A DNA stretch of 64,000 nt from Candidatus Enterousia sp. (GTDB taxonomy: Bacteria > Pseudomonadota > Alphaproteobacteria > Rs-D84): contig JAZLBQ010000026.1 of the NCBI GenBank assembly GCA_045613785.1, positions 80,677 through 144,676 on the forward strand. Direction: 5' to 3'. Numbering within the stretch: the stretch's first letter is position 1; every line of letters starts with the position of its first letter. Under the pieces are notes generated by a model that saw only the letters and a list, made by a program, of their open reading frames with translations, made no database searches and was not told the DNA's origin. Positions 1 through 64,000 of this stretch are shown here, in pieces. The position numbers and the translations under genes were made by a program.

Positions 1-94
1 AGACGGCACGTGCCGCTGCATTATTTTCGTATAAATCTTTGCCCATACCAACGCTTTGTGCACCTTGACCTGGGAAAACAAAAACAGAAGCCAT
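1..94 (-). CDS. fabD: Malonyl-CoA:ACP transacylase, 5' part only (runs off the window start)
   Basis: Manual translation of the minus strand from ATG at 94 gives MASVFVFPGQGAQSVGMGKDLY, which contains the FabD FPGQGxQ motif. Confidence 0.9.
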   Translation of the reverse strand, partial: MASVFVFPGQGAQSVGMGKDLYENNAAARAV

Positions 95-123
95 ATAAAA
101 TCCTTTTGTTCAAGACCCTTAAA

Positions 124-669
124 TTATAGTTTTCTAATTGAAAACTCGCAACCACAATAATTTTGCCGATAAAAATCAGATTCACGATTTATCTGGACAC
201 GCAGATTTTCGTCCCATTTAATTTTTAGATATTGAATATTATTGCAATTTTTTTCGGCAGCCACATCTACTTGGGTCTGACTTTTATGTCGTGAAACGCC
301 CAGCACGCTTGCGATTGCGTTATAGCCATTTTGTTGTGCGAATTGAACGGCTCTGTGGAAACGATATTCAAAGCACACAGAACATCTTGCACCACGTTCA
401 GGTTCATTTTCCAGACCCATAACAGCCTTTCGCCAAGCATCATGGTCGTATTCAAGAACTGCATATTTCGCACCAACACTTTCACAGTATTTAATCTGCT
501 CGTTCATACGTTTAGTGTATTCAGATTCTGGAAAGATATTAGGGTTAAAGAATAAGACAATAAAATCATCAATATTATCAACAGCGTTTTGGGTCAGTTG
601 CCTAATTGCCCCCGCTGAACACGGTGCACAACAAGACAACAAAACCAAACGCAATTTATTATCGGACAT
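124..669 (-). CDS. queH: Epoxyqueuosine reductase QueH (cobalamin-independent)
   Basis: Motifs CCAPCS, FFNPNIFP..EY, EPERGARCxxC and YRQNYCGCEFS. Confidence 0.9.
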   Translation of the reverse strand: MSDNKLRLVLLSCCAPCSAGAIRQLTQNAVDNIDDFIVLFFNPNIFPESEYTKRMNEQIKYCESVGAKYAVLEYDHDAWRKAVMGLENEPERGARCSVCFEYRFHRAVQFAQQNGYNAIASVLGVSRHKSQTQVDVAAEKNCNNIQYLKIKWDENLRVQINRESDFYRQNYCGCEFSIRKL

Positions 670-1213
670 TTTGCAAAAATTTTGCCAATATTTCAGGCAT
701 TTTACCAGTTGTTGCTGGGTAAACCTGATTCATATTATTGTTTACAACGATATCGTTATTATCTAATTCGTGCCAAAAAACAGTTATAGAAACTGGGATT
801 GGGCGTGGTGCTGCCAAAGAGCCTGGCATTCTCAGACCGATGCTATGCTGTGTATGAGAACCAGTCTTGATTGCAGGAGCGTTCATATTTCTATCATTTA
901 TCGCTGGTGAAAATTTTGCACCTGGATTTGCACGTTTAATATTTTTTGCATTTGTGATTTCATCTGCGACCCACAAAGGCAAAGTTTCTGTTTCAATAAC
1001 ATGTGTTGTGAAATTAGTTTTCAAATCATAGTTTTCAACAGTTCTGATAATTTCAATTTTATAAATATCTGGACGACTTGCATTTGCAGACAAAATCTTT
1101 TTCATATCATGAATACTTTTGAAATCACCATTTGCCATAAATTTTTTACCGTGCAAACGCAGTGTCCAAACTTCACGTGTTCCAATATTTTTTTTATCAA
1201 ATTTATTTTCCAT
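659..1213 (-). CDS. Hypothetical protein, paralog of 1255..1776
   Basis: 184-aa ORF that shares YKIE, W(V/I)AD and a C-terminal QxYPxxTGKxP motif with its neighbour. Confidence 0.75.
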   Translation of the reverse strand: MENKFDKKNIGTREVWTLRLHGKKFMANGDFKSIHDMKKILSANASRPDIYKIEIIRTVENYDLKTNFTTHVIETETLPLWVADEITNAKNIKRANPGAKFSPAINDRNMNAPAIKTGSHTQHSIGLRMPGSLAAPRPIPVSITVFWHELDNNDIVVNNNMNQVYPATTGKMPEILAKFLQNVR

Positions 1214-1254
1214 CTACTTTTCCTTTTACTTTTTACCATACATTCCGCTAGGTA

Positions 1255-1776
1255 TTATCGTGTTTTACGTATTATTCTGGATAACACCATTGGGATTTTA
1301 CCCGTATTTTCCGGATAAATCTGCTTTAAATTTCTGTCTAAAACAACGTCATTATCAGACAGAGTATGAAGATAATCATCACCAGGAATCAAAAGATTTG
1401 TTGGTGCTTGATTACTCATTATAACATTTTTACTTTGAATATATCGCTTGCCTTTCGTAATTGCAATTTTTTTGCCACTGGCAGTTTCTGTATATTCGAT
1501 TTTATCTGCAATCCAGTATTGTTGAGTTAGCTGTTTTTTGATTGTTTCAAAAACATTTTTTTTGATTATCTGCTTTTCTGTGGTTTTTACCAGTTCTATT
1601 TTATATGCATCTGAAAAGCGTTCTAAATAATCCGAAACATCATGCACGTTTTTAACAATGCCTGCCACGATATGCTCTGCTGTATAAACGTTTATCCTGC
1701 AACCTTCTTTTGCATCATCTGTAAAATCACGAAACAAAGCATACTCACTTAAATCAATTTGACCAGCCATAAACAA
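1255..1776 (-). CDS. Hypothetical protein, paralog of 659..1213
   Basis: 173-aa ORF directly downstream of metG, with motifs shared with the next gene. Confidence 0.75.
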   Translation of the reverse strand: MFMAGQIDLSEYALFRDFTDDAKEGCRINVYTAEHIVAGIVKNVHDVSDYLERFSDAYKIELVKTTEKQIIKKNVFETIKKQLTQQYWIADKIEYTETASGKKIAITKGKRYIQSKNVIMSNQAPTNLLIPGDDYLHTLSDNDVVLDRNLKQIYPENTGKIPMVLSRIIRKTR

Positions 1777-1782
1777 TTACCT

Positions 1783-3774
1783 TTAACCTAGTTTATATTC
1801 TGTTCCAATTTCTGCGTCCGTCCCCAGTTCGATGATTTTATCGCCATCACTGCCCTGTCCAACTTCTGCTGGGCTGCACATCATACCAAAAGACTCTACA
1901 CCTGCAACAGTTCTTTGTGCCATTGGTTTTTTCATACCTGGCAATTTAGATCCCACAGGTGCTAAAACCCCACGCAGACCAACATAAACATTTGGTGCAC
2001 CACAAACAATTTGAACATTTTCAGTTCCGTTATTTACAGTTAAAACATGTAAATCATCACGTGTTGGGTGATTTTCAACTGCAGCAATTTCAGCGACGAT
2101 TGGTTTTGGTGTGTTATCAGGTTGTTTTACAGTATATTTTTCTGTCATTTGTGCAATTTTTTCATCATCAATACGACTAAACAGATTTTCAGGCACTACA
2201 AATTCCGCCCCATCAGCAATACGAGATTCGAATTTTTCTGGCCAAGACAAATCTTGTTTATCTGCAAAAATATTCTGCATTTTTTCTGCTGCCACTGGGA
2301 TAAAAGGTGCAGACACACGTGCAAATAAATCAATCAACTGAAAGCATTGGTTCAATACCTTGCCTGCTGCGTCCAAATCACCATTTTTAACCAATGCCCA
2401 TGGTTCATATTTGGTCATATATTCATTACCGATTGCATACAGACCACGCAAAGCAGCGATTGATGCACGGAATTCACAAGCGTCCAACGCACTTGTCAGT
2501 TCTGACAATTTTTCATTGATTTGCGATTCCAGTTCAGGGTCGATTGTTCCTGTTGCTGGGACATTTGTTCCAAAGTTTTTAGCAGTCAATTTACAAACAC
2601 GACTTACAAAGTTCCCCAACATACCGTTCAGGTCTTTGTTTACAATTTCTGCAAATCGATTGATTGTAAAGTCTGTATCGTCTGTTTCTGGTGCAGACGC
2701 AATAATTGCATACCGCCAGCAATCCGCATCAGCATCCATAATCGCATCGTTTAGGAAAATGCCATTTCCAGTAGATTTTGAAATTTTGGCCCCATTAAAG
2801 TTCAAGAAATTAAATGCCTTTAACGTATCAACAGTTTTCCAGTTATCGTTCATTGCCAATTCTTGTGCTGGGAAAAAGATTGAATGGAACGAAACATTGT
2901 CTTTGCCCATAAATTGTGTATAGTGAACATCGTCGCCACCAAACCACCAGTCTGCCCAGTTCTCATTTGCTGCCTGTGAAATTGATACATACCCCCACGG
3001 TGCATCAAACCAAACATAAAAGACTTTATTTTCATATCCTGGCTTATTTACAGGAATACCCCATTTTAAATCACGTGTGATTGGGCTGTCCCGCAAACCT
3101 TCGTCCAGCCACTTGTTTGCGATTGCCAATGCGGTCTTGGGCCACCCTTTTCGTGAATCAATCCATTGACGCAACTTGTCCTGCATTTGACTTGATTTGA
3201 AATACAAGTGTTTAGTTTCACGCATTTCAACGGGTGAATCTTTTGTAATAGCACTGTGTGGGTTTATCAACTGTTCTGGTTCCAGTGTTGCCCCGCACTT
3301 TCCACATTCATTACCGTATGCACCGTCAAATCCGCATTTTGGACAAGTTCCGATAACAAATCTGTCGGCCAAGAACATTTCGTCTTTGACTGAATAAGGT
3401 TGCACAGACGTTTTTTCGACCAACATACCCTGTTCGTCCAGACGTGTAAATAATGACTGAATTAGTTCTGTGTGTTTTTGTGTATGTGTTCTGCCATAGA
3501 TATCAAAAGACAAACCAAAGTTTTTAATGGCATCGACGTGTGCTGCACGATACTTATCGACATATTCTTCGACAGGCATATTTTCTTTCATTGCACCGAT
3601 TTCACTGGCTGTGCCGTGTTCATCAGCCCCGCAAATGAACAGAACATCACGTCCCATTGCCCGGCAAAATCGTGCATAAACATCACTTGGCAGCAAGCAA
3701 CCAACCAAATGCCCGATATGCAAATTATAGTTTACGTATGGTAATGCCGATGTAATTAAATACTTTTTTGCCAT
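1783..3774 (-). CDS. metG: Methionyl-tRNA synthetase with a C-terminal tRNA-binding OB domain
   Basis: ITSALPYVN..HIGH, Zn knuckles CPKC/CGKC, YVWFDAP and KISKS. Confidence 0.96.
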   Translation of the reverse strand: MAKKYLITSALPYVNYNLHIGHLVGCLLPSDVYARFCRAMGRDVLFICGADEHGTASEIGAMKENMPVEEYVDKYRAAHVDAIKNFGLSFDIYGRTHTQKHTELIQSLFTRLDEQGMLVEKTSVQPYSVKDEMFLADRFVIGTCPKCGFDGAYGNECGKCGATLEPEQLINPHSAITKDSPVEMRETKHLYFKSSQMQDKLRQWIDSRKGWPKTALAIANKWLDEGLRDSPITRDLKWGIPVNKPGYENKVFYVWFDAPWGYVSISQAANENWADWWFGGDDVHYTQFMGKDNVSFHSIFFPAQELAMNDNWKTVDTLKAFNFLNFNGAKISKSTGNGIFLNDAIMDADADCWRYAIIASAPETDDTDFTINRFAEIVNKDLNGMLGNFVSRVCKLTAKNFGTNVPATGTIDPELESQINEKLSELTSALDACEFRASIAALRGLYAIGNEYMTKYEPWALVKNGDLDAAGKVLNQCFQLIDLFARVSAPFIPVAAEKMQNIFADKQDLSWPEKFESRIADGAEFVVPENLFSRIDDEKIAQMTEKYTVKQPDNTPKPIVAEIAAVENHPTRDDLHVLTVNNGTENVQIVCGAPNVYVGLRGVLAPVGSKLPGMKKPMAQRTVAGVESFGMMCSPAEVGQGSDGDKIIELGTDAEIGTEYKLG

Positions 3775-3897
3775 TATTTACCCTTTTTTTACTGCGGAAA
3801 TTATAAAACATATTTTGAATAAATCAATAGTTATAAAAAACTTGAAAAAACAATCGTGTATAGTATGTTAGTAAGCATATAAAGTAATGGATTTAAC

Positions 3898-4407
3898 ATG
3901 CAACCAAAAAAACAACTTGATAAAAACACATTGATATACCTTGTAAATGAAATAACCAAGAATCACGGCATCAAGAACACATCGCCTGTAAAGTTGGGTC
4001 GTCTGATGTATTTGTTGTGGCTTGAATATGCGTCCCTGCAACCAGGTTTGACATTTCCGGAAAACTCACCAATGGCGAATATGCGTTTTATAAATTATGA
4101 ACGTGGTCCTGCCGAAGAACTAAGTTCTGATAATTTTGATACAGTCCGTTCTGAAATTTTGGCTGGCAAGATTCCAAACTTTTCCCAGACATCATTTCAT
4201 TTAAAAGAAAAGCATAATATGGAACAGGCTTTTACCACTGTTCGCAACATATATTCAATGCATCGTGCGACAGATTTGTGTAATTTCATTATGTATGAAC
4301 TACCGACTTGTCAGTTCAAGCCAAAGATTTGCGAATTGACATTTAATGACCAAGAATTTGTCCGTGAACTTCGTGCATTTATCCGCAAGCGTGATAGATT
4401 AAAATAA
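3898..4407 (+). CDS. Putative Panacea/SocA-like (DUF4065) domain protein
   Basis: SPVKLGRLMYLLWLEY...FINYERGP resembles the family pattern KLxKLLY...FxAWxxGP, but is divergent. Confidence 0.5.
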   Translation: MQPKKQLDKNTLIYLVNEITKNHGIKNTSPVKLGRLMYLLWLEYASLQPGLTFPENSPMANMRFINYERGPAEELSSDNFDTVRSEILAGKIPNFSQTSFHLKEKHNMEQAFTTVRNIYSMHRATDLCNFIMYELPTCQFKPKICELTFNDQEFVRELRAFIRKRDRLK

Positions 4408-4411
4408 AAAG

Positions 4412-4427
4412 ACCGGCAAACGCCGGT
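4412..4427. repeat. RCCGGY-N4-RCCGGY 16-mer, copy 1 (also a bidirectional terminator-like hairpin)
   Basis: ACCGGC-AAAC-GCCGGT flanked by A and T runs between convergent genes. Confidence 0.8.
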
Positions 4428-4436
4428 TTTTAAATC

Positions 4437-4513
4437 TGGTGGGTGGTATTGGACTCGAACCAACGACCTTTACGATGTCAACGTAACGCTCTAACCAACT
4501 GAGCTAACCACCC
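4437..4513 (-). tRNA. tRNA-Val(GAC)
   Basis: Reverse complement GGGTGGTTAGCTCAGTTGGTTAGAGC...TT-GAC-AT...GGTTCGAGTCC...CCCACCA folds as a cloverleaf with an encoded CCA. Confidence 0.97.
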
Positions 4514-4630
4514 AAAACGACCCGATTATAACAGATAAAAATATAATTGCAAATGATATTTCGTAGTTGTGCAAAGTTCTAACCTCCAACCACCTTATTG
4601 CGGTGTTTTTTTTATAAATTGGTGTCAATT

Positions 4631-4756
4631 ATGCATATTATTGACCAAATTGAAGAATATAGACTAAACAACAAAATCCAAGTTTTTCAAATTTGTAATA
4701 TAATTGGTTTGATAATATTTATAATTGCAACAAAATATCCTCTAAAAAACATATAA
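4631..4756 (+). CDS. Putative 41-aa small protein (below the ORF-track cutoff)
   Basis: MHIIDQIEEYRLNNKIQVFQICNIIGLIIFIIATKYPLKNI, with GGTG upstream and the stop just before a hairpin. Confidence 0.45.
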   Translation: MHIIDQIEEYRLNNKIQVFQICNIIGLIIFIIATKYPLKNI

Positions 4757-4760
4757 AAAA

Positions 4761-4776
4761 GCCGGTAAAAACCGGC
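4761..4776. repeat. RCCGGY-N4-RCCGGY 16-mer, copy 2 / accC terminator
   Basis: GCCGGT-AAAA-ACCGGC. Confidence 0.8.
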
Positions 4777-4780
4777 AATT

Positions 4781-6130
4781 TTATTCTTCGTTTTTCAAGA
4801 ATTTTTCCAACCATTTATTGTCAAAATTCAACTGTTTTACGTCTTTGTTTTTTAACAGTTTTTGTTGCAAAGGAATAGTTGTTTTTACGCCTTCGATAAC
4901 AAATTCGTCCAACGCACGTGTTGCCCGCATCAAGCACGCAGGTCTATTTTGTGCATGAACAATCAATTTTGCAATCATAGAATCATATGTTGGTGGAATT
5001 GTATAACCTGTATAAACAGCACTATCGACACGAACGCCCAAACCACCTGATGGTGCATACAGTGTAATTTTTCCAGGGTTTGGAACAAAAGTTTCTGGGT
5101 CTTCTGCATTTATACGGAATTCGATAGCATGTCCATTTGGGATAACGTTTGATTGTGTATAACCCAGTTTTTCACCTGCTGCGATACGAATTTGTTCACG
5201 AACCAAATCCACCCCATAAACCATTTCTGTCACAGGATGTTCTACCTGTAATCTAGTATTCATTTCCAAGAAATAGAATTTGCCATCTTCGAACATAAAT
5301 TCAAAAGTTCCAGCATTGACATATCCCATTTTTTTTGCTGCTGTTTTGCAGATTTCAATCATATCATCACGTTGTTTTTGTGATAATACAGCGGCGGGGC
5401 ATTCTTCCAAAACCTTTTGGTTGCGTCTTTGCAGCGAGCAATCACGTTCACCAAAGATAACGACATTTCCGTGCATATCACCTAAAACCTGGAATTCGAT
5501 ATGACGTGGATGTGTCAGTAATTTTTCCATATACAGCGTTCCGTCCCCAAAAGCCGACTGTGCTTCATTTTTAGTCAATTGGAACGCCTCTGCCATTTCG
5601 TCTGAATTCATAACGGGTCGCATACCACGACCACCGCCACCAGCGGCTGCTTTTAACATAACAGGATAGCCAATTTTTTCGGCCACATCCAATGCTATTT
5701 CCAAAGAATCGACTGCCCCATCAGACCCTGGCACAACTGGCAAACCACATTCCACAGCAGTCTTTTTTGCATTTACCTTGTCGCCCATGCGAATAATCAT
5801 TTCTGGCGAAGGCCCAATCCAAATCATACCATGCTGCTCAACTTTGTGTGCAAAGTCTGCTCGTTCAGATAAAAATCCATATCCTGGGTGAATTGCATCT
5901 GCATTTGTCAGCAATGCAGCGGTTAAAATTGCGGATTCGTTCAGATAAGATTCACGTGCTGGTGCAGGTCCGATACATACAGACTCGTCTGCCAGTTGCA
6001 CGTGCATAGCGTCCTTGTCAGCGGTTGAATATACAGCAACTGTTCGGATACCCATATCACGACAGGCACGAATAACACGCAAGGCGATTTCCCCACGGTT
6101 AGCGATTAAAACTTTTTTAATTTGTGACAT
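4781..6130 (-). CDS. accC: Acetyl-CoA carboxylase, biotin carboxylase subunit
   Basis: KVLIANRGEIA, HPGYGFLSE, GGGGRGM and EMNTRLQVEHPVTE. Confidence 0.97.
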   Translation of the reverse strand: MSQIKKVLIANRGEIALRVIRACRDMGIRTVAVYSTADKDAMHVQLADESVCIGPAPARESYLNESAILTAALLTNADAIHPGYGFLSERADFAHKVEQHGMIWIGPSPEMIIRMGDKVNAKKTAVECGLPVVPGSDGAVDSLEIALDVAEKIGYPVMLKAAAGGGGRGMRPVMNSDEMAEAFQLTKNEAQSAFGDGTLYMEKLLTHPRHIEFQVLGDMHGNVVIFGERDCSLQRRNQKVLEECPAAVLSQKQRDDMIEICKTAAKKMGYVNAGTFEFMFEDGKFYFLEMNTRLQVEHPVTEMVYGVDLVREQIRIAAGEKLGYTQSNVIPNGHAIEFRINAEDPETFVPNPGKITLYAPSGGLGVRVDSAVYTGYTIPPTYDSMIAKLIVHAQNRPACLMRATRALDEFVIEGVKTTIPLQQKLLKNKDVKQLNFDNKWLEKFLKNEE

Positions 6131-6131
6131 C

Positions 6132-6575
6132 TTATTCGATAATGATTATAGGTTGGTCAAATTCAACTGCTGCACCATCTTTGGCCAAGATTTCTGTTAC
6201 AACACCGTCTTTGTCGGATTTGATTGGGTTAAATGTTTTCATTGCTTCGACCAACGCAACGGTATCGCCTGCTTTGACAGATGCGCCGACACTAACGAAT
6301 GGTTCTGCCCCTGGTTCTGGTGCCAGATATACAACACCGACCATTGGTGATTTCAGTGCATATCCACTGATTTTTGTTTTTTCTAAAGAATCTGAACTTG
6401 TGTTTTTTACCTCAGAATTTGTTGTTGCCGATGCGACTGCAACGGTCTTTTGTTTAGATAAATGAATATGTTTACGATACAAGCCAAATAAAAATTGGCG
6501 TTCTAAATCTAACTCTGTAATTCCCATATCGTCCATAATTTTTGACATAGACTCTACGGTTGCACGAAAAGACAT
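6132..6575 (-). CDS. accB: Biotin carboxyl carrier protein
   Basis: SPMVG and the EAMK biotinylation motif; adjacent to accC. Confidence 0.95.
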   Translation of the reverse strand: MSFRATVESMSKIMDDMGITELDLERQFLFGLYRKHIHLSKQKTVAVASATTNSEVKNTSSDSLEKTKISGYALKSPMVGVVYLAPEPGAEPFVSVGASVKAGDTVALVEAMKTFNPIKSDKDGVVTEILAKDGAAVEFDQPIIIIE

Positions 6576-6642
6576 TTTAATCCCTTTATTTATAGTTCAC
6601 TGTCATGCACAATATAAAATTTTACCATATTCTGTCGCATTG

Positions 6643-6871
6643 TCAAGGAACAGGGTCGTATCCAAATCCGCCACCTGGTCTGCATCTGGATATTCTTTTC
6701 AAACCCATAAAAGTTCCACGAAATGTTCCGTATTTAATTATTGCCTGGCGTGTATATTCACTGCATGTTGGGACAAATCTGCAAGCTGCCTTGCCGCCAA
6801 AAACAGGGGACAAAGCCACTTGATAAAATCGCACGACGCCCAGTGCAATTCTTTGGAAAAAAGAAAGTTTA

Positions 6872-6882
<11 letters not shown>
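6643..6882 (-). CDS. yidD: Membrane protein insertion efficiency factor YidD
   Basis: CRFVPTCSEY...RISRCRP..GG.DPVP. Confidence 0.93.
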
Positions 6883-8380
<1,498 letters not shown>

Positions 8381-8394
8381 AAAGCAACAAAAAA

Positions 8395-8410
8395 ACCGGC
8401 AAAAGCCGGT
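8395..8410. repeat. RCCGGY-N4-RCCGGY 16-mer, copy 3 / mreB-der bidirectional terminator
   Basis: ACCGGC-AAAA-GCCGGT with A and T flanks. Confidence 0.8.
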
Positions 8411-8414
8411 TTTT

Positions 8415-9749
8415 TTAATCGTATGGATTTTCCGATTTTTCGTATTCTATTATTATTGGCAAGTGTTCCCATTTCAAGGCTGTTGCCAACCCACGACGCA
8501 GATATCTGGTATAAGATTCTGGAATATCAGATGCCCCACCGACATTGATTGTAATTTTCATTGGATGTCGTCCTGTCTGTCGTGCAAACTTGATTTTCAT
8601 TGGTCGTTTCAGTCGTGACAAAGGTGGTTGTCTGTCTGCAACCAGTTTTTCGACAATTCTGTTGATTAAACTTGTCGGTGCGGTTGCGTTTGAAATATCC
8701 CACTGTTCATATATACGGCGGAACATATTTTGAACACCAGTTCCTGTTTCTGCTGACACTGCTAAAATCATAGGTTTAATAATCTGATGAAAAGAATTAG
8801 AAAACTGATGTTTTAATTTCAGTAATTTTTCATCACGAATTTCTGGTTCGACCAAATCCCACTTATTCAGTGCCACGCACAATATTTTACCGGCGTTATA
8901 AACACGTGCTGCAATCCCCAAGGCCTGGTTTTCAATGTTTCTGGTTGCATCAACCATTAAAATAACAACATTAGCCTTTTCGATTGCGTCCAAAGATTTC
9001 AGTGCTGACAATGTTTCAACATCATCTGTGACCCCTGCCTTGCGACGAAGACCTGCGGTATCCATCAGGACGATATCCCGTCCATAGAACTTTGTTGGGA
9101 TTTTTACTGTATCTCTTGTAATTCCAGGTGCGTCCATAACGATTTGTCTTTTTTCGCCCAGCACACGATTTACAAAAGTTGATTTTCCAACGTTCGGCTG
9201 CCCCAGAACAGCAATCTTGATTCTGTTGTCTTGGTTTTTTTCTGGCACAGGTGCATTAGCAGAATCCCCGGCGATTTTATCCAAGAATTCATAAATGTTA
9301 TCAAATCCACGTTTGTGTTCAGCAGCCACCAAAACAGGCTCACCAAAGCCTAGTTTGTAAAAATCGTGAACATTTGCCAGTCGTTTTTCCGATTCGCTTT
9401 TATTGACCAACAGCATTACAGGTGCTTTTGTTTTTCTGCGGACTAATTTTGCCCAATCTAAATCTTCATTAGTCAGTCCTACACGACCATCGACAACGAA
9501 CAAAACCGCATTTGCGTTTGCGATTTCATCTATTGCCATATTTGTTGAATCCAGTGCAATTCCGGCGTTTGCACGTTCCAGTCCTGCTGTATCAACCAGT
9601 GTATAAGGTCGATTATGAAATGTGCCTGAAATTGTATCACGTGTGACCCCAGGTCTGTCATGAACCAGTGCATCACGTGTTCCCGTCAATGCATTAAATA
9701 ATGTCGATTTACCCGTATTTGGGCGTCCTGCTATAACTATTTTCATCAT
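8415..9749 (-). CDS. der: Ribosome biogenesis GTPase Der (EngA)
   Basis: Two G-domains (GRPNTGKS..GVTRD..DTAG and GQPNVGKS..GITRD..DTAG..NKWD) plus a KH-like C-terminus. Confidence 0.96.
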   Translation of the reverse strand: MMKIVIAGRPNTGKSTLFNALTGTRDALVHDRPGVTRDTISGTFHNRPYTLVDTAGLERANAGIALDSTNMAIDEIANANAVLFVVDGRVGLTNEDLDWAKLVRRKTKAPVMLLVNKSESEKRLANVHDFYKLGFGEPVLVAAEHKRGFDNIYEFLDKIAGDSANAPVPEKNQDNRIKIAVLGQPNVGKSTFVNRVLGEKRQIVMDAPGITRDTVKIPTKFYGRDIVLMDTAGLRRKAGVTDDVETLSALKSLDAIEKANVVILMVDATRNIENQALGIAARVYNAGKILCVALNKWDLVEPEIRDEKLLKLKHQFSNSFHQIIKPMILAVSAETGTGVQNMFRRIYEQWDISNATAPTSLINRIVEKLVADRQPPLSRLKRPMKIKFARQTGRHPMKITINVGGASDIPESYTRYLRRGLATALKWEHLPIIIEYEKSENPYD

Positions 9750-9815
9750 AACTTTTTCCATTGATTTTTTGTAATTATAAAGCAAAAATATAAATAATCA
9801 AATAGGGGCGTAAAT

Positions 9816-10412
9816 ATGAAGAAAAAAATCAAGAACGTATTCAAGCATACACGTAATCTGATTGTGAATCCGAAACGCTATTTTACCAAGATTGTTGCGG
9901 ACGGCAACATGGAAGAATCGATGTTAAAGGCATTTTTATATGGTCTGTTGGGTGGCTGCCTTGTTTTGTTGATTCGTCTGCTAGGTGGTGCGACAATAAC
10001 ACTTGGTGCGATATTCACAGCGATTGTGATTGTTCCTGTTTTGGCAGTTGCATTGCTGTTTGTTATGGGTGGCCTGATGATGTTGGTGTCTGAAATCACT
10101 GGTGGCGAACGTGATTGGGAGATTGCGATAAAAGGCCTGGCATCAATATTTTTTATATATCCGATAATACTTGTCCTGAATGCTTTGGCATTTAATTGCA
10201 CATCTATTTGGGTAATCAGTATGCTGGTAGATATTTATGTTTTGTTCTTGTTTTATAACATATCGTTGTATTGTATGCGTGGCAAGCGTGGCAATGTTTT
10301 AATGGTGATTGGTATTTTGGCATTGTTTATTGCGACGGTCTATGCCACAGATTATCGAATTGGCTGGTTTATGTTAAAAAATACCAGTGCGACCCTGGCA
10401 TGCTTATTGTAA
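9816..10412 (+). CDS. Yip1-family integral membrane protein
   Basis: N-terminal LIVNPKRYF motif and about 5 hydrophobic segments; lies upstream of ABC genes. Confidence 0.65.
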   Translation: MKKKIKNVFKHTRNLIVNPKRYFTKIVADGNMEESMLKAFLYGLLGGCLVLLIRLLGGATITLGAIFTAIVIVPVLAVALLFVMGGLMMLVSEITGGERDWEIAIKGLASIFFIYPIILVLNALAFNCTSIWVISMLVDIYVLFLFYNISLYCMRGKRGNVLMVIGILALFIATVYATDYRIGWFMLKNTSATLACLL

Positions 10413-10419
10413 TGAAAAA

Positions 10420-10435
10420 GCCGGCAAAAGCCGGT
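10420..10435. repeat. RCCGGY-N4-RCCGGY 16-mer, copy 4
   Basis: GCCGGC-AAAA-GCCGGT followed by a T run. Confidence 0.8.
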
Positions 10436-10527
10436 TTTTTTATTTTGTGAATACAGATAAATTGCCCCCTGCCCTTGGATATGATATAATATACCAGATA
10501 TAAATCCGACCAAGGGACATATAAAAC

Positions 10528-11268
10528 ATGACAGCAAAATTCAAAAATAAAACCAAAAAAGAAAATGTGATATCATTGCATGATATAAATAAAAGTTTCC
10601 CATTGGAATTGGGCGGTTTTCAACAAGTGTTATTTGATATAAACTTTGATATTCAGGCTGGGGAATTTGTTGCGATAATGGGGCCATCTGGGTCTGGTAA
10701 ATCAACCTGTATGAATATCATTGGTGCATTGGACACACCGACATCTGGGGTTTATGAATTATATGGTCGTGATGTGACAGGTTTAACCCCTGATGAATTG
10801 GCGATTGTTCGCAATGAATACATTGGTTTTGTTTTTCAGCAGTTTAATTTATTACCGAAACGCACCGTCCTTGATAATGTAATGTTGCCATTGATGTATC
10901 AAGGCCTGCCTATGGATGAAAGAATTCGTCGGGCTCGTGAAATGTTGACACGTGTTGGTCTGGAAAAATTTGAAAGTTATCTGCCGACGCAACTTTCAGG
11001 TGGTATGAAGCAGCGTGTTGCGATTGCTCGTGCATTGGCAGGGAATCCAAAATTGATTCTTGCGGACGAACCTACGGGTGCTTTGGACAGTAAAATGGGG
11101 AACGAGATATTACAGTTTTTCAAAAAACTAAACCAAGACCTGGGAATAACTATTGTAATGATTACCCACGAATTTGATATTGCACGTTATGCAAATCGTC
11201 TGATACACATTCGTGATGGTCGGATAAATTATGATGGTCCAGTGCCAAAGAACGATAATAATTTATAA
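10528..11268 (+). CDS. ABC transporter ATP-binding protein (MacB/LolD type)
   Basis: GPSGSGKST, GFVFQQFNL, LSGGMKQRVAIARAL and ADEPTGALD. Confidence 0.93.
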   Translation: MTAKFKNKTKKENVISLHDINKSFPLELGGFQQVLFDINFDIQAGEFVAIMGPSGSGKSTCMNIIGALDTPTSGVYELYGRDVTGLTPDELAIVRNEYIGFVFQQFNLLPKRTVLDNVMLPLMYQGLPMDERIRRAREMLTRVGLEKFESYLPTQLSGGMKQRVAIARALAGNPKLILADEPTGALDSKMGNEILQFFKKLNQDLGITIVMITHEFDIARYANRLIHIRDGRINYDGPVPKNDNNL

Positions 11269-11296
11269 AAAATTACTTTTTGTATAAGGGGGGGAT

Positions 11297-12514
11297 ATGA
11301 CACTAAACGACATTTTAAAAGAATCCTGGTTGTCAATCAGTGGCAATAAAATCCGTTCATTTTTGACGGTTTTGGGAATTATTATCGGTGTGATGGCTGT
11401 TGTAATAATGGTTGCGGTTGGTGAAACAGTTCAGCGTGAAATTACAGATCAGTTTTCATCACTTGGCACAAACACAATAATGATACGTGCTGGTGCGGCA
11501 CAATCTGCTGGTGTTCGCACAGGCAATCGTCAAACGCTTACTATCCAAGACGCAGAATTTATTGCAAAATTACCTGATGTAATGGCGGTTTCTCCTGTTC
11601 AAAATGGTTCTGCCCAGGCAATATATGGCAACAAAAACTGGGGGACATCAATGGTTGGTGTTTATCCCGATTATACAACTGTTCAGAACATAGAAATGGA
11701 ATATGGCACTTTTTTTGATAACTCTGCTGTTCGCAATGCATCGACGTATGCTGTGATTGGGCCGGAAACAGCCGAAGAATTAGGTTTGCCGGAAAATCCA
11801 ATTGGTCAGGTTATCCGTGTTCAAAACACGCCATTTGTAGTTATTGGTGTTACCCGTGCCAAGGGTGATTCTGCAATGGGCAGCCAAGACGATATGATAA
11901 TGATTCCGATAACAACGTTAAAGAAACGCCTACAAGGCTCACGTTTTCCAAACTCTGTGAATATGATTGCGTTAAAGTTGTTTCCTGATTCAGACAACAC
12001 GGCCGCCATTGAACAAATGACCGCCCTGCTGCGTCAACGTCATCGTTTAAAAGACGATGCGGTTGATGATTTTCAGATAATGGATATGAAACAGGTAATG
12101 GAAACAATGACAACGGTAACTGGATATATGAAATTACTGTTGATTGCGATTGCGGCAGTTTCGTTGCTTGTTGGTGCGATTGGTATTATGAATATGATGT
12201 TGGTATCTGTGGCAGAACGCACCCGTGAAATCGGCATACGCAAGGCAATTGGTGCTCGTGAACGAATGATAATTATTCAGTTTTTATCAGAATCTGTTTT
12301 AATTTCATTTATCGGTTCGATGGTTGGTCTGATTATAGGTGTTGGCCTGTCCCAAGGCGTTGGTAGGTTTATACTAGGCTATAATGTTCCGTTCAGTGTA
12401 TGGCCGGTTGTTTTATCGGTATCAGTAGCGGTTATTGTTGGTCTGTCTTCGGGTGTTATGCCGGCAATGAAGGCTGCCAAACTAAACCCAATCGACAGTC
12501 TGCGATATGAATAA
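11297..12514 (+). CDS. ABC transporter permease (MacB-type)
   Basis: RSFLTVLGIIIGV, IGIMNMMLVSVAERTREIGIRKAIGA and C-terminal LNPIDSLRYE. Confidence 0.93.
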   Translation: MTLNDILKESWLSISGNKIRSFLTVLGIIIGVMAVVIMVAVGETVQREITDQFSSLGTNTIMIRAGAAQSAGVRTGNRQTLTIQDAEFIAKLPDVMAVSPVQNGSAQAIYGNKNWGTSMVGVYPDYTTVQNIEMEYGTFFDNSAVRNASTYAVIGPETAEELGLPENPIGQVIRVQNTPFVVIGVTRAKGDSAMGSQDDMIMIPITTLKKRLQGSRFPNSVNMIALKLFPDSDNTAAIEQMTALLRQRHRLKDDAVDDFQIMDMKQVMETMTTVTGYMKLLLIAIAAVSLLVGAIGIMNMMLVSVAERTREIGIRKAIGARERMIIIQFLSESVLISFIGSMVGLIIGVGLSQGVGRFILGYNVPFSVWPVVLSVSVAVIVGLSSGVMPAMKAAKLNPIDSLRYE

Positions 12515-12531
12515 CAAAGGAAAGAAAAAAA

Positions 12532-12547
12532 GCCGGTGTTTACCGGC
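12532..12547. repeat. RCCGGY-N4-RCCGGY 16-mer, copy 5 / bidirectional terminator
   Basis: GCCGGT-GTTT-ACCGGC between convergent genes. Confidence 0.8.
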
Positions 12548-12554
12548 TTTTTCA

Positions 12555-13418
12555 TTACATTTTTAATTTACTTTGCATCTGCACCAAGACCGGCACATCA
12601 ACGCCTAAACTTTTTGCACGTTCAATCAGACCGCACAGTGCAAAAATACCTTCGACTGTTCCTGATGGTTCTTCGCCACGTGCGATAGCCATACCGCCTG
12701 AAAAGTTTCTGCTGGTTGGGCTGGTTGCAGACAAGAACAAATCCCCTATTCCGCAAAGTCCTGAAAAGGTTTCAATTTTTGCCCCCATTGCCAGTCCAAT
12801 TTTTATTACTTCGTTCCAAGCCTGTGTAAAAATCAAAGCCCGTTCATTTTCTCCACCTGCGGCAACGCTGTTGTATCCACAAATAAGAGCAACTGCATTT
12901 TTACCAACCCCGCAAACTTCTGCACCGATTACGTCATCGCTATTGACCAGATACAGTTTATTCAGTATTTCATTGCCTGCGTCCAGTGCCTTGGTTGTTC
13001 CTGCCAATGTTGAACCGGTTGGAACGCCTTTTGCGACTTCTGCTGCGAATTGTGGGCCTGACAGAACGCCAAAATCGACGCATTCTGGCAATTCAGTTTG
13101 CAGAATTTCAGACATAAATTGTCCTGATGCACATTCTGCCCCTTTGGTGCAAATGATAACAGGCTGTCCGTTATAAGAATTGCGTGCCTTGCGAACTGTA
13201 TCACGGAAATAGGCAGCAGGCGTAACAACCAGCCAAGCGTCCATTTCTTTCAAGTCATCTAAACTGTTTGTTATACGAATATTTTGTGGCAAAACAACAT
13301 CATCAAAAGATTTATGCTCTCCATCATAAGACCACAGCACAACATCTGCACCACCACGTGCAGAAACGATTGCCAATGCAGTTCCCCAGGCCCCTGCCCC
13401 GATTACACCTACTTTCAT
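12555..13418 (-). CDS. gpsA: NAD(P)H-dependent glycerol-3-phosphate dehydrogenase
   Basis: GAGAWGTALA, LSGPQFAAEV, KNAVAL and GIGDLFLSATSPTSRN. Confidence 0.93.
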   Translation of the reverse strand: MKVGVIGAGAWGTALAIVSARGGADVVLWSYDGEHKSFDDVVLPQNIRITNSLDDLKEMDAWLVVTPAAYFRDTVRKARNSYNGQPVIICTKGAECASGQFMSEILQTELPECVDFGVLSGPQFAAEVAKGVPTGSTLAGTTKALDAGNEILNKLYLVNSDDVIGAEVCGVGKNAVALICGYNSVAAGGENERALIFTQAWNEVIKIGLAMGAKIETFSGLCGIGDLFLSATSPTSRNFSGGMAIARGEEPSGTVEGIFALCGLIERAKSLGVDVPVLVQMQSKLKM

Positions 13419-15031
13419 TTTATTTTCCTTATTTTTCTTTGGATATTGGGCACAACTGTCAATCCATCATCTGATAAATCAATTGCCCTTTTGTATGCGT
13501 TATTTGCTTTATCAAACTCGCCCTTTTCCGCATACATATCACCCAAATGTTCAAATAAAACAGAACAAGTCTCGGCTACATCACCGACCCGTTCCATCAC
13601 GTCCAGTGCGGCATCAACACCCTCACGTGCCGCCACCACATATCCCAGCGTATCCCACGCCAAGATATCAGTTGGATTTTGCTGAACCAGCGTCATAGCA
13701 TAGTCATATGCATTATCCAATTCCCGGTTCTGTGCAGCCCATATTTTGGCCTGCAAAGACATAATTTCACCATCTATTATCAAAGTCTCGGCTGCATCTT
13801 TAATATCGTCCTGTGCTGCATTCATATTACCAAAAGCATAATGAATTTGTGCACGGTTTTTCAAAAAGAACGCCCGCCCTACTTCGTCCAGGTTGTTATC
13901 ATTTAATGCACGGCGAACGATACGCAAAGCGGCACGTTTATTGCCGTGTTGGATATGGTGTCCAATCAGTGTATTTACCCCTGGCACAAACAGTGGATAC
14001 GATTCCAAAGCTTCTTGCAATGGTTGCATATTTTTTGTTTTTTCTGCAATACGTAAAACACCGAATAGTCTAAAAGGGCTATCCTTATTTATTTTATTGA
14101 AATGCTGTTCAAAGTCGCCCTGGTTATAAAAGAAATAGTTTCCTAAATAATAATCGACGGCATTATTGCTGGCTGCGAATTCAGGTGCTGTAATTTCTGC
14201 GAAACGCAACAGCAGCATTGCCAAATCAGAATGCATCATAATACTGGTATGAGAAACATTTTGAACCAAACTGAACGCCAGTTGATTTTTATAACCACTG
14301 TAAACAGACCAATCGGGAACATTGTCAAAATCAGCCATAAACATGCCACCTGGTCGTGCGGTAAAATCAGCCTTTAATTGTTCTGCGTTTTCAGGCATAT
14401 CGTGATGCGTATAAAATGACATTAAATACATATAGTCATTTATATTCATAAAGTCTGGACTGACTGCTAAAAAGTTTTCTGTTGCAGTATCGATATCGCC
14501 CAGCTCTGCATAGATTTGACCACGGACAAAAGATTTCCACGAAGCGTTTGTTGGTAATTTATCAATAAATTTAAATGTATTCGTTCGCCAATCGTTTGCA
14601 ATCGCAGACCAAATACGCAAAGGTGCTACCAACGCAGATTCGTCATTTTTATGTCTGTTGTGCAATTCCTTCCAATTATCGTTTTGAATCAGGTAAGCGT
14701 CATAAATCAACTGTGCTGGCGTGCTTTTTTCGTTCTTTAACAGACGTGCATCAAACGGCATACGTCCACCCAAGAAATCTGCCAAATAAACAGTGTTTTG
14801 CACAATAGGATATTGTTCGTTGTTTAGTATAGAAACGAATCCAGTTGCGGCATCGAAATCGTTGACATAGATTGCGTGCTGAGCCGCCAAGAAAGCCCCG
14901 TATTTTGTTTCTGGGAATTCGTAAGATTCTACCTTATTATTTTCGAACAAGTGCGTCCAAATTGCACCACCTGTCACAGTGATAATTGTGAACAAACTAA
15001 CAGTGATAAATATTCTTTCTATTTTTCTCAT
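13415..15031 (-). CDS. Membrane-anchored tetratricopeptide-repeat protein
   Basis: N-terminal TM, YGAFLAA, and C-terminal TPRs (WDTLGYV...EHLGDMY...A...YKRA); start moved to ATG 15031. Confidence 0.8.
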   Translation of the reverse strand: MRKIERIFITVSLFTIITVTGGAIWTHLFENNKVESYEFPETKYGAFLAAQHAIYVNDFDAATGFVSILNNEQYPIVQNTVYLADFLGGRMPFDARLLKNEKSTPAQLIYDAYLIQNDNWKELHNRHKNDESALVAPLRIWSAIANDWRTNTFKFIDKLPTNASWKSFVRGQIYAELGDIDTATENFLAVSPDFMNINDYMYLMSFYTHHDMPENAEQLKADFTARPGGMFMADFDNVPDWSVYSGYKNQLAFSLVQNVSHTSIMMHSDLAMLLLRFAEITAPEFAASNNAVDYYLGNYFFYNQGDFEQHFNKINKDSPFRLFGVLRIAEKTKNMQPLQEALESYPLFVPGVNTLIGHHIQHGNKRAALRIVRRALNDNNLDEVGRAFFLKNRAQIHYAFGNMNAAQDDIKDAAETLIIDGEIMSLQAKIWAAQNRELDNAYDYAMTLVQQNPTDILAWDTLGYVVAAREGVDAALDVMERVGDVAETCSVLFEHLGDMYAEKGEFDKANNAYKRAIDLSDDGLTVVPNIQRKIRKIK

Positions 15032-15052
15032 AACTATGTTAGAATAACGCTT

Positions 15053-15613
15053 ATGAACAATAAAGTCAAATTTGAACAGTATGCAGCACTGCTGCAAGAA
15101 TGGTCTGGGCGGATGAATCTTGTTGCCCCCAGCACATTAAATGATATAGAAAACCGTCACATTGCAGATTCTGCTCAGTTGGCGGATATTTTGCCATCTG
15201 ATGTTGATATAATCGATTTGGGCAGCGGTGCAGGTTTTCCTGGTGTTGTTCTGGCGATATTGGGGTGGCGTGTCACTTGTATTGAATCGATTGGCAAGAA
15301 GGTGTCGTTTTTGTCGGCTGTAAAAGATGCGTTGGGGCTGGATAATTTAACGATTTATCATGGTCGTGTCGAAGAATATGTCCGGCATTTACCGGCAAAA
15401 AAGGATAATATTGTGTTTACGGCACGTGCATTTGCGTCGCTGACAAAGATAATGGATTATGTTGCACACACAAAATGCCGGCTTTTTTTGCTAAAAGGTC
15501 GTGAAATTGCCGGGGAAATATCTGCTGCTCAGCAACATTATAAATTTAATTATGATTTAACACCATCTAAAACAGGTGATGGATTTATAATTTCTGTTCG
15601 TTTTGACCGGTAA
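15053..15613 (+). CDS. rsmG: 16S rRNA m7G527 methyltransferase
   Basis: MNLV, RHIADS, DLGSGAGFPG and TARAFA; start at ATG 15053. Confidence 0.95.
   Translation: MNNKVKFEQYAALLQEWSGRMNLVAPSTLNDIENRHIADSAQLADILPSDVDIIDLGSGAGFPGVVLAILGWRVTCIESIGKKVSFLSAVKDALGLDNLTIYHGRVEEYVRHLPAKKDNIVFTARAFASLTKIMDYVAHTKCRLFLLKGREIAGEISAAQQHYKFNYDLTPSKTGDGFIISVRFDR
15381..15396. repeat. CCGG-N6-CCGG element, copy 6, inside the rsmG coding sequence
   Basis: TCCGGC-ATTT-ACCGGC has the same spacing but a poor hairpin and no terminator context. Confidence 0.6.
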
Positions 15614-15627
15614 TTTCATGTGAAATA
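15612..15627. promoter_or_regulatory. parS-like palindrome 1
   Basis: AATTTCATGTGAAATA versus canonical TGTTTCACGTGAAACA; upstream of parA. Confidence 0.55.
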
Positions 15628-15676
15628 CTGGTTAAATTGTTGAAAAAAGAACAATATTTCAAAATAACACAAAAAA

Positions 15677-15692
15677 GCCGGTAAAGACCGGC
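15677..15692. repeat. RCCGGY-N4-RCCGGY 16-mer, copy 7
   Basis: GCCGGT-AAAG-ACCGGC between rsmG and parA. Confidence 0.8.
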
Positions 15693-15727
15693 GTTTTTAA
15701 TATTAAAATTGTTGAAAAAATGCGTTT

Positions 15728-15743
15728 TATTTCATGTGAAATA
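15728..15743. promoter_or_regulatory. parS-like palindrome 2
   Basis: TATTTCATGTGAAATA within the inverted repeat TTTTATTTCA-TG-TGAAATAAAA. Confidence 0.6.
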
Positions 15744-15850
15744 AAAAATAACAGTATGATTTTAGGGTGTTTTTCATAAAATTTAATAAACTCTTGACCG
15801 AATCGACCTGTTTTTATAAGGTAAAAGTCGAAAGGATAGGGATATTTTAT

Positions 15851-16636
15851 ATGGTAAAAGTAATTGCATTTGCAAATCAAAAAGGTGGTGTAGGTAAAAC
15901 TACGACTGCAATAAATATTGGTGCATCATTGGCGGCGATTAAACGTCGTGTGTTGTTGATTGATCTTGATCCCCAGGGAAATGCTGGCACAGGGTTGGGT
16001 TTTGTTCGTGCGGGTCATCGTCAAAGTGCCTATGGTGTTATAATGGGAACTGCAAATATTGCGGATAATATCTTGACAACTGCTGTTCCTGGCTTGCATT
16101 TGTTGCCATCGTCCCAGGCGTTGGCTGGTTTGGAAATTGATTTGCTGGGGATGGCAAATCCAGAATTTCGCTTGCGTGATGCATTGAATACAATCGCAGA
16201 ACATTATGATTATATTTTGTTGGATTGTCCGCCTGCGTTGGGTTATTTGACTGTAAATGCGTTGACTGCTGCAAATTCGGTTATAATACCGTTGCAGTGT
16301 GAATTTTATGCCCTCGAAGGTTTGACACAACTAACAGATACAATTGCGGCTGTTCGTGAAAAATGGAATCCGGAATTGGATATTTTGGGTGTGTTGTTGA
16401 CAATGTATTCTAAACAATATGGTTTAACTAGGGCGGTTGATGATGACGTTCGTCAGGCGTTTGGCGATACAGTGTTTAAAACTGTTGTTCCGCGAAACGT
16501 TCGTGTATCAGAAGCCCCCAGTCATGGCAAGCCAGCATTGTTCTATGATTTTAAATCGCCGGGTGCTCAGGCGTATTTGCGCGTAGCGACCGAAGTAATT
16601 CAAAAAACCGAAGGAATCGAATATGTCAGTGAATAA
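15851..16636 (+). CDS. parA: Chromosome partitioning ATPase ParA
   Basis: ANQKGGVGKTT, DLDPQGNA, DCPP and EAPSHGKP; start at ATG 15851. Confidence 0.97.
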   Translation: MVKVIAFANQKGGVGKTTTAINIGASLAAIKRRVLLIDLDPQGNAGTGLGFVRAGHRQSAYGVIMGTANIADNILTTAVPGLHLLPSSQALAGLEIDLLGMANPEFRLRDALNTIAEHYDYILLDCPPALGYLTVNALTAANSVIIPLQCEFYALEGLTQLTDTIAAVREKWNPELDILGVLLTMYSKQYGLTRAVDDDVRQAFGDTVFKTVVPRNVRVSEAPSHGKPALFYDFKSPGAQAYLRVATEVIQKTEGIEYVSE

Positions 16637-17504
16637 ATTTGGTTTAGGGCGTGGTTTGGCCGACTTGCAACTAGCCAAGGGGACAATCCCAGATATTTCA
16701 ATTTTGGCTGGCACCGAACGTGTTGTTGTAAAGCAAATTCCGTTAGCACAAATTGGTGCAAATCCTGATCAGCCACGTAAAACTTTTCCGGATTCTGAAT
16801 TGGCGGATTTGGCGGCATCTATCCGTGAAAAGGGTGTTTTGCAACCAATTTTATTACGCACGGTTTCAGGACGTCCATATGCGTATGAAATTGTTGCAGG
16901 CGAACGTCGCTTTCGTGCATCTAAATTGGCAGGACTGTCAGAGATACCGGCGCTGGTAAAAACGATTGATGATAACAATGCGATGGAAATTGCATTGATT
17001 GAAAATGTTCAGCGTGAAAACCTGAATCCAATCGAAGAATCAAATGCGTATAAAAACCTGATGGAATGTTGTGATTATGAATTGGACGATGTTGCCCGTC
17101 TTATTGGGAAATCGGCCAGTTATATTCGTAATATGTTGCGTTTGACAGCATTACCTGAATCTGTTCAAGGAATGGTTAGTCGTGGTGAGTTGTCTGCGTC
17201 GCATGCACGCACGATTGCGACGGCTGAAAATCCCGAAGAATTGGCACATAAAATTGTTTCTGAAAAATTATCAGTTGCCGCCACGGATCAGGTTGTAAAA
17301 ACTGCACCACGTGCAAAAACGGCTCGTGCACATACGTCAAACACAATCGATGCAGCGACAGTTCAAGATATAGAATCACGGATAAAACGTGCTTTGGGTG
17401 TTTCTGTAAAATTGACCGAGCGTCGTGGTGGGGCAGGGCAGATTGTGTTGTCTTTTGTCAGTCGTCCACAGTTGACGGAACTTGTTGAAAAACTGACCAA
17501 GTAA
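16623..17504 (+). CDS. parB: Chromosome partitioning CTPase ParB
   Basis: GLGRGL, NPDQPRK, AGERRFRA, ENVQRENLNPIEE and an HTH. Confidence 0.97.
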   Translation: MSVNKFGLGRGLADLQLAKGTIPDISILAGTERVVVKQIPLAQIGANPDQPRKTFPDSELADLAASIREKGVLQPILLRTVSGRPYAYEIVAGERRFRASKLAGLSEIPALVKTIDDNNAMEIALIENVQRENLNPIEESNAYKNLMECCDYELDDVARLIGKSASYIRNMLRLTALPESVQGMVSRGELSASHARTIATAENPEELAHKIVSEKLSVAATDQVVKTAPRAKTARAHTSNTIDAATVQDIESRIKRALGVSVKLTERRGGAGQIVLSFVSRPQLTELVEKLTK

Positions 17505-17519
17505 AAAAGTTGAAAAAAA

Positions 17520-17535
17520 GCCGGTAAAAGCCGGC
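17520..17535. repeat. RCCGGY-N4-RCCGGY 16-mer, copy 8 / parB terminator
   Basis: GCCGGT-AAAA-GCCGGC. Confidence 0.8.
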
Positions 17536-17578
17536 TTTGTTGTAGGTTGTGTTTGTATAATAAAAATGTTGATAAATT

Positions 17579-17594
17579 ACCGGCTTTTGCCGGT
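17579..17594. repeat. RCCGGY-N4-RCCGGY 16-mer, copy 9
   Basis: ACCGGC-TTTT-GCCGGT, starting 59 bp after copy 8. Confidence 0.8.
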
Positions 17595-17756
17595 CTTTTT
17601 GTGCATTTTTATAAATTGTTTGTATGTGAATCATATTTGTTGTCAGAAAAAAATATTGATATAAAAATCAAAAATAAACAGTAAAAAGCCGGGATTTTAA
17701 TTGAAAACCCAGAAATATTTTTGTATCTTTACACCGCAAACCCAAAGGGGAAATAA

Positions 17757-17951
17757 ATGGACGAAAAAAAATTATCATTCGAAGAAGCTTATAAACAACT
17801 AACCGAACTGGTAAAAAAGATGGAATCAGGCGAATTGCCGCTGGCTGATTCTGTTGCAGCCTATGAACAGGGTATAAAGTTAAAGGCGTATTGTGAACAA
17901 TTGTTAAAAGAAGCCGAATTAAAAATCGAAACATTAAAAGTCAGTGCATAA
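17757..17951 (+). CDS. xseB: Exodeoxyribonuclease VII small subunit
   Basis: SFEEAYKQL..LVKKMESGELPLADSVAAYEQG. Confidence 0.93.
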   Translation: MDEKKLSFEEAYKQLTELVKKMESGELPLADSVAAYEQGIKLKAYCEQLLKEAELKIETLKVSA

Positions 17952-17976
17952 AAATATTTAATCAAACGGATTTATT

Positions 17977-20508
17977 GTGGCGGAAAAAAGCAAACTTACC
18001 CCAGTTATGCAGCAATACGTGGATATGAAGTCTGAGAATCCAGACGCATTGCTGATGTTTCGTTTGGGGGATTTTTATGAATCATTTTTTGAAGATGCAC
18101 GCATTATCAGTTCTGCGTTGGGTCTGGTTTTGACGGCTCGTGGCACAGATGCAGATGGTCAGGAAATTCCAATGTGTGGGATACCATGGCATGCAGCGGA
18201 CAACTATTTTGGTCGTCTGGTCAGGGCAGGGCACAAGGTTGCATTGGTCGAGCAGATGGAAACACCTGCCCAGGCCAAGGCTCGTGGTCATAAATTTATT
18301 GAACGTAATATTGTTCGTGTTTTAACGCCTGGAACATTGACTGATGAAAATTTGCTGACACCAAAGAATTCAAATTTCTTGGTTGCAATATCACCGATGT
18401 CTGGCGGGAAATATGACATTGCAGGTTGTGATATATCAACGGGTGAATTTTTTGTTGGTCAAACATCTGATGCTGTTGATGATATGGTTCGTATTTCCCC
18501 AGCGGAAGTTATTTTTCCATTTAGCACTGCCGAAGAAAAAACAATTATGAAACTGCGTGAATTGTTCAAATCCACGCCTGTATATGAAAAATTATATCAT
18601 CGCACAGATATTGACCAGGTTATTCACCGTGTTTTTGGTGGTGTTGTTGATGGTGCATCTGCACTGCAAAAATCTGATGGTGCAATAAGTTTGCTGGCAG
18701 GGTATTTGTTTAATACTCAGCGTGGTGCATCGATAACATTTCGCACACCTTATACGTTCAAATCGGGTCGTCAGTTATTGATAGATTCTGCCACATGGCG
18801 AAGTCTTGAAATAGACGCACCTATAAACGATGGTGGTGTGTGTTTAATTGATGTTCTTGATCAGACTCACACAGCAGCAGGTGCACGAAAAATGCGTTCG
18901 TATTTGCGAAATTTATCGGGCGACATTGAACAGATTTTATTGCGTCAGTCTCATATATCGCACTTTGTTTTAAATCCAGATGTTTGCGGTCTGGTATCAA
19001 GTGTTTTGACATCTGTCCCAGACGTAGGTCGTTCATTATCACGATTGTTATCAGGTCGTGGCACACCACGTGATATGCGAAATGTTTCTGATTTTATAAA
19101 CGCCTTACCACGTGCACAGTTGTTGTCTGGTCGTCTTGATTTTGATTTTGCGAAACGCTTTGCTGAAATAGACACGCACAGTGAATTTGGGTTGCAGTTA
19201 TCACGTGCCTTGTCAGAAGACTTGCCGACATTTTTCCGTGATGGTGGTGTTATTCGTGATGGTTTTGATTTATCACTGGATAATATGCGTTCGTTGTCAA
19301 ATGGGGCCCGTGAAACGATTGCTGCACTTCAGGCAGAATATGTATCAGCAACGGGTATAAACACACTAAAAATCAAATATAACAATATTCTGGGCTATTT
19401 TATTGAAGTTCCAGCAGCCCGTGCAGATACTTTGCTTACCCCTGAATCTGGCTTTATTCATCGTCAGACAATGTCTGGCAACATGCGATTTACGACATCA
19501 CGCCTGATTGAATTGGATAACGATATTCGCAGTGCCGCTGAAAAGGCATCTGCCATAGAATCAGAAATCATCAATCAGTTTATTGAACAAATTCGAACAA
19601 TATCAGATGATTTGCTTGCTTCGGCAGATTTGCTAGCGGATGCAGACGTTTGGTTGTCATTAGCGATTGTTGCTCAGCGGTATTCTTGGGTTCGTCCAAC
19701 GATAACAGACGACCGTGCATATGATGTTGTTGGTGGTCGTCACCCAGTGATAGAGTCTGTATTACGTCGCAACAGTGAAAACTTTGTAAAAAATGATTGT
19801 AATCTAAATGGTCAGTGTATTGCCTTGCTAACAGGTCCAAATATGGCGGGGAAATCGACATATTTACGTCAAAATGCGATTATAGTTGTTTTGGCACATT
19901 TGGGGTCATTTGTTCCTGCGACAAGTGCTATAATCGGTATTTGCGACCAGTTGTTCAGTCGTGTTGGTGCATCTGACAACCTGGCAGCAGGTCAATCAAC
20001 ATTTATGGTTGAAATGGCAGAAACGGCAAATATTTTAAATCGTGCCACAAATCGTTCGTTTATTATCTTTGATGAAATTGGTCGAGGCACAGCGACATAT
20101 GACGGTATGGCGATTGCTCAGGCGGTATTGGAATATTTAGACGGCTTGCAGCCACGCACATTGTTTGCGACGCATTATCACGAATTGACATCACTTGTCT
20201 TAAATGGCGGATTAAATCATGTGCTGACATTGACGATTGACGTGCGTGAGCATAATAATGAAATCATATTCATGCACAAGATTGTTCCAGGTGTTGCCAG
20301 TCGTTCGTATGGTATCCATGTTGCAAGAATGGCAGGAATGCCTCAGTCTGTTGTATCACGTGCAGAAACAGTTTTATCTGCACTGGAATCAAGCGAAACG
20401 GTTGCATCGGCACAACAGATGCCAACAGCACCGAAATCAACACCTGTGTCCAAGAAAATGCGTGTTTCTGATGAATTGCTACCCCCGCAACTAAGTTTGT
20501 TTGGATAA
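17977..20508 (+). CDS. mutS: DNA mismatch repair protein MutS
   Basis: TPVMQQY, FRLGDFYE, TGPNMAGKST, DEIGRGT and SYGIHVA. Confidence 0.97.
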   Translation: MAEKSKLTPVMQQYVDMKSENPDALLMFRLGDFYESFFEDARIISSALGLVLTARGTDADGQEIPMCGIPWHAADNYFGRLVRAGHKVALVEQMETPAQAKARGHKFIERNIVRVLTPGTLTDENLLTPKNSNFLVAISPMSGGKYDIAGCDISTGEFFVGQTSDAVDDMVRISPAEVIFPFSTAEEKTIMKLRELFKSTPVYEKLYHRTDIDQVIHRVFGGVVDGASALQKSDGAISLLAGYLFNTQRGASITFRTPYTFKSGRQLLIDSATWRSLEIDAPINDGGVCLIDVLDQTHTAAGARKMRSYLRNLSGDIEQILLRQSHISHFVLNPDVCGLVSSVLTSVPDVGRSLSRLLSGRGTPRDMRNVSDFINALPRAQLLSGRLDFDFAKRFAEIDTHSEFGLQLSRALSEDLPTFFRDGGVIRDGFDLSLDNMRSLSNGARETIAALQAEYVSATGINTLKIKYNNILGYFIEVPAARADTLLTPESGFIHRQTMSGNMRFTTSRLIELDNDIRSAAEKASAIESEIINQFIEQIRTISDDLLASADLLADADVWLSLAIVAQRYSWVRPTITDDRAYDVVGGRHPVIESVLRRNSENFVKNDCNLNGQCIALLTGPNMAGKSTYLRQNAIIVVLAHLGSFVPATSAIIGICDQLFSRVGASDNLAAGQSTFMVEMAETANILNRATNRSFIIFDEIGRGTATYDGMAIAQAVLEYLDGLQPRTLFATHYHELTSLVLNGGLNHVLTLTIDVREHNNEIIFMHKIVPGVASRSYGIHVARMAGMPQSVVSRAETVLSALESSETVASAQQMPTAPKSTPVSKKMRVSDELLPPQLSLFG

Positions 20509-20521
20509 AGGAACAAAAACA

Positions 20522-21394
20522 ATGAAATCAGGCTGGATAATCTTGGACAAAGACAGTGGTTTATTTTCCCGCACAGCGGGCGGTCGCATTGCCCGAATGT
20601 TGGGGACAAAAAAATATGGACATATTGGGACATTGGATCCGATGGCTGCGGGTGTATTACCGATTGCGATTGGCGATGCGACCAAGATGATACCATTTGT
20701 CGAAGAAATGAATCCATCTGTCAAAGAGTATTTGTTTTCGATGCAATTTGGCTTTGAAACAGATACATTGGATATAACGGGCACTGAAACCAAGCGTGAT
20801 AACAAAATCCCGACCTTGGAAGAAGTTTTGTCAGTTTTGCCAAATTTTATAGGGAAAATAAATCAAGTTCCGCCGATTTATTCAGCAGTGCACGTAGAAG
20901 GTTCACGTGCATATATAGCCGCCCGTCAGGGCAGGGCGTTGGATATTCCTGCCCGTCCTGTTCAGATATATGAGCTGGAATTTATAGGGCTAGATGGTAA
21001 ATCTTGGTGTTTTAGGACACGTTGCAGTCGTGGAACATATGTTCGTTCATTGGGGCGTGATATTGCCAATTTGTGTGGTTGTATTGCGACTGTGGACAGT
21101 ATTCGTCGCACGCAAAGCAATGGATTTGATGTAAAAAACGCCGTCCGACTTGATTTTTTGGAAAAAGTATTTAATAATAGTGGAAATTTAGGCGAAAACC
21201 TAAAACCGATAGATTTTGGACTGGGGGACATTCCGGTTCTGAATCTGTCTGACAAAGACGCGAATTTCTATCGAAATGGTGGCTTTGTCGAAACTGGGGC
21301 AGGGGACGGTCTGTTCCGCATTTATACGGGTGATTTATTCATTGGTATTGGTGTGGTTTCTGGTGGTCAACTGCGACCAAAGCGAACAATTTAA
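20522..21394 (+). CDS. truB: tRNA pseudouridine(55) synthase
   Basis: [22 protein letters not shown] and GTYVRSL; alternative start at 20501. Confidence 0.95.
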
Positions 21395-21414
21395 TAAAAA
21401 TAAAAGGAAAAATA

Positions 21415-21687
21415 ATGTCCATTACAAAGGCAAAAAAATCTGAATTGATTCAGGAATACAAAATTTCTGAAAACGACAACGGTGGTTCAGTTGAATCCCA
21501 AGTTGCTGTTTTGACAGAACGCATTCGCAACTTGACAGAACATATGAAGGCGAATCACAAAGACAATCACTCAAAACGTGGTTTGTTGTTGATGGTAAAC
21601 CGTCGTAAAAAGTTGCTGGCTTATATCAAGAAACGTAATTCATCTGATTACGAAGCCTTGATTAAAAAGTTAGGTCTGCGTAAATAA
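21415..21687 (+). CDS. rpsO: 30S ribosomal protein S15
   Basis: [13 protein letters not shown]...[19 protein letters not shown]. Confidence 0.97.
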
Positions 21688-21688
21688 T

Positions 21689-21710
21689 AAATCCCCCGAA
21701 TGGGGGATTT
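21689..21710 (+). terminator. Intrinsic terminator of rpsO
   Basis: AAATCCCCC-GAAT-GGGGGATTT followed by T. Confidence 0.8.
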
Positions 21711-21746
21711 TTCTTGCACTGATAAAGTTATGTTTGCAAAAAAAAA

Positions 21747-21762
21747 TCGCCCAAATGGGCGA
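21747..21762 (-). terminator. Intrinsic terminator of the Skp-like gene
   Basis: TCGCCC-AAAT-GGGCGA with A and T flanks. Confidence 0.75.
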
Positions 21763-21777
21763 CTTTTTTGTTTGTTA

Positions 21778-22446
21778 TTAGAAACCTTTTGGTGTTTCCA
21801 TTTTTACTTTTGAAATCTTTTTATCCAGTGCAGCAACAACTTCCTTGGTGATGTCCAAGTTTTCTGTATTTGCACCTGTGCGTGCCATACGTCCATCGAT
21901 TACCAAAGACAAATTCTTTTTATCGATAATACCTTCGATAACAGGATCCAAGTGCTTGCTTTGAATTTCGCTCAATGCCTTTTGATAAGAAGTTTCGATG
22001 CTTTGTGCACGTTCTGTCAAATCACGTTGCAACTTTGTGACTTTGTTTTGATAGTCAACAACACGGCGTTGCAATGCTTCACGAGATAAAACATCTTGTG
22101 ATTTTTCGATTTCGGCTTTTTCTTTTTCCAAATCCTTCTGCTGTTTGGTCAATTCGTCACGCAGTTTGTTTTCGTATTTTTCTTTTTGTTCACGCAAATC
22201 TTTTAAAGCAACTGCGTTTGATTGGATTTCGTCCATACGAACGACTGCGATACGCAAGTTTGCACCATTTGTTGCGTCTTCTGAAACGACTGTCATAGCG
22301 TCTGCAACAGAAGCACCACCGTTGTTATTGTTCAGTGCAGAAACTGCCCATGCACCCAAAACGGCGACTGCAACAACAGCTGCTGCGATAATACCTGTTT
22401 TCTTATAGTTTTTTACAACATTGTTATCTGATGATTTATTTGCCAT
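21778..22446 (-). CDS. OmpH/Skp-family periplasmic chaperone
   Basis: IAVVRMDEI, a long coiled coil, then LVID....DITKEVVAALD. Confidence 0.85.
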   Translation of the reverse strand: MANKSSDNNVVKNYKKTGIIAAAVVAVAVLGAWAVSALNNNNGGASVADAMTVVSEDATNGANLRIAVVRMDEIQSNAVALKDLREQKEKYENKLRDELTKQQKDLEKEKAEIEKSQDVLSREALQRRVVDYQNKVTKLQRDLTERAQSIETSYQKALSEIQSKHLDPVIEGIIDKKNLSLVIDGRMARTGANTENLDITKEVVAALDKKISKVKMETPKGF

Positions 22447-22538
22447 TTTCCATCCTTTTTGCTTGTTATGGCAATCACTATACCAATAAAAAGTTGAAAG
22501 TAAAACAGAAAGTTGTTCCGAAAATAGTCATAAAAAAA

Positions 22539-22554
22539 TCCCCCGAACGGGGGA
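22539..22554 (-). terminator. Intrinsic terminator
   Basis: TCCCCC-GAAC-GGGGGA with A and T flanks. Confidence 0.75.
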
Positions 22555-22577
22555 ATTTTTTTTCTAGATTTTCAAGT

Positions 22578-23618
22578 TTATTGTGCCTGAACTTCTTCGA
22601 CTACTTCTGTGGTCTGTTCTGCAGGCTGGTTTAATTCGTTGATTAAACCTTGTAATCTAGCCATTGTTTCAGAATCGTTCAATGCAACAGCGATAGTGTA
22701 TGAAGATTCTAAATCAATGCGTGCGGCATCAACGTTGCCCAGATTCAGATTTAATGCAGCAGACTTTTCAAAATAGCTCATTGCATTACTGGACAGTGAT
22801 TCACGTTCTTCCATTGTTGGTGCACCTTGGATTTGTTCAGAAATCACACGCACAGCTGAAGAATAGTCGTTGATAGCGTCGGCATAATTACCTAATGCAG
22901 TGTATGCTTCTGCTCGTTCAGCGTAAACATTTGGGTTTACTGAGCCTTCTGGGCGTGCCAAAGAGTTTGTATAATCAGCGATAGCACCTTCCCAGTTTTT
23001 CAGCCACAGATTCAGCTGACCACGTTTTGCATACAAATCACGCATTTGCAGAACAACTGTTGGATTAGAAGTATTTGCAGCCAAAGCGTTATTAATATCG
23101 TTCATTGCTGCATTGTAATCTTCCAGACGAGTGTTCAACAAAGCACGGTCATAGTATGCAACAGCGTTTGCAGGATCTTTTGCCAATGCGGCATCAAAGT
23201 TATCCATTGCATTGCGATAGTCGCCAGACTGCATATATGCTTCACCACGCAAGATGTATGTATCTACAGTTGCAGCCCCTGCGTCAATAGCGGCAGTCAA
23301 ATCGACAATAGCAGCATCTAATTCGCCAGCCAGCAATTTTGTTTTACCGCTTTCATAGAAATCAGCAGACTGCATCAAAGCTTCTTCTGTAATTTCCATT
23401 TTTGCAACCGAAGGAACGTCTGTGTGTGAACGCCCCAAGATATAAAAAGTCGCAGCGATAAAGAACAAAATGATGAACCAATATACATAGATTGAAATCG
23501 ACCAAGGGCTAAAACAAGTTTTTGTTTTTTCCTGTTTGATTGTAGGTTTAGACGCTACAGGACGCACTTTTTCGGTGTTTTTCTTGACTGGATATTTTTT
23601 TGCAGGTGTTTTTTTCAT
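22578..23618 (-). CDS. Membrane-anchored TPR protein
   Basis: Lys-rich N-terminus, one TM, and repeated Y..RG..Y...G.Y..A..D TPR units. Confidence 0.85.
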   Translation of the reverse strand: MKKTPAKKYPVKKNTEKVRPVASKPTIKQEKTKTCFSPWSISIYVYWFIILFFIAATFYILGRSHTDVPSVAKMEITEEALMQSADFYESGKTKLLAGELDAAIVDLTAAIDAGAATVDTYILRGEAYMQSGDYRNAMDNFDAALAKDPANAVAYYDRALLNTRLEDYNAAMNDINNALAANTSNPTVVLQMRDLYAKRGQLNLWLKNWEGAIADYTNSLARPEGSVNPNVYAERAEAYTALGNYADAINDYSSAVRVISEQIQGAPTMEERESLSSNAMSYFEKSAALNLNLGNVDAARIDLESSYTIAVALNDSETMARLQGLINELNQPAEQTTEVVEEVQAQ

Positions 23619-23646
23619 ATAAATCTCCCTTCCTTTTAATAGAATA

Positions 23647-24345
23647 TTAGAGAGATTTTAACATTTCGTCAATTGTTTTCTGTGATAATTTTTTAATTTT
23701 TCCCACGGGCAGTTTTCCCAATGAAATATTTCCGTATGAAATTCTGTGCAATTTGCGAACACCGCACCCGCACGCACGCAGAACAATTCGCACTTCGTTC
23801 TTTTTTCCTTCTGTGATTGTTATGCGTAAATTATTGCCACCTATTTCATCTATTTTCATAGGTGCGTATTTAATTCCGTCGATTGTGATACCGTTTCGTG
23901 CATTGTCCAGTTTTGAAAAATCATGACTGTTTACAGTTGCGATATATGTTCTTTCTATTCCAGATGATGGCAATGTCAATTTTCGTGCCAAATCCCCATC
24001 GTTAGTCAGTAATAATAAGCCTGTTGTTTTGTAATCCAAACGTCCAACGTATTTTAGGTTTTTGTATTCGTCGCCTAAAACATCATAGATTGTTTTCCGG
24101 CCATTTGGATCACGCACAGTTGTCATGGTGTTCAATGGTTTATGAAAAGCAAATAATTGAATTTCTGATTTTTGTGTAATTGTCTGTCCATCGATTTTTA
24201 CGACATCGTTCTCTTCAACAAAAAATACAGGTGTTGTGATAACAGCGTCATTCACAGACACTCGGCCATCTGCAACCAGTGCCTCGGCGGCTCTTCGTGA
24301 AGCCACCCCACAATCTGCGATAAATTTTGCGATACGAACACTCAT
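23647..24345 (-). CDS. rRNA pseudouridine synthase, RsuA/RluB family (with S4 domain)
   Basis: RIAKFIA..GVASRR, VGRLDYKTTGLLLLTNDG and EGKKNEVR. Confidence 0.93.
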   Translation of the reverse strand: MSVRIAKFIADCGVASRRAAEALVADGRVSVNDAVITTPVFFVEENDVVKIDGQTITQKSEIQLFAFHKPLNTMTTVRDPNGRKTIYDVLGDEYKNLKYVGRLDYKTTGLLLLTNDGDLARKLTLPSSGIERTYIATVNSHDFSKLDNARNGITIDGIKYAPMKIDEIGGNNLRITITEGKKNEVRIVLRACGCGVRKLHRISYGNISLGKLPVGKIKKLSQKTIDEMLKSL

Positions 24346-24346
24346 A

Positions 24347-25003
24347 TTATTCCGTTATTTTTGCTATTGCGACCACTGCTGCAACTTCTGCACGCAAAAT
24401 AGTTTTTCCTAATGATATTCCGACGGCTCCTGCGTTGTCCAGTTGACTAAATTCATTGTCTGAAAATCCACCTTCTGGCCCAACCAAGATTGATTTTGTA
24501 TTTTTTATATTTGCTTTTAAATCCTTGCCATATGCAGCCCGTTCATCTGCAAACACAACCTTGCTCAGGTCTAAATCAGCAAATTTAATTGGTTGCATTA
24601 TTTTTGGAATGCTGTTTCGATTAGATTGTTCTGCGGCCTCTATCACAATTTTTTGCATACGTTCCCAGTTGATGTGATGAGCTGTTGTTCTTTCGCAAAT
24701 CACGGGTTGTAGTATTTTTACCCCCATTTGGGTTGCCATATTGATTAAATCGTCAGTCCGTTTAATTGGTGCAAACATCAGTGTTAAATCGCCAGACGGG
24801 TCGCAATGCTGTGTTTTGTCCCCGATGACCAGGCTTTTATCATCATCAGACAAAACTGCCGAATATTCATTACCGTTTCCAAATACCAGACATTGATTTG
24901 TTCGCATAACCCGTCGCAAATAATGTGCAGTTTCACGTCCAGCAGGGATAATGTCGCCCACTGATATATTTTCACCGACAAAGATTCTTGGAATATTTTT
25001 CAT
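24347..25003 (-). CDS. rsmE: 16S rRNA m3U1498 methyltransferase
   Basis: EAAEQS.R, VGPEGGFS and LGKTILRAEVA. Confidence 0.94.
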   Translation of the reverse strand: MKNIPRIFVGENISVGDIIPAGRETAHYLRRVMRTNQCLVFGNGNEYSAVLSDDDKSLVIGDKTQHCDPSGDLTLMFAPIKRTDDLINMATQMGVKILQPVICERTTAHHINWERMQKIVIEAAEQSNRNSIPKIMQPIKFADLDLSKVVFADERAAYGKDLKANIKNTKSILVGPEGGFSDNEFSQLDNAGAVGISLGKTILRAEVAAVVAIAKITE

Positions 25004-25058
25004 ATTTTTATAATTCCTGATTTATAAAAACCTAAAATTCTGATATAATCATAACACT

Positions 25059-27308
25059 ATGGCAGTGAAATTCAACATTTTATCCGCATCTGGCAAGGGC
25101 AAAGGTTTAAATATCTTTCGCTCGTCCGCCTACAAGGAATTCGACCAAAACGGTGTTGCCCGTGAATTTTGGTCTATCCGTTGGGCGATTATTACGTGGT
25201 TGATTGCAGCGGTTATGGTTGCTGCGGCATTCCCGGTTGAGCATATATGGCGATACGGTTGGTCGCCAGCCAGCCAAGATTGGTTGTTGTTATATTTACA
25301 GAATTTGGTTTCAACGGGTGGTGTTTCTGTTTTGTCTGAAATACCGTCGTGGATATGGCGTTCTATAATGCGTCCTGATTTTTCGTGCATAACCCCGATA
25401 TTACCAATAATTGGCTATTACTTTTTATCTGACGGCACAATGGCGGACGAATTTAATCCCCACAGCAAGGATAAATTCGACGAAAAAACCTCACGCAAGG
25501 CAACCGCAGACGATATTAAAAAGATGGCTCAGGACCATAAAAACAAAGAAGGCTTGTTCAAGGGCTTTATGATGGTGTTGGGCTATTTCAAAGAAAAACC
25601 ATTGATGTTTGATGAATGTTTATCGACATTGTGTGTTGCTCCCCCAGGGACTGGTAAAACAGCAGGTGTTGTTGTTCCTACGATTTTAGAATGTGACAAG
25701 GTGTCGATGATTATCAACGACCCAAAACCTGAATTGAAACAAAAAACGTCTGCGTATCGTGCGTCGATTGGACCAGTATTTATTATGAACTGGGCGGGTC
25801 AGGACGATCCAGCACGTGGAATTTATTATCCGTCGTGGAATCCATTGTCCCCAGGTCATGTTCCTTTTAATACCGAAGAGCGTGATTTATACGTTGATTC
25901 CATTGCAAATACATTGATTCCTGACCGTTCGTCGTCATCTGCTGACCCGCACTGGACGATTACGGGGCGTGCTGCCTTGACCGGATTTATTCAATATATT
26001 ATTTCCAAGGTTGAACGTGCCAAGGCCGATGATTATTTCTTTGCACGCATATCAAACGGCACTTTTAATGCCGAAGATGCGGCGGTCCTGGGTGATTATT
26101 ATTTGTCTATGTCGTCTGACCCAAATGCCTATGCGGCATATGCTTTGTTGCAGCGTGGCGAATTAAACGCAATGAATTATGTTCATGTTGGGACATGGGA
26201 AAATATCCCCGATGCCTGGCATGGGCGTGAGGCATCATTATCAATGATATTGGATTGGTTAAACGCATCACAAATTGCCATCGCCGAAGATATCGAAAAT
26301 CGTCGTCGTCAGGGCGACCAAATGGTTATGATGGCTGACCCAACCAAAGATATGTTTATGAAGGCTGTTGAGGAAGCCCGTCGTTATGCATATTCGCACC
26401 GTGCCGTCCAGGAATTGACGCAACTTGCCAGCACCCCGGACAAGGAACGTGGCTCTATTATGTCAACTGCATTGTCGGGCTTAAATATCTTCCGTAATGC
26501 GGCTGTTCGCAATCGCACCAGCCACTCTGATTTTCATTTTTCGGACCTGCGTGGAATGATTGATCCACGTGATGGCAAGATGAAACCAGTAACGGTTTAT
26601 CTGTCAATCAATATGGTTGATGCCCAGGCATTAAATCCAATAACGGCAATCTTTATAGAATTGATGTCAAATTTCTTGTTAGCAAACAAACCCGAAGAAA
26701 TAAGAAATGGGGAAAAGCTAGGGCCTTGTCCTGTTTTATTTGTAATGGATGAAATGCCAAAAATGCAAAAGCTGCAGGCGGTTATTCAGGGGCCCGATTT
26801 AGGGCGTGGTCAGTCGATTTCATATTTGATTATCGGTCAGGACTTGCATCAGATTGCTGAAAAATATGGTCAGGACGCCGCAGCGACCATTATATCAACG
26901 ACCGCTGCAAAGATTGTTATGCGTCAAAACGACCCAGACACAGCAAGGCGTTTTTCGGAAATGATGGGTTATAAGATGAAAAAGAAAACCGTCAAGGGGC
27001 CTGATGGAAAAGACAAAGAAGAAACGTCCCAAGAATTATTGTTTACAGAAATGGACATTATGAAGCTGCCCGATGCAAAGCAACTTGTAATTGTTCAGGG
27101 GCATTATAATAGACCGATAGAGGCTGATCAGGAACGTTATTTTATTGATAAAAATGCAGTGCAAAAAAAACTGTATGCCAAGGTTCAAATGGGAGAATGT
27201 GCACCTTTGCCTGAATTTTTGGTGCCATCACATCACCGTGCACTGGGTTATTCCGGAACGCCACGAATATACGATCCGCAGACTAAAAAAATCAAAGAGT
27301 TGGCATAA
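25059..27308 (+). CDS. virD4: Type IV secretion coupling protein (VirD4/TraG family)
   Basis: N-terminal TMs, Walker A APPGTGKT, INDPKPEL, WNPL, Walker B MDEMP and QDLHQI...YG. Confidence 0.85.
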   Translation: MAVKFNILSASGKGKGLNIFRSSAYKEFDQNGVAREFWSIRWAIITWLIAAVMVAAAFPVEHIWRYGWSPASQDWLLLYLQNLVSTGGVSVLSEIPSWIWRSIMRPDFSCITPILPIIGYYFLSDGTMADEFNPHSKDKFDEKTSRKATADDIKKMAQDHKNKEGLFKGFMMVLGYFKEKPLMFDECLSTLCVAPPGTGKTAGVVVPTILECDKVSMIINDPKPELKQKTSAYRASIGPVFIMNWAGQDDPARGIYYPSWNPLSPGHVPFNTEERDLYVDSIANTLIPDRSSSSADPHWTITGRAALTGFIQYIISKVERAKADDYFFARISNGTFNAEDAAVLGDYYLSMSSDPNAYAAYALLQRGELNAMNYVHVGTWENIPDAWHGREASLSMILDWLNASQIAIAEDIENRRRQGDQMVMMADPTKDMFMKAVEEARRYAYSHRAVQELTQLASTPDKERGSIMSTALSGLNIFRNAAVRNRTSHSDFHFSDLRGMIDPRDGKMKPVTVYLSINMVDAQALNPITAIFIELMSNFLLANKPEEIRNGEKLGPCPVLFVMDEMPKMQKLQAVIQGPDLGRGQSISYLIIGQDLHQIAEKYGQDAAATIISTTAAKIVMRQNDPDTARRFSEMMGYKMKKKTVKGPDGKDKEETSQELLFTEMDIMKLPDAKQLVIVQGHYNRPIEADQERYFIDKNAVQKKLYAKVQMGECAPLPEFLVPSHHRALGYSGTPRIYDPQTKKIKELA

Positions 27309-27309
27309 C

Positions 27310-27338
27310 AAATAAATCCCCAAAATGGGGATTTATTT
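27310..27338. terminator. Bidirectional terminator between virD4 and sspB
   Basis: AAATAAATCCCC-AAAAT-GGGGATTTATTT. Confidence 0.8.
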
Positions 27339-27805
27339 TATTGTTTTCTATTTTTTCTAAATTCGTCCAGTGATACAACCCGACCTGGGTCTGGAACAGT
27401 TCCTGGCCTTTCTTCTAGTGGTAATTCCATATCATTATCTGCGGCGGCTGTTTGTTTTCTTGGCTGGAATGACAGCATAAAGTCCACAGATGGGTCTTTG
27501 AATTCGACCAGTGCTGAAAAAGGCACACGAATAAAGAAAGGTCGTCCATCAAACGTCAGCTGAACGCCAAATTCTTTGTCTGACACATTTAAATTATTAT
27601 ATGAATATTGCAAGACGATTGTCATAACGTCAGGATATCTGATACGTAAAAAGTCTGGCAACACAACGCCTGCATCACGTGTTTTAAACGTGATAAAAAA
27701 ATGTGTTCCATCGCCTAAGCCATTAAATTGTGCGTGAATCAATGCGTCTTTTACCACAGATTTTAACGCATTGTCTAATAAAGTTTGATAATCAATTTTC
27801 GCCAT
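27338..27805 (-). CDS. sspB: ClpXP adaptor SspB (alphaproteobacterial type)
   Basis: IDY..L...AL, HFFITFKT, YPDVMTIVLQ and C-terminal VVSLDEFRK. Confidence 0.92.
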   Translation of the reverse strand: MAKIDYQTLLDNALKSVVKDALIHAQFNGLGDGTHFFITFKTRDAGVVLPDFLRIRYPDVMTIVLQYSYNNLNVSDKEFGVQLTFDGRPFFIRVPFSALVEFKDPSVDFMLSFQPRKQTAAADNDMELPLEERPGTVPDPGRVVSLDEFRKNRKQ

Positions 27806-28892
27806 CTTCTTTTTTCTCCGGACATACTATATTACTAATTTCCCCGTTCTGGCAAGCAACAAATACAGCGTCTGGAACATCGCTAAATATTTCACTGTCC
27901 AGACCTGTTGCCCAAACTTGTGCATCTGCCACCCCCAGTTCTTTGAACATTCTTTTTCGTGCGTTTTTATCCAGATGTGCTGCAGCCTCGTCTAATAAAA
28001 TAAGAGGTCTTTTACCAGTTTTAGTTCTAATCAATTTTGCGTGTGCCAAGATTAAATCGATCAAGACTGTTTTTTGCTGACCTGTGCTGGTCAGGTGTGC
28101 TGGCAGCCCCAATTCCTTGTTAAATACGCCAAAGTCTGATTTGTGCGGTCCGTCCAGAACCATTTTATCGCCAATAAGTGTTCGATTGTTTTTCAGGTAT
28201 TCATTATATTGTCGTTCTGTATCTGCAACCGAAACGCCATCAATCAGCATTTTTTCAATCATTCCAGACACAGAAACCGCACATCGTTCCAGGAAATAAT
28301 TTATTTCTCCGGCATATTGGATACGTGCAACAGCCACTGCAACGGCACTGCCAGCAATTTGAATATCCAGTGCGTCCAACCAATGTGAATTTGCACCTGT
28401 TTTAAGTGCGACTGCTCGTTCACTAAAAAGTTTGCTCAATTTTGCTACCCGGCCTGCGTGTGAAGCATCAAAACTGGCGGCCAGTCTGTCAAAGAACGCC
28501 CGTCTGTCTGCTGCACTATCGACGAACAATCTGTCTTCTTTAGGGGAAATCCAGACGATACGTAAATGTTTTGCTAAATCAGTAAGTGTTGCGTTTTCGC
28601 CATCAATTTTTGCACGCCTATTGGTGTCGCCTCCGACAAAGTTCACTGCAACCTGGGTTTCGTCGTCTAATTCTGCAAAAACACTAAAACTGCCATTTCC
28701 GCCAAATCGTGCAACGTCGCTCATTGCTGCACCACGCATACCACGGTCGCCACCCAGCATAGAAACAGCTTCCAGCACAGCGGTTTTTCCAGCCCCGTTT
28801 GGGCCTGTGATAATAACATTTCTGTGACCGAATGTTGTAATTCTGCACATTGTGTGATTTCTAAAATCGGTCAAACTAATAGAATTTATCAT
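27792..28892 (-). CDS. recF: DNA replication/repair protein RecF
   Basis: LTDFRN, GPNGAGKT, DGPHKSD, STGQQK and LLDEAAAHLD; start at ATG 28892. Confidence 0.94.
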   Translation of the reverse strand: MINSISLTDFRNHTMCRITTFGHRNVIITGPNGAGKTAVLEAVSMLGGDRGMRGAAMSDVARFGGNGSFSVFAELDDETQVAVNFVGGDTNRRAKIDGENATLTDLAKHLRIVWISPKEDRLFVDSAADRRAFFDRLAASFDASHAGRVAKLSKLFSERAVALKTGANSHWLDALDIQIAGSAVAVAVARIQYAGEINYFLERCAVSVSGMIEKMLIDGVSVADTERQYNEYLKNNRTLIGDKMVLDGPHKSDFGVFNKELGLPAHLTSTGQQKTVLIDLILAHAKLIRTKTGKRPLILLDEAAAHLDKNARKRMFKELGVADAQVWATGLDSEIFSDVPDAVFVACQNGEISNIVCPEKKEDGEN

Positions 28893-28915
28893 ACGGCGAT
28901 AATACAAAATAAAAG

Positions 28916-28936
28916 AAACACCCGCAAGGGTGTTTT
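28916..28936 (-). terminator. Terminator downstream of tRNA-Cys
   Basis: AAACACCC-GCAA-GGGTGTTT. Confidence 0.7.
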
Positions 28937-28951
28937 TAGTTCTTTTTTTAG

Positions 28952-29025
28952 TGGAGGCCTGGGTCGGAATCGAACCGGCATCCAAGGATTTGCAGTCCTC
29001 TGCATAACCACTCTGCCACCAGGCC
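28952..29025 (-). tRNA. tRNA-Cys(GCA)
   Basis: Reverse complement GGCCTGGTGGCAGAGTGGTTATGC..CT-GCA-AA..GGTTCGATTCC..CCAGGCCTCCA. Confidence 0.96.
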
Positions 29026-29125
29026 TGAACTTTTTTGTGCAGGGGTATAATACGCAAAAATAAATTGTAATTCAACATAAAAATTGTATAATTAGAAAAG
29101 AAATTTGATAGAGAGAGAATTTTTT

Positions 29126-30469
29126 ATGAAAAAACTGTCACTTATCTTGGCGTGTGCTTTGCCGGTTTCTGCATTTGCTTCTATAGAAGACTGTGCATCA
29201 CGCACAACTATTCCATCTGGAAAGTTAAATTTACCCCAGATTATTGAACTGGGGTTGTGCAGAAATCCGCAAACGGCATCATCTTATTTGGCGTATGAAT
29301 CGGCACGATTTGCAAAAAATGCTGGTTATGCTGATTATTTACCGTCTGTCAGTGTATCTGCCAATGCGTCTTTACCATATCGTAATGAACAGTGGGGCGA
29401 TTGGTCATATGGTGCGTCGCTGTCTGCATCGTATTTGATATTTGATTTTGGAAAACGTTTGTCTGATTTAAATCAGTCAATATCCTCGTGGCGTGCGGCT
29501 GGCTTTGATTATGACGAATCTGTTCAGAATTACGTTTATGGTCTGATTGGTTCTTATTATGCGTTATTAAATGCGGACGCTGATGTTCGTTCTGCTGAAA
29601 TGCTACGCACTGTTGCCAAGACCGCCCAGGACACAGCGAAAAAGAAATTTCAGGCAGGTTCTGTGGCCAAGGCTGATGTGTTAAAGGCAGATACAACACT
29701 TGCCAGTCGTGATTTAGATTTAGAACGTGCAAAGAACAATCGTAAAATTGCCCAGGGTAATTTGCTGGCCAAGTTGTCTTTTTCAGCAGACCAAGAAATT
29801 GAAATTGCTGACCTGCCGTCAAATATTGGCACGCCTCAGGAAACAAAAACGCTGGACGAATTGTTTGCCCAGGCACAAAAGACACGACCTGATTTGTTGC
29901 GTGCCACAGCGAACAAGGATGCAGCCTGGCACCGTCGCAATAGTGTGTTTTTAAGTAATTTACCATCGATTTCTGCATCTGGCTCTATTTCGTGGAATGA
30001 TACCCCATCTGAAACGTATGGTGCGGGTTCTGAAAATATCAGTGGCAGCATTGGAATCCGTGCATCAATGCCGTTGTTTGCAGGTTTTGCAAATTTATAC
30101 AATGCTCGTTCTGCCCAGGCAAATTATGAACGTGCAATGGAACAAGAACGTCAAACCCAGGACAATGCAACACTGGATATTTTTACGGCCTATCATAATT
30201 ACAAGACGGCACAAACGGTTTTGCAGCAAACAGAGACATTGTTAAAGTCAGCGACAGAATCAGAACGTGTAACTGCGGGTATGTATCGTGTTGGTCGTGC
30301 AACAATGTTGGATTGGCAGACAGCACAATCTGAACTGGTAAATGCGGAAAAGCAAAACAATGCAGCTAAGTATGATTTGTTTACAAAGCGTGCGGCGGTT
30401 GCGTTAGCGGTAGGTGAAATTAAAACAGAATTAGAAGGAAAGGCAGATGAAAAAACAAACGACGAATAA
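29126..30469 (+). CDS. TolC-family outer membrane efflux protein
   Basis: Signal peptide and two OEP repeats (NP....YLPSVS; RPDL...LPSIS; MPLFAG). Confidence 0.9.
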   Translation: MKKLSLILACALPVSAFASIEDCASRTTIPSGKLNLPQIIELGLCRNPQTASSYLAYESARFAKNAGYADYLPSVSVSANASLPYRNEQWGDWSYGASLSASYLIFDFGKRLSDLNQSISSWRAAGFDYDESVQNYVYGLIGSYYALLNADADVRSAEMLRTVAKTAQDTAKKKFQAGSVAKADVLKADTTLASRDLDLERAKNNRKIAQGNLLAKLSFSADQEIEIADLPSNIGTPQETKTLDELFAQAQKTRPDLLRATANKDAAWHRRNSVFLSNLPSISASGSISWNDTPSETYGAGSENISGSIGIRASMPLFAGFANLYNARSAQANYERAMEQERQTQDNATLDIFTAYHNYKTAQTVLQQTETLLKSATESERVTAGMYRVGRATMLDWQTAQSELVNAEKQNNAAKYDLFTKRAAVALAVGEIKTELEGKADEKTNDE

Positions 30470-31661
30470 AGTTTCCGAAACCAAGCGTCCATCGATTCTT
30501 CGCAGAATTTGGTCGTATATTTGGCGTAAAAAATGGTGGATAATATTATTGTGTTGTGTCTGTGTTGGGGGCTGGTTGTTGTTTGGGTCAAAGACTAACA
30601 AGCCAGGCGAATTTATCACGGTAAATATTACTCGTGGCGACCTGCGTCAGGTTGTTACAGCAACTGGCGAGATTCGTCCTGTAAATACTGTAAATGTTGG
30701 TTCTCAGGTATCTGGCACGATTGATAATTTATATGTGGACTTTAACAGTCGTGTAAAAAAAGGCGATATTTTGTTGACAATAGAACCATCTGTTTTGCAA
30801 GCGACTGTTGATGAAGCCAAGGCATCGCTAGACAGCACGATTTCTCAGCGTAATTTTGCAAAGAGTGAATATGAACGTGATAAAATGTTGTATAACGAAG
30901 GCTTTATTTCACGTGCAGAAATGGAACAAAAACTAACTCAATATGAACAGTCAGAGCAATCTGTAAAACGTGCACAATCCACATATGATCGTGCTGTAAC
31001 GAATTTGGGGTATGCAACAATTTTATCGCCTGTTGATGGGACCGTAATTTCACGCAAGGTAGATGTTGGTCAGACTGTTGCTGCATCTTTTCAGACACCA
31101 GACTTGTTTGAAATTGCCGAAGATTTAACAAAAATGCAAATTGAAACCGCCGTATCAGAAGCGGACATTGGTGTCATCACAGAGGGTCAGCCTGTGACCT
31201 TTACAGTTGATGCGTATCCAACTGAAACGTTTGATGGTGTTGTTCGTCAGGTGCGTTTGTCGCCAACCACGACATCAAACGTAGTTGTTTATACAGTTGT
31301 GATTGATGTTGATAATTCAGACTTGCGTCTGATGCCAGGTATGACAGCATTTGTAACGATTATAATTTCAGAACGTGATAATGTATGGCGTGCTGCAAAC
31401 TCTGCATTTTTAATTCGCAGTTTTGACAGGTTTTTGGCTCCCGAAGAAATAAGTGGTGCAACACCTGCGTCGCACTTGGCAATATTGCGTGATGGCAATG
31501 TAGTTTTTGTTCCTTATACCAAGGGCTTGACCACTGCGACAGAAACAGAAATTATCTCGGACGAGATTCAAATGGGTGATAAAATTATCACAGGTCGTAT
31601 GGGTATGACATCGACTAATAAGCAGCAAGGAATGTCGCCTATGCGTGGTCCACGAATGTAA
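30447..31661 (+). CDS. MacA-like membrane fusion (periplasmic adaptor) protein
   Basis: VGSQVSGTI, SPVDGTVI, GQTVAASFQTPDLF and LMPGMTA. Confidence 0.9.
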   Translation: MKKQTTNKVSETKRPSILRRIWSYIWRKKWWIILLCCVCVGGWLLFGSKTNKPGEFITVNITRGDLRQVVTATGEIRPVNTVNVGSQVSGTIDNLYVDFNSRVKKGDILLTIEPSVLQATVDEAKASLDSTISQRNFAKSEYERDKMLYNEGFISRAEMEQKLTQYEQSEQSVKRAQSTYDRAVTNLGYATILSPVDGTVISRKVDVGQTVAASFQTPDLFEIAEDLTKMQIETAVSEADIGVITEGQPVTFTVDAYPTETFDGVVRQVRLSPTTTSNVVVYTVVIDVDNSDLRLMPGMTAFVTIIISERDNVWRAANSAFLIRSFDRFLAPEEISGATPASHLAILRDGNVVFVPYTKGLTTATETEIISDEIQMGDKIITGRMGMTSTNKQQGMSPMRGPRM

Positions 31662-31662
31662 T

Positions 31663-31682
31663 AAACGCCCGATTGGGCGTTT
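31663..31682 (+). terminator. Intrinsic terminator
   Basis: AAACGCCC-GATT-GGGCGTTT followed by a T run. Confidence 0.8.
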
Positions 31683-31769
31683 TTTTATAAAACGTTTTAT
31701 TATCATTTGCCTTATTTTATTTTTTTATGTTATAATTACATACGAATATTCAGCTGAGAGAGAATTTAG

Positions 31770-33032
31770 TTGGCCAATAATTTTATAACAGTTAATCGAA
31801 AAAAATACGCCGTTGGTCTGTTGTGGCAGCCCATTGGGGCTGGTTTTGCTGCCCGTGGTTATGCTCGCAATTTGTCCAAGAATATTGATAAAAAACTGAC
31901 CTTGTTCACAGAATATCGTTCAATGGTTGGTCTGTCATCACGTCGCAATGGTATTCATTCTGGAATGACCAGTGCTGCTGCTGATGTGATGGAAAGTTTT
32001 TCAGAATACACATCATTTATTGCGGTGTTTAATGTTGATAGCAAATATTACCTAGTTGCTGCTCGTAATGGGATAATTTTATCAGATGTTGTTTTTGATA
32101 ATGAACAAGATGCCCGCAATGAATATGTAAAGTTATCCGAGATTCCTGATTGGGGTGCGTTTTTTGCACCGTCTTCGTGGGGAATGCCACGTGCAGCAGA
32201 GCGAAATTTATCAGACTTATTAAACGGTCAATCGCACGCTGTATTGCGTCCAATCAGTCATTTGGGGGCAGGTGTTGTATCGTTGGTATTGTTGGGTATT
32301 TTTGCACTGGTCTTGGGGATTATTTTTCGTGATTCAATAAATCAGGCCTTTACCCCACGTCCTCAGGTTGCGGAACTAGATCCGGAATTGGTTGCAGAAT
32401 ACAAGCGTCAAATCGAAGAAAGCAGCAAGAAATTAGACCAGGAATACCAGATTGAAAAGGTTTTGCCACCAGAACCAATAGTAATGCCATATGAATTATT
32501 GCCTGATGTTGCTGCCCGTGCGGCTCAGTGTTATCAGGCGATTGGTTTTGTGATGCAGCCGATTCCAGGCTGGACACAAATGCGTGCGACGTGTGGTGAA
32601 ACACATGTTACTGCGGAATTTCGTCGCAGTTTTGGCACGTTGGGTGAGTTTTATAATATCGCAACAGAATTGATGCCTGCGTCATTTGTTGAAGAAGTAG
32701 ATGAAAACACAATTCGTATTCGTGCAACCTTGCCGACATTGGAATCATTTGCTTCTCAGGACGAACGAGATGCAGATACTGTTGTTCGTGATATAACAAC
32801 ATTGTTTCAGTCGATTGATACACCTGTTCAAACCCAGGTTGTTGTTGATACGCTGACCAATGGTGTTGACGTTGCGACAGTCAACGTCATAGAAGTTGGT
32901 GCAGAATCAAAACTGATTCCGACGCAGTTTATGGAAATTTTTAGTGAATTTGGCGGCGTTTATCTGATGCAGACATCATGGGACGTTCGCTCACGTTCTT
33001 GGAACTATGAGGTGGTAATCTATGCAAAATAA
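31770..33032 (+). CDS. Type IVb pilus accessory protein, PilO/BfpC-like
   Basis: N-terminal YAVGLLWQ motif, a central TM and C-terminal PIPGW...C; sits ahead of the ATPase and platform genes; TTG start. Confidence 0.65.
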   Translation: MANNFITVNRKKYAVGLLWQPIGAGFAARGYARNLSKNIDKKLTLFTEYRSMVGLSSRRNGIHSGMTSAAADVMESFSEYTSFIAVFNVDSKYYLVAARNGIILSDVVFDNEQDARNEYVKLSEIPDWGAFFAPSSWGMPRAAERNLSDLLNGQSHAVLRPISHLGAGVVSLVLLGIFALVLGIIFRDSINQAFTPRPQVAELDPELVAEYKRQIEESSKKLDQEYQIEKVLPPEPIVMPYELLPDVAARAAQCYQAIGFVMQPIPGWTQMRATCGETHVTAEFRRSFGTLGEFYNIATELMPASFVEEVDENTIRIRATLPTLESFASQDERDADTVVRDITTLFQSIDTPVQTQVVVDTLTNGVDVATVNVIEVGAESKLIPTQFMEIFSEFGGVYLMQTSWDVRSRSWNYEVVIYAK

Positions 33033-33729
33033 CAGCAAGTTTTTATTTGGTTTAATAATCAGTGGCACACTGTCTGTGTTTGGGGCTGCGCATTCAGCTG
33101 ACATTGTCGTTGATGAAGAAGTCGTGGACATTGACCTGGAACAGGCGTCTGCTGATGCGGTTGCTGATTACGACATCAATGGTTCGCTGTTTCAACAGAT
33201 AACCGACCTGGAACAGGAAAAGGTTTTAATGCAACTTGAAAAAGAGCGTGCTCAACTGGACTTGGAATTAGACAGATTAGCGGCAGAAAAAATAAAGTTG
33301 CACATGGAAATTGACACGCTTTCTGGTCGTGCAGAGCAACAGCAACAAGAAATTGAAACACAAAAGGCAAAACTAGAAGCCGAAGCTGCTCGTATCGAGA
33401 AAGAAAAAGATTCTTGGCTGGCGAAAATGGATGCCGAAGAATCCAAGTCATCAAAATCGACAAAAAAATCCAGCAGCAAAGATTCTGACGACGACGAAGA
33501 CGAAGACAGTGTTGATATAACAAAATTATATCGTCTGGTAAATGTTATTGGTGCTGGCTCTCAATTACAGGCAACAGTAGAAGATTTGAAAAGTGGTCAA
33601 AGCAAGCGTATAAGTGTTGGTCGCACATTAAATGGCTTGACTGTAAAATCTATATCGCTTTATGACGGCGTTGTATTTGTTGACGCCGATGGTAAAACCC
33701 AGAATTTGAACATCAGCAACGGAAAGTAA
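33022..33729 (+). CDS. Type IVb pilus biogenesis protein, PilP-like
   Basis: Signal peptide, coiled coil and C-terminal V.G.G..L.A....G..L.G..VKSI beta domain; synteny supports the call. Confidence 0.6.
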   Translation: MQNNSKFLFGLIISGTLSVFGAAHSADIVVDEEVVDIDLEQASADAVADYDINGSLFQQITDLEQEKVLMQLEKERAQLDLELDRLAAEKIKLHMEIDTLSGRAEQQQQEIETQKAKLEAEAARIEKEKDSWLAKMDAEESKSSKSTKKSSSKDSDDDEDEDSVDITKLYRLVNVIGAGSQLQATVEDLKSGQSKRISVGRTLNGLTVKSISLYDGVVFVDADGKTQNLNISNGK

Positions 33730-33733
33730 AATT

Positions 33734-35371
33734 ATGGTTGATTCAAAAGTCCAAGATTTTATTACAACTGATTCCACTACCCAGCCATCAATTCCTGCTG
33801 GGTTGGAAAATTCTGAAACCAAGGACATAATAGATTATCTGTTTTCCAATGGTAATCGTTTGCTGACAGCGACGGGTGCGATTCTAGAATTACCACGTGA
33901 TACCCAGAACTTGATAGCATATTTTACTGGTGGTGAAATAATTATATCACGCACCCATCGATATGACGGTCGTGTTTTATCATTTTTAGAATTGTTAAAG
34001 CAACGTGGTCGCAAAATACGGACACCGTTTTATTCAGATCTTGGGTTGATATCAAATATTTATAAATCGAACGAAATGCATTTGGGGGGGGCATCACGTT
34101 CACGTTCTGATTTTGATAACCAGATGCAGAAAGATTTTGTAGACATAATTGCCAAGGCTGCCGCTCGCAAGGTATCTGATATTCACATCGAAGTTGCGGA
34201 TCAAACAACGATATATTTCCGTGTTGATGGCAGTATACAGCCGGTATTAGAATATAACAGCCAGTGGGGCGAAGCATTTCTTCGTGCGGCTTTTGCGTCA
34301 TCTGATATATCCAATGCGAACTATGCTGTAAATGAATATCAGTCTGCCCAAAAAGATGGTCGCACGCCTTTGCGTGGAACCAAGGATTTGTATTTGCCAT
34401 CTGGCGTGCTGGGCGTTCGTATGCAGTTTAATCCGATTGCCTTTGGAACACGCTATGCGGTTCTGCGTTTATTGTATGACAATCCGTCCGAAGGAATCAA
34501 GATTGAACAGGAATTTGGGCCATATGAACAACGGTTGCTGGCTCGTCTGCGTTCTTTTCCAACAGGTCTGGTAATAGTTGCGGGTCCGACCAGTTCTGGT
34601 AAATCAACAACCCTTGTTCGTAATATGTCGCTGATGTTAAAAGAACATAATTACGAAATCAATATGATTACCGTTGAAAATCCAGTGGAACAAAAGATTT
34701 TTGGTGCACGTCAAATGCCTGTTGTAAATACCACAGACGAAGAGCAACGTGAAAAGAAATATGTAGAAGCCCTGGCTGCTGCATTGCGAAGCGACCCTGA
34801 CACATTGATGGTTGGCGAAATTCGCACACTTGCTGCGGCAGAATTGACTGTTCGTGGTGCATTGTCTGGTCATAACGTATGGACAACATTGCATGCAAAT
34901 TCAGCAATGGCGGCATTGACACGTTTGTTAGATTTGGGGGTAGAGGCATTTAAATTAAAAGAAGAAACCTTGATGCGTGGCTTGGTATCTATGCGTCTGT
35001 TTAAAAAGGTCTGTCCTCATTGTCGTGAACCCTTGGTCAATCATCCAGAGCGTGGTGCATATCGTCGTGTAATGGACGCATACGGTGAAATAGGGCTAAA
35101 CCAAATATATCAGCGTGGATCTGGTTGTCCACATTGTAATGGCACAGGGAACATTGGTCGTGTCAAGGCTGGTGAAATAATCATCACCAACAGTGAATTT
35201 TTACGTCTAGCATTATCTGGCAATACGGACGGTGCTGTCCGCTATTGGCTTGAAGAAATGTCTGGTCGCACATTAAAAGAAGCCGCCGCATCACTAATGT
35301 TGCAGGGTATAATCAGTGTAGATGAACTGGAACGTTGGGTCGGTCAACTTGATCAGCCAGGGGCGTATTGA
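33734..35371 (+). CDS. Pilus assembly ATPase (PilQ/BfpD, GspE-PilB family)
   Basis: SDIHI, FRVDG, GPTSSGKSTT, ENPVE, DPDTLMVGEIR, SGH.VWTTLHAN and two CPHC. Confidence 0.92.
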   Translation: MVDSKVQDFITTDSTTQPSIPAGLENSETKDIIDYLFSNGNRLLTATGAILELPRDTQNLIAYFTGGEIIISRTHRYDGRVLSFLELLKQRGRKIRTPFYSDLGLISNIYKSNEMHLGGASRSRSDFDNQMQKDFVDIIAKAAARKVSDIHIEVADQTTIYFRVDGSIQPVLEYNSQWGEAFLRAAFASSDISNANYAVNEYQSAQKDGRTPLRGTKDLYLPSGVLGVRMQFNPIAFGTRYAVLRLLYDNPSEGIKIEQEFGPYEQRLLARLRSFPTGLVIVAGPTSSGKSTTLVRNMSLMLKEHNYEINMITVENPVEQKIFGARQMPVVNTTDEEQREKKYVEALAAALRSDPDTLMVGEIRTLAAAELTVRGALSGHNVWTTLHANSAMAALTRLLDLGVEAFKLKEETLMRGLVSMRLFKKVCPHCREPLVNHPERGAYRRVMDAYGEIGLNQIYQRGSGCPHCNGTGNIGRVKAGEIIITNSEFLRLALSGNTDGAVRYWLEEMSGRTLKEAAASLMLQGIISVDELERWVGQLDQPGAY

Positions 35372-35372
35372 T

Positions 35373-36443
35373 ATGAATAAACTTGAACTGCTGTATGCAA
35401 AACTTGTATTCAGGTTAAACACTGAAAAGCGTATGTCGATTTGTCGCAAATTAGCATCGTTATTGCGAAATGATTTTACTTTGATAGATGCGCTGGAACG
35501 CCTTGAAATGGTTGAGTCAAAAAATGGCAAAGCACCACATGAACCATTTGCGATTGTTATGCGTCAGTGGCAAAAGAACTTGGAACAGGGTATGACTTTT
35601 TCCGAGGCTACTCGTGGTTGGGTTCCACCGAACGAAACGTTATTGGTAACATCAGGGAATTTATCAAATCTGGTAATTGCACTGGAAAATGTTGGTCGTG
35701 TTGTCGAAGGCACAACCCGTATTCGTCGTGCAATGACATCGGCGATTGGTTATCCGATGTTTTTGTTGGCGTTGACGTTTGGTATTATTATTATGGTTGG
35801 GCTTTATCTAGTTCCGCCATTGGCAGAAATTGCGGGTAATTCAGTTGTCTGGCGTGGTGCTGCCCGTTCATTGATATGGTTGTCTGATTTTTCTATTCAA
35901 TATTGGTATTTGTTTTTAGTTATTTTTGCCGTGATAGTATCAGTTATCTGGCTAAGTTTGGCAAATTGGTCAGGACGGATTCGTGTGTTTTTTGATAAGT
36001 TGCCACCGTGGAATGTTTACAAGATTCAAGTATCTGTTGGTTGGTTGATGTCATTGGCGGCAATGGTTGGTTCTGGTGTTACGATACCTGATGCCATGCG
36101 AATGCTGGCGGATAATGCCAACCGCTATTTACGCAGTATTTTAGATGCTGCCCTTCATCACATTGCCAACGGTGATAACCTTGGGGTTGCACTGACGCAT
36201 ATTGGGCGTGATTTTCCAGACAGTGAAATTATTGGGGATTTGACGATATATGCCGATATGAACGAATTTGATGAAAACCTGAATCAGATTGCGAACGATT
36301 ATCTAAACGAATCTGTCCGCAAGATGGAGCAGATATCAAACACATTAAACAGTCTGGGCATATTGCTAGTTTCTGCCATAATTGCTTGGGTTGTTCTTGG
36401 GACGTTCCAGATGCAAGATCAAATAACGTCTGCATTGACTTAA
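35373..36443 (+). CDS. Pilus inner-membrane platform protein (PilR/BfpE, GspF family)
   Basis: L.SLLRN....DAL, G.TFSEA...WVP.NE and three TMs; follows the ATPase; start at ATG 35373. Confidence 0.88.
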   Translation: MNKLELLYAKLVFRLNTEKRMSICRKLASLLRNDFTLIDALERLEMVESKNGKAPHEPFAIVMRQWQKNLEQGMTFSEATRGWVPPNETLLVTSGNLSNLVIALENVGRVVEGTTRIRRAMTSAIGYPMFLLALTFGIIIMVGLYLVPPLAEIAGNSVVWRGAARSLIWLSDFSIQYWYLFLVIFAVIVSVIWLSLANWSGRIRVFFDKLPPWNVYKIQVSVGWLMSLAAMVGSGVTIPDAMRMLADNANRYLRSILDAALHHIANGDNLGVALTHIGRDFPDSEIIGDLTIYADMNEFDENLNQIANDYLNESVRKMEQISNTLNSLGILLVSAIIAWVVLGTFQMQDQITSALT

Positions 36444-36466
36444 ATGAAAAGAAAAGCAAAATAAAA

Positions 36467-36482
36467 CCCGGCAAATGCCGGG
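36467..36482. repeat. CCGG-N6-CCGG element, copy 10 / bidirectional terminator
   Basis: CCCGGC-AAAT-GCCGGG between convergent genes. Confidence 0.65.
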
Positions 36483-36503
36483 TATTTTTATCTGAATCAA
36501 AGA

Positions 36504-37142
36504 TTATTTGTTTGGAATAATTTTCAATTCTACACGACGGTTTTGTGCACGGCCATTTGCATTTGCGTTTGAGGCAATTGGATTTGAAGAGCCCATACCC
36601 AAGACTTCGAAGCGTGAAGATTTGATTCCTTGACCTTCCAGGTATGAAGCCACAGACTGTGCACGCTGGCGTGACAGATTCAAGTTATATTCTGCACTTC
36701 CTGTGCTGTCAGTGTGTCCTGAAACCATAAGTGTTGAATTGTCGTATTTCTTTAATACCTTTGCGACAGAGTTTAATACTGGATAGAACGAAGCGTTGAT
36801 ATCAGCAGAATCTGTCTTGAAAGTAATGTTTCCTGGCATAATCAGGCGAATGCTGTCTTTGTCTTCGACGACCTGAACACCTGTTGAAACCAGTTCTGCA
36901 CGCAATTCAGCGGCCTGTGCATCCAAATAATATCCAACACCACCACCGACTGCACCGCCAGCCAATGCACCAATCAATGCCCCTTCGCTACTTTGTGTGC
37001 TGCCAATCAAAGCCCCAGATACTGCACCAATTGCAGACCCCCAAGTTGCTTTTGAAGTCTGTGTTTGACCTGTGTATGGATTTACGGTTGTGCAACCTGC
37101 GACCAGTGCTGTGATTGCAAAAACAGAAACTAATTTTTTCAT
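36504..37142 (-). CDS. OmpA-family lipoprotein with glycine zipper (YiaD-like)
   Basis: Lipobox VAGC, glycine zipper, GHTDSTG...NLNLS..RA.SV and NRRVE. Confidence 0.92.
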   Translation of the reverse strand: MKKLVSVFAITALVAGCTTVNPYTGQTQTSKATWGSAIGAVSGALIGSTQSSEGALIGALAGGAVGGGVGYYLDAQAAELRAELVSTGVQVVEDKDSIRLIMPGNITFKTDSADINASFYPVLNSVAKVLKKYDNSTLMVSGHTDSTGSAEYNLNLSRQRAQSVASYLEGQGIKSSRFEVLGMGSSNPIASNANANGRAQNRRVELKIIPNK

Positions 37143-37246
37143 ACTTTCTCCTTTATTGTTTGTGCTGATGAATATCATAGAACATAATTTTTTAAAACAC
37201 AAAAATAAATACCCACAAACGGGGTATTTTTTTATTTGACTAGGAA

Positions 37247-37444
37247 TTATTTATTTTTTTGTATTTGTTTAAAAACTGCTTGTTGTTTTAACAAATTCAC
37301 AGAATCGACTTGTTCTTTTGGTGTTTTGTTTGTATCAGAACTACCTAATTTCGAAGTAAAAATCGATTGGAGATGCATAACGATTGCGATTGCGACGCCT
37401 GCAACAACCATATATTCTAAAAATTCTTTTATATCTTTTTTCAT
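37247..37444 (-). CDS. Small hypothetical single-TM protein (65 aa)
   Basis: MKKDIKEFLEYMVVAGVAIAIVM..., with AGG upstream and a hairpin at 37207-37229 downstream. Confidence 0.5.
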   Translation of the reverse strand: MKKDIKEFLEYMVVAGVAIAIVMHLQSIFTSKLGSSDTNKTPKEQVDSVNLLKQQAVFKQIQKNK

Positions 37445-37504
37445 TATCAACCTATTTTGCAATTTATATTTCCAAAAAAAATCCGCCATTTGGCGGTGAA
37501 ATCT

Positions 37505-37581
37505 TGGTGGGTGTTGAGGGACTCAAACCCCCGACCCTCTCGGTGTAAACGAGATGCTCTAATCAACTGAGCTAAACACCC
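37505..37581 (-). tRNA. tRNA-Val(TAC)
   Basis: Reverse complement GGGTGTTTAGCTCAGTTGATTAGAGCATCTCG-TT-TAC-AC-CGAGA..GGGGGTTTGAGTCCCTCAACACCCACCA. Confidence 0.93.
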
Positions 37582-37619
37582 AAGGCTTTACAGCGAAACA
37601 AATATTATAATAAATTTTT

Positions 37620-38354
37620 TTATTTGTCCAGTATTTTTTTACCGTTTTCTAAATTTATGCTTTCATTGTCAACGATAATCAGATTGTTTTGCAAAACAGG
37701 CTGCTGTGCAGATTCAATCAAGGTTCGCCAATAAACATCTCCACTAGCGGTTTCAATGGCATAAAGATAATTGTCCGTGCCGACAACAAAGGCGTATTTT
37801 TCGGTCAGGACAAAAGGAACTGCAACCCCGATGTCCAGACACCACTTTTTGTCGCCTGTTGCGGCAGAAATCTTGCAAAACGCATCGCCCAAACCTCCTG
37901 CATACACCCATTTACCGTATGGGATAATTGGTGCTACAATATCAACAGTTGACGAGCCACCTGTCAAATTGCTGGCACGATATACATCTGCAATCCAGGC
38001 AATTTTACGTGTTTTTGGATTTATTTTGATAACTTCCCCAGTGGTCAAACCTGCATACAAGTATTGTCCGCTACAAACAGGTCTGCGATTTGCAGAAACA
38101 GTATCGCTGGTTGGGAATCCGCTAAAAATCTTTTTATCCTCTTCCCAGATAGTGTTCAAAGAATCCTGGCTATATGGGCATTTTGAATTATCGATAACGA
38201 TTTCGGACAGTGAAGTATCAGTAATTGATTTGTTTTGCACGATTACCTGTGTGTCTTGAAATACTGCTGTTCGGACACCTGGCAAAATAGGATCATGCTT
38301 ATCGCACGCCACCAATCCTAATGCACAACAAACAATACTGACAACTTTACGCAT
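37620..38354 (-). CDS. PQQ-like beta-propeller lipoprotein (short BamB-like)
   Basis: Lipobox LVAC, LPG.R, and repeated G...W blade motifs; downstream of a YfgM-like gene. Confidence 0.75.
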   Translation of the reverse strand: MRKVVSIVCCALGLVACDKHDPILPGVRTAVFQDTQVIVQNKSITDTSLSEIVIDNSKCPYSQDSLNTIWEEDKKIFSGFPTSDTVSANRRPVCSGQYLYAGLTTGEVIKINPKTRKIAWIADVYRASNLTGGSSTVDIVAPIIPYGKWVYAGGLGDAFCKISAATGDKKWCLDIGVAVPFVLTEKYAFVVGTDNYLYAIETASGDVYWRTLIESAQQPVLQNNLIIVDNESINLENGKKILDK

Positions 38355-38371
38355 CTTGACCGTCCTGTGTT

Positions 38372-39022
38372 TTAACGAATGCTTTGTGCTGTTGCAGAAA
38401 CGACATCTGGTGCATCTTTGTCGTTTATAATTTTATCCAGCCACTTATTTGCAACAGCAGTATTCCCATCAGCCAAATACTTTTGTGCGATGGTTAGTGT
38501 TGCAGTATAATAGAACGGTGAACTTTTAGTGTTCAAATCGTCTAAATAGTCTTCGACTTGTTCGGCGGTCATCTCATCGCCTTTGATTCCAATGACGTGC
38601 AATTTTGCCAAATCACGAAAATCAGGTGTATTTCCGTTGTTTGCCAGTGTTTCCAGTTTGTTCAAATCTTTATCAAGCAAATAAGCCTGGAACAATGCCA
38701 AATCAGCGGTTGCCCCAGATGTGTTTTTTGATAACGCAGCCAAAGCATTTGCATCAACGTTTTCAACGGCTGTTTCATATGCAGCAGCAGTTGCGATTTT
38801 GTTTGCCTTGTGTGTTCTGATGCCGATTTGAATTGCGGTTGTTGCAATCAGTATAACCAACGCTGTTGCCAAAATATGTTTAGAATACTTTTTGATAAAC
38901 TGCATAGTTTTTTCATTGTTCACATCTTCCCAGACTTCACGATAAAGAGCATCTTCCATATGTTCAGCGTGTGTTTTCTTAGGTGTCTTGACTTTTTTAT
39001 TTCTTTCCAGCATTGTTGCCAT
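38372..39022 (-). CDS. YfgM-like TPR membrane protein
   Basis: LYREVWEDV..EK...F.KKY followed by a TM and helical repeats; syntenic with the BamB-like gene. Confidence 0.7.
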   Translation of the reverse strand: MATMLERNKKVKTPKKTHAEHMEDALYREVWEDVNNEKTMQFIKKYSKHILATALVILIATTAIQIGIRTHKANKIATAAAYETAVENVDANALAALSKNTSGATADLALFQAYLLDKDLNKLETLANNGNTPDFRDLAKLHVIGIKGDEMTAEQVEDYLDDLNTKSSPFYYTATLTIAQKYLADGNTAVANKWLDKIINDKDAPDVVSATAQSIR

Positions 39023-39075
39023 AATCTAATCTCCTGTGCTTGAAAAATGTTAAATTTTGTTATACTATAAAATTT

Positions 39076-39990
39076 ATGAGCAAGGAAATCAAGACCACAA
39101 TACCATCAACTGCCAATACCAGTATTGTTGCTGCCCGTGGGGTCAGTGATGAATCTGGGTTGGCTCAGTATATTCAAACTGTGCAAAAGATACCGGTTTT
39201 AACGGCTCAGCAAGAATATGATTATGCTACTCGTTGGGCAAAGTCTCATGATTCTCATGCTGCGGAACAGCTGGTTGCCAGTCATCTGCGTTTGGTTGTA
39301 TCAGTGGCATACGATTACAAGAATTATGGTATTCCTGTTGGTGAATTGATTGCCAGTGGAAATATGGGGTTGATGCAGGCTGTTCAAAAATTTGACCCTG
39401 ACAAAGGATTTCGTTTTTCGACCTATGCGATGTTCTGGATCAAGGCCGAGATTTACGAAACTATATTAAACAACTGGTCGTTGGTTCGCATTGGGACATC
39501 TGCCAATCAAAAGCGTGTATTTTTCAATCTTGCCCGTGCCAAGCGTGCTTTGGGGATAATGGACAATAACCTGTCGGATGAGCAAACAAAACAGATTGCC
39601 GAATATCTAGAGGTTCCCGAACGTGATGTTGCCCGTATGGCGACTCGTATCAGTGCCCGTGATTTATCGCTAAACGCACCGATGAATTCAGATGATGGTT
39701 CGACAGATATCTTGTCAAATATGACTGCTGGTGGCGACACTATCGAAGAATCTTTGGAACAGGCGGAATTTCGACGTCTGGGAATGGGGTTGCTGAAAAA
39801 GCACTTGGAAAAAATGCCAGAGCGTGATCGTGCGATATTGACAGCACGTCGCCTGCAACAGCCGGCGGCAACACTTGAATCGCTGTCCCAGAAGTATGGT
39901 GTATCACGTGAACGTGTTCGTCAAATTGAAGAACGTGCCTATAACAAATTGCGTAATGCAATATTGGACGAAACCAAAGGACAATTTTAA
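39076..39990 (+). CDS. rpoH: RNA polymerase sigma-32 factor
   Basis: SHLRLV, FDPDKGFRFSTYAMFWIKAEI, RpoH box QKRVFFNL and GVSRERVRQIE. Confidence 0.92.
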   Translation: MSKEIKTTIPSTANTSIVAARGVSDESGLAQYIQTVQKIPVLTAQQEYDYATRWAKSHDSHAAEQLVASHLRLVVSVAYDYKNYGIPVGELIASGNMGLMQAVQKFDPDKGFRFSTYAMFWIKAEIYETILNNWSLVRIGTSANQKRVFFNLARAKRALGIMDNNLSDEQTKQIAEYLEVPERDVARMATRISARDLSLNAPMNSDDGSTDILSNMTAGGDTIEESLEQAEFRRLGMGLLKKHLEKMPERDRAILTARRLQQPAATLESLSQKYGVSRERVRQIEERAYNKLRNAILDETKGQF

Positions 39991-39991
39991 T

Positions 39992-41017
39992 ATGTTTTCA
40001 ATATCCAGAATTGCGATTCTTGTGGCAATGGTTGCGGTCTTGCCACTTTCTGCGAATGCGTATCAGTATGACACAGGAAGATTTTCCTTTCGTTTAACAG
40101 GTTATGGCACCAGTGGTGTTATAAATCCGGATTTTGATTCATCACTGTTTATCGGAGATTGGCGTGTTCGCACTCAGATGACTGTTGCGGCAACTGATGA
40201 TTTGAAGATAGGTGCGGTTTATGCTCTGGATCAGGCCGCACTGGATAAAGGAAACTTTTCCCGTGAAACGTTTGCATATTTAGAATCACGTCAATACGGT
40301 CGCATTGAATTAGGCTGGACAGATTCCATTGCACGTAAATTGGGGGTAGGGTTGCCAGACGTTGGTGGTTTGCGTATAAATGACCGTCCATTATTTAACG
40401 AGAAAATTATCCCAGACGGCCCTGTGATTCCTGATACGACACTGACATCTGGCCGCAATGCACCACGAATAAATGTTGTTTCTGCACCGTCTGATGGGGT
40501 TCAGTATGGTTTATCTGCTTCTCTCTTTGCGACTGACTATGATTATGCGCTGGATGCAGGTCTTAAAATCCGTCGTCCATCTGGCAAGGTTAAAACAGCA
40601 TATTCATTAGGATTATCGTTTATGGACAATCCCAACGGTTTTGACCCAGAAGTATATACCCCGGCTGTCACTGCTGATTGGCGTGCCCAGATGTCGATTG
40701 GTATGAATTTGCAGTATAACAGCATTGTTTGGGGAACAACAGGCCGTATAATTTATGACCGCAATCCTGTGGGCGAAGTTTCTGATGGTTTTGTTGTTGG
40801 CACAGGCGTCAGTTATGACCTGTTGCGATACAGTATATCATTGACCTATATGTTATCTGATACAGGCGTATGGCAGAAAGAAATTGAAAACTTTATCGAC
40901 CATATGGCGATTGCGTCATTTCGATATAAATATAATGAATTTGTTGATATCTGGATGTCTGGCGGTATAACATCTCAGACTCCATTTGTATCAGCGGGTC
41001 TTCGTTTTAGTTTTTAA
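39992..41017 (+). CDS. Outer membrane porin
   Basis: Signal peptide, YGRIELG, amphipathic beta strands and C-terminal GLRFSF. Confidence 0.8.
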   Translation: MFSISRIAILVAMVAVLPLSANAYQYDTGRFSFRLTGYGTSGVINPDFDSSLFIGDWRVRTQMTVAATDDLKIGAVYALDQAALDKGNFSRETFAYLESRQYGRIELGWTDSIARKLGVGLPDVGGLRINDRPLFNEKIIPDGPVIPDTTLTSGRNAPRINVVSAPSDGVQYGLSASLFATDYDYALDAGLKIRRPSGKVKTAYSLGLSFMDNPNGFDPEVYTPAVTADWRAQMSIGMNLQYNSIVWGTTGRIIYDRNPVGEVSDGFVVGTGVSYDLLRYSISLTYMLSDTGVWQKEIENFIDHMAIASFRYKYNEFVDIWMSGGITSQTPFVSAGLRFSF

Positions 41018-41022
41018 AAAAT

Positions 41023-41038
41023 CCCACCAAATGGTGGG
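41023..41038. terminator. Bidirectional terminator between the porin and rlmN
   Basis: CCCACC-AAAT-GGTGGG with A and T flanks. Confidence 0.8.
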
Positions 41039-41044
41039 TTTTTT

Positions 41045-42151
41045 TTAATGTTTGTTTTTTGCGTTATTTAGTCTTAATTGTCCACAGGCTGACCCGATAT
41101 CTGTTCCACGTTCACGTCGGATACGTGTATGAATACCATTTTTAATTAAAATATCCTGGAATCTGTGAACAGCATTTCCCGAAAGTCCTGCAAAGTCCCG
41201 TTCATCAACTGCGTTCCAAGGGATAAGATTTACCATACAGTTTTTGCCACTCAAAATTTCGGACAATTTTTCTGCGTATTCTGGTGTAGCGTTATATAAT
41301 TGAGTTTCTCCATTATCGTCTTTTTTACCCAGCAAAATGTATTCTATCATCAACTGACGATTATGATTGTCTGTGAAACGCCAAGCAGCGTCCAGGACTT
41401 CGCTCAATTTATACTTGTTATTGATAGGCATAATTTGACTGCGTAATTCATCGGTTGGTGCGTGCAGCGAAATAGCCAAGTTTATTGGTCGTCCCCATTC
41501 AATCAGTCTGTCAATTCCCGGCACGATTCCACATGTTGAAACAGTAATCTTACGCCAACCGATACCCATTTCACTGTTAGCCCGTTCGATAAAGCCGATA
41601 ACATTTTCTGTGTTTTGCAATGGTTCACCAGTCCCCATAACAACAATGTGTGAAACATCGCCATTGTTTGCATCACCATTTGGTCGAATAGGTTTGTCGC
41701 TAAATTTATCGCTTCTCAGTTCCCACTGTGCCACCAGAATCTGCGAATAAATTTCATTAGTTGTTAAATTGCGTTTTAATCCCAACAAAGTGCTGGCACA
41801 GAACTTACAACCCATCGCACACCCAGCCTGAGAACTAACACAAACGCTGTTTCCGTATGTTGTTCGCATCAGAACGCATTCGATTTGTTCCCCATCGTCC
41901 AGTTCTAACAAGAATTTAGTTGTTTCGCCGTCTGCCGATTCTAATTTTTTCACAATTTTAACAGGCAACGTTCTTGCGTTTTCATTCAGTTCATCACGCA
42001 ATTTTTCTGGTAAATTTTTCATCACAGAAAAATCTGGTGCACCACGATTTAGCCATTCACGCACCTGCTTTGCCCGAAACTTTGGCTGTCCCAAATCGGT
42101 TATATATTTTTCTAGTTCTGCATCAGTCCAGTTAAATAAAATCGGTTTCAT
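41045..42151 (-). CDS. rlmN: Dual-specificity RNA methyltransferase RlmN
   Basis: CVSSQAGCAMGCKFC, MGTGEP, ISLHA and ACGQL. Confidence 0.96.
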   Translation of the reverse strand: MKPILFNWTDAELEKYITDLGQPKFRAKQVREWLNRGAPDFSVMKNLPEKLRDELNENARTLPVKIVKKLESADGETTKFLLELDDGEQIECVLMRTTYGNSVCVSSQAGCAMGCKFCASTLLGLKRNLTTNEIYSQILVAQWELRSDKFSDKPIRPNGDANNGDVSHIVVMGTGEPLQNTENVIGFIERANSEMGIGWRKITVSTCGIVPGIDRLIEWGRPINLAISLHAPTDELRSQIMPINNKYKLSEVLDAAWRFTDNHNRQLMIEYILLGKKDDNGETQLYNATPEYAEKLSEILSGKNCMVNLIPWNAVDERDFAGLSGNAVHRFQDILIKNGIHTRIRRERGTDIGSACGQLRLNNAKNKH

Positions 42152-42975
42152 AGTTTATATCTGCTATCGTTTATAACAATGACGGCCTTGCGACGCAGTT
42201 GTTTTAACTGTTGGTCGGCCTGGAACATCGCTTGTTTGTATGTTGTGTTTTGTTTAATAACATCGTCCAGATTTTTATATTCATCTGTCTTTTTTGTGCT
42301 GCATACCAGCAACACGGAATTATTTTCTAGTTTTGACCATGTCAGCACAGGCAATCCTACAACTCTTTCACGAACATCAGCGGACAGTTCATATTGCTTT
42401 GCTGTAAATTTCTGCGGAATGCCACCTAAATCTTCGGCCATTTTAGTAGCCGCTTCACAGGACTTTGGTTTAGTCAGTTTGCTTGCGACATCTGCTGGGA
42501 TGTCTGTCAGTCGAACAATAGTCATCTCAATCGGCAGTCCATGTTCCCGTTCCAGACTTTGTTTTTCATTTTTTATATCTTCTGCCTGAATATCCAGTGT
42601 TGGCATAATTGTTCGTGCTACAATAATCTGCCATGCGATTTCTGCCCGCAAGGCACTTTTTGCCATTTCTTTTTCAGCGGTTGACAGTTCTCCCAAATTC
42701 ATTTTTTTCAGTTCTTTATCAACTACATCATCGTCAGGGACTGCGTTAAAGTTTTGTGCATAAGCCAACTTTACATTGTCGTCGATAATATTTTGCAGTG
42801 CCACACGTCGATTGTCTGTGCCGGTATAGCCCTGTTTAGTCATCAGTTTTGTTCGCATTGTGATATCTGTATCTGTAATAGGCGTTCCATTTACAGACGC
42901 TACGACACTGGCGGCAAACCCTGGTGTAATTCCCAGCATTGCGAACAAAACAGCAAAAGATTTAAGTTTTAACAT
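42148..42975 (-). CDS. SurA-like periplasmic chaperone (short)
   Basis: VASVNGTPIT..D and C-terminal LKQLRRKAVI; follows lptD. Confidence 0.75.
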   Translation of the reverse strand: MLKLKSFAVLFAMLGITPGFAASVVASVNGTPITDTDITMRTKLMTKQGYTGTDNRRVALQNIIDDNVKLAYAQNFNAVPDDDVVDKELKKMNLGELSTAEKEMAKSALRAEIAWQIIVARTIMPTLDIQAEDIKNEKQSLEREHGLPIEMTIVRLTDIPADVASKLTKPKSCEAATKMAEDLGGIPQKFTAKQYELSADVRERVVGLPVLTWSKLENNSVLLVCSTKKTDEYKNLDDVIKQNTTYKQAMFQADQQLKQLRRKAVIVINDSRYKL

Positions 42976-42993
42976 CTCTCTTTCCTTAGGGTT

Positions 42994-45009
42994 TTAATAT
43001 TCCTGGCCATTGATTGCCATACCGAATCTGAATTGGAACGTTGTTGTTCCGACATAGTCTTCTTTGATTGCGTTATCACGTCTGTATTCCACAGACAGAT
43101 AATAGCATGGGTGCGAATAAAAGAATCCGCCAGTATGTCGCTGGAATTGTCCTTGTTCCATATTATAAATTGCGTTCCAACGCACGGCCCATCTGTCTGT
43201 CAGTTGTAATCCTGCACCAACGATAGCTTCGTTTATATCGGTGTTTTCTGTCAGATCATCACTAAGATTTTGTGACCAGATATGCCCGATATTGAAAAAG
43301 TTTTTTGCACTTCCGATTCTGGCAGATGTTTCCATATGACGCAGTGCCAAATCGTCTTGGTTTAATCTGAATCTGGACGCAACGTTCAACCATTTCATAT
43401 TGTTATAACTAATCCGCCCGACATAGTCTGACAGTCCTTTGTGAAAACCGCTGTTCAAATCACTTTGCAGTTTATCATTAAAGTCATAAGACTGCCCCAG
43501 GAAAATTTCCACATTTGTTCCTTCTTCGTTGAATGCGGCCCAACGAAGACCATAGTCTACATATTTTCCATTTTCCCAAACGTCCAGTCCTGAAAATCGA
43601 TTGTCTGAAAACAGTGTTGAATCTGTCAAAATAGTTCCAGCAGAATCATTGTTTTCTGCAAAGACTTCATTGTCCAAATGTCGCATAACAGTGATTCTAG
43701 CACGTGGTTCTATAATTTGTGTCCAGTTATTAGAAGGCTTGAATAATGGCAGTCCCCATTCTAAATATCCGCTTGGCAAAAAGCGATTTTTCATACCAGA
43801 AAACACTTCGCCGCCCACCATTTCTGTATTATCAAAATGATACAAGTCATATCGTGCTGAAACACTGGCGGTCAGTCTGTTGCCACCCCACAATGTCCAC
43901 GGTGTAGTCAGACGTGCATCACCAATCATACGTTGTGCAGCAGTCCCGTCACCTGAAATTCCCAAAACGTCGGCACTGAATGTTGCATACGTTTCGCCGA
44001 ACAGCGGTGCGGTCTGATGAACGGCACGTATATTTGGTAAAATATTACCATCTGGGGTATTTTGGTTTCCTGTGCTATCACGCAGTTCCTGGAATATGTG
44101 TGCATCTGCTACGACATAACTGCTTTGTCCAAACAGTTCCAGTTTTGCGCCAGAATCCAAATATGGCTGATCATCATAGAACCCATATTTTTGCAAATAA
44201 GTTTTATCTGACGCACGTTCCAAGAACACAGTTGCACGTGCATATTCGCCCAGTTCAATAACATCATTATTAAAAATATGCCAGCGATTTTCGCCTTCAC
44301 GATTATGGGTAAAAGATGCACTTGTTCTGTATTCAGAATGAGGGGCATTTAATCTATGTTCGACTTGGAACAGTGGATTTTCCTGGGTCAGATATGAAAA
44401 AGTCCACGTCATATCATGTGTATCAGACAGTGATATATACAGTGGGAGATTTATCTGAGTTCCCATTTTATTTGTTGATGCAAAATCAGGCATTAAAAAA
44501 CCTGTTTTATATTTTACACCTGGGTCAGGCATTTCAAAGTAAGGCAACCATAAAACCGGAATATCATATGTCCGCAGCACCGGGCTGTAAAAACTAAGCA
44601 TACGAGTATCCATATCGTGGACAATTTTATAAGTTGAAATTTTCCAAGCGTCCCCGTATGCATCGCAATCATCGCATGCGGTAAAAGTAGCCTCTCTAGC
44701 GATTGTTAAATCACCTTTTCTGGTAATGTTGTCAGATTCAACATAAACGTGATTTCCCAGCCACAGTTTAATATCATTTCCAGACAGTTCGTCGCCTTGC
44801 TGTGTAATATATGAATCTTTCAGTGTCAATCGCTGTCCAGATTGATTTACGATTTCTGTATTCCCCAGTGTTTTAATAGATTCAGTCTTTACGTCATATT
44901 CAATTTTATCGGCAGTTATAGTCCGTGCTTCGTTCATATCAACAGACAATGCCACCGCATAACTTGTGGTGGCTGCCATAATCGTCAAAAATCCATAAAA
45001 CTTTTTCAT
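42994..45009 (-). CDS. lptD: LPS assembly protein LptD
   Basis: ITADKIEYD, FTACDDC, TGFLMP, IEPR, DNRFSGLD..E.G and a C-terminal barrel. Confidence 0.92.
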   Translation of the reverse strand: MKKFYGFLTIMAATTSYAVALSVDMNEARTITADKIEYDVKTESIKTLGNTEIVNQSGQRLTLKDSYITQQGDELSGNDIKLWLGNHVYVESDNITRKGDLTIAREATFTACDDCDAYGDAWKISTYKIVHDMDTRMLSFYSPVLRTYDIPVLWLPYFEMPDPGVKYKTGFLMPDFASTNKMGTQINLPLYISLSDTHDMTWTFSYLTQENPLFQVEHRLNAPHSEYRTSASFTHNREGENRWHIFNNDVIELGEYARATVFLERASDKTYLQKYGFYDDQPYLDSGAKLELFGQSSYVVADAHIFQELRDSTGNQNTPDGNILPNIRAVHQTAPLFGETYATFSADVLGISGDGTAAQRMIGDARLTTPWTLWGGNRLTASVSARYDLYHFDNTEMVGGEVFSGMKNRFLPSGYLEWGLPLFKPSNNWTQIIEPRARITVMRHLDNEVFAENNDSAGTILTDSTLFSDNRFSGLDVWENGKYVDYGLRWAAFNEEGTNVEIFLGQSYDFNDKLQSDLNSGFHKGLSDYVGRISYNNMKWLNVASRFRLNQDDLALRHMETSARIGSAKNFFNIGHIWSQNLSDDLTENTDINEAIVGAGLQLTDRWAVRWNAIYNMEQGQFQRHTGGFFYSHPCYYLSVEYRRDNAIKEDYVGTTTFQFRFGMAINGQEY

Positions 45010-46061
45010 TTTTTTGCCAACGCCATCAATATCCCTGCCAGTAATAGTCCCAACCCTACGGCCAGCATACCGAACTGAGTTAAACTGCCTATCATATTAG
45101 AAGCCGACATATACAACGCCATAACCCCTGCCATTGCCGCCACTGCAACCATAGGTGCAAAACTAGTTCTTCTGCGTAACAGCGAAGATTTTAGTAAAAT
45201 GACAGCACACAAAGCCGCTAAAATTATATTCATAATTGGCGACAAGAAACGATTACACAATTCAGTCAGAATCATTTTATGTTGTTTTTTTGTTTCAGCA
45301 TCAAATGCAATTTTTACTAAATCTTTGGTTGGGATTCTTCGAACACGGAACGAAGTGTTTTCTTTATCTACAACGTTCAAGTCCATATCAAAGGTTTCAA
45401 AAGTTCCTGTTACCATTGTTTCGCCACTAGCCTGCAACGAGCCATTTGTCATAACCAGTGATAATCCACGGATTGTTGAAACTAATTTACCTTTTTCTGC
45501 AAAAATCATACTAGGTGCATCTCTATCACGCATATCGGACAACATAACCTGGCTTAAATCATATCCTGAAACCTTGTCAACATATACGACCAATCCATCA
45601 GAAATTTCTGTAAAAGCACTTTCTTGTAATTTCATATGTGCCATACCGTATTGCAGATTCCATTGTGTATCATAGAACAGCGATTGTGATTTAGGCACAA
45701 TCCAAACATTCAACGCCAAATTCAACAAGGTCAACACGATACCCAATCCTAATGCAGGTTTTGCAATTTGTTTGGGCGACAAACCGGATGCTGCCATAAC
45801 AGTGATTTCATTGTCAGAAATCATTTTGTTATACACGAAAATAACAGCAATGAAACAGACGAACGGAACGATAATAGACGCAATAAAAGGAATCATCAAT
45901 GCGGTCAATCCCAAGAAACTGCCCACATCAATTCCGTATTTCAATAAAAACTTCATCATTGACATAATTTGCATCATCCACGCCAGTCCTGTCAGCACCA
46001 GCATCAGCATTACAAATATTGCAATCAGTTGTTTTATAAAATATCTGTTTAAAATCTTCAT
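45006..46061 (-). CDS. lptF: LPS export permease, LptF/LptG family
   Basis: ILNRY, DNEITVMAASGLS and six TMs; start at ATG 46061. Confidence 0.85.
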   Translation of the reverse strand: MKILNRYFIKQLIAIFVMLMLVLTGLAWMMQIMSMMKFLLKYGIDVGSFLGLTALMIPFIASIIVPFVCFIAVIFVYNKMISDNEITVMAASGLSPKQIAKPALGLGIVLTLLNLALNVWIVPKSQSLFYDTQWNLQYGMAHMKLQESAFTEISDGLVVYVDKVSGYDLSQVMLSDMRDRDAPSMIFAEKGKLVSTIRGLSLVMTNGSLQASGETMVTGTFETFDMDLNVVDKENTSFRVRRIPTKDLVKIAFDAETKKQHKMILTELCNRFLSPIMNIILAALCAVILLKSSLLRRRTSFAPMVAVAAMAGVMALYMSASNMIGSLTQFGMLAVGLGLLLAGILMALAKK

Positions 46062-46147
46062 ACTGTTCAGTATAAAATATAACTTTTCCCTTTTCAAGAC
46101 TTGTGTGCGGACTTTTATTCTATAAAAAATCCCCCGACAAGGGGGCT

Positions 46148-46831
46148 TTACCGTGCAGGTGCAATTCGCAATTCAACCCGTCGATTAGTAAGGCGGCCAA
46201 TATCATCTTGTGCTGCGATTGGTCGTGCAGATCCACGCCCAACGATAAACAACCTTGTTGTATTTATGCCTTTTTCAGAAAAATAGACCCCGACACGCTG
46301 TGCCATATCCAATGATAATGCGTTTGCAGCATTTGTATCACGCATTGCATCTGTATAACCAGCGATTTCGATAAATGTAGCGTTGTATTTTTTCAAGATT
46401 TTTACGATTGTATTCAGTGTATCATCGCCTGTGATAGAAATGTCTGCGATATTCAGTTCCATAATCGCATCACGAACTAAAATAACTACAACGTCTGTTC
46501 CTGCACGCTGAACAGAAATTCCTGGTTTTCTCAGTGCGTCATATAACGCAAATTCCAGTTCTGCCATATATTTTGTTGCTATTGCATTGTCGTTTGCAAT
46601 TTTGTCGCCATATTCCATTTCGTCAGGCACCTTGACAGTTCCAGAAATCAATTCTCCGCCCGCTCCCAGATAAACAGGTCGCTTTGCCACCCTTGACATT
46701 TCGGTCATATCTGTAAAACTTGCCCCATTTAAATAATTGCCCCAGGTATATCTAGGCGGGCTAGAATAAGGTGCACACGCCACAGTGGCACACGACAAAC
46801 AAAATAATAAAAATAAGTTCTTTAACTTCAT
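46148..46831 (-). CDS. OmpA-family lipoprotein
   Basis: Lipobox TVAC, IAGYTD...N.LS..A..V and NRRVELRI. Confidence 0.85.
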   Translation of the reverse strand: MKLKNLFLLFCLSCATVACAPYSSPPRYTWGNYLNGASFTDMTEMSRVAKRPVYLGAGGELISGTVKVPDEMEYGDKIANDNAIATKYMAELEFALYDALRKPGISVQRAGTDVVVILVRDAIMELNIADISITGDDTLNTIVKILKKYNATFIEIAGYTDAMRDTNAANALSLDMAQRVGVYFSEKGINTTRLFIVGRGSARPIAAQDDIGRLTNRRVELRIAPAR

Positions 46832-47290
46832 TTATTCAATGACAAACGCAACCTGATTTGTGTTTGAATCAAAACAATTATCTGTCAGTCCTGTTTCAAA
46901 ACCGTTTACCAGCATTGCGGTTGCCCATTTTGGTTGTTTTGCAGAAAAATATTCACATTCATCTGACGATAAATCGACCAGATTTATTGAAAAAGTTTTT
47001 CCATCTGCACTGGATTCGACAGACCAGTTATCGCCACCCAATGGTGCTTTATCAGATTGCAACGCACCTGCTTTTATCAGATAGTCAATAGAAACCCCCT
47101 CATAAGTGCCACGCATTTCCAGCAACAGTTTTGTGTTTTGTGCGATTTGTTCCAATTCTGCATCAGCAATGGTTCGGATTTGGTTTGCTCGTATCATATT
47201 ATATATACCCAAACTAGCGACCGTCATAACCCCGGCGATTGCCATAACACCGATAACTTCGATTAAAGAGCGTCCAGATTCATTGTTCAT
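46832..47290 (-). CDS. Type IV pilin-like protein (PilS-like)
   Basis: Class III signal MNNESG|RSLIEVIGVMAIAGV, C-terminal AP.GG..F.I.L..L...EC...C; the ATG overlaps the dnaX stop. Confidence 0.8.
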   Translation of the reverse strand: MNNESGRSLIEVIGVMAIAGVMTVASLGIYNMIRANQIRTIADAELEQIAQNTKLLLEMRGTYEGVSIDYLIKAGALQSDKAPLGGDNWSVESSADGKTFSINLVDLSSDECEYFSAKQPKWATAMLVNGFETGLTDNCFDSNTNQVAFVIE

Positions 47291-48870
47291 TATTTTACCC
47301 CCACTATTTCTGCATTTTCGAACAGATTCATTGCACTTGCGACCAATGGGTCTGCTTCTAATTCTTCTTGTTTTTGTTCGCTGAAAGTATGCGTATGGAC
47401 AGATTCTGTTGCACGTTCCAATGCCCATTGTTTGCCTGTTTTATCGAACAGCCACGCACCCAGTTTGTGTGCAAAGTCTGCATCGCCCTTGCGGTCAAAG
47501 TATTTAATTTTACCGTCTTCAAACTCTGCAATTTCAATATTAGCACTGTAATAAGAATACAATAAAATTTCCTTGGTTTCTTGCAAGGCGGTCGCTAAAT
47601 CATTTGCAGACTTGATTACACGAAAATTCTTTTGTTCTGTTGCTTGGCTTGGTTGTGCTGATGGGGTTGCCCCTTGTGCCATACGGTCTGCAAAGATATT
47701 TTTTACTTCACGCACCCGATTAGCAGATTCTTGTTGTTTAATGATTTCTGGGATTGATGGCATATCTGCAATATGCATCATTCGCACCACCAGCATATCA
47801 AAACACTGTTTTTGGTTGCCAGTCGCTTGCATTTCTGGCACAGCTGCCACCATAACCTGCCAAATTCTGGACAGTGTATTTACAGAAATCCGTCCGTTCA
47901 AATTTTGAATTTGATCACGTTGGTCGGCGGTATAAGGTGAATTTGTAACATTGCCGGCATGCAGTGCTGGGTGCATACGTGTTGCCCAATGTGTCCATTC
48001 CATCATATCTGTCAGCAACATAGATAAATCAGCACCGTTATTATAAATCTCGTCAACTTTTTCCAGTGCGGCGGCAGTGTCTCCTGATAACAGTATTTTC
48101 ATAAAGTCAACGACCACAGCCCTGTCAGCACGTTTTAACATATCTAAAACAGCTTTTTCATCGACTTTGCCACCTGTTTGTGCGATTGCCTGATCCAGCA
48201 AGGACAAACCATCACGCACAGACCCGTCAGCCGCCCGTGCCAGTAATTCGTTTGCTTCATCACTCAGTTCGATATTTTCGTTTTCTGCAATCCAGGCGAA
48301 GTGCTTTTTTAATGTGTCAACTGGCACACGCACCAAATCAAAACGCTGGCAGCGTGAAAGGATTGTTACAGGCACTTTTCTAATTTCAGTTGTTGCCAGG
48401 ATAAAAATAACATGTGCTGGTGGTTCTTCCAGTGTTTTCAACAAAGCGTTAAATGCCGATATTGATAACATATGAACTTCGTCGATGATGTAAACACGAT
48501 ATCTGCCGTTTGTTGGTCTGTATTGTGCACCGTCCAGGATATCACGCATATTGTCAACACCTGTATGTGAAGCAGCGTCAATTTCCATAACGTCAATATG
48601 CTGACCTGCGGCAATAGCCCGACAATTTTCGCATTTGCCACATGGTGTTGCGGTTGCCTTGTCCCCAGACAGACAGTTCAAAGCCTTGGCCAAGATACGT
48701 GCCGTGCTGGTTTTACCCGTTCCACGGATACCAGTGAAAATATAAGCATGTGCAATACGTGAAGTATTGATTGCGGTTGTTAGTGTTTTGACTAATACGT
48801 CTTGACCGATAAGAGATTTAAAATCCTGACTGCGATATTTGCGTGCTAGAACTGTATAATTGTTTTCCAT
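47290..48870 (-). CDS. dnaX: DNA polymerase III subunit gamma/tau
   Basis: LARKYR, GIRGTGKT, a Zn site, EIDAAS, IIDEVHML and SRCQRF; start at ATG 48870. Confidence 0.96.
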   Translation of the reverse strand: MENNYTVLARKYRSQDFKSLIGQDVLVKTLTTAINTSRIAHAYIFTGIRGTGKTSTARILAKALNCLSGDKATATPCGKCENCRAIAAGQHIDVMEIDAASHTGVDNMRDILDGAQYRPTNGRYRVYIIDEVHMLSISAFNALLKTLEEPPAHVIFILATTEIRKVPVTILSRCQRFDLVRVPVDTLKKHFAWIAENENIELSDEANELLARAADGSVRDGLSLLDQAIAQTGGKVDEKAVLDMLKRADRAVVVDFMKILLSGDTAAALEKVDEIYNNGADLSMLLTDMMEWTHWATRMHPALHAGNVTNSPYTADQRDQIQNLNGRISVNTLSRIWQVMVAAVPEMQATGNQKQCFDMLVVRMMHIADMPSIPEIIKQQESANRVREVKNIFADRMAQGATPSAQPSQATEQKNFRVIKSANDLATALQETKEILLYSYYSANIEIAEFEDGKIKYFDRKGDADFAHKLGAWLFDKTGKQWALERATESVHTHTFSEQKQEELEADPLVASAMNLFENAEIVGVK

Positions 48871-48923
48871 AATAACCAACTTCCTTTTAGAACCAGCATA
48901 GCAAAACATCGTGAAATTTCAAC

Positions 48924-48955
48924 AAATAAAACGCACCCAAAAGTGCGTTTTATTT
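48924..48955 (-). terminator. Intrinsic terminator
   Basis: AAATAAAACGCAC-CCAAAA-GTGCGTTTTATTT. Confidence 0.75.
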
Positions 48956-48957
48956 AA

Positions 48958-49290
48958 TTATTTCAGGTTAGTAATAAAGTCTGGGAATCCAGGATCGTCA
49001 TCGTCCTGGGAATCGGCACCTTCTGAATCAGATTCTGTTTCAGCCTGTGCAGCAATTTCATTTTCTGCCTGTGCTGTGGTCTTGTCTTTTGGATCACGTG
49101 TTGAATCAATTTTACCTTGTTCAGCGTTTACCATACGACCATAATGCTCTGCTGTTTGCAACAAGCGTTCACGTTCGATTTCGTCAGCGGTCTGGCGTGC
49201 TTGGTCGATATATTGTTTTCTTTTTTGCCGCCACTTGTGGCAACGCTGTATCATCTGTCCGACATTGGATTGATTTTTTTTGTTTTGCAT
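48958..49290 (-). CDS. DUF4167-like protein
   Basis: Y...AR...D..E.E..LQ.AEHY.R motif and acidic tail PDFI. Confidence 0.6.
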   Translation of the reverse strand: MQNKKNQSNVGQMIQRCHKWRQKRKQYIDQARQTADEIERERLLQTAEHYGRMVNAEQGKIDSTRDPKDKTTAQAENEIAAQAETESDSEGADSQDDDDPGFPDFITNLK

Positions 49291-49434
49291 ATCTTTTCTT
49301 TTTCAACAGGAAACAATCTTATAACAACTACTACTTTTGTTGTTATGCTTAACGATGTCAATATTAAAACAAGTTAAAACTGATTGCAATAATTTTTTTC
49401 TGTTGCTAACCTAAGGTTTGTAGGAGGATTTATT

Positions 49435-50790
49435 TTGCATCAAGAACGTGGAAATTTCTTACTTCAAGCCCTGTTGGCACTGGGGTTGATTTTTGCGTTT
49501 ATTCCATTTTTGACTCGCAATATTGCAGGGCGTGAATCTGATGCACGAATGTATTCTGCTACCCGTCAGGTTGATTTGGCTCAAACTGCTGCACGTATAT
49601 TTATTCGTGAAAATGCTCGTGATATACCGTATGAAACAACGGTTGTATCTGGAAATGATTTTTCTGATTTGCTAGAACCATATGGTTTACCGCTAGGTTT
49701 TGTTCCACGAACTGCACTGGGGCAAGATATATCTTTGGTAATGCATAAAACGCCGATGGCTGTTTCTGCATATATAGAATTGTCTGGGGGTAATTTGTCT
49801 GATGTTTCACGTGCTGAACTGGCACGTCGAATTGGTTTTTATGCAAATGTTGTTGAAGAAAGTGTTCGTATTGGAATTGAACTGACCGATATTTATTCTG
49901 ATGTTGTTCGCAGGAACGAGCCGAATTTTGACAACAGTGGATTTTTATCAGACCTTGATATGGGAAATTTTGTTTTAGATAATGTTGGGAACTTGTTTGC
50001 ATTAAACGGTGAATTTAAAGGCGCTGAATTTAACACATTGACTATTTCTGGAATTGAAAGTGGCCGTGATGCTACAAATGAAATCAAGATGATGTCTGCA
50101 GCCAAGGCAGTGTTTCAAAGTAAAACTGGTGAATCGGCATTGACTTTAACACGTGGCACGCTTTATGCAGACGGTGTTCAAACACGAACAATATCAAATT
50201 TTGGGGATACAGGAAATTTTGTTGCAGATGATGTTTCGCTGTATGAAATATCGATGACTGCTGGTCGCACTGCTTTTACAGGGCCTGGCGATTGGTTGGT
50301 TCATGGAAATGTTGTATCAAATCGTGTTAGTCTTAGTGTTGAACGCCTGGACGTTTCATCTTATATAAATGTAACTCGTGGTCAAGACGTTTATATTGAT
50401 GGTGAAACACTGGAATATAATTCTAAATCAGGGATAGAGGTTGGCACTCTTTACACATCGAACATAACATTGCGTGATCAAACATCAAACGCCCTAGATT
50501 CTGGCAAGGCAGGTTCTGTAATATTAGATATTCGACCAAATGGAACAACGATGCTGCCAGACGTTTGGCTAGAAAGTGTAAATAATGATGATTTTGAAAT
50601 TATAGATACACCATCTGTGGACGACGGTAAAACAGTTTCGTGCGAGTCTATAATAAAAAATTTCGAGGGTGCATATAATAAACAATCGCTTTCTCAATAC
50701 CTGATATGTCAGTATGTTTATTGGCAGCGTCTGGAAAAGCGTATAAATATCAAACAGTGTTTAATGGCAGGTGGCAGTGGCTGTATGTAA
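49435..50790 (+). CDS. PilV-like minor (tip) pilin 1, with Gln at position +5
   Basis: AGGAGG then TTG start; G|NFLLQALLALG; YGLP.GF....LGQ; DLDMGNF.L.NV. Confidence 0.65.
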   Translation: MHQERGNFLLQALLALGLIFAFIPFLTRNIAGRESDARMYSATRQVDLAQTAARIFIRENARDIPYETTVVSGNDFSDLLEPYGLPLGFVPRTALGQDISLVMHKTPMAVSAYIELSGGNLSDVSRAELARRIGFYANVVEESVRIGIELTDIYSDVVRRNEPNFDNSGFLSDLDMGNFVLDNVGNLFALNGEFKGAEFNTLTISGIESGRDATNEIKMMSAAKAVFQSKTGESALTLTRGTLYADGVQTRTISNFGDTGNFVADDVSLYEISMTAGRTAFTGPGDWLVHGNVVSNRVSLSVERLDVSSYINVTRGQDVYIDGETLEYNSKSGIEVGTLYTSNITLRDQTSNALDSGKAGSVILDIRPNGTTMLPDVWLESVNNDDFEIIDTPSVDDGKTVSCESIIKNFEGAYNKQSLSQYLICQYVYWQRLEKRINIKQCLMAGGSGCM

Positions 50791-52009
50791 AACCAAGATT
50801 TTTTCGAATAACTCATCAGGTGCCAGTATAATGGAAGTTTTACTGGCTATGGCGATTATTGCGGTTGCTGCACCGTTTGTCTATAACCAGATTGCCAAAA
50901 CAAATCATACGATTCAGGATATTGCAACGGCACGTCGTATAATGTCTGTTCGTAATAATGCACTAAATTTTGTTCGCATGAACCAAGACAAATGGCCAGA
51001 CGTTGCCCAGATAAAACTTGATGAAACGGAACTGGAACAAATCAGTCCAGATGCGGCTGCTGGTTTTATTGATAAGTATTCTGTAAATGGTGCGTTTATT
51101 ACAGATGTTTATTTAGCGTTTGAATTAGCAAATTCTGAACTGAATACTAACAAGGTTGCTCGTCATATTGGTGGTGATGCGGCGGTTGTAGGGGAAGATT
51201 CTGTTGCTTATGGTAATACCTGGGCGGTATCTGCCCCTGATTTTGTTCCTGGGGATTTAATATATCGTATATCACGTGATGTTTCTGGCGAAGACACATC
51301 AAAATATTTGCATCGTGGCACATCAGGCGAAGACGAATTAAACGTTATGAAGCGTGATTTAGACATGGGGGGTCATAATATTTATAACGTTGCAATGATA
51401 ACGGGTGATTCTGCCCGGGCTAAGAACGCAAACACATCATTTTTGACATCAGATGATGTTGTTGCAAACACAATATATTTTTCATCTGGTGCAAACATTG
51501 ATGGCCAAGATGTTAGCATTGGGGATTTGCGTGTATCTGGTGATATGTCGGGGTTTCGAAATGTCAGTGCATTGCGTATCAATGAAGGCAATAAATTTAC
51601 GACATCTGGTCGGGTTATTGCAGACCGTGTTTCGGTTACAGAAAAGATAAACATCGGCAATAACCTAGTTTTAAAGTCAGACAGTGCCAGCACAATCAGT
51701 GGCTTTACAGGCGTTTCGGTCAGTTCTGTTATTGCCCCATATATATCTGCCGAAGAAATGATTTTTTATGAAAACTTTGGTTTGACAGTTTCGGGTGAAT
51801 TATTGATGTCAACGGTTTCACCTATAAAGATTGGTGATTGGGTTTTTCCATCGACCAAACCGCCACGTTTTTCTAAATTTACATTATCACGTGGTGAAAA
51901 TCCATCAGCACCCAAACGCAATGCTTTTGCACCATTGGTTCGCAGTGGTTGGTCTGAAACCGCAGACACGCCATCGACGATTTTACCAGTGTTGCCAACA
52001 AATAATTAA
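50771..52009 (+). CDS. PilV-like minor (tip) pilin 2
   Basis: G|ASIMEVLLAMAII; IGGDA; YLHR.....ELNVM.RDLDMGGHNI.N (shufflon N-terminal constant-region-like); exact start uncertain. Confidence 0.75.
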   Translation: MAVAVCKTKIFSNNSSGASIMEVLLAMAIIAVAAPFVYNQIAKTNHTIQDIATARRIMSVRNNALNFVRMNQDKWPDVAQIKLDETELEQISPDAAAGFIDKYSVNGAFITDVYLAFELANSELNTNKVARHIGGDAAVVGEDSVAYGNTWAVSAPDFVPGDLIYRISRDVSGEDTSKYLHRGTSGEDELNVMKRDLDMGGHNIYNVAMITGDSARAKNANTSFLTSDDVVANTIYFSSGANIDGQDVSIGDLRVSGDMSGFRNVSALRINEGNKFTTSGRVIADRVSVTEKINIGNNLVLKSDSASTISGFTGVSVSSVIAPYISAEEMIFYENFGLTVSGELLMSTVSPIKIGDWVFPSTKPPRFSKFTLSRGENPSAPKRNAFAPLVRSGWSETADTPSTILPVLPTNN

Positions 52010-52021
52010 ACAGGATAAAAA

Positions 52022-53338
52022 TTGAACGCACGAACCAAGATTTTTGCTAATAAGAATTCTTCTCAAGGCTCTATGCTGATAGAGTTGATGCTAAGCGTTG
52101 CATTGGCGGCTTTGATAATTCCGTATGCGTTTCGTTATCAGCAGTCTTCTATTTTGCGGGCTCAAAACATTGCGATAACAAATCAGATGACAGAAATACA
52201 GGTTGCGCTGGAACGGTATATAATTGCAAATCGTCCTGAACTATTGCGAACAGTTGGTCGAAATATTACACGGGTTAGTATTTCAGAACTTGAACCCTAT
52301 GGTTTGCCTGAAAGTGTCTTATCCCAAGGTGATGAAAAATATCAGTTGCGTATTTTGAAATCAACCGACATAACTGGCCCTTCGACTTTACAGGGTGTTG
52401 TAATTCGTGCATCTGATGACATTACTCCGCTTCGAACACGTGAAATTGTGAATTTGTCTGGTGGTTCGATGGGATTTATTGATGGCACACACGCATATGG
52501 CACATTTGGGGCGTGGCACACAGACAGCATAGATTTAGGTGTCGATACAGATAATGCGATTATTGAAACAACGTCGATAAATCGTGATAATGCACTGCAT
52601 TTATGGCGTGTTCCGTCAAATAATCCGGATGATGCAAAAATGCAATCGCCTTTGAATTTAGGTGGACACGACATAACAGGCGTAAAGTTTTTAAATGCAG
52701 ATTATACTGATTTTTCTGAACGTCTAACTGTTGATAAGACTGTTTCAAGTAATCTTATTTTTAGTAATCGGCCAACAATCAACAATGGCTTCAAGGTTGT
52801 TTCTGCGAACGTTTCTGGTATGTTATCATCAGATGCCAAGAATATGGAAATATCTGGCCAGTTGTCATTGGCTGATTTGGCCAAGATGTCATCACTAACT
52901 GCGGGCAATTTGTGGGTATCGAATTTGACTTTGGGAGGCTTGTCTATAGATTCCAGCAAAAAATACGCCTTGCTAAAAGTCAACCAAGCCCTTGATATGA
53001 CATCGGGTCATATTGATGCGATGTTTGTGTCTGTCGGTTTTACAGGCTCTATCACGCCACGCTTGATTGTTTATGATAAAGTTGTTGATTCTGTAAATTC
53101 GGACTATTACTGGGATGCGTCATTAAATCGAGCAAATTTTAATGATGCCTCATTTGTTGAATTAAATCGTATGGCGACCTTGGCGACAATATCCGAAGGC
53201 GATAAATCAACGGCATCAGGTCAAATATTTGGTTCTGTATCTGCGAACAAGAACGCAACGGTTGCGGATTATATGAACGCAATCCGTAAAATTCAAACCC
53301 AGGTTCAGGAAAAATATCGCTTGTTGAATTTAGAATAA
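52022..53338 (+). CDS. PilV-like minor (tip) pilin 3
   Basis: TTG start; G|SMLIELMLSVAL; YGLP; GG.MGFI.G..AYGTFGAW; LWRVP......MQSPLNLGGHDI. Confidence 0.75.
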   Translation: MNARTKIFANKNSSQGSMLIELMLSVALAALIIPYAFRYQQSSILRAQNIAITNQMTEIQVALERYIIANRPELLRTVGRNITRVSISELEPYGLPESVLSQGDEKYQLRILKSTDITGPSTLQGVVIRASDDITPLRTREIVNLSGGSMGFIDGTHAYGTFGAWHTDSIDLGVDTDNAIIETTSINRDNALHLWRVPSNNPDDAKMQSPLNLGGHDITGVKFLNADYTDFSERLTVDKTVSSNLIFSNRPTINNGFKVVSANVSGMLSSDAKNMEISGQLSLADLAKMSSLTAGNLWVSNLTLGGLSIDSSKKYALLKVNQALDMTSGHIDAMFVSVGFTGSITPRLIVYDKVVDSVNSDYYWDASLNRANFNDASFVELNRMATLATISEGDKSTASGQIFGSVSANKNATVADYMNAIRKIQTQVQEKYRLLNLE

Positions 53339-53358
53339 AATATGGTATAAATATCACT

Positions 53359-53886
53359 ATGAAAATAAAATGCGACTTTTGTAAAACAGAATATTCGTTG
53401 GACGAAAATCCAAATTCGTCGGTCAAATGTGCACTGTGTGGCAACACCTGGACGGTATCTGCACCGCCACGCAAAAATTCTATATTGATGTTTATTGCGT
53501 CATTGTGTGCATTGCTGTCGGCGATTGTATTTACTGCTGCGGTTATCACGCATCATCAGGCCAAGCGGGTTGTTCTTGGTCCATTGGTTGCGACAGTATC
53601 AGGTGTTGATACAATAACTGACGAAGAAGGCGTTTCGCACTTGGTGGTAAATGGCACGATTGAAAATATATCAAGCGAGATTTATGGTGTTCCTGATTTG
53701 ATAATTGTTTCGTCTGACCAAGAGGGGCGTGTTTTAGCACAACAGAAGTTTATGCCATCAGCAACATTGCTAGATTCTGGTGCGACTGTAAATTTTCGTC
53801 ATATGTTATCGCCTCAGCCTGCTGGTGTAAAAAAGATATCTGCACGGTTGGCTGATTTACAAGTGCCACAAGGGGATAAAAAATGA
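53359..53886 (+). CDS. Zinc-ribbon + TM + DUF3426-like protein (ZitP-like architecture)
   Basis: CDFC..Y.......VKCALCGNTW, a TM, then LVVNGTIEN....VPDL.....D..G..L. Confidence 0.7.
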   Translation: MKIKCDFCKTEYSLDENPNSSVKCALCGNTWTVSAPPRKNSILMFIASLCALLSAIVFTAAVITHHQAKRVVLGPLVATVSGVDTITDEEGVSHLVVNGTIENISSEIYGVPDLIIVSSDQEGRVLAQQKFMPSATLLDSGATVNFRHMLSPQPAGVKKISARLADLQVPQGDKK

Positions 53887-54341
53887 AGAAATTGATATTG
53901 TCATTATGTTCGTTGTTTGTTGCCACGGTGGTGTTTGCGGCTGATGCCCCCAGTCCACGGGTTAGTATTTTTTCAACCAGCACAGATTGGCAGGGTGTAA
54001 CGGGGCTGACTTTGAACGAGTATAATGGGAAATTTATTTCTGATAAAAAATTGGTTGGTCGTGGTCTAGTTTTGTATTATTTGGACGGTTTTCCGTGTTA
54101 TGGATTGGGTTATGGTGTTCGTGTATGGGTTGCCCCTGACGGCAAGACAGATAATGATTTGCACATTGCGTGTGTGGCGGCACCGACTGAAATCAAGTTT
54201 GCGTATCGTAATGCCACTCGTGATGCAGACCAGGCAACGACAACGGGGCTTTTGACATGTCCTGTATCTGATGACGGTCGTGAATTGACGATTGATTTAT
54301 CTGAATGCACGGTTGGTCCTGATTGGGACGAATATAAATAG
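53883..54341 (+). CDS. Hypothetical secreted protein
   Basis: Signal peptide and four mature-region Cys; ATGA overlap with the upstream gene. Confidence 0.7.
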   Translation: MKKLILSLCSLFVATVVFAADAPSPRVSIFSTSTDWQGVTGLTLNEYNGKFISDKKLVGRGLVLYYLDGFPCYGLGYGVRVWVAPDGKTDNDLHIACVAAPTEIKFAYRNATRDADQATTTGLLTCPVSDDGRELTIDLSECTVGPDWDEYK

Positions 54342-54352
54342 GTTTTGTTATT

Positions 54353-55315
54353 ATGGTTGAAATTCGTGAATTTATTGTATCTGAAACTGATGAATTGACT
54401 CGCTTGGATAAGTTTTTGTCTGGCAAAATGCCTGAATTTTCCCGCAGCGAGATTCAGCGTTTTAACGTCCGCCATCTTGATGGCAGTGCTGTAAAGTTTT
54501 CTGAAAAAATCCGCCTGGGTGATGGTTTTACTGTCGAAGTTCCAGCCCCCCAGACCGAAGTTGCGACTGAAAATATATCGTCTGATTTTGATCTGGATAT
54601 TTTATACGAAGATGATGATATCATTGTGATAAACAAGCCACGTGGTGTTGTTATGTATCCGTCTGCTGGCAACAAGACAGGCACATTGGTTCAGAATATT
54701 TTATCACATACACATCTGTCTGCACTGGGTGGTGCGACCCGTCCGGGTGTTGTTCATCGTCTGGACAAAGACACCAGTGGTGTAATGGTTTTTGCGAAAT
54801 CAGATGCGGCATTTCGTGAGCTGGTGCGTGTATTTTCAGAGCATGATTTGACCCGCAAATATATTGCATTTACCTGGGGATTGCCGAATTGGGAGGTTGC
54901 CGACATAACCGGCAATATCGCTCGATCATCACGAAATCGTCAAAAAATGACAATGGTGAAAACTGGCGGAAAAAGTTCACATACCGAAGTGGCGGTAATA
55001 AACGCCTGGTCCCGTGCCAAGGTTTCCGAAATGCGTTGCACTTTGTTCACTGGTCGGACTCATCAGATACGTGTTCACTTGTCTGCCCATGGATTTCCTG
55101 TTTTGTGCGACCCGTTGTATGGTCGTGGTGCGGCACGTCTGGGGTCTGTTCGTGATGCTGAATTGCTGGATTTTTTAAAGAATCATAATGGCCAGATGTT
55201 GCATGCCGAAGTTTTGGAATTTGCCCACCCTATAACAGGTGAACAAATGCGTTTCAAGACCCGTTTGCCCGAAGATATGATGGAATTGAAATATATCCTG
55301 GACGACATTGGTTAA
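54353..55315 (+). CDS. rluD: RluA/RluD-family pseudouridine synthase
   Basis: RLDKFL, RPGVVHRLDKDTSG, TGRTHQIRVH and LHA..L.F.HP.TG. Confidence 0.88.
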   Translation: MVEIREFIVSETDELTRLDKFLSGKMPEFSRSEIQRFNVRHLDGSAVKFSEKIRLGDGFTVEVPAPQTEVATENISSDFDLDILYEDDDIIVINKPRGVVMYPSAGNKTGTLVQNILSHTHLSALGGATRPGVVHRLDKDTSGVMVFAKSDAAFRELVRVFSEHDLTRKYIAFTWGLPNWEVADITGNIARSSRNRQKMTMVKTGGKSSHTEVAVINAWSRAKVSEMRCTLFTGRTHQIRVHLSAHGFPVLCDPLYGRGAARLGSVRDAELLDFLKNHNGQMLHAEVLEFAHPITGEQMRFKTRLPEDMMELKYILDDIG

Positions 55316-55386
55316 ACGGCCTATTTTTCGCTTTCCATCCCCCTGTTTTTATGTTAGAATAAAGTAATAAAATATGGAGTAAGGGG

Positions 55387-58300
55387 ATGTCATTTCTCAA
55401 AAACACGGTAAGTTTATTGGCGTTATTCAGCGTAATACCTGCGGCGTCTGCTGTTACGGCACGTCCTAGTGTATTAAATTCTGCTTCGTCACGTCGTATG
55501 CCAACAATGACGGCATACATCACAAGCACTGGAAACAGTGGCACAACAACGACTGGTGGTTCGAACACAACATCATCGACATTGTTGGCGAATGCTGAAT
55601 GTATTGACGCATATACCCAGTGTATCAAGGGTGCTGACGCATGTGGCTCTGGGTTAGAGGAATGCACAACCAAGGTTTTGTTTCACGGTAAAATGCCTCA
55701 GTGTTTATCAACATTGGCTCAGTGTTCGTCTGCTGGTGTGAACAGTCTGTTTGGAACATCGAATGTATCTGCGTTAAATAACGTTGCGACAAAAAACGCA
55801 TATGGTGAAATTACAGAATATACATACCCAACTGACGGCAGTGTGTTGGGGCAGATGATATCTGCTGCTGCGATTGAAAACAAATACGACACATCTGCAT
55901 GCGTTCGTCGTTATTCATCGTGCCTACGCAAGGAAAGTGTTTGTGGTGCAGACTTTGAATTGTGCACTACTAATACCGAGTTTAAAAAACAGCGTGTTTA
56001 TTGTGATTCAACATTGGCACGTTGTCAAAGTGATGGTTTGATTGAATTGTTTGGGACTGCGTCTATGACGGCAACACCGACTGCGTCCAGCCGTATTGGC
56101 GAAATGATTACCGAAGGGGCTGCCCTGGCAGCAGTAAATGCTGTTTCAACCTGCTACAAAGTTGCTGACCAGTGTATGTTAAATGCGTGTGCAGCCAATC
56201 CTTATAAATGTTACGAAGAAGCAACAACCGAAACAGTTGCTATCGTTGATGCAATCAATAACGGAACTGAAATTACTGCTGTTGCTGAATCGTCAGATGT
56301 ATCTTCAATAATCAGCAAGTCTGATGTTGCAGCATATCTGCGTAATTCCTGTATGGATACAATCGGTTCTAATAAATATTGCTATGCAACATTTATTGGC
56401 GATGGTCAGATGCCAACATCTTCACAGTTGCGTGACGAAGACAACCAGGCTGAAATCTATGACCTGGCATACGGTGCACGCTATAATTCTGGTATGAAGG
56501 CCAAGATCACGGAACTGGTAAACAAATTCGATACCAAAGCCAAAGAAAAATGTGTTGAAACAATTAAATCATGTGCAATGCGTGTTTGTGGTGGCGGTTC
56601 AGGTGCGGCCTGCTATTCTCAGGTATTTGGTGCAACCGATAAATCAATCAATAACGATTATTCCCGTAACGAGATTAAAACCGGTTGCCAGTCTGTAATC
56701 AACACAGACGCAAACTGCAAATATGCGGCTCAGAATCCAAACGCAACAGGCACATATAAATATTCATTTATGGATGCCGATGCATTTGATGTCTTGTTCC
56801 CAGAATATGATGGTGGGGCAGGGGCTGATCCAATTGGTGTAATTGCATCATTAAATGCATCATTGGCGAATAATTACAGCGATGCCGCCTTGGCCAAGAT
56901 GAAAAAACAGTGCCAATCCGTAGCGACAAGTTGTGTGAAGTCAATGTGTGGTTCTGATTATGTAAATTGCTATCGCAACCGCACAGATATTTATTCTTCT
57001 TTGACGAACAGTGGCGATGCTGACTTTGATAAATCAATGAACAAGGTTGGCGGTGTTCTGGATTACACAATTGTTTTGGGCTTGTGCATTGATACAGTTA
57101 AAAATGCCGATATTTGTTCAGAACACTTGGCGATTGAAACAAATAAATTGAAAATCAGCAACACAAATAAAACAGCCAGCTGGGGCGATACCGGTTCTGT
57201 CCGCAGTGAATGGATTGATGCAGGTGGCACATCGAAAATGGAAGGCACAACCGAAACTGTTCAGGCAACTGACGAAAACGGTAATAATTTGTGTTCTGAC
57301 AAATGTGGCAACCAGGGTGCATGCTATACAACCAGCACAGACGCATCATGTGGCACATATGAAACACCTGTTATGATTTCATATACAACGTATGTTGAAA
57401 CCCAGGCTGCAAACACATTGTTCAAAGACCTGATTTATGATCTTGAAATCGAAGCCCAGGCAAAATATAACGCCAAATTGACGAAACAACAGAATATGTG
57501 TATGTCGTCAAACAACGGCGGAATTTTGGGTAAAAACGATACAGGTTCAACATTTATGTGGTCAAAACTGCGTGGCGGTCGTGTTCCTGCGAATTACCCA
57601 GTTGCGGGTTTGAAATCAACCCAGTTCATGGCCAGTAATGACCTGTATGGTTCGTTCTGCCGTGTTCGTATAACATTGCAATCAGACGACCGTGAAATTC
57701 AAAAGGTCTTGCAAGACGGTGCAACATGGTCAACGGCATATTTTGCTGCTGGTGACACATTTACATGCGGTTCATGGATTCCATTGACTGAATTGGAAAG
57801 CATTGCAACCAAGGTTGCAGACGAAGCCCGTTCAGATCGTCGTGAAAAATACGGTGATATGAAAAATTGGGCAACCGTTATCGGCACATTGGGTGGCGGT
57901 GTTGGTGGTGCATTCCTGGGTGCTGGCATCCAAAAGGGCGATATCTTTACTGGTTTGACGGGCAAAAACAAAGAAAGCATCAAGAAACCAGCAAAGTCAA
58001 ACGAAGAATTGGCAAAACTTTGCGAAAACTATTCAACCGAAGCCCAGAATAATTTAGGCAAGGGTAGTTTAGGATATCGCAATGCGACTGCAAAACAGTT
58101 TGGCGAATATGCTATTGGTGTTGCAAAACAGTTAAAGGTTAACGAAAGTCTTGTCTCTGATGTTCAACAAAAATTGTCAGACTTGACCAAAGAATACAAA
58201 GAGATTGTAACAACAGATGCTAACAACACAGTGAAGGTGACAGCGGATAAACAATACGAAACTGCAGAAACTGCCGCCAGAACTGCTTTGCAGGATTTGA

Positions 58301-58593
58301 TTCGTCAATGTTCTTTGATGAAGGATGTAGAAGAATCAAAGGCAGAAGACAAAGAAAAATCTTGGTGGAATAAAACAGGTGCTGGCACAACAATCGGTGG
58401 TGTTGTTGGTGCGGTTGCTGGCGGTGTTCTGGCAAACACAGTTGTCGGCAGTATCCAAGACCAAGAATTAAATAATGTCGAACGTGCGGCCTATGACGAA
58501 TTTATGAACAGCGTCGGTTCAAAAATCCGTTGCTTTATCGGCCCAGACGAAGTCGGTATGTATGGCGACATTATTTCGACCAGTATGGAATAA
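55387..58593 (+). CDS. Large secreted Cys-rich repeat protein with C-terminal glycine-zipper helices
   Basis: Signal peptide, Ser/Thr linker, five C-x6-C-x4/6-C-x6/7-C units and two GxxxG-rich hydrophobic segments. Confidence 0.85.
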   Translation: MSFLKNTVSLLALFSVIPAASAVTARPSVLNSASSRRMPTMTAYITSTGNSGTTTTGGSNTTSSTLLANAECIDAYTQCIKGADACGSGLEECTTKVLFHGKMPQCLSTLAQCSSAGVNSLFGTSNVSALNNVATKNAYGEITEYTYPTDGSVLGQMISAAAIENKYDTSACVRRYSSCLRKESVCGADFELCTTNTEFKKQRVYCDSTLARCQSDGLIELFGTASMTATPTASSRIGEMITEGAALAAVNAVSTCYKVADQCMLNACAANPYKCYEEATTETVAIVDAINNGTEITAVAESSDVSSIISKSDVAAYLRNSCMDTIGSNKYCYATFIGDGQMPTSSQLRDEDNQAEIYDLAYGARYNSGMKAKITELVNKFDTKAKEKCVETIKSCAMRVCGGGSGAACYSQVFGATDKSINNDYSRNEIKTGCQSVINTDANCKYAAQNPNATGTYKYSFMDADAFDVLFPEYDGGAGADPIGVIASLNASLANNYSDAALAKMKKQCQSVATSCVKSMCGSDYVNCYRNRTDIYSSLTNSGDADFDKSMNKVGGVLDYTIVLGLCIDTVKNADICSEHLAIETNKLKISNTNKTASWGDTGSVRSEWIDAGGTSKMEGTTETVQATDENGNNLCSDKCGNQGACYTTSTDASCGTYETPVMISYTTYVETQAANTLFKDLIYDLEIEAQAKYNAKLTKQQNMCMSSNNGGILGKNDTGSTFMWSKLRGGRVPANYPVAGLKSTQFMASNDLYGSFCRVRITLQSDDREIQKVLQDGATWSTAYFAAGDTFTCGSWIPLTELESIATKVADEARSDRREKYGDMKNWATVIGTLGGGVGGAFLGAGIQKGDIFTGLTGKNKESIKKPAKSNEELAKLCENYSTEAQNNLGKGSLGYRNATAKQFGEYAIGVAKQLKVNESLVSDVQQKLSDLTKEYKEIVTTDANNTVKVTADKQYETAETAARTALQDLIRQCSLMKDVEESKAEDKEKSWWNKTGAGTTIGGVVGAVAGGVLANTVVGSIQDQELNNVERAAYDEFMNSVGSKIRCFIGPDEVGMYGDIISTSME

Positions 58594-58600
58594 TCCATAA

Positions 58601-58634
58601 AATAAAAAATCCTCCCTGCGGAGGATTTTTTATT
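58601..58634 (+). terminator. Intrinsic terminator
   Basis: AATAAAAAATCCTCC-CTGC-GGAGGATTTTTTATT. Confidence 0.85.
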
Positions 58635-58726
58635 ATTGTTCAAGGTTTGAACAGAAATAAAAACTTAGAAGCCATAGAATAAAAACGTTCTTTAATCAGA
58701 CTAAAATTTATGATATAATCATAGGT

Positions 58727-60139
58727 ATGAAAACCAGGATTCTTATTTTTTCGTCGCTGCTGTGTTTATGTGCAGCACGCACTGTGTCTGCATCTGATTG
58801 TTCGGGTGCCGGCTGTAATGTTGATGTTTTAACATATGATGGATTTGAATGGATTGCACCAGCTGCATCGAACACGGCGGTGGCACAATCATCGTTGGCA
58901 CTAAGTGATGTGGACGATGGAACGACAAATCGGACGGTAATATTTGCTACACCAACATATATTCCAGAACCACCAACCTGGATGGAATCCGACCCAAATG
59001 CATCTATTATGCCAGTGGCACAAAATTTACCTGCCCCTGTTCGCAACGTTGATGTCAAGGTTTTGTCGATAAAACCTGTTCCAGAAGATACACGCCCTGC
59101 ATTGTGGGATGGTGTTCACGGAAAATACACTGGCCCAGACGCAGAAAAGACCGTCGATTGGCGTGATGGTGTACCAATTTGGGACGAATCGATAAATGAT
59201 TACAGATATAAAGACTTTTCAGATTGGTTTTTACAGGCCAGTCCTGAAATCTACGTTCGCCACGTAGATCCAGCAAGTCCAATTGCGATGACGTCTGAAA
59301 CAATCGATCCTATTGCATTGTATCAACAAAATATGGAAGACGCTGCCACAACACGTGCCCGTGTCGAAGAATTACTTGCCCCTCGCAAACCATCGTCTGA
59401 TTTATGGTTTGCAAATTCTGGTGCAAAACTTGGCGAACCAGAAACTCAGTTGCAATTGCCGGCACCACGCCCTGAATACACTGCCCAGGATATGAGTAAT
59501 GTTGTTCGTGAAACATTTGGCACAACTGTTGTTGTGTGGGAAGATGGCTGTCCATTTGAAACTGAAACAGAATGTCAAATCTGGCGTCGCAAACCAATTG
59601 TCCGTGAAACAGTTTCGCCACGCAGTCCTAAATTGCGTGATGCCAAGGTGGCAGAGTTTGTTCATGCTGCCGATTGCAACAAACATATCACGGCAAATGA
59701 AACAGTTTCTGCACCATTGCTAGACAGATATAAAATGTTGATGCGTTCTGCCCAGGCGTGTTGCACAGACGGAATGGCCTATGCCTTGAAGCAGGCTGGG
59801 GCAACTGATGGTTTGGTTTATAAATTCTTGTCAGATGATGCTAACTTCTATGGATTTGGTTCACGTTGTTTGATGATGACAGATCATGACCTAGATACCC
59901 AATATCCAAACACTGCAACCGCTGTTGTTGCTGCAGATGTTAGAAATGGTTGTCTATGCCGTGGCCGTCAGTGGTTTCAGGCAATGCTAGCACCTTTCCA
60001 ACAGGTCTATAATGCTGTTCCAGAATTCAAGGACGCACAATTCAACTATACCTACAAGGACGGTCTGCAACGTGAAATCACAGTTTCGGTCAATAATGAC
60101 GTTCAAAATGTCCTTAAACAGTTGGAACAGTGTCCATAA
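58727..60139 (+). CDS. Hypothetical secreted protein, Pro-rich N-half and Cys-rich C-terminal domain
   Basis: Signal peptide; GCPFETETEC...ACCTDG...RC...GCLCRG...QCP. Confidence 0.8.
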   Translation: MKTRILIFSSLLCLCAARTVSASDCSGAGCNVDVLTYDGFEWIAPAASNTAVAQSSLALSDVDDGTTNRTVIFATPTYIPEPPTWMESDPNASIMPVAQNLPAPVRNVDVKVLSIKPVPEDTRPALWDGVHGKYTGPDAEKTVDWRDGVPIWDESINDYRYKDFSDWFLQASPEIYVRHVDPASPIAMTSETIDPIALYQQNMEDAATTRARVEELLAPRKPSSDLWFANSGAKLGEPETQLQLPAPRPEYTAQDMSNVVRETFGTTVVVWEDGCPFETETECQIWRRKPIVRETVSPRSPKLRDAKVAEFVHAADCNKHITANETVSAPLLDRYKMLMRSAQACCTDGMAYALKQAGATDGLVYKFLSDDANFYGFGSRCLMMTDHDLDTQYPNTATAVVAADVRNGCLCRGRQWFQAMLAPFQQVYNAVPEFKDAQFNYTYKDGLQREITVSVNNDVQNVLKQLEQCP

Positions 60140-60160
60140 AAAAGAAACAAATAATCTCAG

Positions 60161-60177
60161 GCACCCGATTCGGGTGC
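60161..60177 (+). terminator. Intrinsic terminator
   Basis: GCACCCG-ATT-CGGGTGC followed by a T run. Confidence 0.75.
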
Positions 60178-60238
60178 TTTTCTTTTTGGATTTTATACCC
60201 GTTGTCGCAATGCCGCACTTTATTTAATAATTGCTGGT

Positions 60239-61033
60239 ATGAAGACAAGGCTTACAATAATTGCAATCTTGCTTGCGTTCCCGGCAACAGCAGGGGCAAA
60301 TTTTTCCAATGGAATAAAAGTTGGCGTTGGTGTTTCAGCAACAAGTGGTCTAAATCTTATCCTTGGGTATCATAATCCAGAACGATCACAAACCTGGCTG
60401 CGTAAATTTGGTGTGCGAATCGATGCAGCAAATACCGATTCGTTAAAATCGGCAATCGATTCGGTAATTGATTCGTATATGCGTGATGGTCGTGATGTTG
60501 GCGATGGTGTTCGAATCGATGAGGGTAAACTTGATGCATGGCACACAGGCGTTTTGCTTGATTATTATCCGTTTCAGAATTGGTTTCGCTTAACGGGTGG
60601 TTATATGTGGGGTGCAATGGATCTGAAATCGTCTATTTATGGCACGGTCCAAGATGCCCCCAGCCAACGATTCTATTTTTACCTAGCAGGTGACCATTAT
60701 TATTATAACGGCAACAATTTTGGTGGCTTTGCAGAAATAAATTGGAATTATCATGGTCCATATCTGGGAACAGGCTTTGATTTGGGTATATTTTGTGGTT
60801 TTTCATTATATATGGATATAGGTGTAGTTTTTGCCTCAAATCCAGCCAAGTTGAGCCTAGATGTCCCCCAACAGCAGTTATATATATATAATAAAGACCA
60901 AAATGCCTGGTTGCCGGTCACGATCCCCCAGCTAGACGCAGATGTTGAGCGTGCACAACATGATGCGAATCGTAAATTGAACGATTTTCCTGTATATCCG
61001 ATGGTAAAATTAGGGTTTGCATACCGATTCTGA
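60239..61033 (+). CDS. Outer membrane beta-barrel protein
   Basis: Signal peptide, LDYYPF...FRLTGG, PYLGTGF and C-terminal VKLGFAYRF. Confidence 0.8.
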   Translation: MKTRLTIIAILLAFPATAGANFSNGIKVGVGVSATSGLNLILGYHNPERSQTWLRKFGVRIDAANTDSLKSAIDSVIDSYMRDGRDVGDGVRIDEGKLDAWHTGVLLDYYPFQNWFRLTGGYMWGAMDLKSSIYGTVQDAPSQRFYFYLAGDHYYYNGNNFGGFAEINWNYHGPYLGTGFDLGIFCGFSLYMDIGVVFASNPAKLSLDVPQQQLYIYNKDQNAWLPVTIPQLDADVERAQHDANRKLNDFPVYPMVKLGFAYRF

Positions 61034-61224
61034 TGCTAAAAACACGATTCGAACCCATTTCCGAATCATAAAATTTAGTATTTTTTAGGGTCGCCGAATC
61101 ATTTTTTAGCTAAAAAAAGGAAAAAGTTAAAAAAAAATAAAAAAAAATTATAATAAAAAACGGCGGATTTCTGGGAAAATTTCCTAATTACGAAATTTTT
61201 TTAAAAATATTTTTGAAATACCGC

Positions 61225-61253
61225 TTGACTTTTTCGAAGTTTGAGCACATACT
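61225..61253 (+). promoter_or_regulatory. Putative sigma70 promoter of the rRNA operon
   Basis: TTGACT-N17-CATACT with A/T tracts upstream (UP-element-like). Confidence 0.6.
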
Positions 61254-61595
61254 ATGCAGGCTTTCAAGTTGAGACAACAAAACAAAAAAGAAACTCAACC
61301 CCTGAAATTCTGCGGTTTACGGAACAAACAGTAAGAAACAGGTTCTTGTAAAACACGCAAACATTGTGAATAAAAGCAGCTCATCAAAAATTCAAGAAGG
61401 GATGTGCAGACAGTTGAATTTGGAATATCCAAACTTTGACTAAGTCAAAAGTGCATATCCTAGACAGGTAGTAGGTTTACATATTAAACCTCGTTAAAAA
61501 CTTGTCTTGCGAATAATTATATGTAAAGACGAACTGATTATTAAATAGTCAGCTTTTGTTTATATGCACAGGGACTTACTTAACAGGTTTTTTAG

Positions 61596-63098
<1,503 letters not shown>

Positions 63099-63178
63099 AT
63101 AGAGAATACCGATAACACGATATCGGTCAAATCCAAAGCGACTGTCTGAATATCTCTTTTTGAATGTGTCAAATCGCT

Positions 63179-63255
63179 GGGTCAGTAGTTCAGTTGGTTA
63201 GAATGCCGCTCTGATACAGCGGAGGTCGAAGATTCGAGTTCTTCCTGACCCACCA
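63179..63255 (+). tRNA. tRNA-Ile(GAT), atypical body
   Basis: GGGTCAG/CTGACCC acceptor stem, CCGCT-CT-GAT-AC-AGCGG anticodon arm and ACCA end; located in the ITS. Confidence 0.9.
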
Positions 63256-63549
63256 CTTGTTTTGATGAGGTTGGAATCAGCAGTGTAAAACACTTCTGAT
63301 TCCAGATATTTCGAAATATCCTCGGAATCTGCTTTTATGCAATGATATTGTTAATCGGTTTTTATGTCGTAAGTTAAAATTTCATAGAAATATGACTTTT
63401 TGATTTATTGAACATCGTAATCTCAAATTCTTTCTGAAAGAGTAATCACGAAAGTGATAATTCAATTTAGAAATGCAAGAATCAACTAATGCTTAAAAAA
63501 CTCATTAAGTGTTATTTTTAATGCTGAAGACATTCTCTTCAAGCATAAG

Positions 63550-64000
63550 ATAAAAAGTAACAAAGGGTGTTTAGTGGATGCCTTGGCAATCAGAGGCGAC
63601 GAAGGACGTGAAAGACTGCGATAAGCCCGGGTGAGGCGTCAATATCCTTTGACCCCGGGATTTCCGAATGGGGAAACCCAATCCGCATGGATTATCTTTG
63701 ACTGAATACATAGGTCAAAGAAGCAAACCCAGAGAAGTGAAACATCTCAGTACCTGCAGGAAAAGAAAGCAACAGCGATTCCCTTAGTAGTGGCGAGCGA
63801 AACGGGACCAGCCCAGTAGCCGAGATTTTAGTTAGCAAAATGTGATGGAAAGCACAGCAATAATAGGTGATAGCCCTGTATGCGAAAACTAGTTTCTTGG
63901 TTCAAGAGTAGAGCCGGACACGTGAAATCCGGTTTGAATATAGGAGGACCTTCTCCTAAGGCTAAATACTCCTGATTGACCGATAGTGAACAAGTACCGT
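63550..64000 (+). rRNA. rrl: 23S rRNA, 5' part (continues past the window end)
   Basis: GTGGATGCCTTGG, CCGAATGGGGAAACCC, GAAACATCTCAGTACC and GACCGATAGTGAACAAGTACCGT. Confidence 0.97.

Follow-up and report, generated by a model that had tools for sequence, protein, structure and literature searches.

The closest described relatives of the pilus reported here belong to three groups. PilV-bearing thin pili are encoded on conjugative elements of the IncI1/R64 (pilL-V) and PAPI-1/pKLC102 types (e.g. pIFM3804, pY89, pMsip01 and pBSY19_1). The Bfp of EPEC is encoded by bfpA-L, all in one operon on plasmid pMAR2, with a retraction ATPase (BfpF), the small minor pilins BfpI, BfpJ and BfpK, and no PilV. 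TCP of Vibrio cholerae and CFA/III of ETEC have large minor pilins (TcpB and CofB, respectively), of which CofB, as a trimer at the tip, serves as the pilus initiator (PMC6048534, in the part available to us), and TCP retracts without a retraction ATPase (PMC5207764, likewise in part). For the alphaproteobacterial order Rs-D84, to which the gut bacterium Candidatus Enterousia (genome 1.04 Mb) belongs, PMC12306168 reports no pili.

Candidatus Enterousia has a complete and inherited type IVb pilus gene set, dispersed over its chromosome. The window (i.e. the whole stretch of 64,000 nucleotides that was analysed) holds three of the five loci (Table 1) of what is, with a probability of roughly 0.8 for the explanation as a whole, a single and complete type IVb pilus system, fixed in the chromosome and deduced from the genes of an uncultured organism. 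All pilus genes named in the first-pass annotation are present where it had placed them, and its assignment to type IVb agrees with a gene set of the PilL/N/O/P/Q/R plus PilV kind. The secretin and the prepilin peptidase, which it had put outside the window, were both located elsewhere in the genome, where a second small pilin is also encoded.

Table 1. Features of the pilus loci and their surroundings (positions in the window, or elsewhere in the genome where prefixed C3, C4 or C24; a slash marks the predicted leader cleavage site)
Feature	Position	Strand	Remarks
VirD4	25059-27308		
Terminator-like hairpin	31663-31682		before promoter-like site of pilO
Promoter-like site TTGCCT-18-TATAAT with TG	31707-31736	+	34 nt upstream of pilO; consensus scan only
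PilO (PilO2/BfpC-type assembly protein), 420 aa	31770-33032	+	Pfam PAP_PilO PF06864
PilP-like protein, signal peptide, 235 aa	33022-33729	+	NCBIfam TIGR03021
Type IVb extension ATPase (PilQ/BfpD-type), 545 aa	33734-35371	+	Pfam T2SSE, E 1.3e-61
Platform protein (PilR/BfpE-type), 373 aa	35322-36443	+	Pfam T2SSF, two stretches
Bidirectional terminator-like hairpin	36466-36483	.	closes pilOPQR unit
Terminator-like hairpin	46145-46131		after OmpA lipoprotein gene
OmpA-domain lipoprotein	46148-46831	-	directly downstream of small pilin; Pfam OmpA
Small (candidate major) pilin, 152 aa	46832-47290	-	prepilin MNNESG/RSLIE
V1, PilV-family large minor pilin, 451 aa	49435-50790	+	MHQERG/NFLLQ
V2, PilV-family large minor pilin, 412 aa	50771-52009	+	…SSG/ASIME
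V3, PilV-family large minor pilin, 438 aa	52022-53338	+	…SQG/SMLIE
Zinc-ribbon/transmembrane/DUF3426-like protein (ZitP-like architecture), 175 aa	53359-53886	+	MJ0042-type zinc ribbon
Exported protein, no known family, 152 aa	53883-54341	+	conserved neighbour of trio
PilN-family lipoprotein secretin	C24:73480-75108		NCBIfam PilN family, lipoprotein-type signal
TcpQ/PilL-like protein	C24, upstream of secretin gene		TcpQ domain, E 7.6e-18
A24 prepilin peptidase, stand-alone, 156 aa	C3:105015-105485		Pfam A24, E 9e-16; GLGDIKL motif
ComEC	C4:94490-95308		E 7.8e-53

The assembly operon is flanked on both sides by terminator-like hairpins. PilO passes the cut-off of its Pfam family (E 7e-9; 35.4 bits versus 26.7) and in phmmer matches Bosea PilO2 with 71.7 and BfpC with 21.2 bits. 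The PilP-like protein falls slightly below its cut-off (E 4.8e-8; 34.1 bits versus 34.65), and its gene lies between pilO and the ATPase gene, the same place as in the IncI, pY89 and Methylovorus loci. For the platform protein the phmmer matches are Bosea PilR (228 bits), BfpE (194) and IncI PilR (112). The ATPase, with a Walker A motif (GPTSSGKS at 284-291) and two CPHC motifs (at 427 and 465), has BfpD as its best full-length match in the PDB (258.7 bits, 33% identity over 92% of its length), followed by GspE (158.5 bits) and PilF (152.5), and its top full-length plasmid matches all lie within type IVb loci. Placement of the ATPase in a tree had been suggested by the first-pass annotation, and in two trees starred branches (SH-aLRT 96-99) set a type IVb group that includes it apart from GspE/HofB/PilB-like proteins.

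Neither the ATPase nor the secretin reaches an NCBIfam equivalog cut-off: the former scores 216.7 bits against GspE (cut-off 630), and the latter has PilN as its best model (E 2.3e-70, 237.6 bits, compared to 96.9 for MshL) at a cut-off of 287.65. The prepilin peptidase is short and lacks a methyltransferase domain. Only two T2SSE-family ATPases are encoded in the genome, the second being VirB11-like, and a PilT/BfpF-type retraction ATPase was not found in it, so that any retraction would have to be motor-free, as in TCP. Searches for PilM, and for a lytic transglycosylase within a pil locus, were likewise negative.

The start codon of the small pilin shares one base with the stop codon of dnaX (TAATG). 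Its leader of 6 residues is followed by Arg at +1, Glu at +5 and a mature part of 146 residues; classical type IVb pilins differ from it in leader length, +1 residue and mature size. The AF2 model (pLDDT 83.8) points to the type IVb fold, as all 13 Foldseek matches listed to rank 15 are type IVb pilins, including TcpA (E 4e-5), the ETEC type IVb pilus (E 8.7e-5) and S. Typhi PilS, whereas the score against Pfam PilS (17.2 bits) is below the cut-off of 22. Its adjacency to the OmpA lipoprotein gene is retained in genomes G004 and G013.

The three large proteins V1, V2 and V3 share homology with the constant region at the N-terminus of PilV, with hhalign probabilities of 99.1% (E 6e-19, about 225 columns), 99.0% (E 9e-18) and 98.6% (E 8e-16), respectively; for V3, Pfam Shufflon_N gives 23 bits (cut-off 27.5). 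V1 has orthologues across the order; its +5 residue, Gln within this genus, is Glu in the other families. In the AF2 model of V3 the N-terminal domain is type IVb pilin-like (VIA Z 8.0 to 9iuf_A), while the middle of the monomer is modelled poorly (pLDDT 30-60). A three-chain model of V1, V2 and V3 gives ipSAE values of 0.80, 0.82 and 0.69 (median 0.80), compared to 0.03 for the best control, with 1282-1408 contacts and partner pLDDT of 60-74. Of 80 solved complexes, 58 attain this score mark, as do 2 of 110 mismatched pairs, in a set-up that differs from ours, which used custom alignments and three chains, and close cousins of a true partner, such as these paralogues, can pass the test. The model thus supports a predicted heterotrimer that joins into one fibre, in which the C-terminal parts may, with low confidence, be beta-solenoid-like.

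Directly after the trio, in G004 and G013 as well as here, lies the zinc-ribbon gene (some 4 kb after it in G040), the product of which passes TIGR02098 (22.3 bits, cut-off 20.9) and stays below the cut-offs of Zn_ribbon_4 (24.3 versus 30.3 bits) and DUF3426 (E 0.015; 15.8 versus 27.7 bits). One metatranscriptome has contigs over the pilin, dnaX, V1 and V3, in an RNA library where carried-over DNA is possible.

In the proposed mechanism, the A24 peptidase would cut leaders of 6-17 residues off five prepilins, after which the BfpD-like ATPase on the PilR platform would, with PilO and PilP, polymerise the small TcpA-fold pilin. The filament would exit through the PilN/BfpB-family lipoprotein secretin, aided by the TcpQ-domain (PilL/BfpG-like) protein, and the anciently duplicated V1, V2 and V3 would prime it and cap it as a 1:1:1 heterotrimeric tip fibre, built of their fast-evolving, probably beta-solenoid C-terminal parts. 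The assembly order and the attachment role are argued by analogy, as are the tip position and the motor-free retraction, which lean on what the available parts of PMC6048534 (CofB) and PMC5207764 (TcpB, TCP retraction) describe. Host dependence is presumed from PMC12306168, and the pilus likely serves both to attach to and to recognise the cell that this bacterium, being metabolically dependent, lives on, possibly in concert with the type IV secretion system of Vir type, the genes of which (a VirB4, VirB11 and VirD4 set) are likewise scattered. The first-pass annotation had pictured a cell-contact machine, a role that we, too, infer.

It is very unlikely that the pilus is a recent acquisition from a conjugative element (a plasmid or ICE of the R64/PAPI-1 type) and serves mating, in or barely freed from a mobile element. 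The nearest annotated loci do lie on plasmids or ICE-like regions that bear genes for replication or transfer (Bosea pBSY19_1, Methylovorus pMsip01, IncI pIFM3804 and P. aeruginosa pY89), with which the Enterousia pilus has its gene order and PilV family in common, and the Vir set would suit a mating pilus. However, the system occurs throughout six families of Rs-D84. Presence across related MAGs, a check the first-pass annotation had named, is not patchy: 39 of 41 relatives have an ATPase orthologue (the genomes of the two exceptions are 70% and 72% complete), and all 41 have V3. ATPase identities of 75-90% inside the genus and 50-57% between families are what descent predicts, which argues against recent acquisition. 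In the ATPase tree Rs-D84 is monophyletic (starred branch, 97), not nested among plasmid sequences, and sister (starred, 98) to three families (f29, f44 and f112) with genomes of 1.1-1.4 Mb. The idea of a domesticated plasmid pilus is not supported, the ATPase being in a clade of its own with other small-genome alphaproteobacteria and not beside IncI PilQ. The GC content of the pilus genes matches their surroundings, no integrase lies on the contig (neither of the two tyrosine recombinases of the genome is there), no relaxase or replication gene was found among the window ORFs scanned, and neither a shufflon nor an Rci-like recombinase adjoins the PilV genes. The earlier description of a fixed, chromosomal pilus split among core genes holds, and the outcomes named as speaking against it were not seen, as the ATPase does not group with T2SS, T4aP or MSH, a secretin and peptidase exist, and the genes are neither patchy nor set in a recognisable mobile element.

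By its sequences, then, the system is vertically inherited. It would date back to an ancestor that Rs-D84 shared with a sister group of alphaproteobacteria with small genomes, in which the genes formed a TcpQ-PilN-PilO-PilP-PilQ-PilR operon; in Enterousia this would have been cut into cassettes that keep shifting around the chromosome. Since 7 of the 8 genomes that represent other Rs-D84 families have L-N-O-P-Q-R in one piece, the scattering is a lineage-specific rearrangement; PilN or TcpQ adjoins the pilus locus in none of the 80 Enterousia loci. Interleaving with rpoH, lptD and rlmN is true of this genome, where OmpA, BamB, a porin, SurA-like, lptG and dnaX genes also lie between the pilus genes, yet it is not a general trait but one of this genome and a few close kin; both flanks are common to only 2 of the 80 loci. 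The O-P-Q-R order, assigned earlier to R64, is not specific to it, as L-N-O-P-Q-R also occurs in Bfp and ICE-type type IVb loci. PilO-family genes turned up in 42 of the 401 genomes sampled from the class, so that a type IVb pilus on the chromosome is no rarity among alphaproteobacteria.

As to function, the pilus could be mainly a secretion device, either T2SS-like or, like TCP and CFA/III with TcpF and CofJ, exporting small proteins, for example the 152-aa product of the gene that follows the trio. In the available parts of PMC6048534, PMC9565799 and PMC10120004, type IVb pilus systems of V. cholerae and ETEC secrete a same-operon protein that binds the trimeric minor pilin; the gene of the family-less exported protein adjoins the trio throughout the genus and lies close by in family f3, and the short leader of the small pilin resembles that of pseudopilins. 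A T2SS-type identity was rejected because ATPase, secretin and pilin fold are all type IVb, which makes this reading improbable, even if secretion and adhesion are not mutually exclusive in known systems. Less probable still is a competence pilus feeding ComEC, which would supply nucleotides or genes to a dependent cell. It would fit the presence of ComEC, the want of nucleotide synthesis (PMC12306168) and the pilus being the sole type IV filament system found in the genome, but the transformation pili known so far are of the T4aP or Com kind (PMC6668835, as far as available), and neither a recognisable DNA-binding minor pilin nor a retraction ATPase is present. An inherited type IVb pilus for attachment is hence preferred.

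Compared to known systems, the zinc-ribbon protein recalls ZitP of Caulobacter, a polarity protein with a zinc finger that acts on Tad pili and has control over pilus biogenesis as well. The likeness is one of architecture only (at the N-terminus a zinc ribbon of MJ0042 type, a single transmembrane segment, and a C-terminal part with a weak match to DUF3426 that is below threshold here) in a protein encoded beside pilin genes. With the thin pili the Enterousia system shares the core order TcpQ/PilL, PilN lipoprotein secretin, PilO, PilP, ATPase and platform, a PilO that passes PF06864, PilN as the best model of the secretin, and the PilV constant region in its large minor pilins, including the LYR…PELN.M…DMG.NNI.N signature; R64, likewise, is not known to have a PilT-type ATPase. 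It differs in being chromosomal, vertically inherited and split over five loci, with three PilV paralogues that are fixed, where the thin pili have a single gene and a shufflon, no PilM found, a 156-aa peptidase that stands alone, pilins that do not follow pilR, and an ATPase of another subclade than IncI PilQ.

Bfp provides the best solved relative of the ATPase and further matches (TcpQ-BfpG 57 bits, PilN-BfpB 149, PilR-BfpE 194, PilO-BfpC 21 and peptidase-BfpP 24), and both systems have three minor pilins, although those of Bfp are small and its retraction ATPase and single plasmid operon have no counterpart here. TCP and CFA/III share the small pilin with TcpA/CofA fold and large minor pilins made of a pilin domain with a C-terminal extension. 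TCP, too, does without a retraction ATPase, and the trimeric CofB tip is paralleled by the predicted trimer of the trio (both on the available parts of PMC5207764 and PMC6048534). The Enterousia pilus is set apart from these by its short leaders and by a predicted heterotrimer of three paralogues, instead of a homotrimer, with C-terminal parts that appear (at low confidence) beta-solenoid-like rather than lectin-like.

The genes that the first-pass annotation had named in this region are all present according to the ORF list and the profile scans of the window, and the four genes from pilO to pilR overlap or abut (see the table). The genes between the pilus modules (OmpA, BamB, rpoH, porin, rlmN, SurA-like, lptD, lptG and dnaX) are core envelope and information genes, so the proposed interleaving with core genes is real, and the GC content is uniform over the pilus region. 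The start codon of the small pilin shares a base with the dnaX stop codon, in keeping with the proposed coupling of the two genes, and a promoter-like site precedes the pilin at 47321-47292. The proposed ZitP-like gene encodes a candidate for that architecture (zinc ribbon, transmembrane segment and DUF3426), in which the zinc ribbon passes its cut-off and DUF3426 scores below its own.

Coordinates of the pilus genes and associated features (plain numbers, window positions; C3, C12, C24 and C26, contigs of the same genome; slash, end of the pilin leader)
Feature	Location	Strand	Details
VirD4 homologue	25059-27308	+	
Terminator-like hairpin	31663-31682		5' of pilO
Promoter-like site	31707-31736		5' of pilO
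PilO	in 31770-36443	+	Pfam PF06864, E 7e-9, above gathering score
PilP-like	in 31770-36443	+	NCBIfam TIGR03021, 34.1 bits vs cut-off 34.65
T2SSE ATPase	in 31770-36443	+	545 aa
T2SSF platform protein	in 31770-36443	+	
Bidirectional hairpin	36466-36483		3' of pilR
Small prepilin	46832-47290	-	152 aa, MNNESG/RSLIE; ATG shares one base with dnaX stop (TAATG)
V1, V2, V3	49435-53338	+	prepilin-like, encoded in tandem; 451, 412 and 438 aa
Zinc-ribbon membrane protein (ZnR)	53359-53886	+	TIGR02098 above cut-off; DUF3426 E 0.015, 15.8 bits, below 27.7
1068-aa protein	55387-58593	+	faint Pfam matches only (glycine zipper; DotZ E 0.007)
VirB4 and VirB11 homologues	C26:61309-61821 and C3:523-1518		
TcpQ-domain protein	C24, directly upstream of secretin		315 aa, E 7.6e-18; PilL/BfpG position
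PilN-family secretin	C24:73480-75108		542 aa, lipoprotein-type signal; only secretin from genome-wide family search
Two genes 3' of secretin	C24:75549-76952		small exported protein; 330-aa Gly-rich protein
Second small pilin	C24:93926-94390		MNQESG/RSMIE; between uvrC-like and RluA-like genes
A24 prepilin peptidase	C3:105015-105485		156 aa, one in genome; GLGDIKL motif
Run headed by peptidase	C3:100109-105485		four co-directional genes
GH108/PG_binding_3 protein	C3:100109-101236		last gene of the run; PG_binding_3 E 3.6e-14
Tyrosine recombinases	C24:9923-10423 and C12:44407-44862		only two in genome

The remainder of the machine lies elsewhere in the same genome (G000; 1.04 Mb in 26 contigs, 96.5% complete, with the window at C26:80677-144676). 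Family searches of all of G000 locate both the secretin and the prepilin peptidase, which had correctly been noted as lying outside the window, and thereby all five mandatory type IVb parts (pilin, peptidase, ATPase, platform and secretin) are found, spread over three contigs (C26, C24 and C3). The pilus genes occupy five loci and do not form a single cluster with the pilin inside; the TXSScan/MacSyFinder T4bP model, as far as its description goes, permits several loci and a lone peptidase (PMC6668835). Among the NCBIfam models, the secretin fits best to the PilN family (type IVB secretins; E 2.3e-70, 237.6 bits, versus 96.9 bits for MshL). When all of G000 was scanned for class III signal peptides, five prepilins emerged, four in the window and one on C24. 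G000 encodes only two ATPases of the T2SSE family, the second of which is VirB11-like, and it therefore lacks a PilT/BfpF-type motor as well as any Tad or T4a system, i.e. the type IVb pilus is the sole filament system of this genome. PilM gave no PF07419 match in G000 at E <= 1, a profile that a strongly diverged PilM could escape. None of the pilus parts (PilP and PilN included) reaches an NCBIfam equivalog cut-off, so the part names are based on family-level matches, trees and folds. The run headed by the peptidase encodes exported or Gly-rich proteins, and its last gene product, with a GH108 lysozyme domain and a PG_binding_3 domain, is a possible substitute for the lytic transglycosylase that R64 and Bfp loci include. 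Two further genes lie just 3' of the secretin (see the table).

The class of the filament is indicated by its ATPase. Against solved structures, BfpD matches over its full length with 258.7 bits, a lead of 100 bits over GspE (158.5), which is followed by PilF (152.5). Against plasmids, the top full-length matches (31-35% identity; Bosea, Methylovorus, M. extorquens, EPEC bfpD and P. aeruginosa plasmids) all lie in loci bearing TcpQ, PilN, PilO2 and PilP, and the GspE matches cover ~65% of the query. An ATPase tree had been suggested as a check in the first-pass annotation; two such trees (IQ-TREE, 53 and 47 rows, quick search, with references other than MshE and TcpT) both place the protein within the type IVb group, separated from GspE, HofB and a PilB-like protein with SH-aLRT values of 95-99. 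Denise et al. 2019 (PMC6668835) treat type IVb pili as one clade within the type IV filaments. The small pilin, for which a confident model was obtained (pLDDT 83.8), points the same way, since all 13 of the 13 Foldseek matches listed up to rank 15 are type IVb pilins, among them TcpA (E 4e-5, TM up to 0.77), the ETEC type IVb pilus, CofA and S. Typhi PilS. It is short (a 6-residue leader, Arg at +1 and 146 mature residues) and thus falls outside the classical long-leader, large-size definition; leader length is called non-discriminatory as a criterion in a review (PMC10191384).

Whether this is specifically an R64/IncI-type pilus, as had been proposed, is a different matter. In the ATPase tree a different starred subclade holds IncI PilQ along with sequences from E. 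cloacae, pY89 and Methylovorus, BfpD too lies in a subclade other than that of the G000 protein, and part by part the pilus proteins of G000 score higher against Bosea and Bfp components than against those of IncI. The only two tyrosine recombinases in G000 are both distant from every pil locus, with none on C26, the contig of the window, as the first-pass annotation had held for integrases, and no Rci-like recombinase near the three large pilins in this genome-wide search. Shared with the IncI type are the gene order, as kept in other Rs-D84 families, and PilV; not shared are the position of the ATPase, PilM and Rci (neither of which was found) and carriage on a conjugative element.

The relation of the three large pilins (V1, V2 and V3) to PilV, also proposed earlier, is visible through profile-profile comparison only. 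Plain Pfam and NCBIfam scans of the three gave nothing at E 0.01, and Pfam PF04917 (Shufflon_N) alone reached 23 bits versus a cut-off of 27.5. When the orthologue alignments of V1, V2 and V3 were compared by hhalign with five annotated and mutually aligned PilV proteins, all three matched with probabilities of 98.6-99.1% over the first 220-235 columns, including the signature LYR…PELN.M…DMG.NNI.N; the C-terminal halves did not align to PilV. The N-terminal domain of the V3 model is pilin-like (VIA Z 8.0 to the ETEC type IVb pilin, 7.9 to PilM 3eoi and 7.5 to TcpA), its helical end is confident, and its beta-rich middle is poorly predicted and resembles a solenoid. As Foldseek gave no match of the V3 model in the PDB at E <= 0.001 and VIA Z did not exceed 8.0 in a wide search, a beta-solenoid for residues 194-367 is a weak reading.

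V1, V2 and V3 each carry a distinct conserved N-terminal sequence and are each orthologous in all six sampled Rs-D84 families. Among genus members V3 is 47-79% identical, and across families 19-28%, compared with 75-90% and 50-57% for the ATPase. When their post-pilin parts (V1 165-451, V2 180-412 and V3 195-438) were modelled together, ipSAE values of 0.80, 0.82 and 0.69 were obtained versus 0.00, 0.00 and 0.03 for the controls; 58 of 80 solved complexes and 2 of 110 mismatched pairs attained this mark. Caveats are custom alignments, three chains in one model, the paralogy of these chains and controls other than homotrimers. The chains touch over most of their length (1282-1408 contacts, partner pLDDT 60-74), and the model supports a predicted heterotrimeric V1-V2-V3 fibre. 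In Enterousia, Gln replaces Glu at mature position 5 of V1 (NFLLQ), while the orthologues of other families have Glu; for TcpB, Glu5 is described as required for retraction and dispensable for assembly (PMC5207764). In G063, a genome of 1.4 Mb (87% complete) from the family f29 outside Rs-D84, there are 34 separate V3-profile matches (e.g. L186, L190-L193), mostly to the N-terminal 60-190 residues of 400-740-aa ORFs scattered across many contigs, which looks like a large expansion of PilV-like pilin N-domains on varied C-terminal parts.

An ATPase orthologue is present in 39 of the 41 relatives searched (a tally of 40 would count a VirB11-only match), the two without one being 70% and 72% complete, and this agrees with the fixed presence that the first-pass annotation had expected across related genomes. 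In seven of eight genomes from the five other Rs-D84 families (f2-f6) TcpQ-PilN-PilO-PilP-PilQ-PilR are contiguous (in the exception, G029, PilN is not adjacent), with the order PilL(TcpQ)/PilN/PilO/PilP ahead of the ATPase, whereas in G000 the TcpQ-PilN pair lies apart from pilOPQR. Neither PilN nor TcpQ occurs within the flanks of any of 80 Enterousia loci, so the split is genus-wide. Both window flanks of pilOPQR are shared by only 2 of these loci; in at least 40 the operon lies between orthologues of C26:48165-51236 and C26:41417-46108, and relative to this commonest arrangement pilOPQR appears, from the order of its neighbours, to have shifted by ~65 kb in G000. Across the genus, pilOPQR is separated from V1-V3 by as little as 15 kb and by as much as >100 kb. 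Flanked by promoter-like and terminator-like sites of its own, pilOPQR has other neighbours in most Enterousia species (window versus L021-L100). In the window, V1-V3 are followed by ZnR and then by an exported 152-aa protein (p152), and the block OmpA-pilin-dnaX/V1-V2-V3-ZnR-p152-rluD is retained in both genus members examined (G004 and G013). The 1068-aa protein is kept 3' of rluD in the same two genomes at ~51% identity.

All eight other-family Rs-D84 genomes lack a pilin in the 20 kb on either side of the operon. Outside Rs-D84, the same operon recurs in five genomes of 1.1-1.4 Mb that represent three alphaproteobacterial families. Their ATPases are 49-52% identical and form the sister clade of Rs-D84 in the ATPase tree (98*, joint node 99*), and small pilins starting G/RSMIEMLGVLAI lie immediately 3' of pilR in G078, G063 and G254. 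Of 401 alphaproteobacterial genomes sampled, 42 (including one unpublished, G080) gave PilO-family matches in a six-frame PF06864 search, which is a lower bound and uninformative on Rs-D84, as the search missed G000 and the three other Rs-D84 genomes drawn. The picture is one of old vertical inheritance followed by break-up of the operon. Carriage on a conjugative element does not match what was found, i.e. core-gene neighbours, order-wide conservation and no integrase on C26. The proposal of a mobile-element pilus turned chromosomal thus stands as regards its fixation on the chromosome, while plasmid descent is shown in neither direction, and the earlier interpretation of these genes is in this sense supported in part. 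An Enterousia-type ATPase (83% identity) also occurs in a contig filed as Bacteroides fragilis (CAVGNU010000019.1, locus L087), probably through a binning or labelling error.

As to function, it could be argued that the pilus serves DNA uptake, as ComEC is present in G000, or secretion, as an exported protein stays adjacent to V1-V3, and both are regarded as minor possibilities. A sole filament system that is kept in a ~1 Mb genome and has fast-evolving tip proteins fits attachment to a partner. Only one metatranscriptome run holds the stretch (share 0.29) as contigs with the pilin, dnaX, V1 and V3; its pilin contig (46754-47251) has 3 differences in 498, with carried-over DNA as a possible source, and, because it consists of contigs, uncovered bins (e.g. 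51908-52699) and depth are uninformative on expression.

The homologues of VirD4, VirB4 and VirB11 are encoded at three sites apart from one another, which makes the type IV secretion system (T4SS) as scattered as the pilus. With a probability of roughly one in four, Rs-D84 and its sister small-genome alphaproteobacteria would be contact-dependent epibionts or parasites, in which an old, vertically inherited type IVb pilus for partner recognition, with a fast-evolving heterotrimeric V1-V2-V3 cap that sets partner specificity, brings the partner to a conserved, scattered Vir-type T4SS.

The gut communities of people, livestock and termites commonly include members of Rs-D84, Candidatus Enterousia among them. 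A comparative study describes genomes of ~1 Mb without synthesis of amino acids, nucleotides and lipids, proposes a life off other cells, names no contact structure, and mentions type IV pili for another lineage only, UBA9783 (PMC12306168). Searches of published work on Enterousia and Rs-D84, and of that on type IVb pili in Rickettsiales and other Alphaproteobacteria, found nothing on pili of this lineage (the supplements of PMC12306168 and PMC6668835 may list pilus genes), so that this is a type IVb pilus in a lineage without a pilus in print in the literature searched. An order-wide, complete pilus is a concrete candidate contact organ for Rs-D84, its fast-evolving V1-V2-V3 tip is a candidate specificity determinant, and pilin antibodies or FISH-EM offer a route to the partner cell. 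It is also a case of a canonical single-operon machine split into movable cassettes during genome reduction.

IncI plasmids and ICEs pair a thin pilus with a T4SS, and by analogy a similar partnership is conceivable here; if the contact-dependent lifestyle is true, it would be the chromosomal counterpart of that pairing, redirected from mating to feeding. A heterotrimeric PilV tip has, to our knowledge, not been described for type IVb pili. The nearest precedent is the CFA/III tip, where CofB is described as a trimeric initiator (PMC6048534); CofB is a homotrimer, whereas V1-V2-V3 is a predicted heterotrimer.

Follow-up and report, generated by a model that had tools for sequence, protein, structure and literature searches.

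Three tandem PilV-like minor pilins of Candidatus Enterousia as a possible heterotrimeric tip of a type IVb pilus

Introduction

What would a gut bacterium with a genome of 1.04 Mb do with three large PilV-like minor pilins encoded side by side? The seating of PilV-type adhesins on type IVb pili is an unsettled matter, and the TP114 paper, in its discussion, calls tip-only placement of PilV unresolved for most type IV pili (PMC9045228). Bacteria of the uncultured Rs-D84/Enterousia lineage miss most biosynthesis and are thought to depend on a partner (PMC12306168); the passages cited from PMC12306168 report type IV pili solely for another lineage. Here, we analyzed a 64,000-nt window (the whole stretch of DNA studied) of Candidatus Enterousia sp. 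(GCA_045613785.1, contig JAZLBQ010000026.1, forward-strand positions 80,677-144,676). The genome is 96.5% complete, so that a contig may be absent. A preliminary description of this DNA had proposed that the three proteins, here g1, g2, and g3, form a heterotrimeric pilus tip capped by the one subunit with Gln instead of Glu at position 5, or else are fixed alternative adhesins.

Results

Arrangement and translation starts of the three genes

The open reading frame list placed a trio of tightly packed genes of 412-451 aa at the same coordinates as the preliminary description (Table 1). The end of g1 overlaps the start of g2 by 20 nt, and a gap of 12 nt separates g2 from g3. The TTG, GTG, and TTG starts assigned earlier also held: the first in-frame ATG lies at or past the cleavage site in each gene, and the non-ATG starts are therefore required for the signal. 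An AGGAGG sequence was located 7 nt 5' of the g1 TTG. In 72 loci, the g1 stop lies 23-38 nt ahead of the g2 Gly(-1) codon, indicating that the g2 start is inside g1. The promoter-like site before g1 was treated as a candidate only because the scan gave 26 sites against 18.3 expected. In one gut metatranscriptome run, short contigs mapped to g1, the g1/g2 junction, g2, and g3, which is a weak hint of expression because the RNA library may include DNA.

Table 1. Features of the window discussed in the text (positions count from the first letter of the window).
Feature	Position	Strand	Details
PilO-type pilin accessory protein	31770..33032	+	PF06864 PAP_PilO E 7e-9, 35.4 bits, cut-off 26.7
235-aa ORF between PilO-like and ATPase genes	33022..33729	+	assigned by position only
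Pilus assembly ATPase (GspE/PilB/PilQ class)	33734..35371	+	PF00437 E 1.3e-61
Platform protein (GspF/PilC/PilR class)	35322..36443	+	PF00482 E 1.3e-25
Small pilin, 153 aa, candidate major pilin	46832..47293	-	G|RSLIE; N_methyl E 0.0012 in genome scan
Promoter-like site before g1 (weak candidate)	49364..49393	+	9/12 consensus matches, TG ahead of second hexamer
g1, PilV-like minor pilin	49435..50790	+	TTG start, 451 aa, 6-aa leader, MHQERG|NFLLQ, Gln5
g2, PilV-like minor pilin	50771..52009	+	GTG start, 412 aa, 17-aa leader, NNSSG|ASIME
g3, PilV-like minor pilin	52022..53338	+	TTG start, 438 aa, 16-aa leader, NSSQG|SMLIE
ZitP-like protein, 175 aa (zinc ribbon, membrane helix, DUF3426-like C-terminus)	53359..53886	+	MJ0042_CXXC 22.3 bits, cut-off 20.9
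152-aa protein	53883..54341	+	overlaps ZitP-like gene by 4 nt; syntenic in 80/80 loci

Relationship to PilV

None of the Pfam or NCBIfam models reached its cut-off on g1, g2, or g3, and hmmscan gave no Shufflon_N match to them at E up to 1. Below the cut-offs, g2 matched Pfam N_methyl (E 0.03) and TIGR01707 GspI (E 0.025). In the genome scan, PF04917 matched g3 at 52181-52789 (E 1.6e-5) with 23 bits, against a Pfam gathering threshold of 27.5 bits that none of the trio reached; the orthologue P0003 scored 26.5 bits. We then compared the trio with P0220, which is a true Shufflon_N protein (PF04917, E 2.3e-45). By phmmer, g3 matched P0220 at E 6.9e-7. By hhalign, the profiles aligned to it with probabilities of 97.0% (g1, E 1.1e-10), 98.0% (g2, E 2.3e-13), and 98.3% (g3) over 206-226 columns, including the junction motif. 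The PilV-like identity given at the outset is thus supported by an HHpred-type comparison for all three proteins, although the Pfam cut-off is missed. Furthermore, the best named clusters for g1 in the ESM Atlas were PilV (score 0.95), and the A1 profile matched pilin N-termini in the PDB (E 5.8e-6).

The three profiles also matched one another (E 8e-32 to 8e-43), and the g2 and g3 families aligned over 286 columns (E 8.4e-43). The N-terminal 220-290 residues are common to g1, g2, and g3, with divergence beyond. The shared junction motif noticed earlier was recovered as DLDMGN at residues 173-178 of g1, DLDMGG at 196-201 of g2, and PLNLGG at 210-215 of g3, and its columns are nearly invariant in the orthologue alignments. 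Judged from these sequence comparisons, the three proteins are distant, anciently duplicated homologues of PilV/Shufflon_N, and they are very probably PilV-family minor pilins of a type IVb pilus.

Prepilin signals and position 5

Each of the three proteins carries the class III signal ascribed to it (G|NFLLQ, G|ASIME, and G|SMLIE), and within the trio Glu5 is absent from g1 only. A Gly(-1) signal, a hydrophobic N-terminal helix, and Glu5, the features of PilV-type proteins, were found together in g2 and g3; in g1, signal and helix are accompanied by Gln5 instead. The pattern G|xxxx(E/Q) followed by a hydrophobic helix was present in all 47 ORFs of 16 arrays (the window and 15 further loci), indicating that it is beyond chance.

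Conservation of Gln5, in contrast, was partial. Gln5 was found in 71 of 72 Enterousia g1 proteins and in gene 1 of all three loci of family f3, but gene 1 carries Glu5 in families f2, f4, f5, and f6 (7/7 loci), where all three genes keep Glu5. No g2 or g3 without Glu5 was seen among those with a visible N-terminus. The Gln5 of the proposed capping subunit is therefore fixed in the genus and in f3 but is no requirement of the trio, because gene 1 carries Glu5 in four of the six families. According to the cited part of PMC5207764, GspK-type first subunits lack Glu5, and TcpB variants at position 5, E5Q included, still restore pilus assembly. The same text places GspK-type first subunits usually at the 3' end of their gene sets (PMC5207764). 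The g1 gene sits at the 5' end of its set, unlike these, which counts against the heterotrimeric-tip reading.

Conservation of the trio and absence of a shufflon

The order g1-g2-g3, with the count of three, was found in 76 of 80 Enterousia loci; the remaining four are interrupted by contig ends. Across the six families of the order Rs-D84, three tandem genes were present in 14 of 15 loci, and the 15th stops at a contig end. The g2 profile gave exactly three matches in 118 of 151 Rs-D84 genomes by hand count, 4-5 matches in 24, and two in seven, where matches are not copy numbers. A quick tree needed two changes of position label, the minimum possible, compared with a mean of 22.6 for shuffled labels. 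On the evidence of their sequences, the Rs-D84 tandem genes fall into three old orthogroups. Apart from the final 20-40 residues of g1 and g2, mean column identity was 0.44-0.78 along each gene, indicating that none of the three has a hypervariable C-terminal domain.

The absence of a shufflon was likewise borne out. We found no sfx-type repeat family in 48900-54400, only short imperfect repeats, and no Rci in the genome at 96.5% completeness; its only two tyrosine recombinases (PF00589) score as XerD-like and XerC-like. Accordingly, no 3' gene end of the trio lies within sfx repeats accompanied by Rci, as a shufflon would have it.

Each paralogue might still form its own homotrimeric CofB/TcpB-like tip, giving three kinds of tip per cell as a hard-wired replacement of the shufflon. 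The solved type IVb tips, those of CofB and TCP, are all homotrimers of one minor pilin according to the discussion of PMC13533445, and PilV variants with differing C-termini choose different receptors, as PMC9045228 has it in the part cited. The divergence of the trio after a shared N-terminal region is also as such adhesins would have it, and other alphaproteobacteria showed 1-5 PilV-like matches of varied size (a tally that includes the unpublished genome G202). However, one would expect the number of alternative adhesins to differ between genomes, whereas number and order are fixed over an order-level radiation. In addition, the pilin heads are no better conserved than the C-terminal parts, and Glu5 is only ever missing from gene 1.

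Single-chain structure models

The AF2 model of g1 shows a helix (residues 3-59) and a pilin head (68-148), with pLDDT in the 80s, whereas residues 150-380 have pLDDT of 25-55. The top VIA matches of g1 were type IVb pilins (9iuf_A, Z 8.1; TcpA, Z 7.9). Its pilin domain matched TcpB (7w63_A) with Z 7.9, rmsd 2.9, and 113 aligned residues, and CofB (4qs4_A) with Z 7.5, rmsd 3.3, and 131 aligned. Type IVb pilins and PilM made up the best seven matches (Z 6.4-8.1), and the next had Z 5.0. In the g3 model (pLDDT 72), a helix (14-69) and a head (82-195) are followed by a beta-helix (~220-355) and three C-terminal helices (379-434). The g3 N-terminal domain matched an ETEC type IVb pilin (Z 7.9) and TcpA (Z 7.4), and its beta-helix gave matches of Z 8-10.8. 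The Z values for g1 and g3 are middling by the tool's own note; in these models, the N-terminal domains of both proteins look like type IVb pilins. Folded alone, g3 gave a self-contained single-chain beta-helix (pLDDT 53-62). Such a fold differs from that of an intertwined trimer and counts against the latter.

Co-folding of the post-pilin regions

The post-pilin regions of g1, g2, and g3 were co-folded at 1:1:1, and the complex passed its controls with a score of 0.78 compared with 0.41 for the best control. Because 1:1:1 was the only combination folded, the model does not demonstrate a preference for the hetero-complex. The ipSAE values were 0.79, 0.78, and 0.77, and both partner-replaced controls gave 0.00. 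Roughly 1,370-1,400 contacts were distributed along the whole post-pilin length, with at least 94% agreement between runs. In the calibration of the tool, 58 of 80 solved complexes, 2 of 110 mismatched pairs, and 0 of 84 distant cousins attained the pass mark; by the tool's warning, this calibration is only approximate when three chains are folded with custom alignments. The folded regions show little detectable resemblance in sequence, which makes a pass owing to their relatedness less likely. Thus, the earlier proposal of a heterotrimeric tip gained model support that falls short of proof, and we put the chance that the trio forms a 1:1:1 heterotrimer slightly above even.

The same fold bears on the two alternatives to a joint fibre. 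The confidence of the g1 post-pilin region rose from pLDDT 25-55 alone to 82-83 only with g2 and g3, and fell to 55 once g3 was replaced. This behavior, together with the little likeness of the folded regions and the failure of all distant cousins to pass, speaks against separate homotrimers. The fixed-alternative-adhesin reading is thereby weakened and appears unlikely. Alternatively, the trio might act as a GspI-J-K-like priming complex only, with staggered pilin domains at the filament start and independent C-terminal modules. Outside minimal type IVb systems, minor-pilin tips are as a rule heterotrimeric, examples being GspIJK, PilA-B-C of S. sanguinis, and KilLMN of Myxococcus (PMC12075869 and PMC5207764, in the parts cited), a member without Glu5 is a signature of such sets, and the single-chain beta-helix of g3 would suit an independent module. 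Nevertheless, the fold that passed comprises the post-pilin regions alone, in contact along their whole length. The g1 matches to EpsI-EpsJ (2ret_A, Z 4.8) and GspI (3ci0_I, Z 4.4) are weak compared with those to type IVb pilins (Z 7.5-8.1), and the trio is mutually paralogous rather than I-, J-, and K-like. A priming complex without a joint fibre is therefore judged improbable.

Pilus machinery and neighboring genes

The genome holds the machinery of an R64-type type IVb pilus, spread over three contigs with no single operon. The PilO-like, ATPase, and platform genes lie 15 kb upstream of the trio, and the 235-aa ORF among them, which had no family match at E below 0.04, presumably occupies the position of PilP in R64. 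A TcpQ-like protein (E 1.9e-18), a lipoprotein secretin, and a short prepilin peptidase of 156 aa are encoded on other contigs than the trio. The best family of the secretin was PilN type IVB (E 2.3e-70), and the small pilin, beside dnaX, matched the PilS N-terminal family (E 0.0055) and N_methyl (E 0.004), all below cut-off, so that the PilS and PilN family scores are both under theirs. The small pilin is syntenic in 70 of 80 loci and has a paralogue on contig C24. The ZitP-like gene begins 20 nt 3' of g3 and follows it in all 80 Enterousia loci; its product also gave sub-cut-off matches to Zn_ribbon_4 (E 3e-5) and DUF3426 (E 0.015). The 152-aa protein had no Pfam or NCBIfam matches.

Across the genome, PF00437 detected no PilT-like retraction ATPase; the sole match other than the assembly ATPase is VirB11-like. 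The R64 and CFA/III pili are not known to have a retraction ATPase, and the same is said of TCP below. That the trio instead forms the pseudopilus tip in a machine for secretion or uptake, not reaching past the outer membrane, is very improbable: the single assembly ATPase, the TolC-like and HlyD-like genes directly upstream of the PilO-like gene, and the many metabolites that the lineage must import (PMC12306168, in the part cited) would suit it, but the accessory proteins are of the type IVb pilus kind (PAP_PilO, TcpQ, and the PilN-type secretin) and not GspC, L, and M of a type II secretion system, two small pilins are available as shaft subunits, and established pili likewise go without a retraction ATPase.

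Discussion

Proposed mechanism and its significance

We propose that the trio represents three anciently duplicated PilV (Shufflon_N) large minor pilins of a chromosomal R64-like type IVb pilus, which would be co-translated from one operon. Each protein has a prepilin leader, a long N-terminal helix, and a pilin head, which is of the type IVb kind in the g1 and g3 models, followed by the conserved junction motif, a beta-strand-rich middle, and a C-terminal domain of its own. The post-pilin regions may co-fold 1:1:1 into one intertwined fibre, seated on three pilin domains at the pilus tip, that would prime assembly and bind the partner cell. In Enterousia, the Gln5-bearing g1 would be the initiating subunit at the very tip, since a filament can begin with a pilin that lacks Glu5, but such a pilin cannot dock beneath another subunit. 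Tip location, adhesion, and priming are what we infer from these results. To the whole statement, PilV-family trio, type IVb pilus, and heterotrimeric tip included, we assign a probability of about 0.5; that the trio serves as a tip adhesin for a partner cell seems evenly balanced. The strongest form, an obligate 1:1:1 intertwined heterotrimer that replaces both homotrimer and shufflon and is a partner-holding organ throughout Rs-D84, is tentative, with somewhat less than an even chance.

If true, the trio would give type IVb pili their first described heteromeric tip and an evolutionary alternative to the CofB/TcpB homotrimeric tip and to shufflon switching. With three fixed paralogues filling one tip, one of them lacking Glu5, ordinary protein chemistry could address the order of the subunits and what Glu5 does. 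Being conserved and having a large composite tip, the pilus is also a candidate attachment organ and offers a way to find the partner; the genome-reduced order Rs-D84 as a whole would then hold its needed partner cell this way.

Comparison with known systems

The trio is most readily compared with PilV, the minor pilin and adhesin of the type IVb thin pilus encoded by the IncI1/IncI2 plasmids R64, R721, and TP114. They are alike in size (~400-450 aa), prepilin leader, and non-Phe +1 residue, and in a homologous N-terminal constant region with the junction '(Y)L.R...N.M...(L/I)(D/N)(M/L)G.H.(I/L).N', beyond which the C-termini diverge. R64-type partners also occur in Enterousia, namely the PilO-like protein, the PilN-type secretin, and the PilS-like small pilin. 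However, the Enterousia trio is chromosomal with no adjoining conjugation system, consists of three separate full-length genes and not one with swappable 3' ends, and scores under the Pfam cut-off; moreover, its gene 1 has Gln5, and its C-terminal parts are conserved rather than variable.

CofB (ETEC CFA/III) and TcpB (Vibrio cholerae TCP) resemble the trio in the type IVb pilin fold modelled for the N-terminal domains of g1 and g3, in beta-rich C-terminal domains after the pilin domain, and in threefold assembly, which is proposed for Enterousia. They further share with it that no retraction ATPase is found; the TCP pilus is without one in the relevant part of PMC5207764. In contrast to their single minor pilin gene and homotrimer, Enterousia has three paralogous genes and a modelled heterotrimer. 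CofB and TcpB retain Glu5 (PMC5207764, in the part cited), and sequence searches, including profile searches against the PDB, found no match of the trio to either.

GspI-J-K of type II secretion, PilA-B-C of type IVa pili, and KilL-M-N of the Kil/Tad system are likewise three side-by-side pilins, one without Glu5, proposed to prime assembly and form a tip in which extra domains are interwoven; for KilLMN, the interwoven tip domains are an AlphaFold prediction (PMC12075869). Those sets comprise distinct I, J, and K families, whereas the Enterousia trio consists of paralogues of the PilV family in a type IVb machine, and its member without Glu5, g1, is the largest, yet is encoded first and not last.

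The three tandem genes and their family identity

The ORF listing confirmed the three open reading frames and the class III signals that the preliminary description had assigned to g1, g2 and g3, the three tandem prepilin genes. As shown in the table, g1 overlaps g2 by 20 nt, a gap of 12 nt separates g2 from g3, and an AGGAGG sequence lies 5′ of the g1 start. The signal peptides are kept only with the non-ATG starts. In Enterousia orthologues whose signal could be recognised, no ATG was present upstream of the Gly(−1) codon in 54 of 72 for g1, 54 of 77 for g2 and 3 of 80 for g3; thus, the non-ATG habit is conserved for g1 and g2, but not for g3. The junction motif said to be common to the proteins is also real, reading DLDMGN, DLDMGG and PLNLGG in g1, g2 and g3, respectively, in nearly invariant columns of the orthologue alignments. 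A promoter and terminator scan around the genes gave results near the shuffled expectation. Short near-identical contigs from a gut metatranscriptome run, which covered 18 of 30 bins and whose uncovered parts carry no meaning, lay on g1, the g1/g2 junction, g2 and g3, giving only a hint of expression.

Locations of the prepilin genes, pilus machinery genes and nearby features (positions in the window unless another contig, C3 or C24, or a locus on such a contig, L002, L003 or L005, is named; arrow, end of leader)
Feature	Location	Strand	Particulars
g1	49435-50790	+	TTG start; 451 aa; MHQERG↓NFLLQ
g2	50771-52009	+	GTG start; 412 aa; 17-residue leader; G↓ASIME
g3	52022-53338	+	TTG start; 438 aa; 16-residue leader; G↓SMLIE
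Zinc-ribbon gene	53359-53886	+	zinc ribbon, membrane helix, DUF3426-like end; directly 3′ of g3
Small pilin	46832-47293	-	153 aa; G↓RSLIE; beside dnaX
OmpA-family-like lipoprotein gene	46148-46831	-	abuts small pilin gene (stop and start adjacent)
PilO-type protein, 235-aa ORF, ATPase, platform protein	31770-36443		
TolC-like and HlyD-like genes	29105-31661	+	outer membrane factor (PF02321, E 2.3e-53); membrane fusion
tRNA-Cys gene	28952-29025	-	
RecF/SMC-like ORF	27792-29078		
TcpQ-domain protein, lipoprotein secretin	C24		best secretin family, PilN type IVB secretin
Prepilin peptidase	C3		156 aa
VirB11-like ATPase	C3, L002 523-1518	-	TIGR02788, E 2.1e-41, below cut-off
Small exported and glycine-rich repeat proteins	L005 2502-3500 (C24); L003 3-509		GGxGG and GNTGG runs

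Next, we analyzed the proposed PilV-like identity of the three proteins. Pfam and NCBIfam returned nothing above threshold for any of them, and a genome scan with PF04917 (Shufflon_N) gave g3 as the sole match (E 1.6e-5), scoring 23 bits where the cut-off is 27.5. However, a phmmer search with g3 against 1.84 billion representatives yielded 141 proteins at E ≤ 0.001, including P0220, a database protein that itself matches Shufflon_N with E 2.3e-45. Profiles of g1, g2 and g3, each made from Rs-D84 orthologues only, matched P0220 with 97.0, 98.0 and 98.3% probability over 206-226 columns, with the junction motif inside the alignment. The three profiles also matched one another (E 8e-32 to 8e-43), with the similarity confined to the first 220-290 residues. 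In a language-model search, PilV clusters adjoined g1 (score 0.95). A homologue search returned mostly near-identical metagenome copies, and the cluster membership of distant homologues gave almost no names. Against the PDB, the g3-family profile matched pilin N-termini (E 5.8e-6), and the g3 sequence matched only a laccase (E 0.83). The same profile weakly matched a phage tail fibre protein, 9cuy_g, over columns 237-343 (E 0.019), which was treated as a lead only. Since the Shufflon_N and P0220 matches agree with the AlphaFold models, the PilV-like claim holds as homology, although formal Pfam membership was not reached.

Predicted folds of the single chains and of the complex

In the AlphaFold model of g3 (pLDDT 72), a helix of 56 residues was followed by a pilin head (82-195); the middle resembled a beta-helix at low confidence (pLDDT 53-62), and the C-terminal part formed three helices. 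That of g1 (pLDDT 58) showed the helix, a confident head (68-148) and a confident C-terminal part, with residues 150-380 almost unmodelled (pLDDT 25-55). The best VIA structure matches of the g1 head were all type IVb pilins, namely the ETEC pilus subunit (Z 8.1), TcpA (Z 7.9), TcpB (Z 7.9) and CofB (Z 7.5), and the next unrelated class followed at Z 5.0. For g3, VIA gave type IVb matches of the same kind (Z 7.4-7.9) together with generic beta-helix matches (Z 8-10.8); TcpB and CofB, present for g1, were absent among the best 50 VIA matches for g3, a set crowded with beta-helix proteins. Foldseek comparison of the whole g3 model with the PDB gave nothing at E ≤ 0.001, with beta-helix proteins and PilM 3eoi (probability 0.87) ranking highest.

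The post-pilin regions, C-terminal of the heads, were then co-folded with alignments, using residues 175-412 of g2, 190-438 of g3 and 150-451 of g1, the last as the scored partner. The ipSAE values were 0.79, 0.78 and 0.77, compared with 0.41 for the best control, in which g3 was replaced, and 0.00 for the partner-replaced controls (n = 2). The complex thus passed the mark set for such models. In the calibration, 58 of 80 solved complexes passed it, as did 2 of 110 mismatched pairs, and this calibration is only rough for such a job. Approximately 1,370-1,400 contacts were formed, with at least 94% agreement between runs, and the pLDDT was 82-83 for the partner and 85-86 for the other chains. 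The weight that we give to a heterotrimer comes from three features: the contacts were in register along all three chains from end to end, the part of g1 left unmodelled in the single chain became confident in the co-fold, and this confidence was lost again when g3 was replaced. By comparison with the chain-replaced controls, the model supports, rather than shows, 1:1:1 binding of the post-pilin regions. One limit on this reading is that g3 by itself can also be modelled as a beta-helix of one chain. The alternative that the genes encode three separate homotrimeric adhesins, which would agree with the homotrimers of the solved type IVb tips (PMC13533445, available text), is in our view the less likely reading. 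The heterotrimer put forward in the preliminary description was supported by the co-fold for the post-pilin regions, with the single-chain g3 model limiting this support, and a PilV-family trio co-folding into a composite tip is the best-supported account.

Conservation of gene number and order

The three genes occurred in the order g1-g2-g3 in 76 of the 80 Enterousia loci, the remaining four being cut by a contig end. The full neighbourhood was found in 64 of the 80, with the ompA-like gene, the pilin gene, dnaX and a 110-aa gene on one strand, and g1, g2, g3, the zinc-ribbon gene, a 152-aa gene and rluD on the opposite strand. Of 15 loci sampled across the six families of order Rs-D84 (f1-f6), 14 contained prepilin-type ORFs in a tandem set of three (398-544 aa in the gene calls, with some starts over-extended), and the fifteenth stopped at a contig end. 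Count and order, which the preliminary description had marked for checking, are thus kept in relatives.

The g2 profile matched 149 of 151 Rs-D84 genomes, and the two without a match were 61-70% complete. Counted by hand, and as matches rather than copy numbers, three were found in 118 genomes, four or five in 24, two in 7 and none in 2. Outside f1, 13 of 29 genomes, from f2, f3, f5 and f6, had four or five such matches. These families may carry a fourth PilV-like paralogue; the arrays inspected in them contained three genes each. Weaker PilV-like matches outside f1 were observed in 26 of 298 sampled alphaproteobacterial genomes (25 of 297 without the unpublished genome G202), with 1-5 copies and ORFs of ~100-1,200 aa.

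A quick maximum-likelihood tree of 47 proteins, with SH-aLRT support only, a weak backbone and several long branches flagged, grouped the proteins by array position with two label changes, the minimum possible; the shuffled mean was 22.6, and 0 of 200 shuffles were as low. This grouping indicates that the triplication predates order Rs-D84. Within the genus, conservation was even along each protein except for the C-terminal 20-40 residues in g1 and g2, and the column conservation revealed no variable C-terminal domain in any of the three. By eye, the lengths of the three middles showed no clear pattern of co-variation between families.

Residue 5 of gene 1

Gln5 was found in 71 of the 72 Enterousia gene-1 orthologues with a covered N-terminus, the single exception probably being an alignment offset, and in all three f3 loci. 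In contrast, gene 1 carried Glu5 in all seven loci of f2, f4, f5 and f6. None of the g2 and g3 proteins with a visible N-terminus lacked Glu5. Gln5 in gene 1 is thus kept in Enterousia and f3, but it does not define the trio. In the quick tree, gene-1 proteins formed two groups on a weakly supported backbone, and each of two Gln5 groups adjoined a Glu5 group, which would mean two separate losses of Glu5 in the gene-1 orthogroup, although the tree gives too little support for such a claim. According to the available text of PMC5207764, first subunits of the GspK family lack Glu5, and TcpB variants substituted at position 5, including E5Q, still restored pilus assembly but with impaired pilus functions. 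Glu5 loss restricted to gene 1 fits a subunit in which Glu5 is dispensable, namely the first in the filament.

Pilus machinery and genome context

The genome (1.04 Mb, 96.5% complete) contained a type IVb pilus machine, but its genes were scattered. A paralogue of the small pilin was encoded on another contig. The genome scan for the ATPase class found no retraction ATPase, since the only other member was VirB11-like; the presence of this ATPase points to a possible type IV secretion system in the reduced genome. Of the two tyrosine recombinases, one was XerC-like and the other XerD-like, and the region of the trio contained no sfx-like repeat family, so the absence of a shufflon was borne out. 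Enterousia was assigned in 2025 to Rs-D84, a genome-reduced, probably partner-dependent order, and the available text of that study reports type IV pili for another lineage only, not for Rs-D84 (PMC12306168).

Several neighbouring genes were also observed. Immediately 5′ of the PilO-like gene, and in the same orientation, are the TolC-like and HlyD-like genes. The OmpA-like gene was syntenic with the small pilin gene in 70 of the 80 Enterousia loci. Genes for small exported proteins and glycine-rich repeat proteins were located downstream of the secretin gene (L005) and near the peptidase gene; one of the proteins, checked for families, gave no match. The long RecF/SMC-like ORF contains the tRNA-Cys gene within its 5′ end, and the true start of this ORF is probably further downstream.

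Comparison with known systems

The product of the zinc-ribbon gene has the same architecture as Caulobacter ZitP, which is linked to polar pilus biogenesis (PMC5182063, available text). In each of the 80 Enterousia loci this gene lies 3′ of the trio, and in f3 it is ~3 kb further downstream. Judging mainly by titles, none of the available papers mentioning Enterousia was on pili, and the literature on heterotrimeric type IVb minor pilins, in the portions available, did not describe a PilV trio. In the best-supported account, the three proteins belong to the PilV family and are minor pilins of an R64-like type IVb pilus encoded on the chromosome; they would be made together and co-fold into one composite tip, with g1 as the putative first subunit of the filament in Enterousia. 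Such a heterotrimer would differ from the solved type IVb tips, and would resemble the heterotrimeric minor-pilin tips of the T2SS, type IVa and Kil/Tad systems, as described in the available texts (PMC12075869, PMC5207764).
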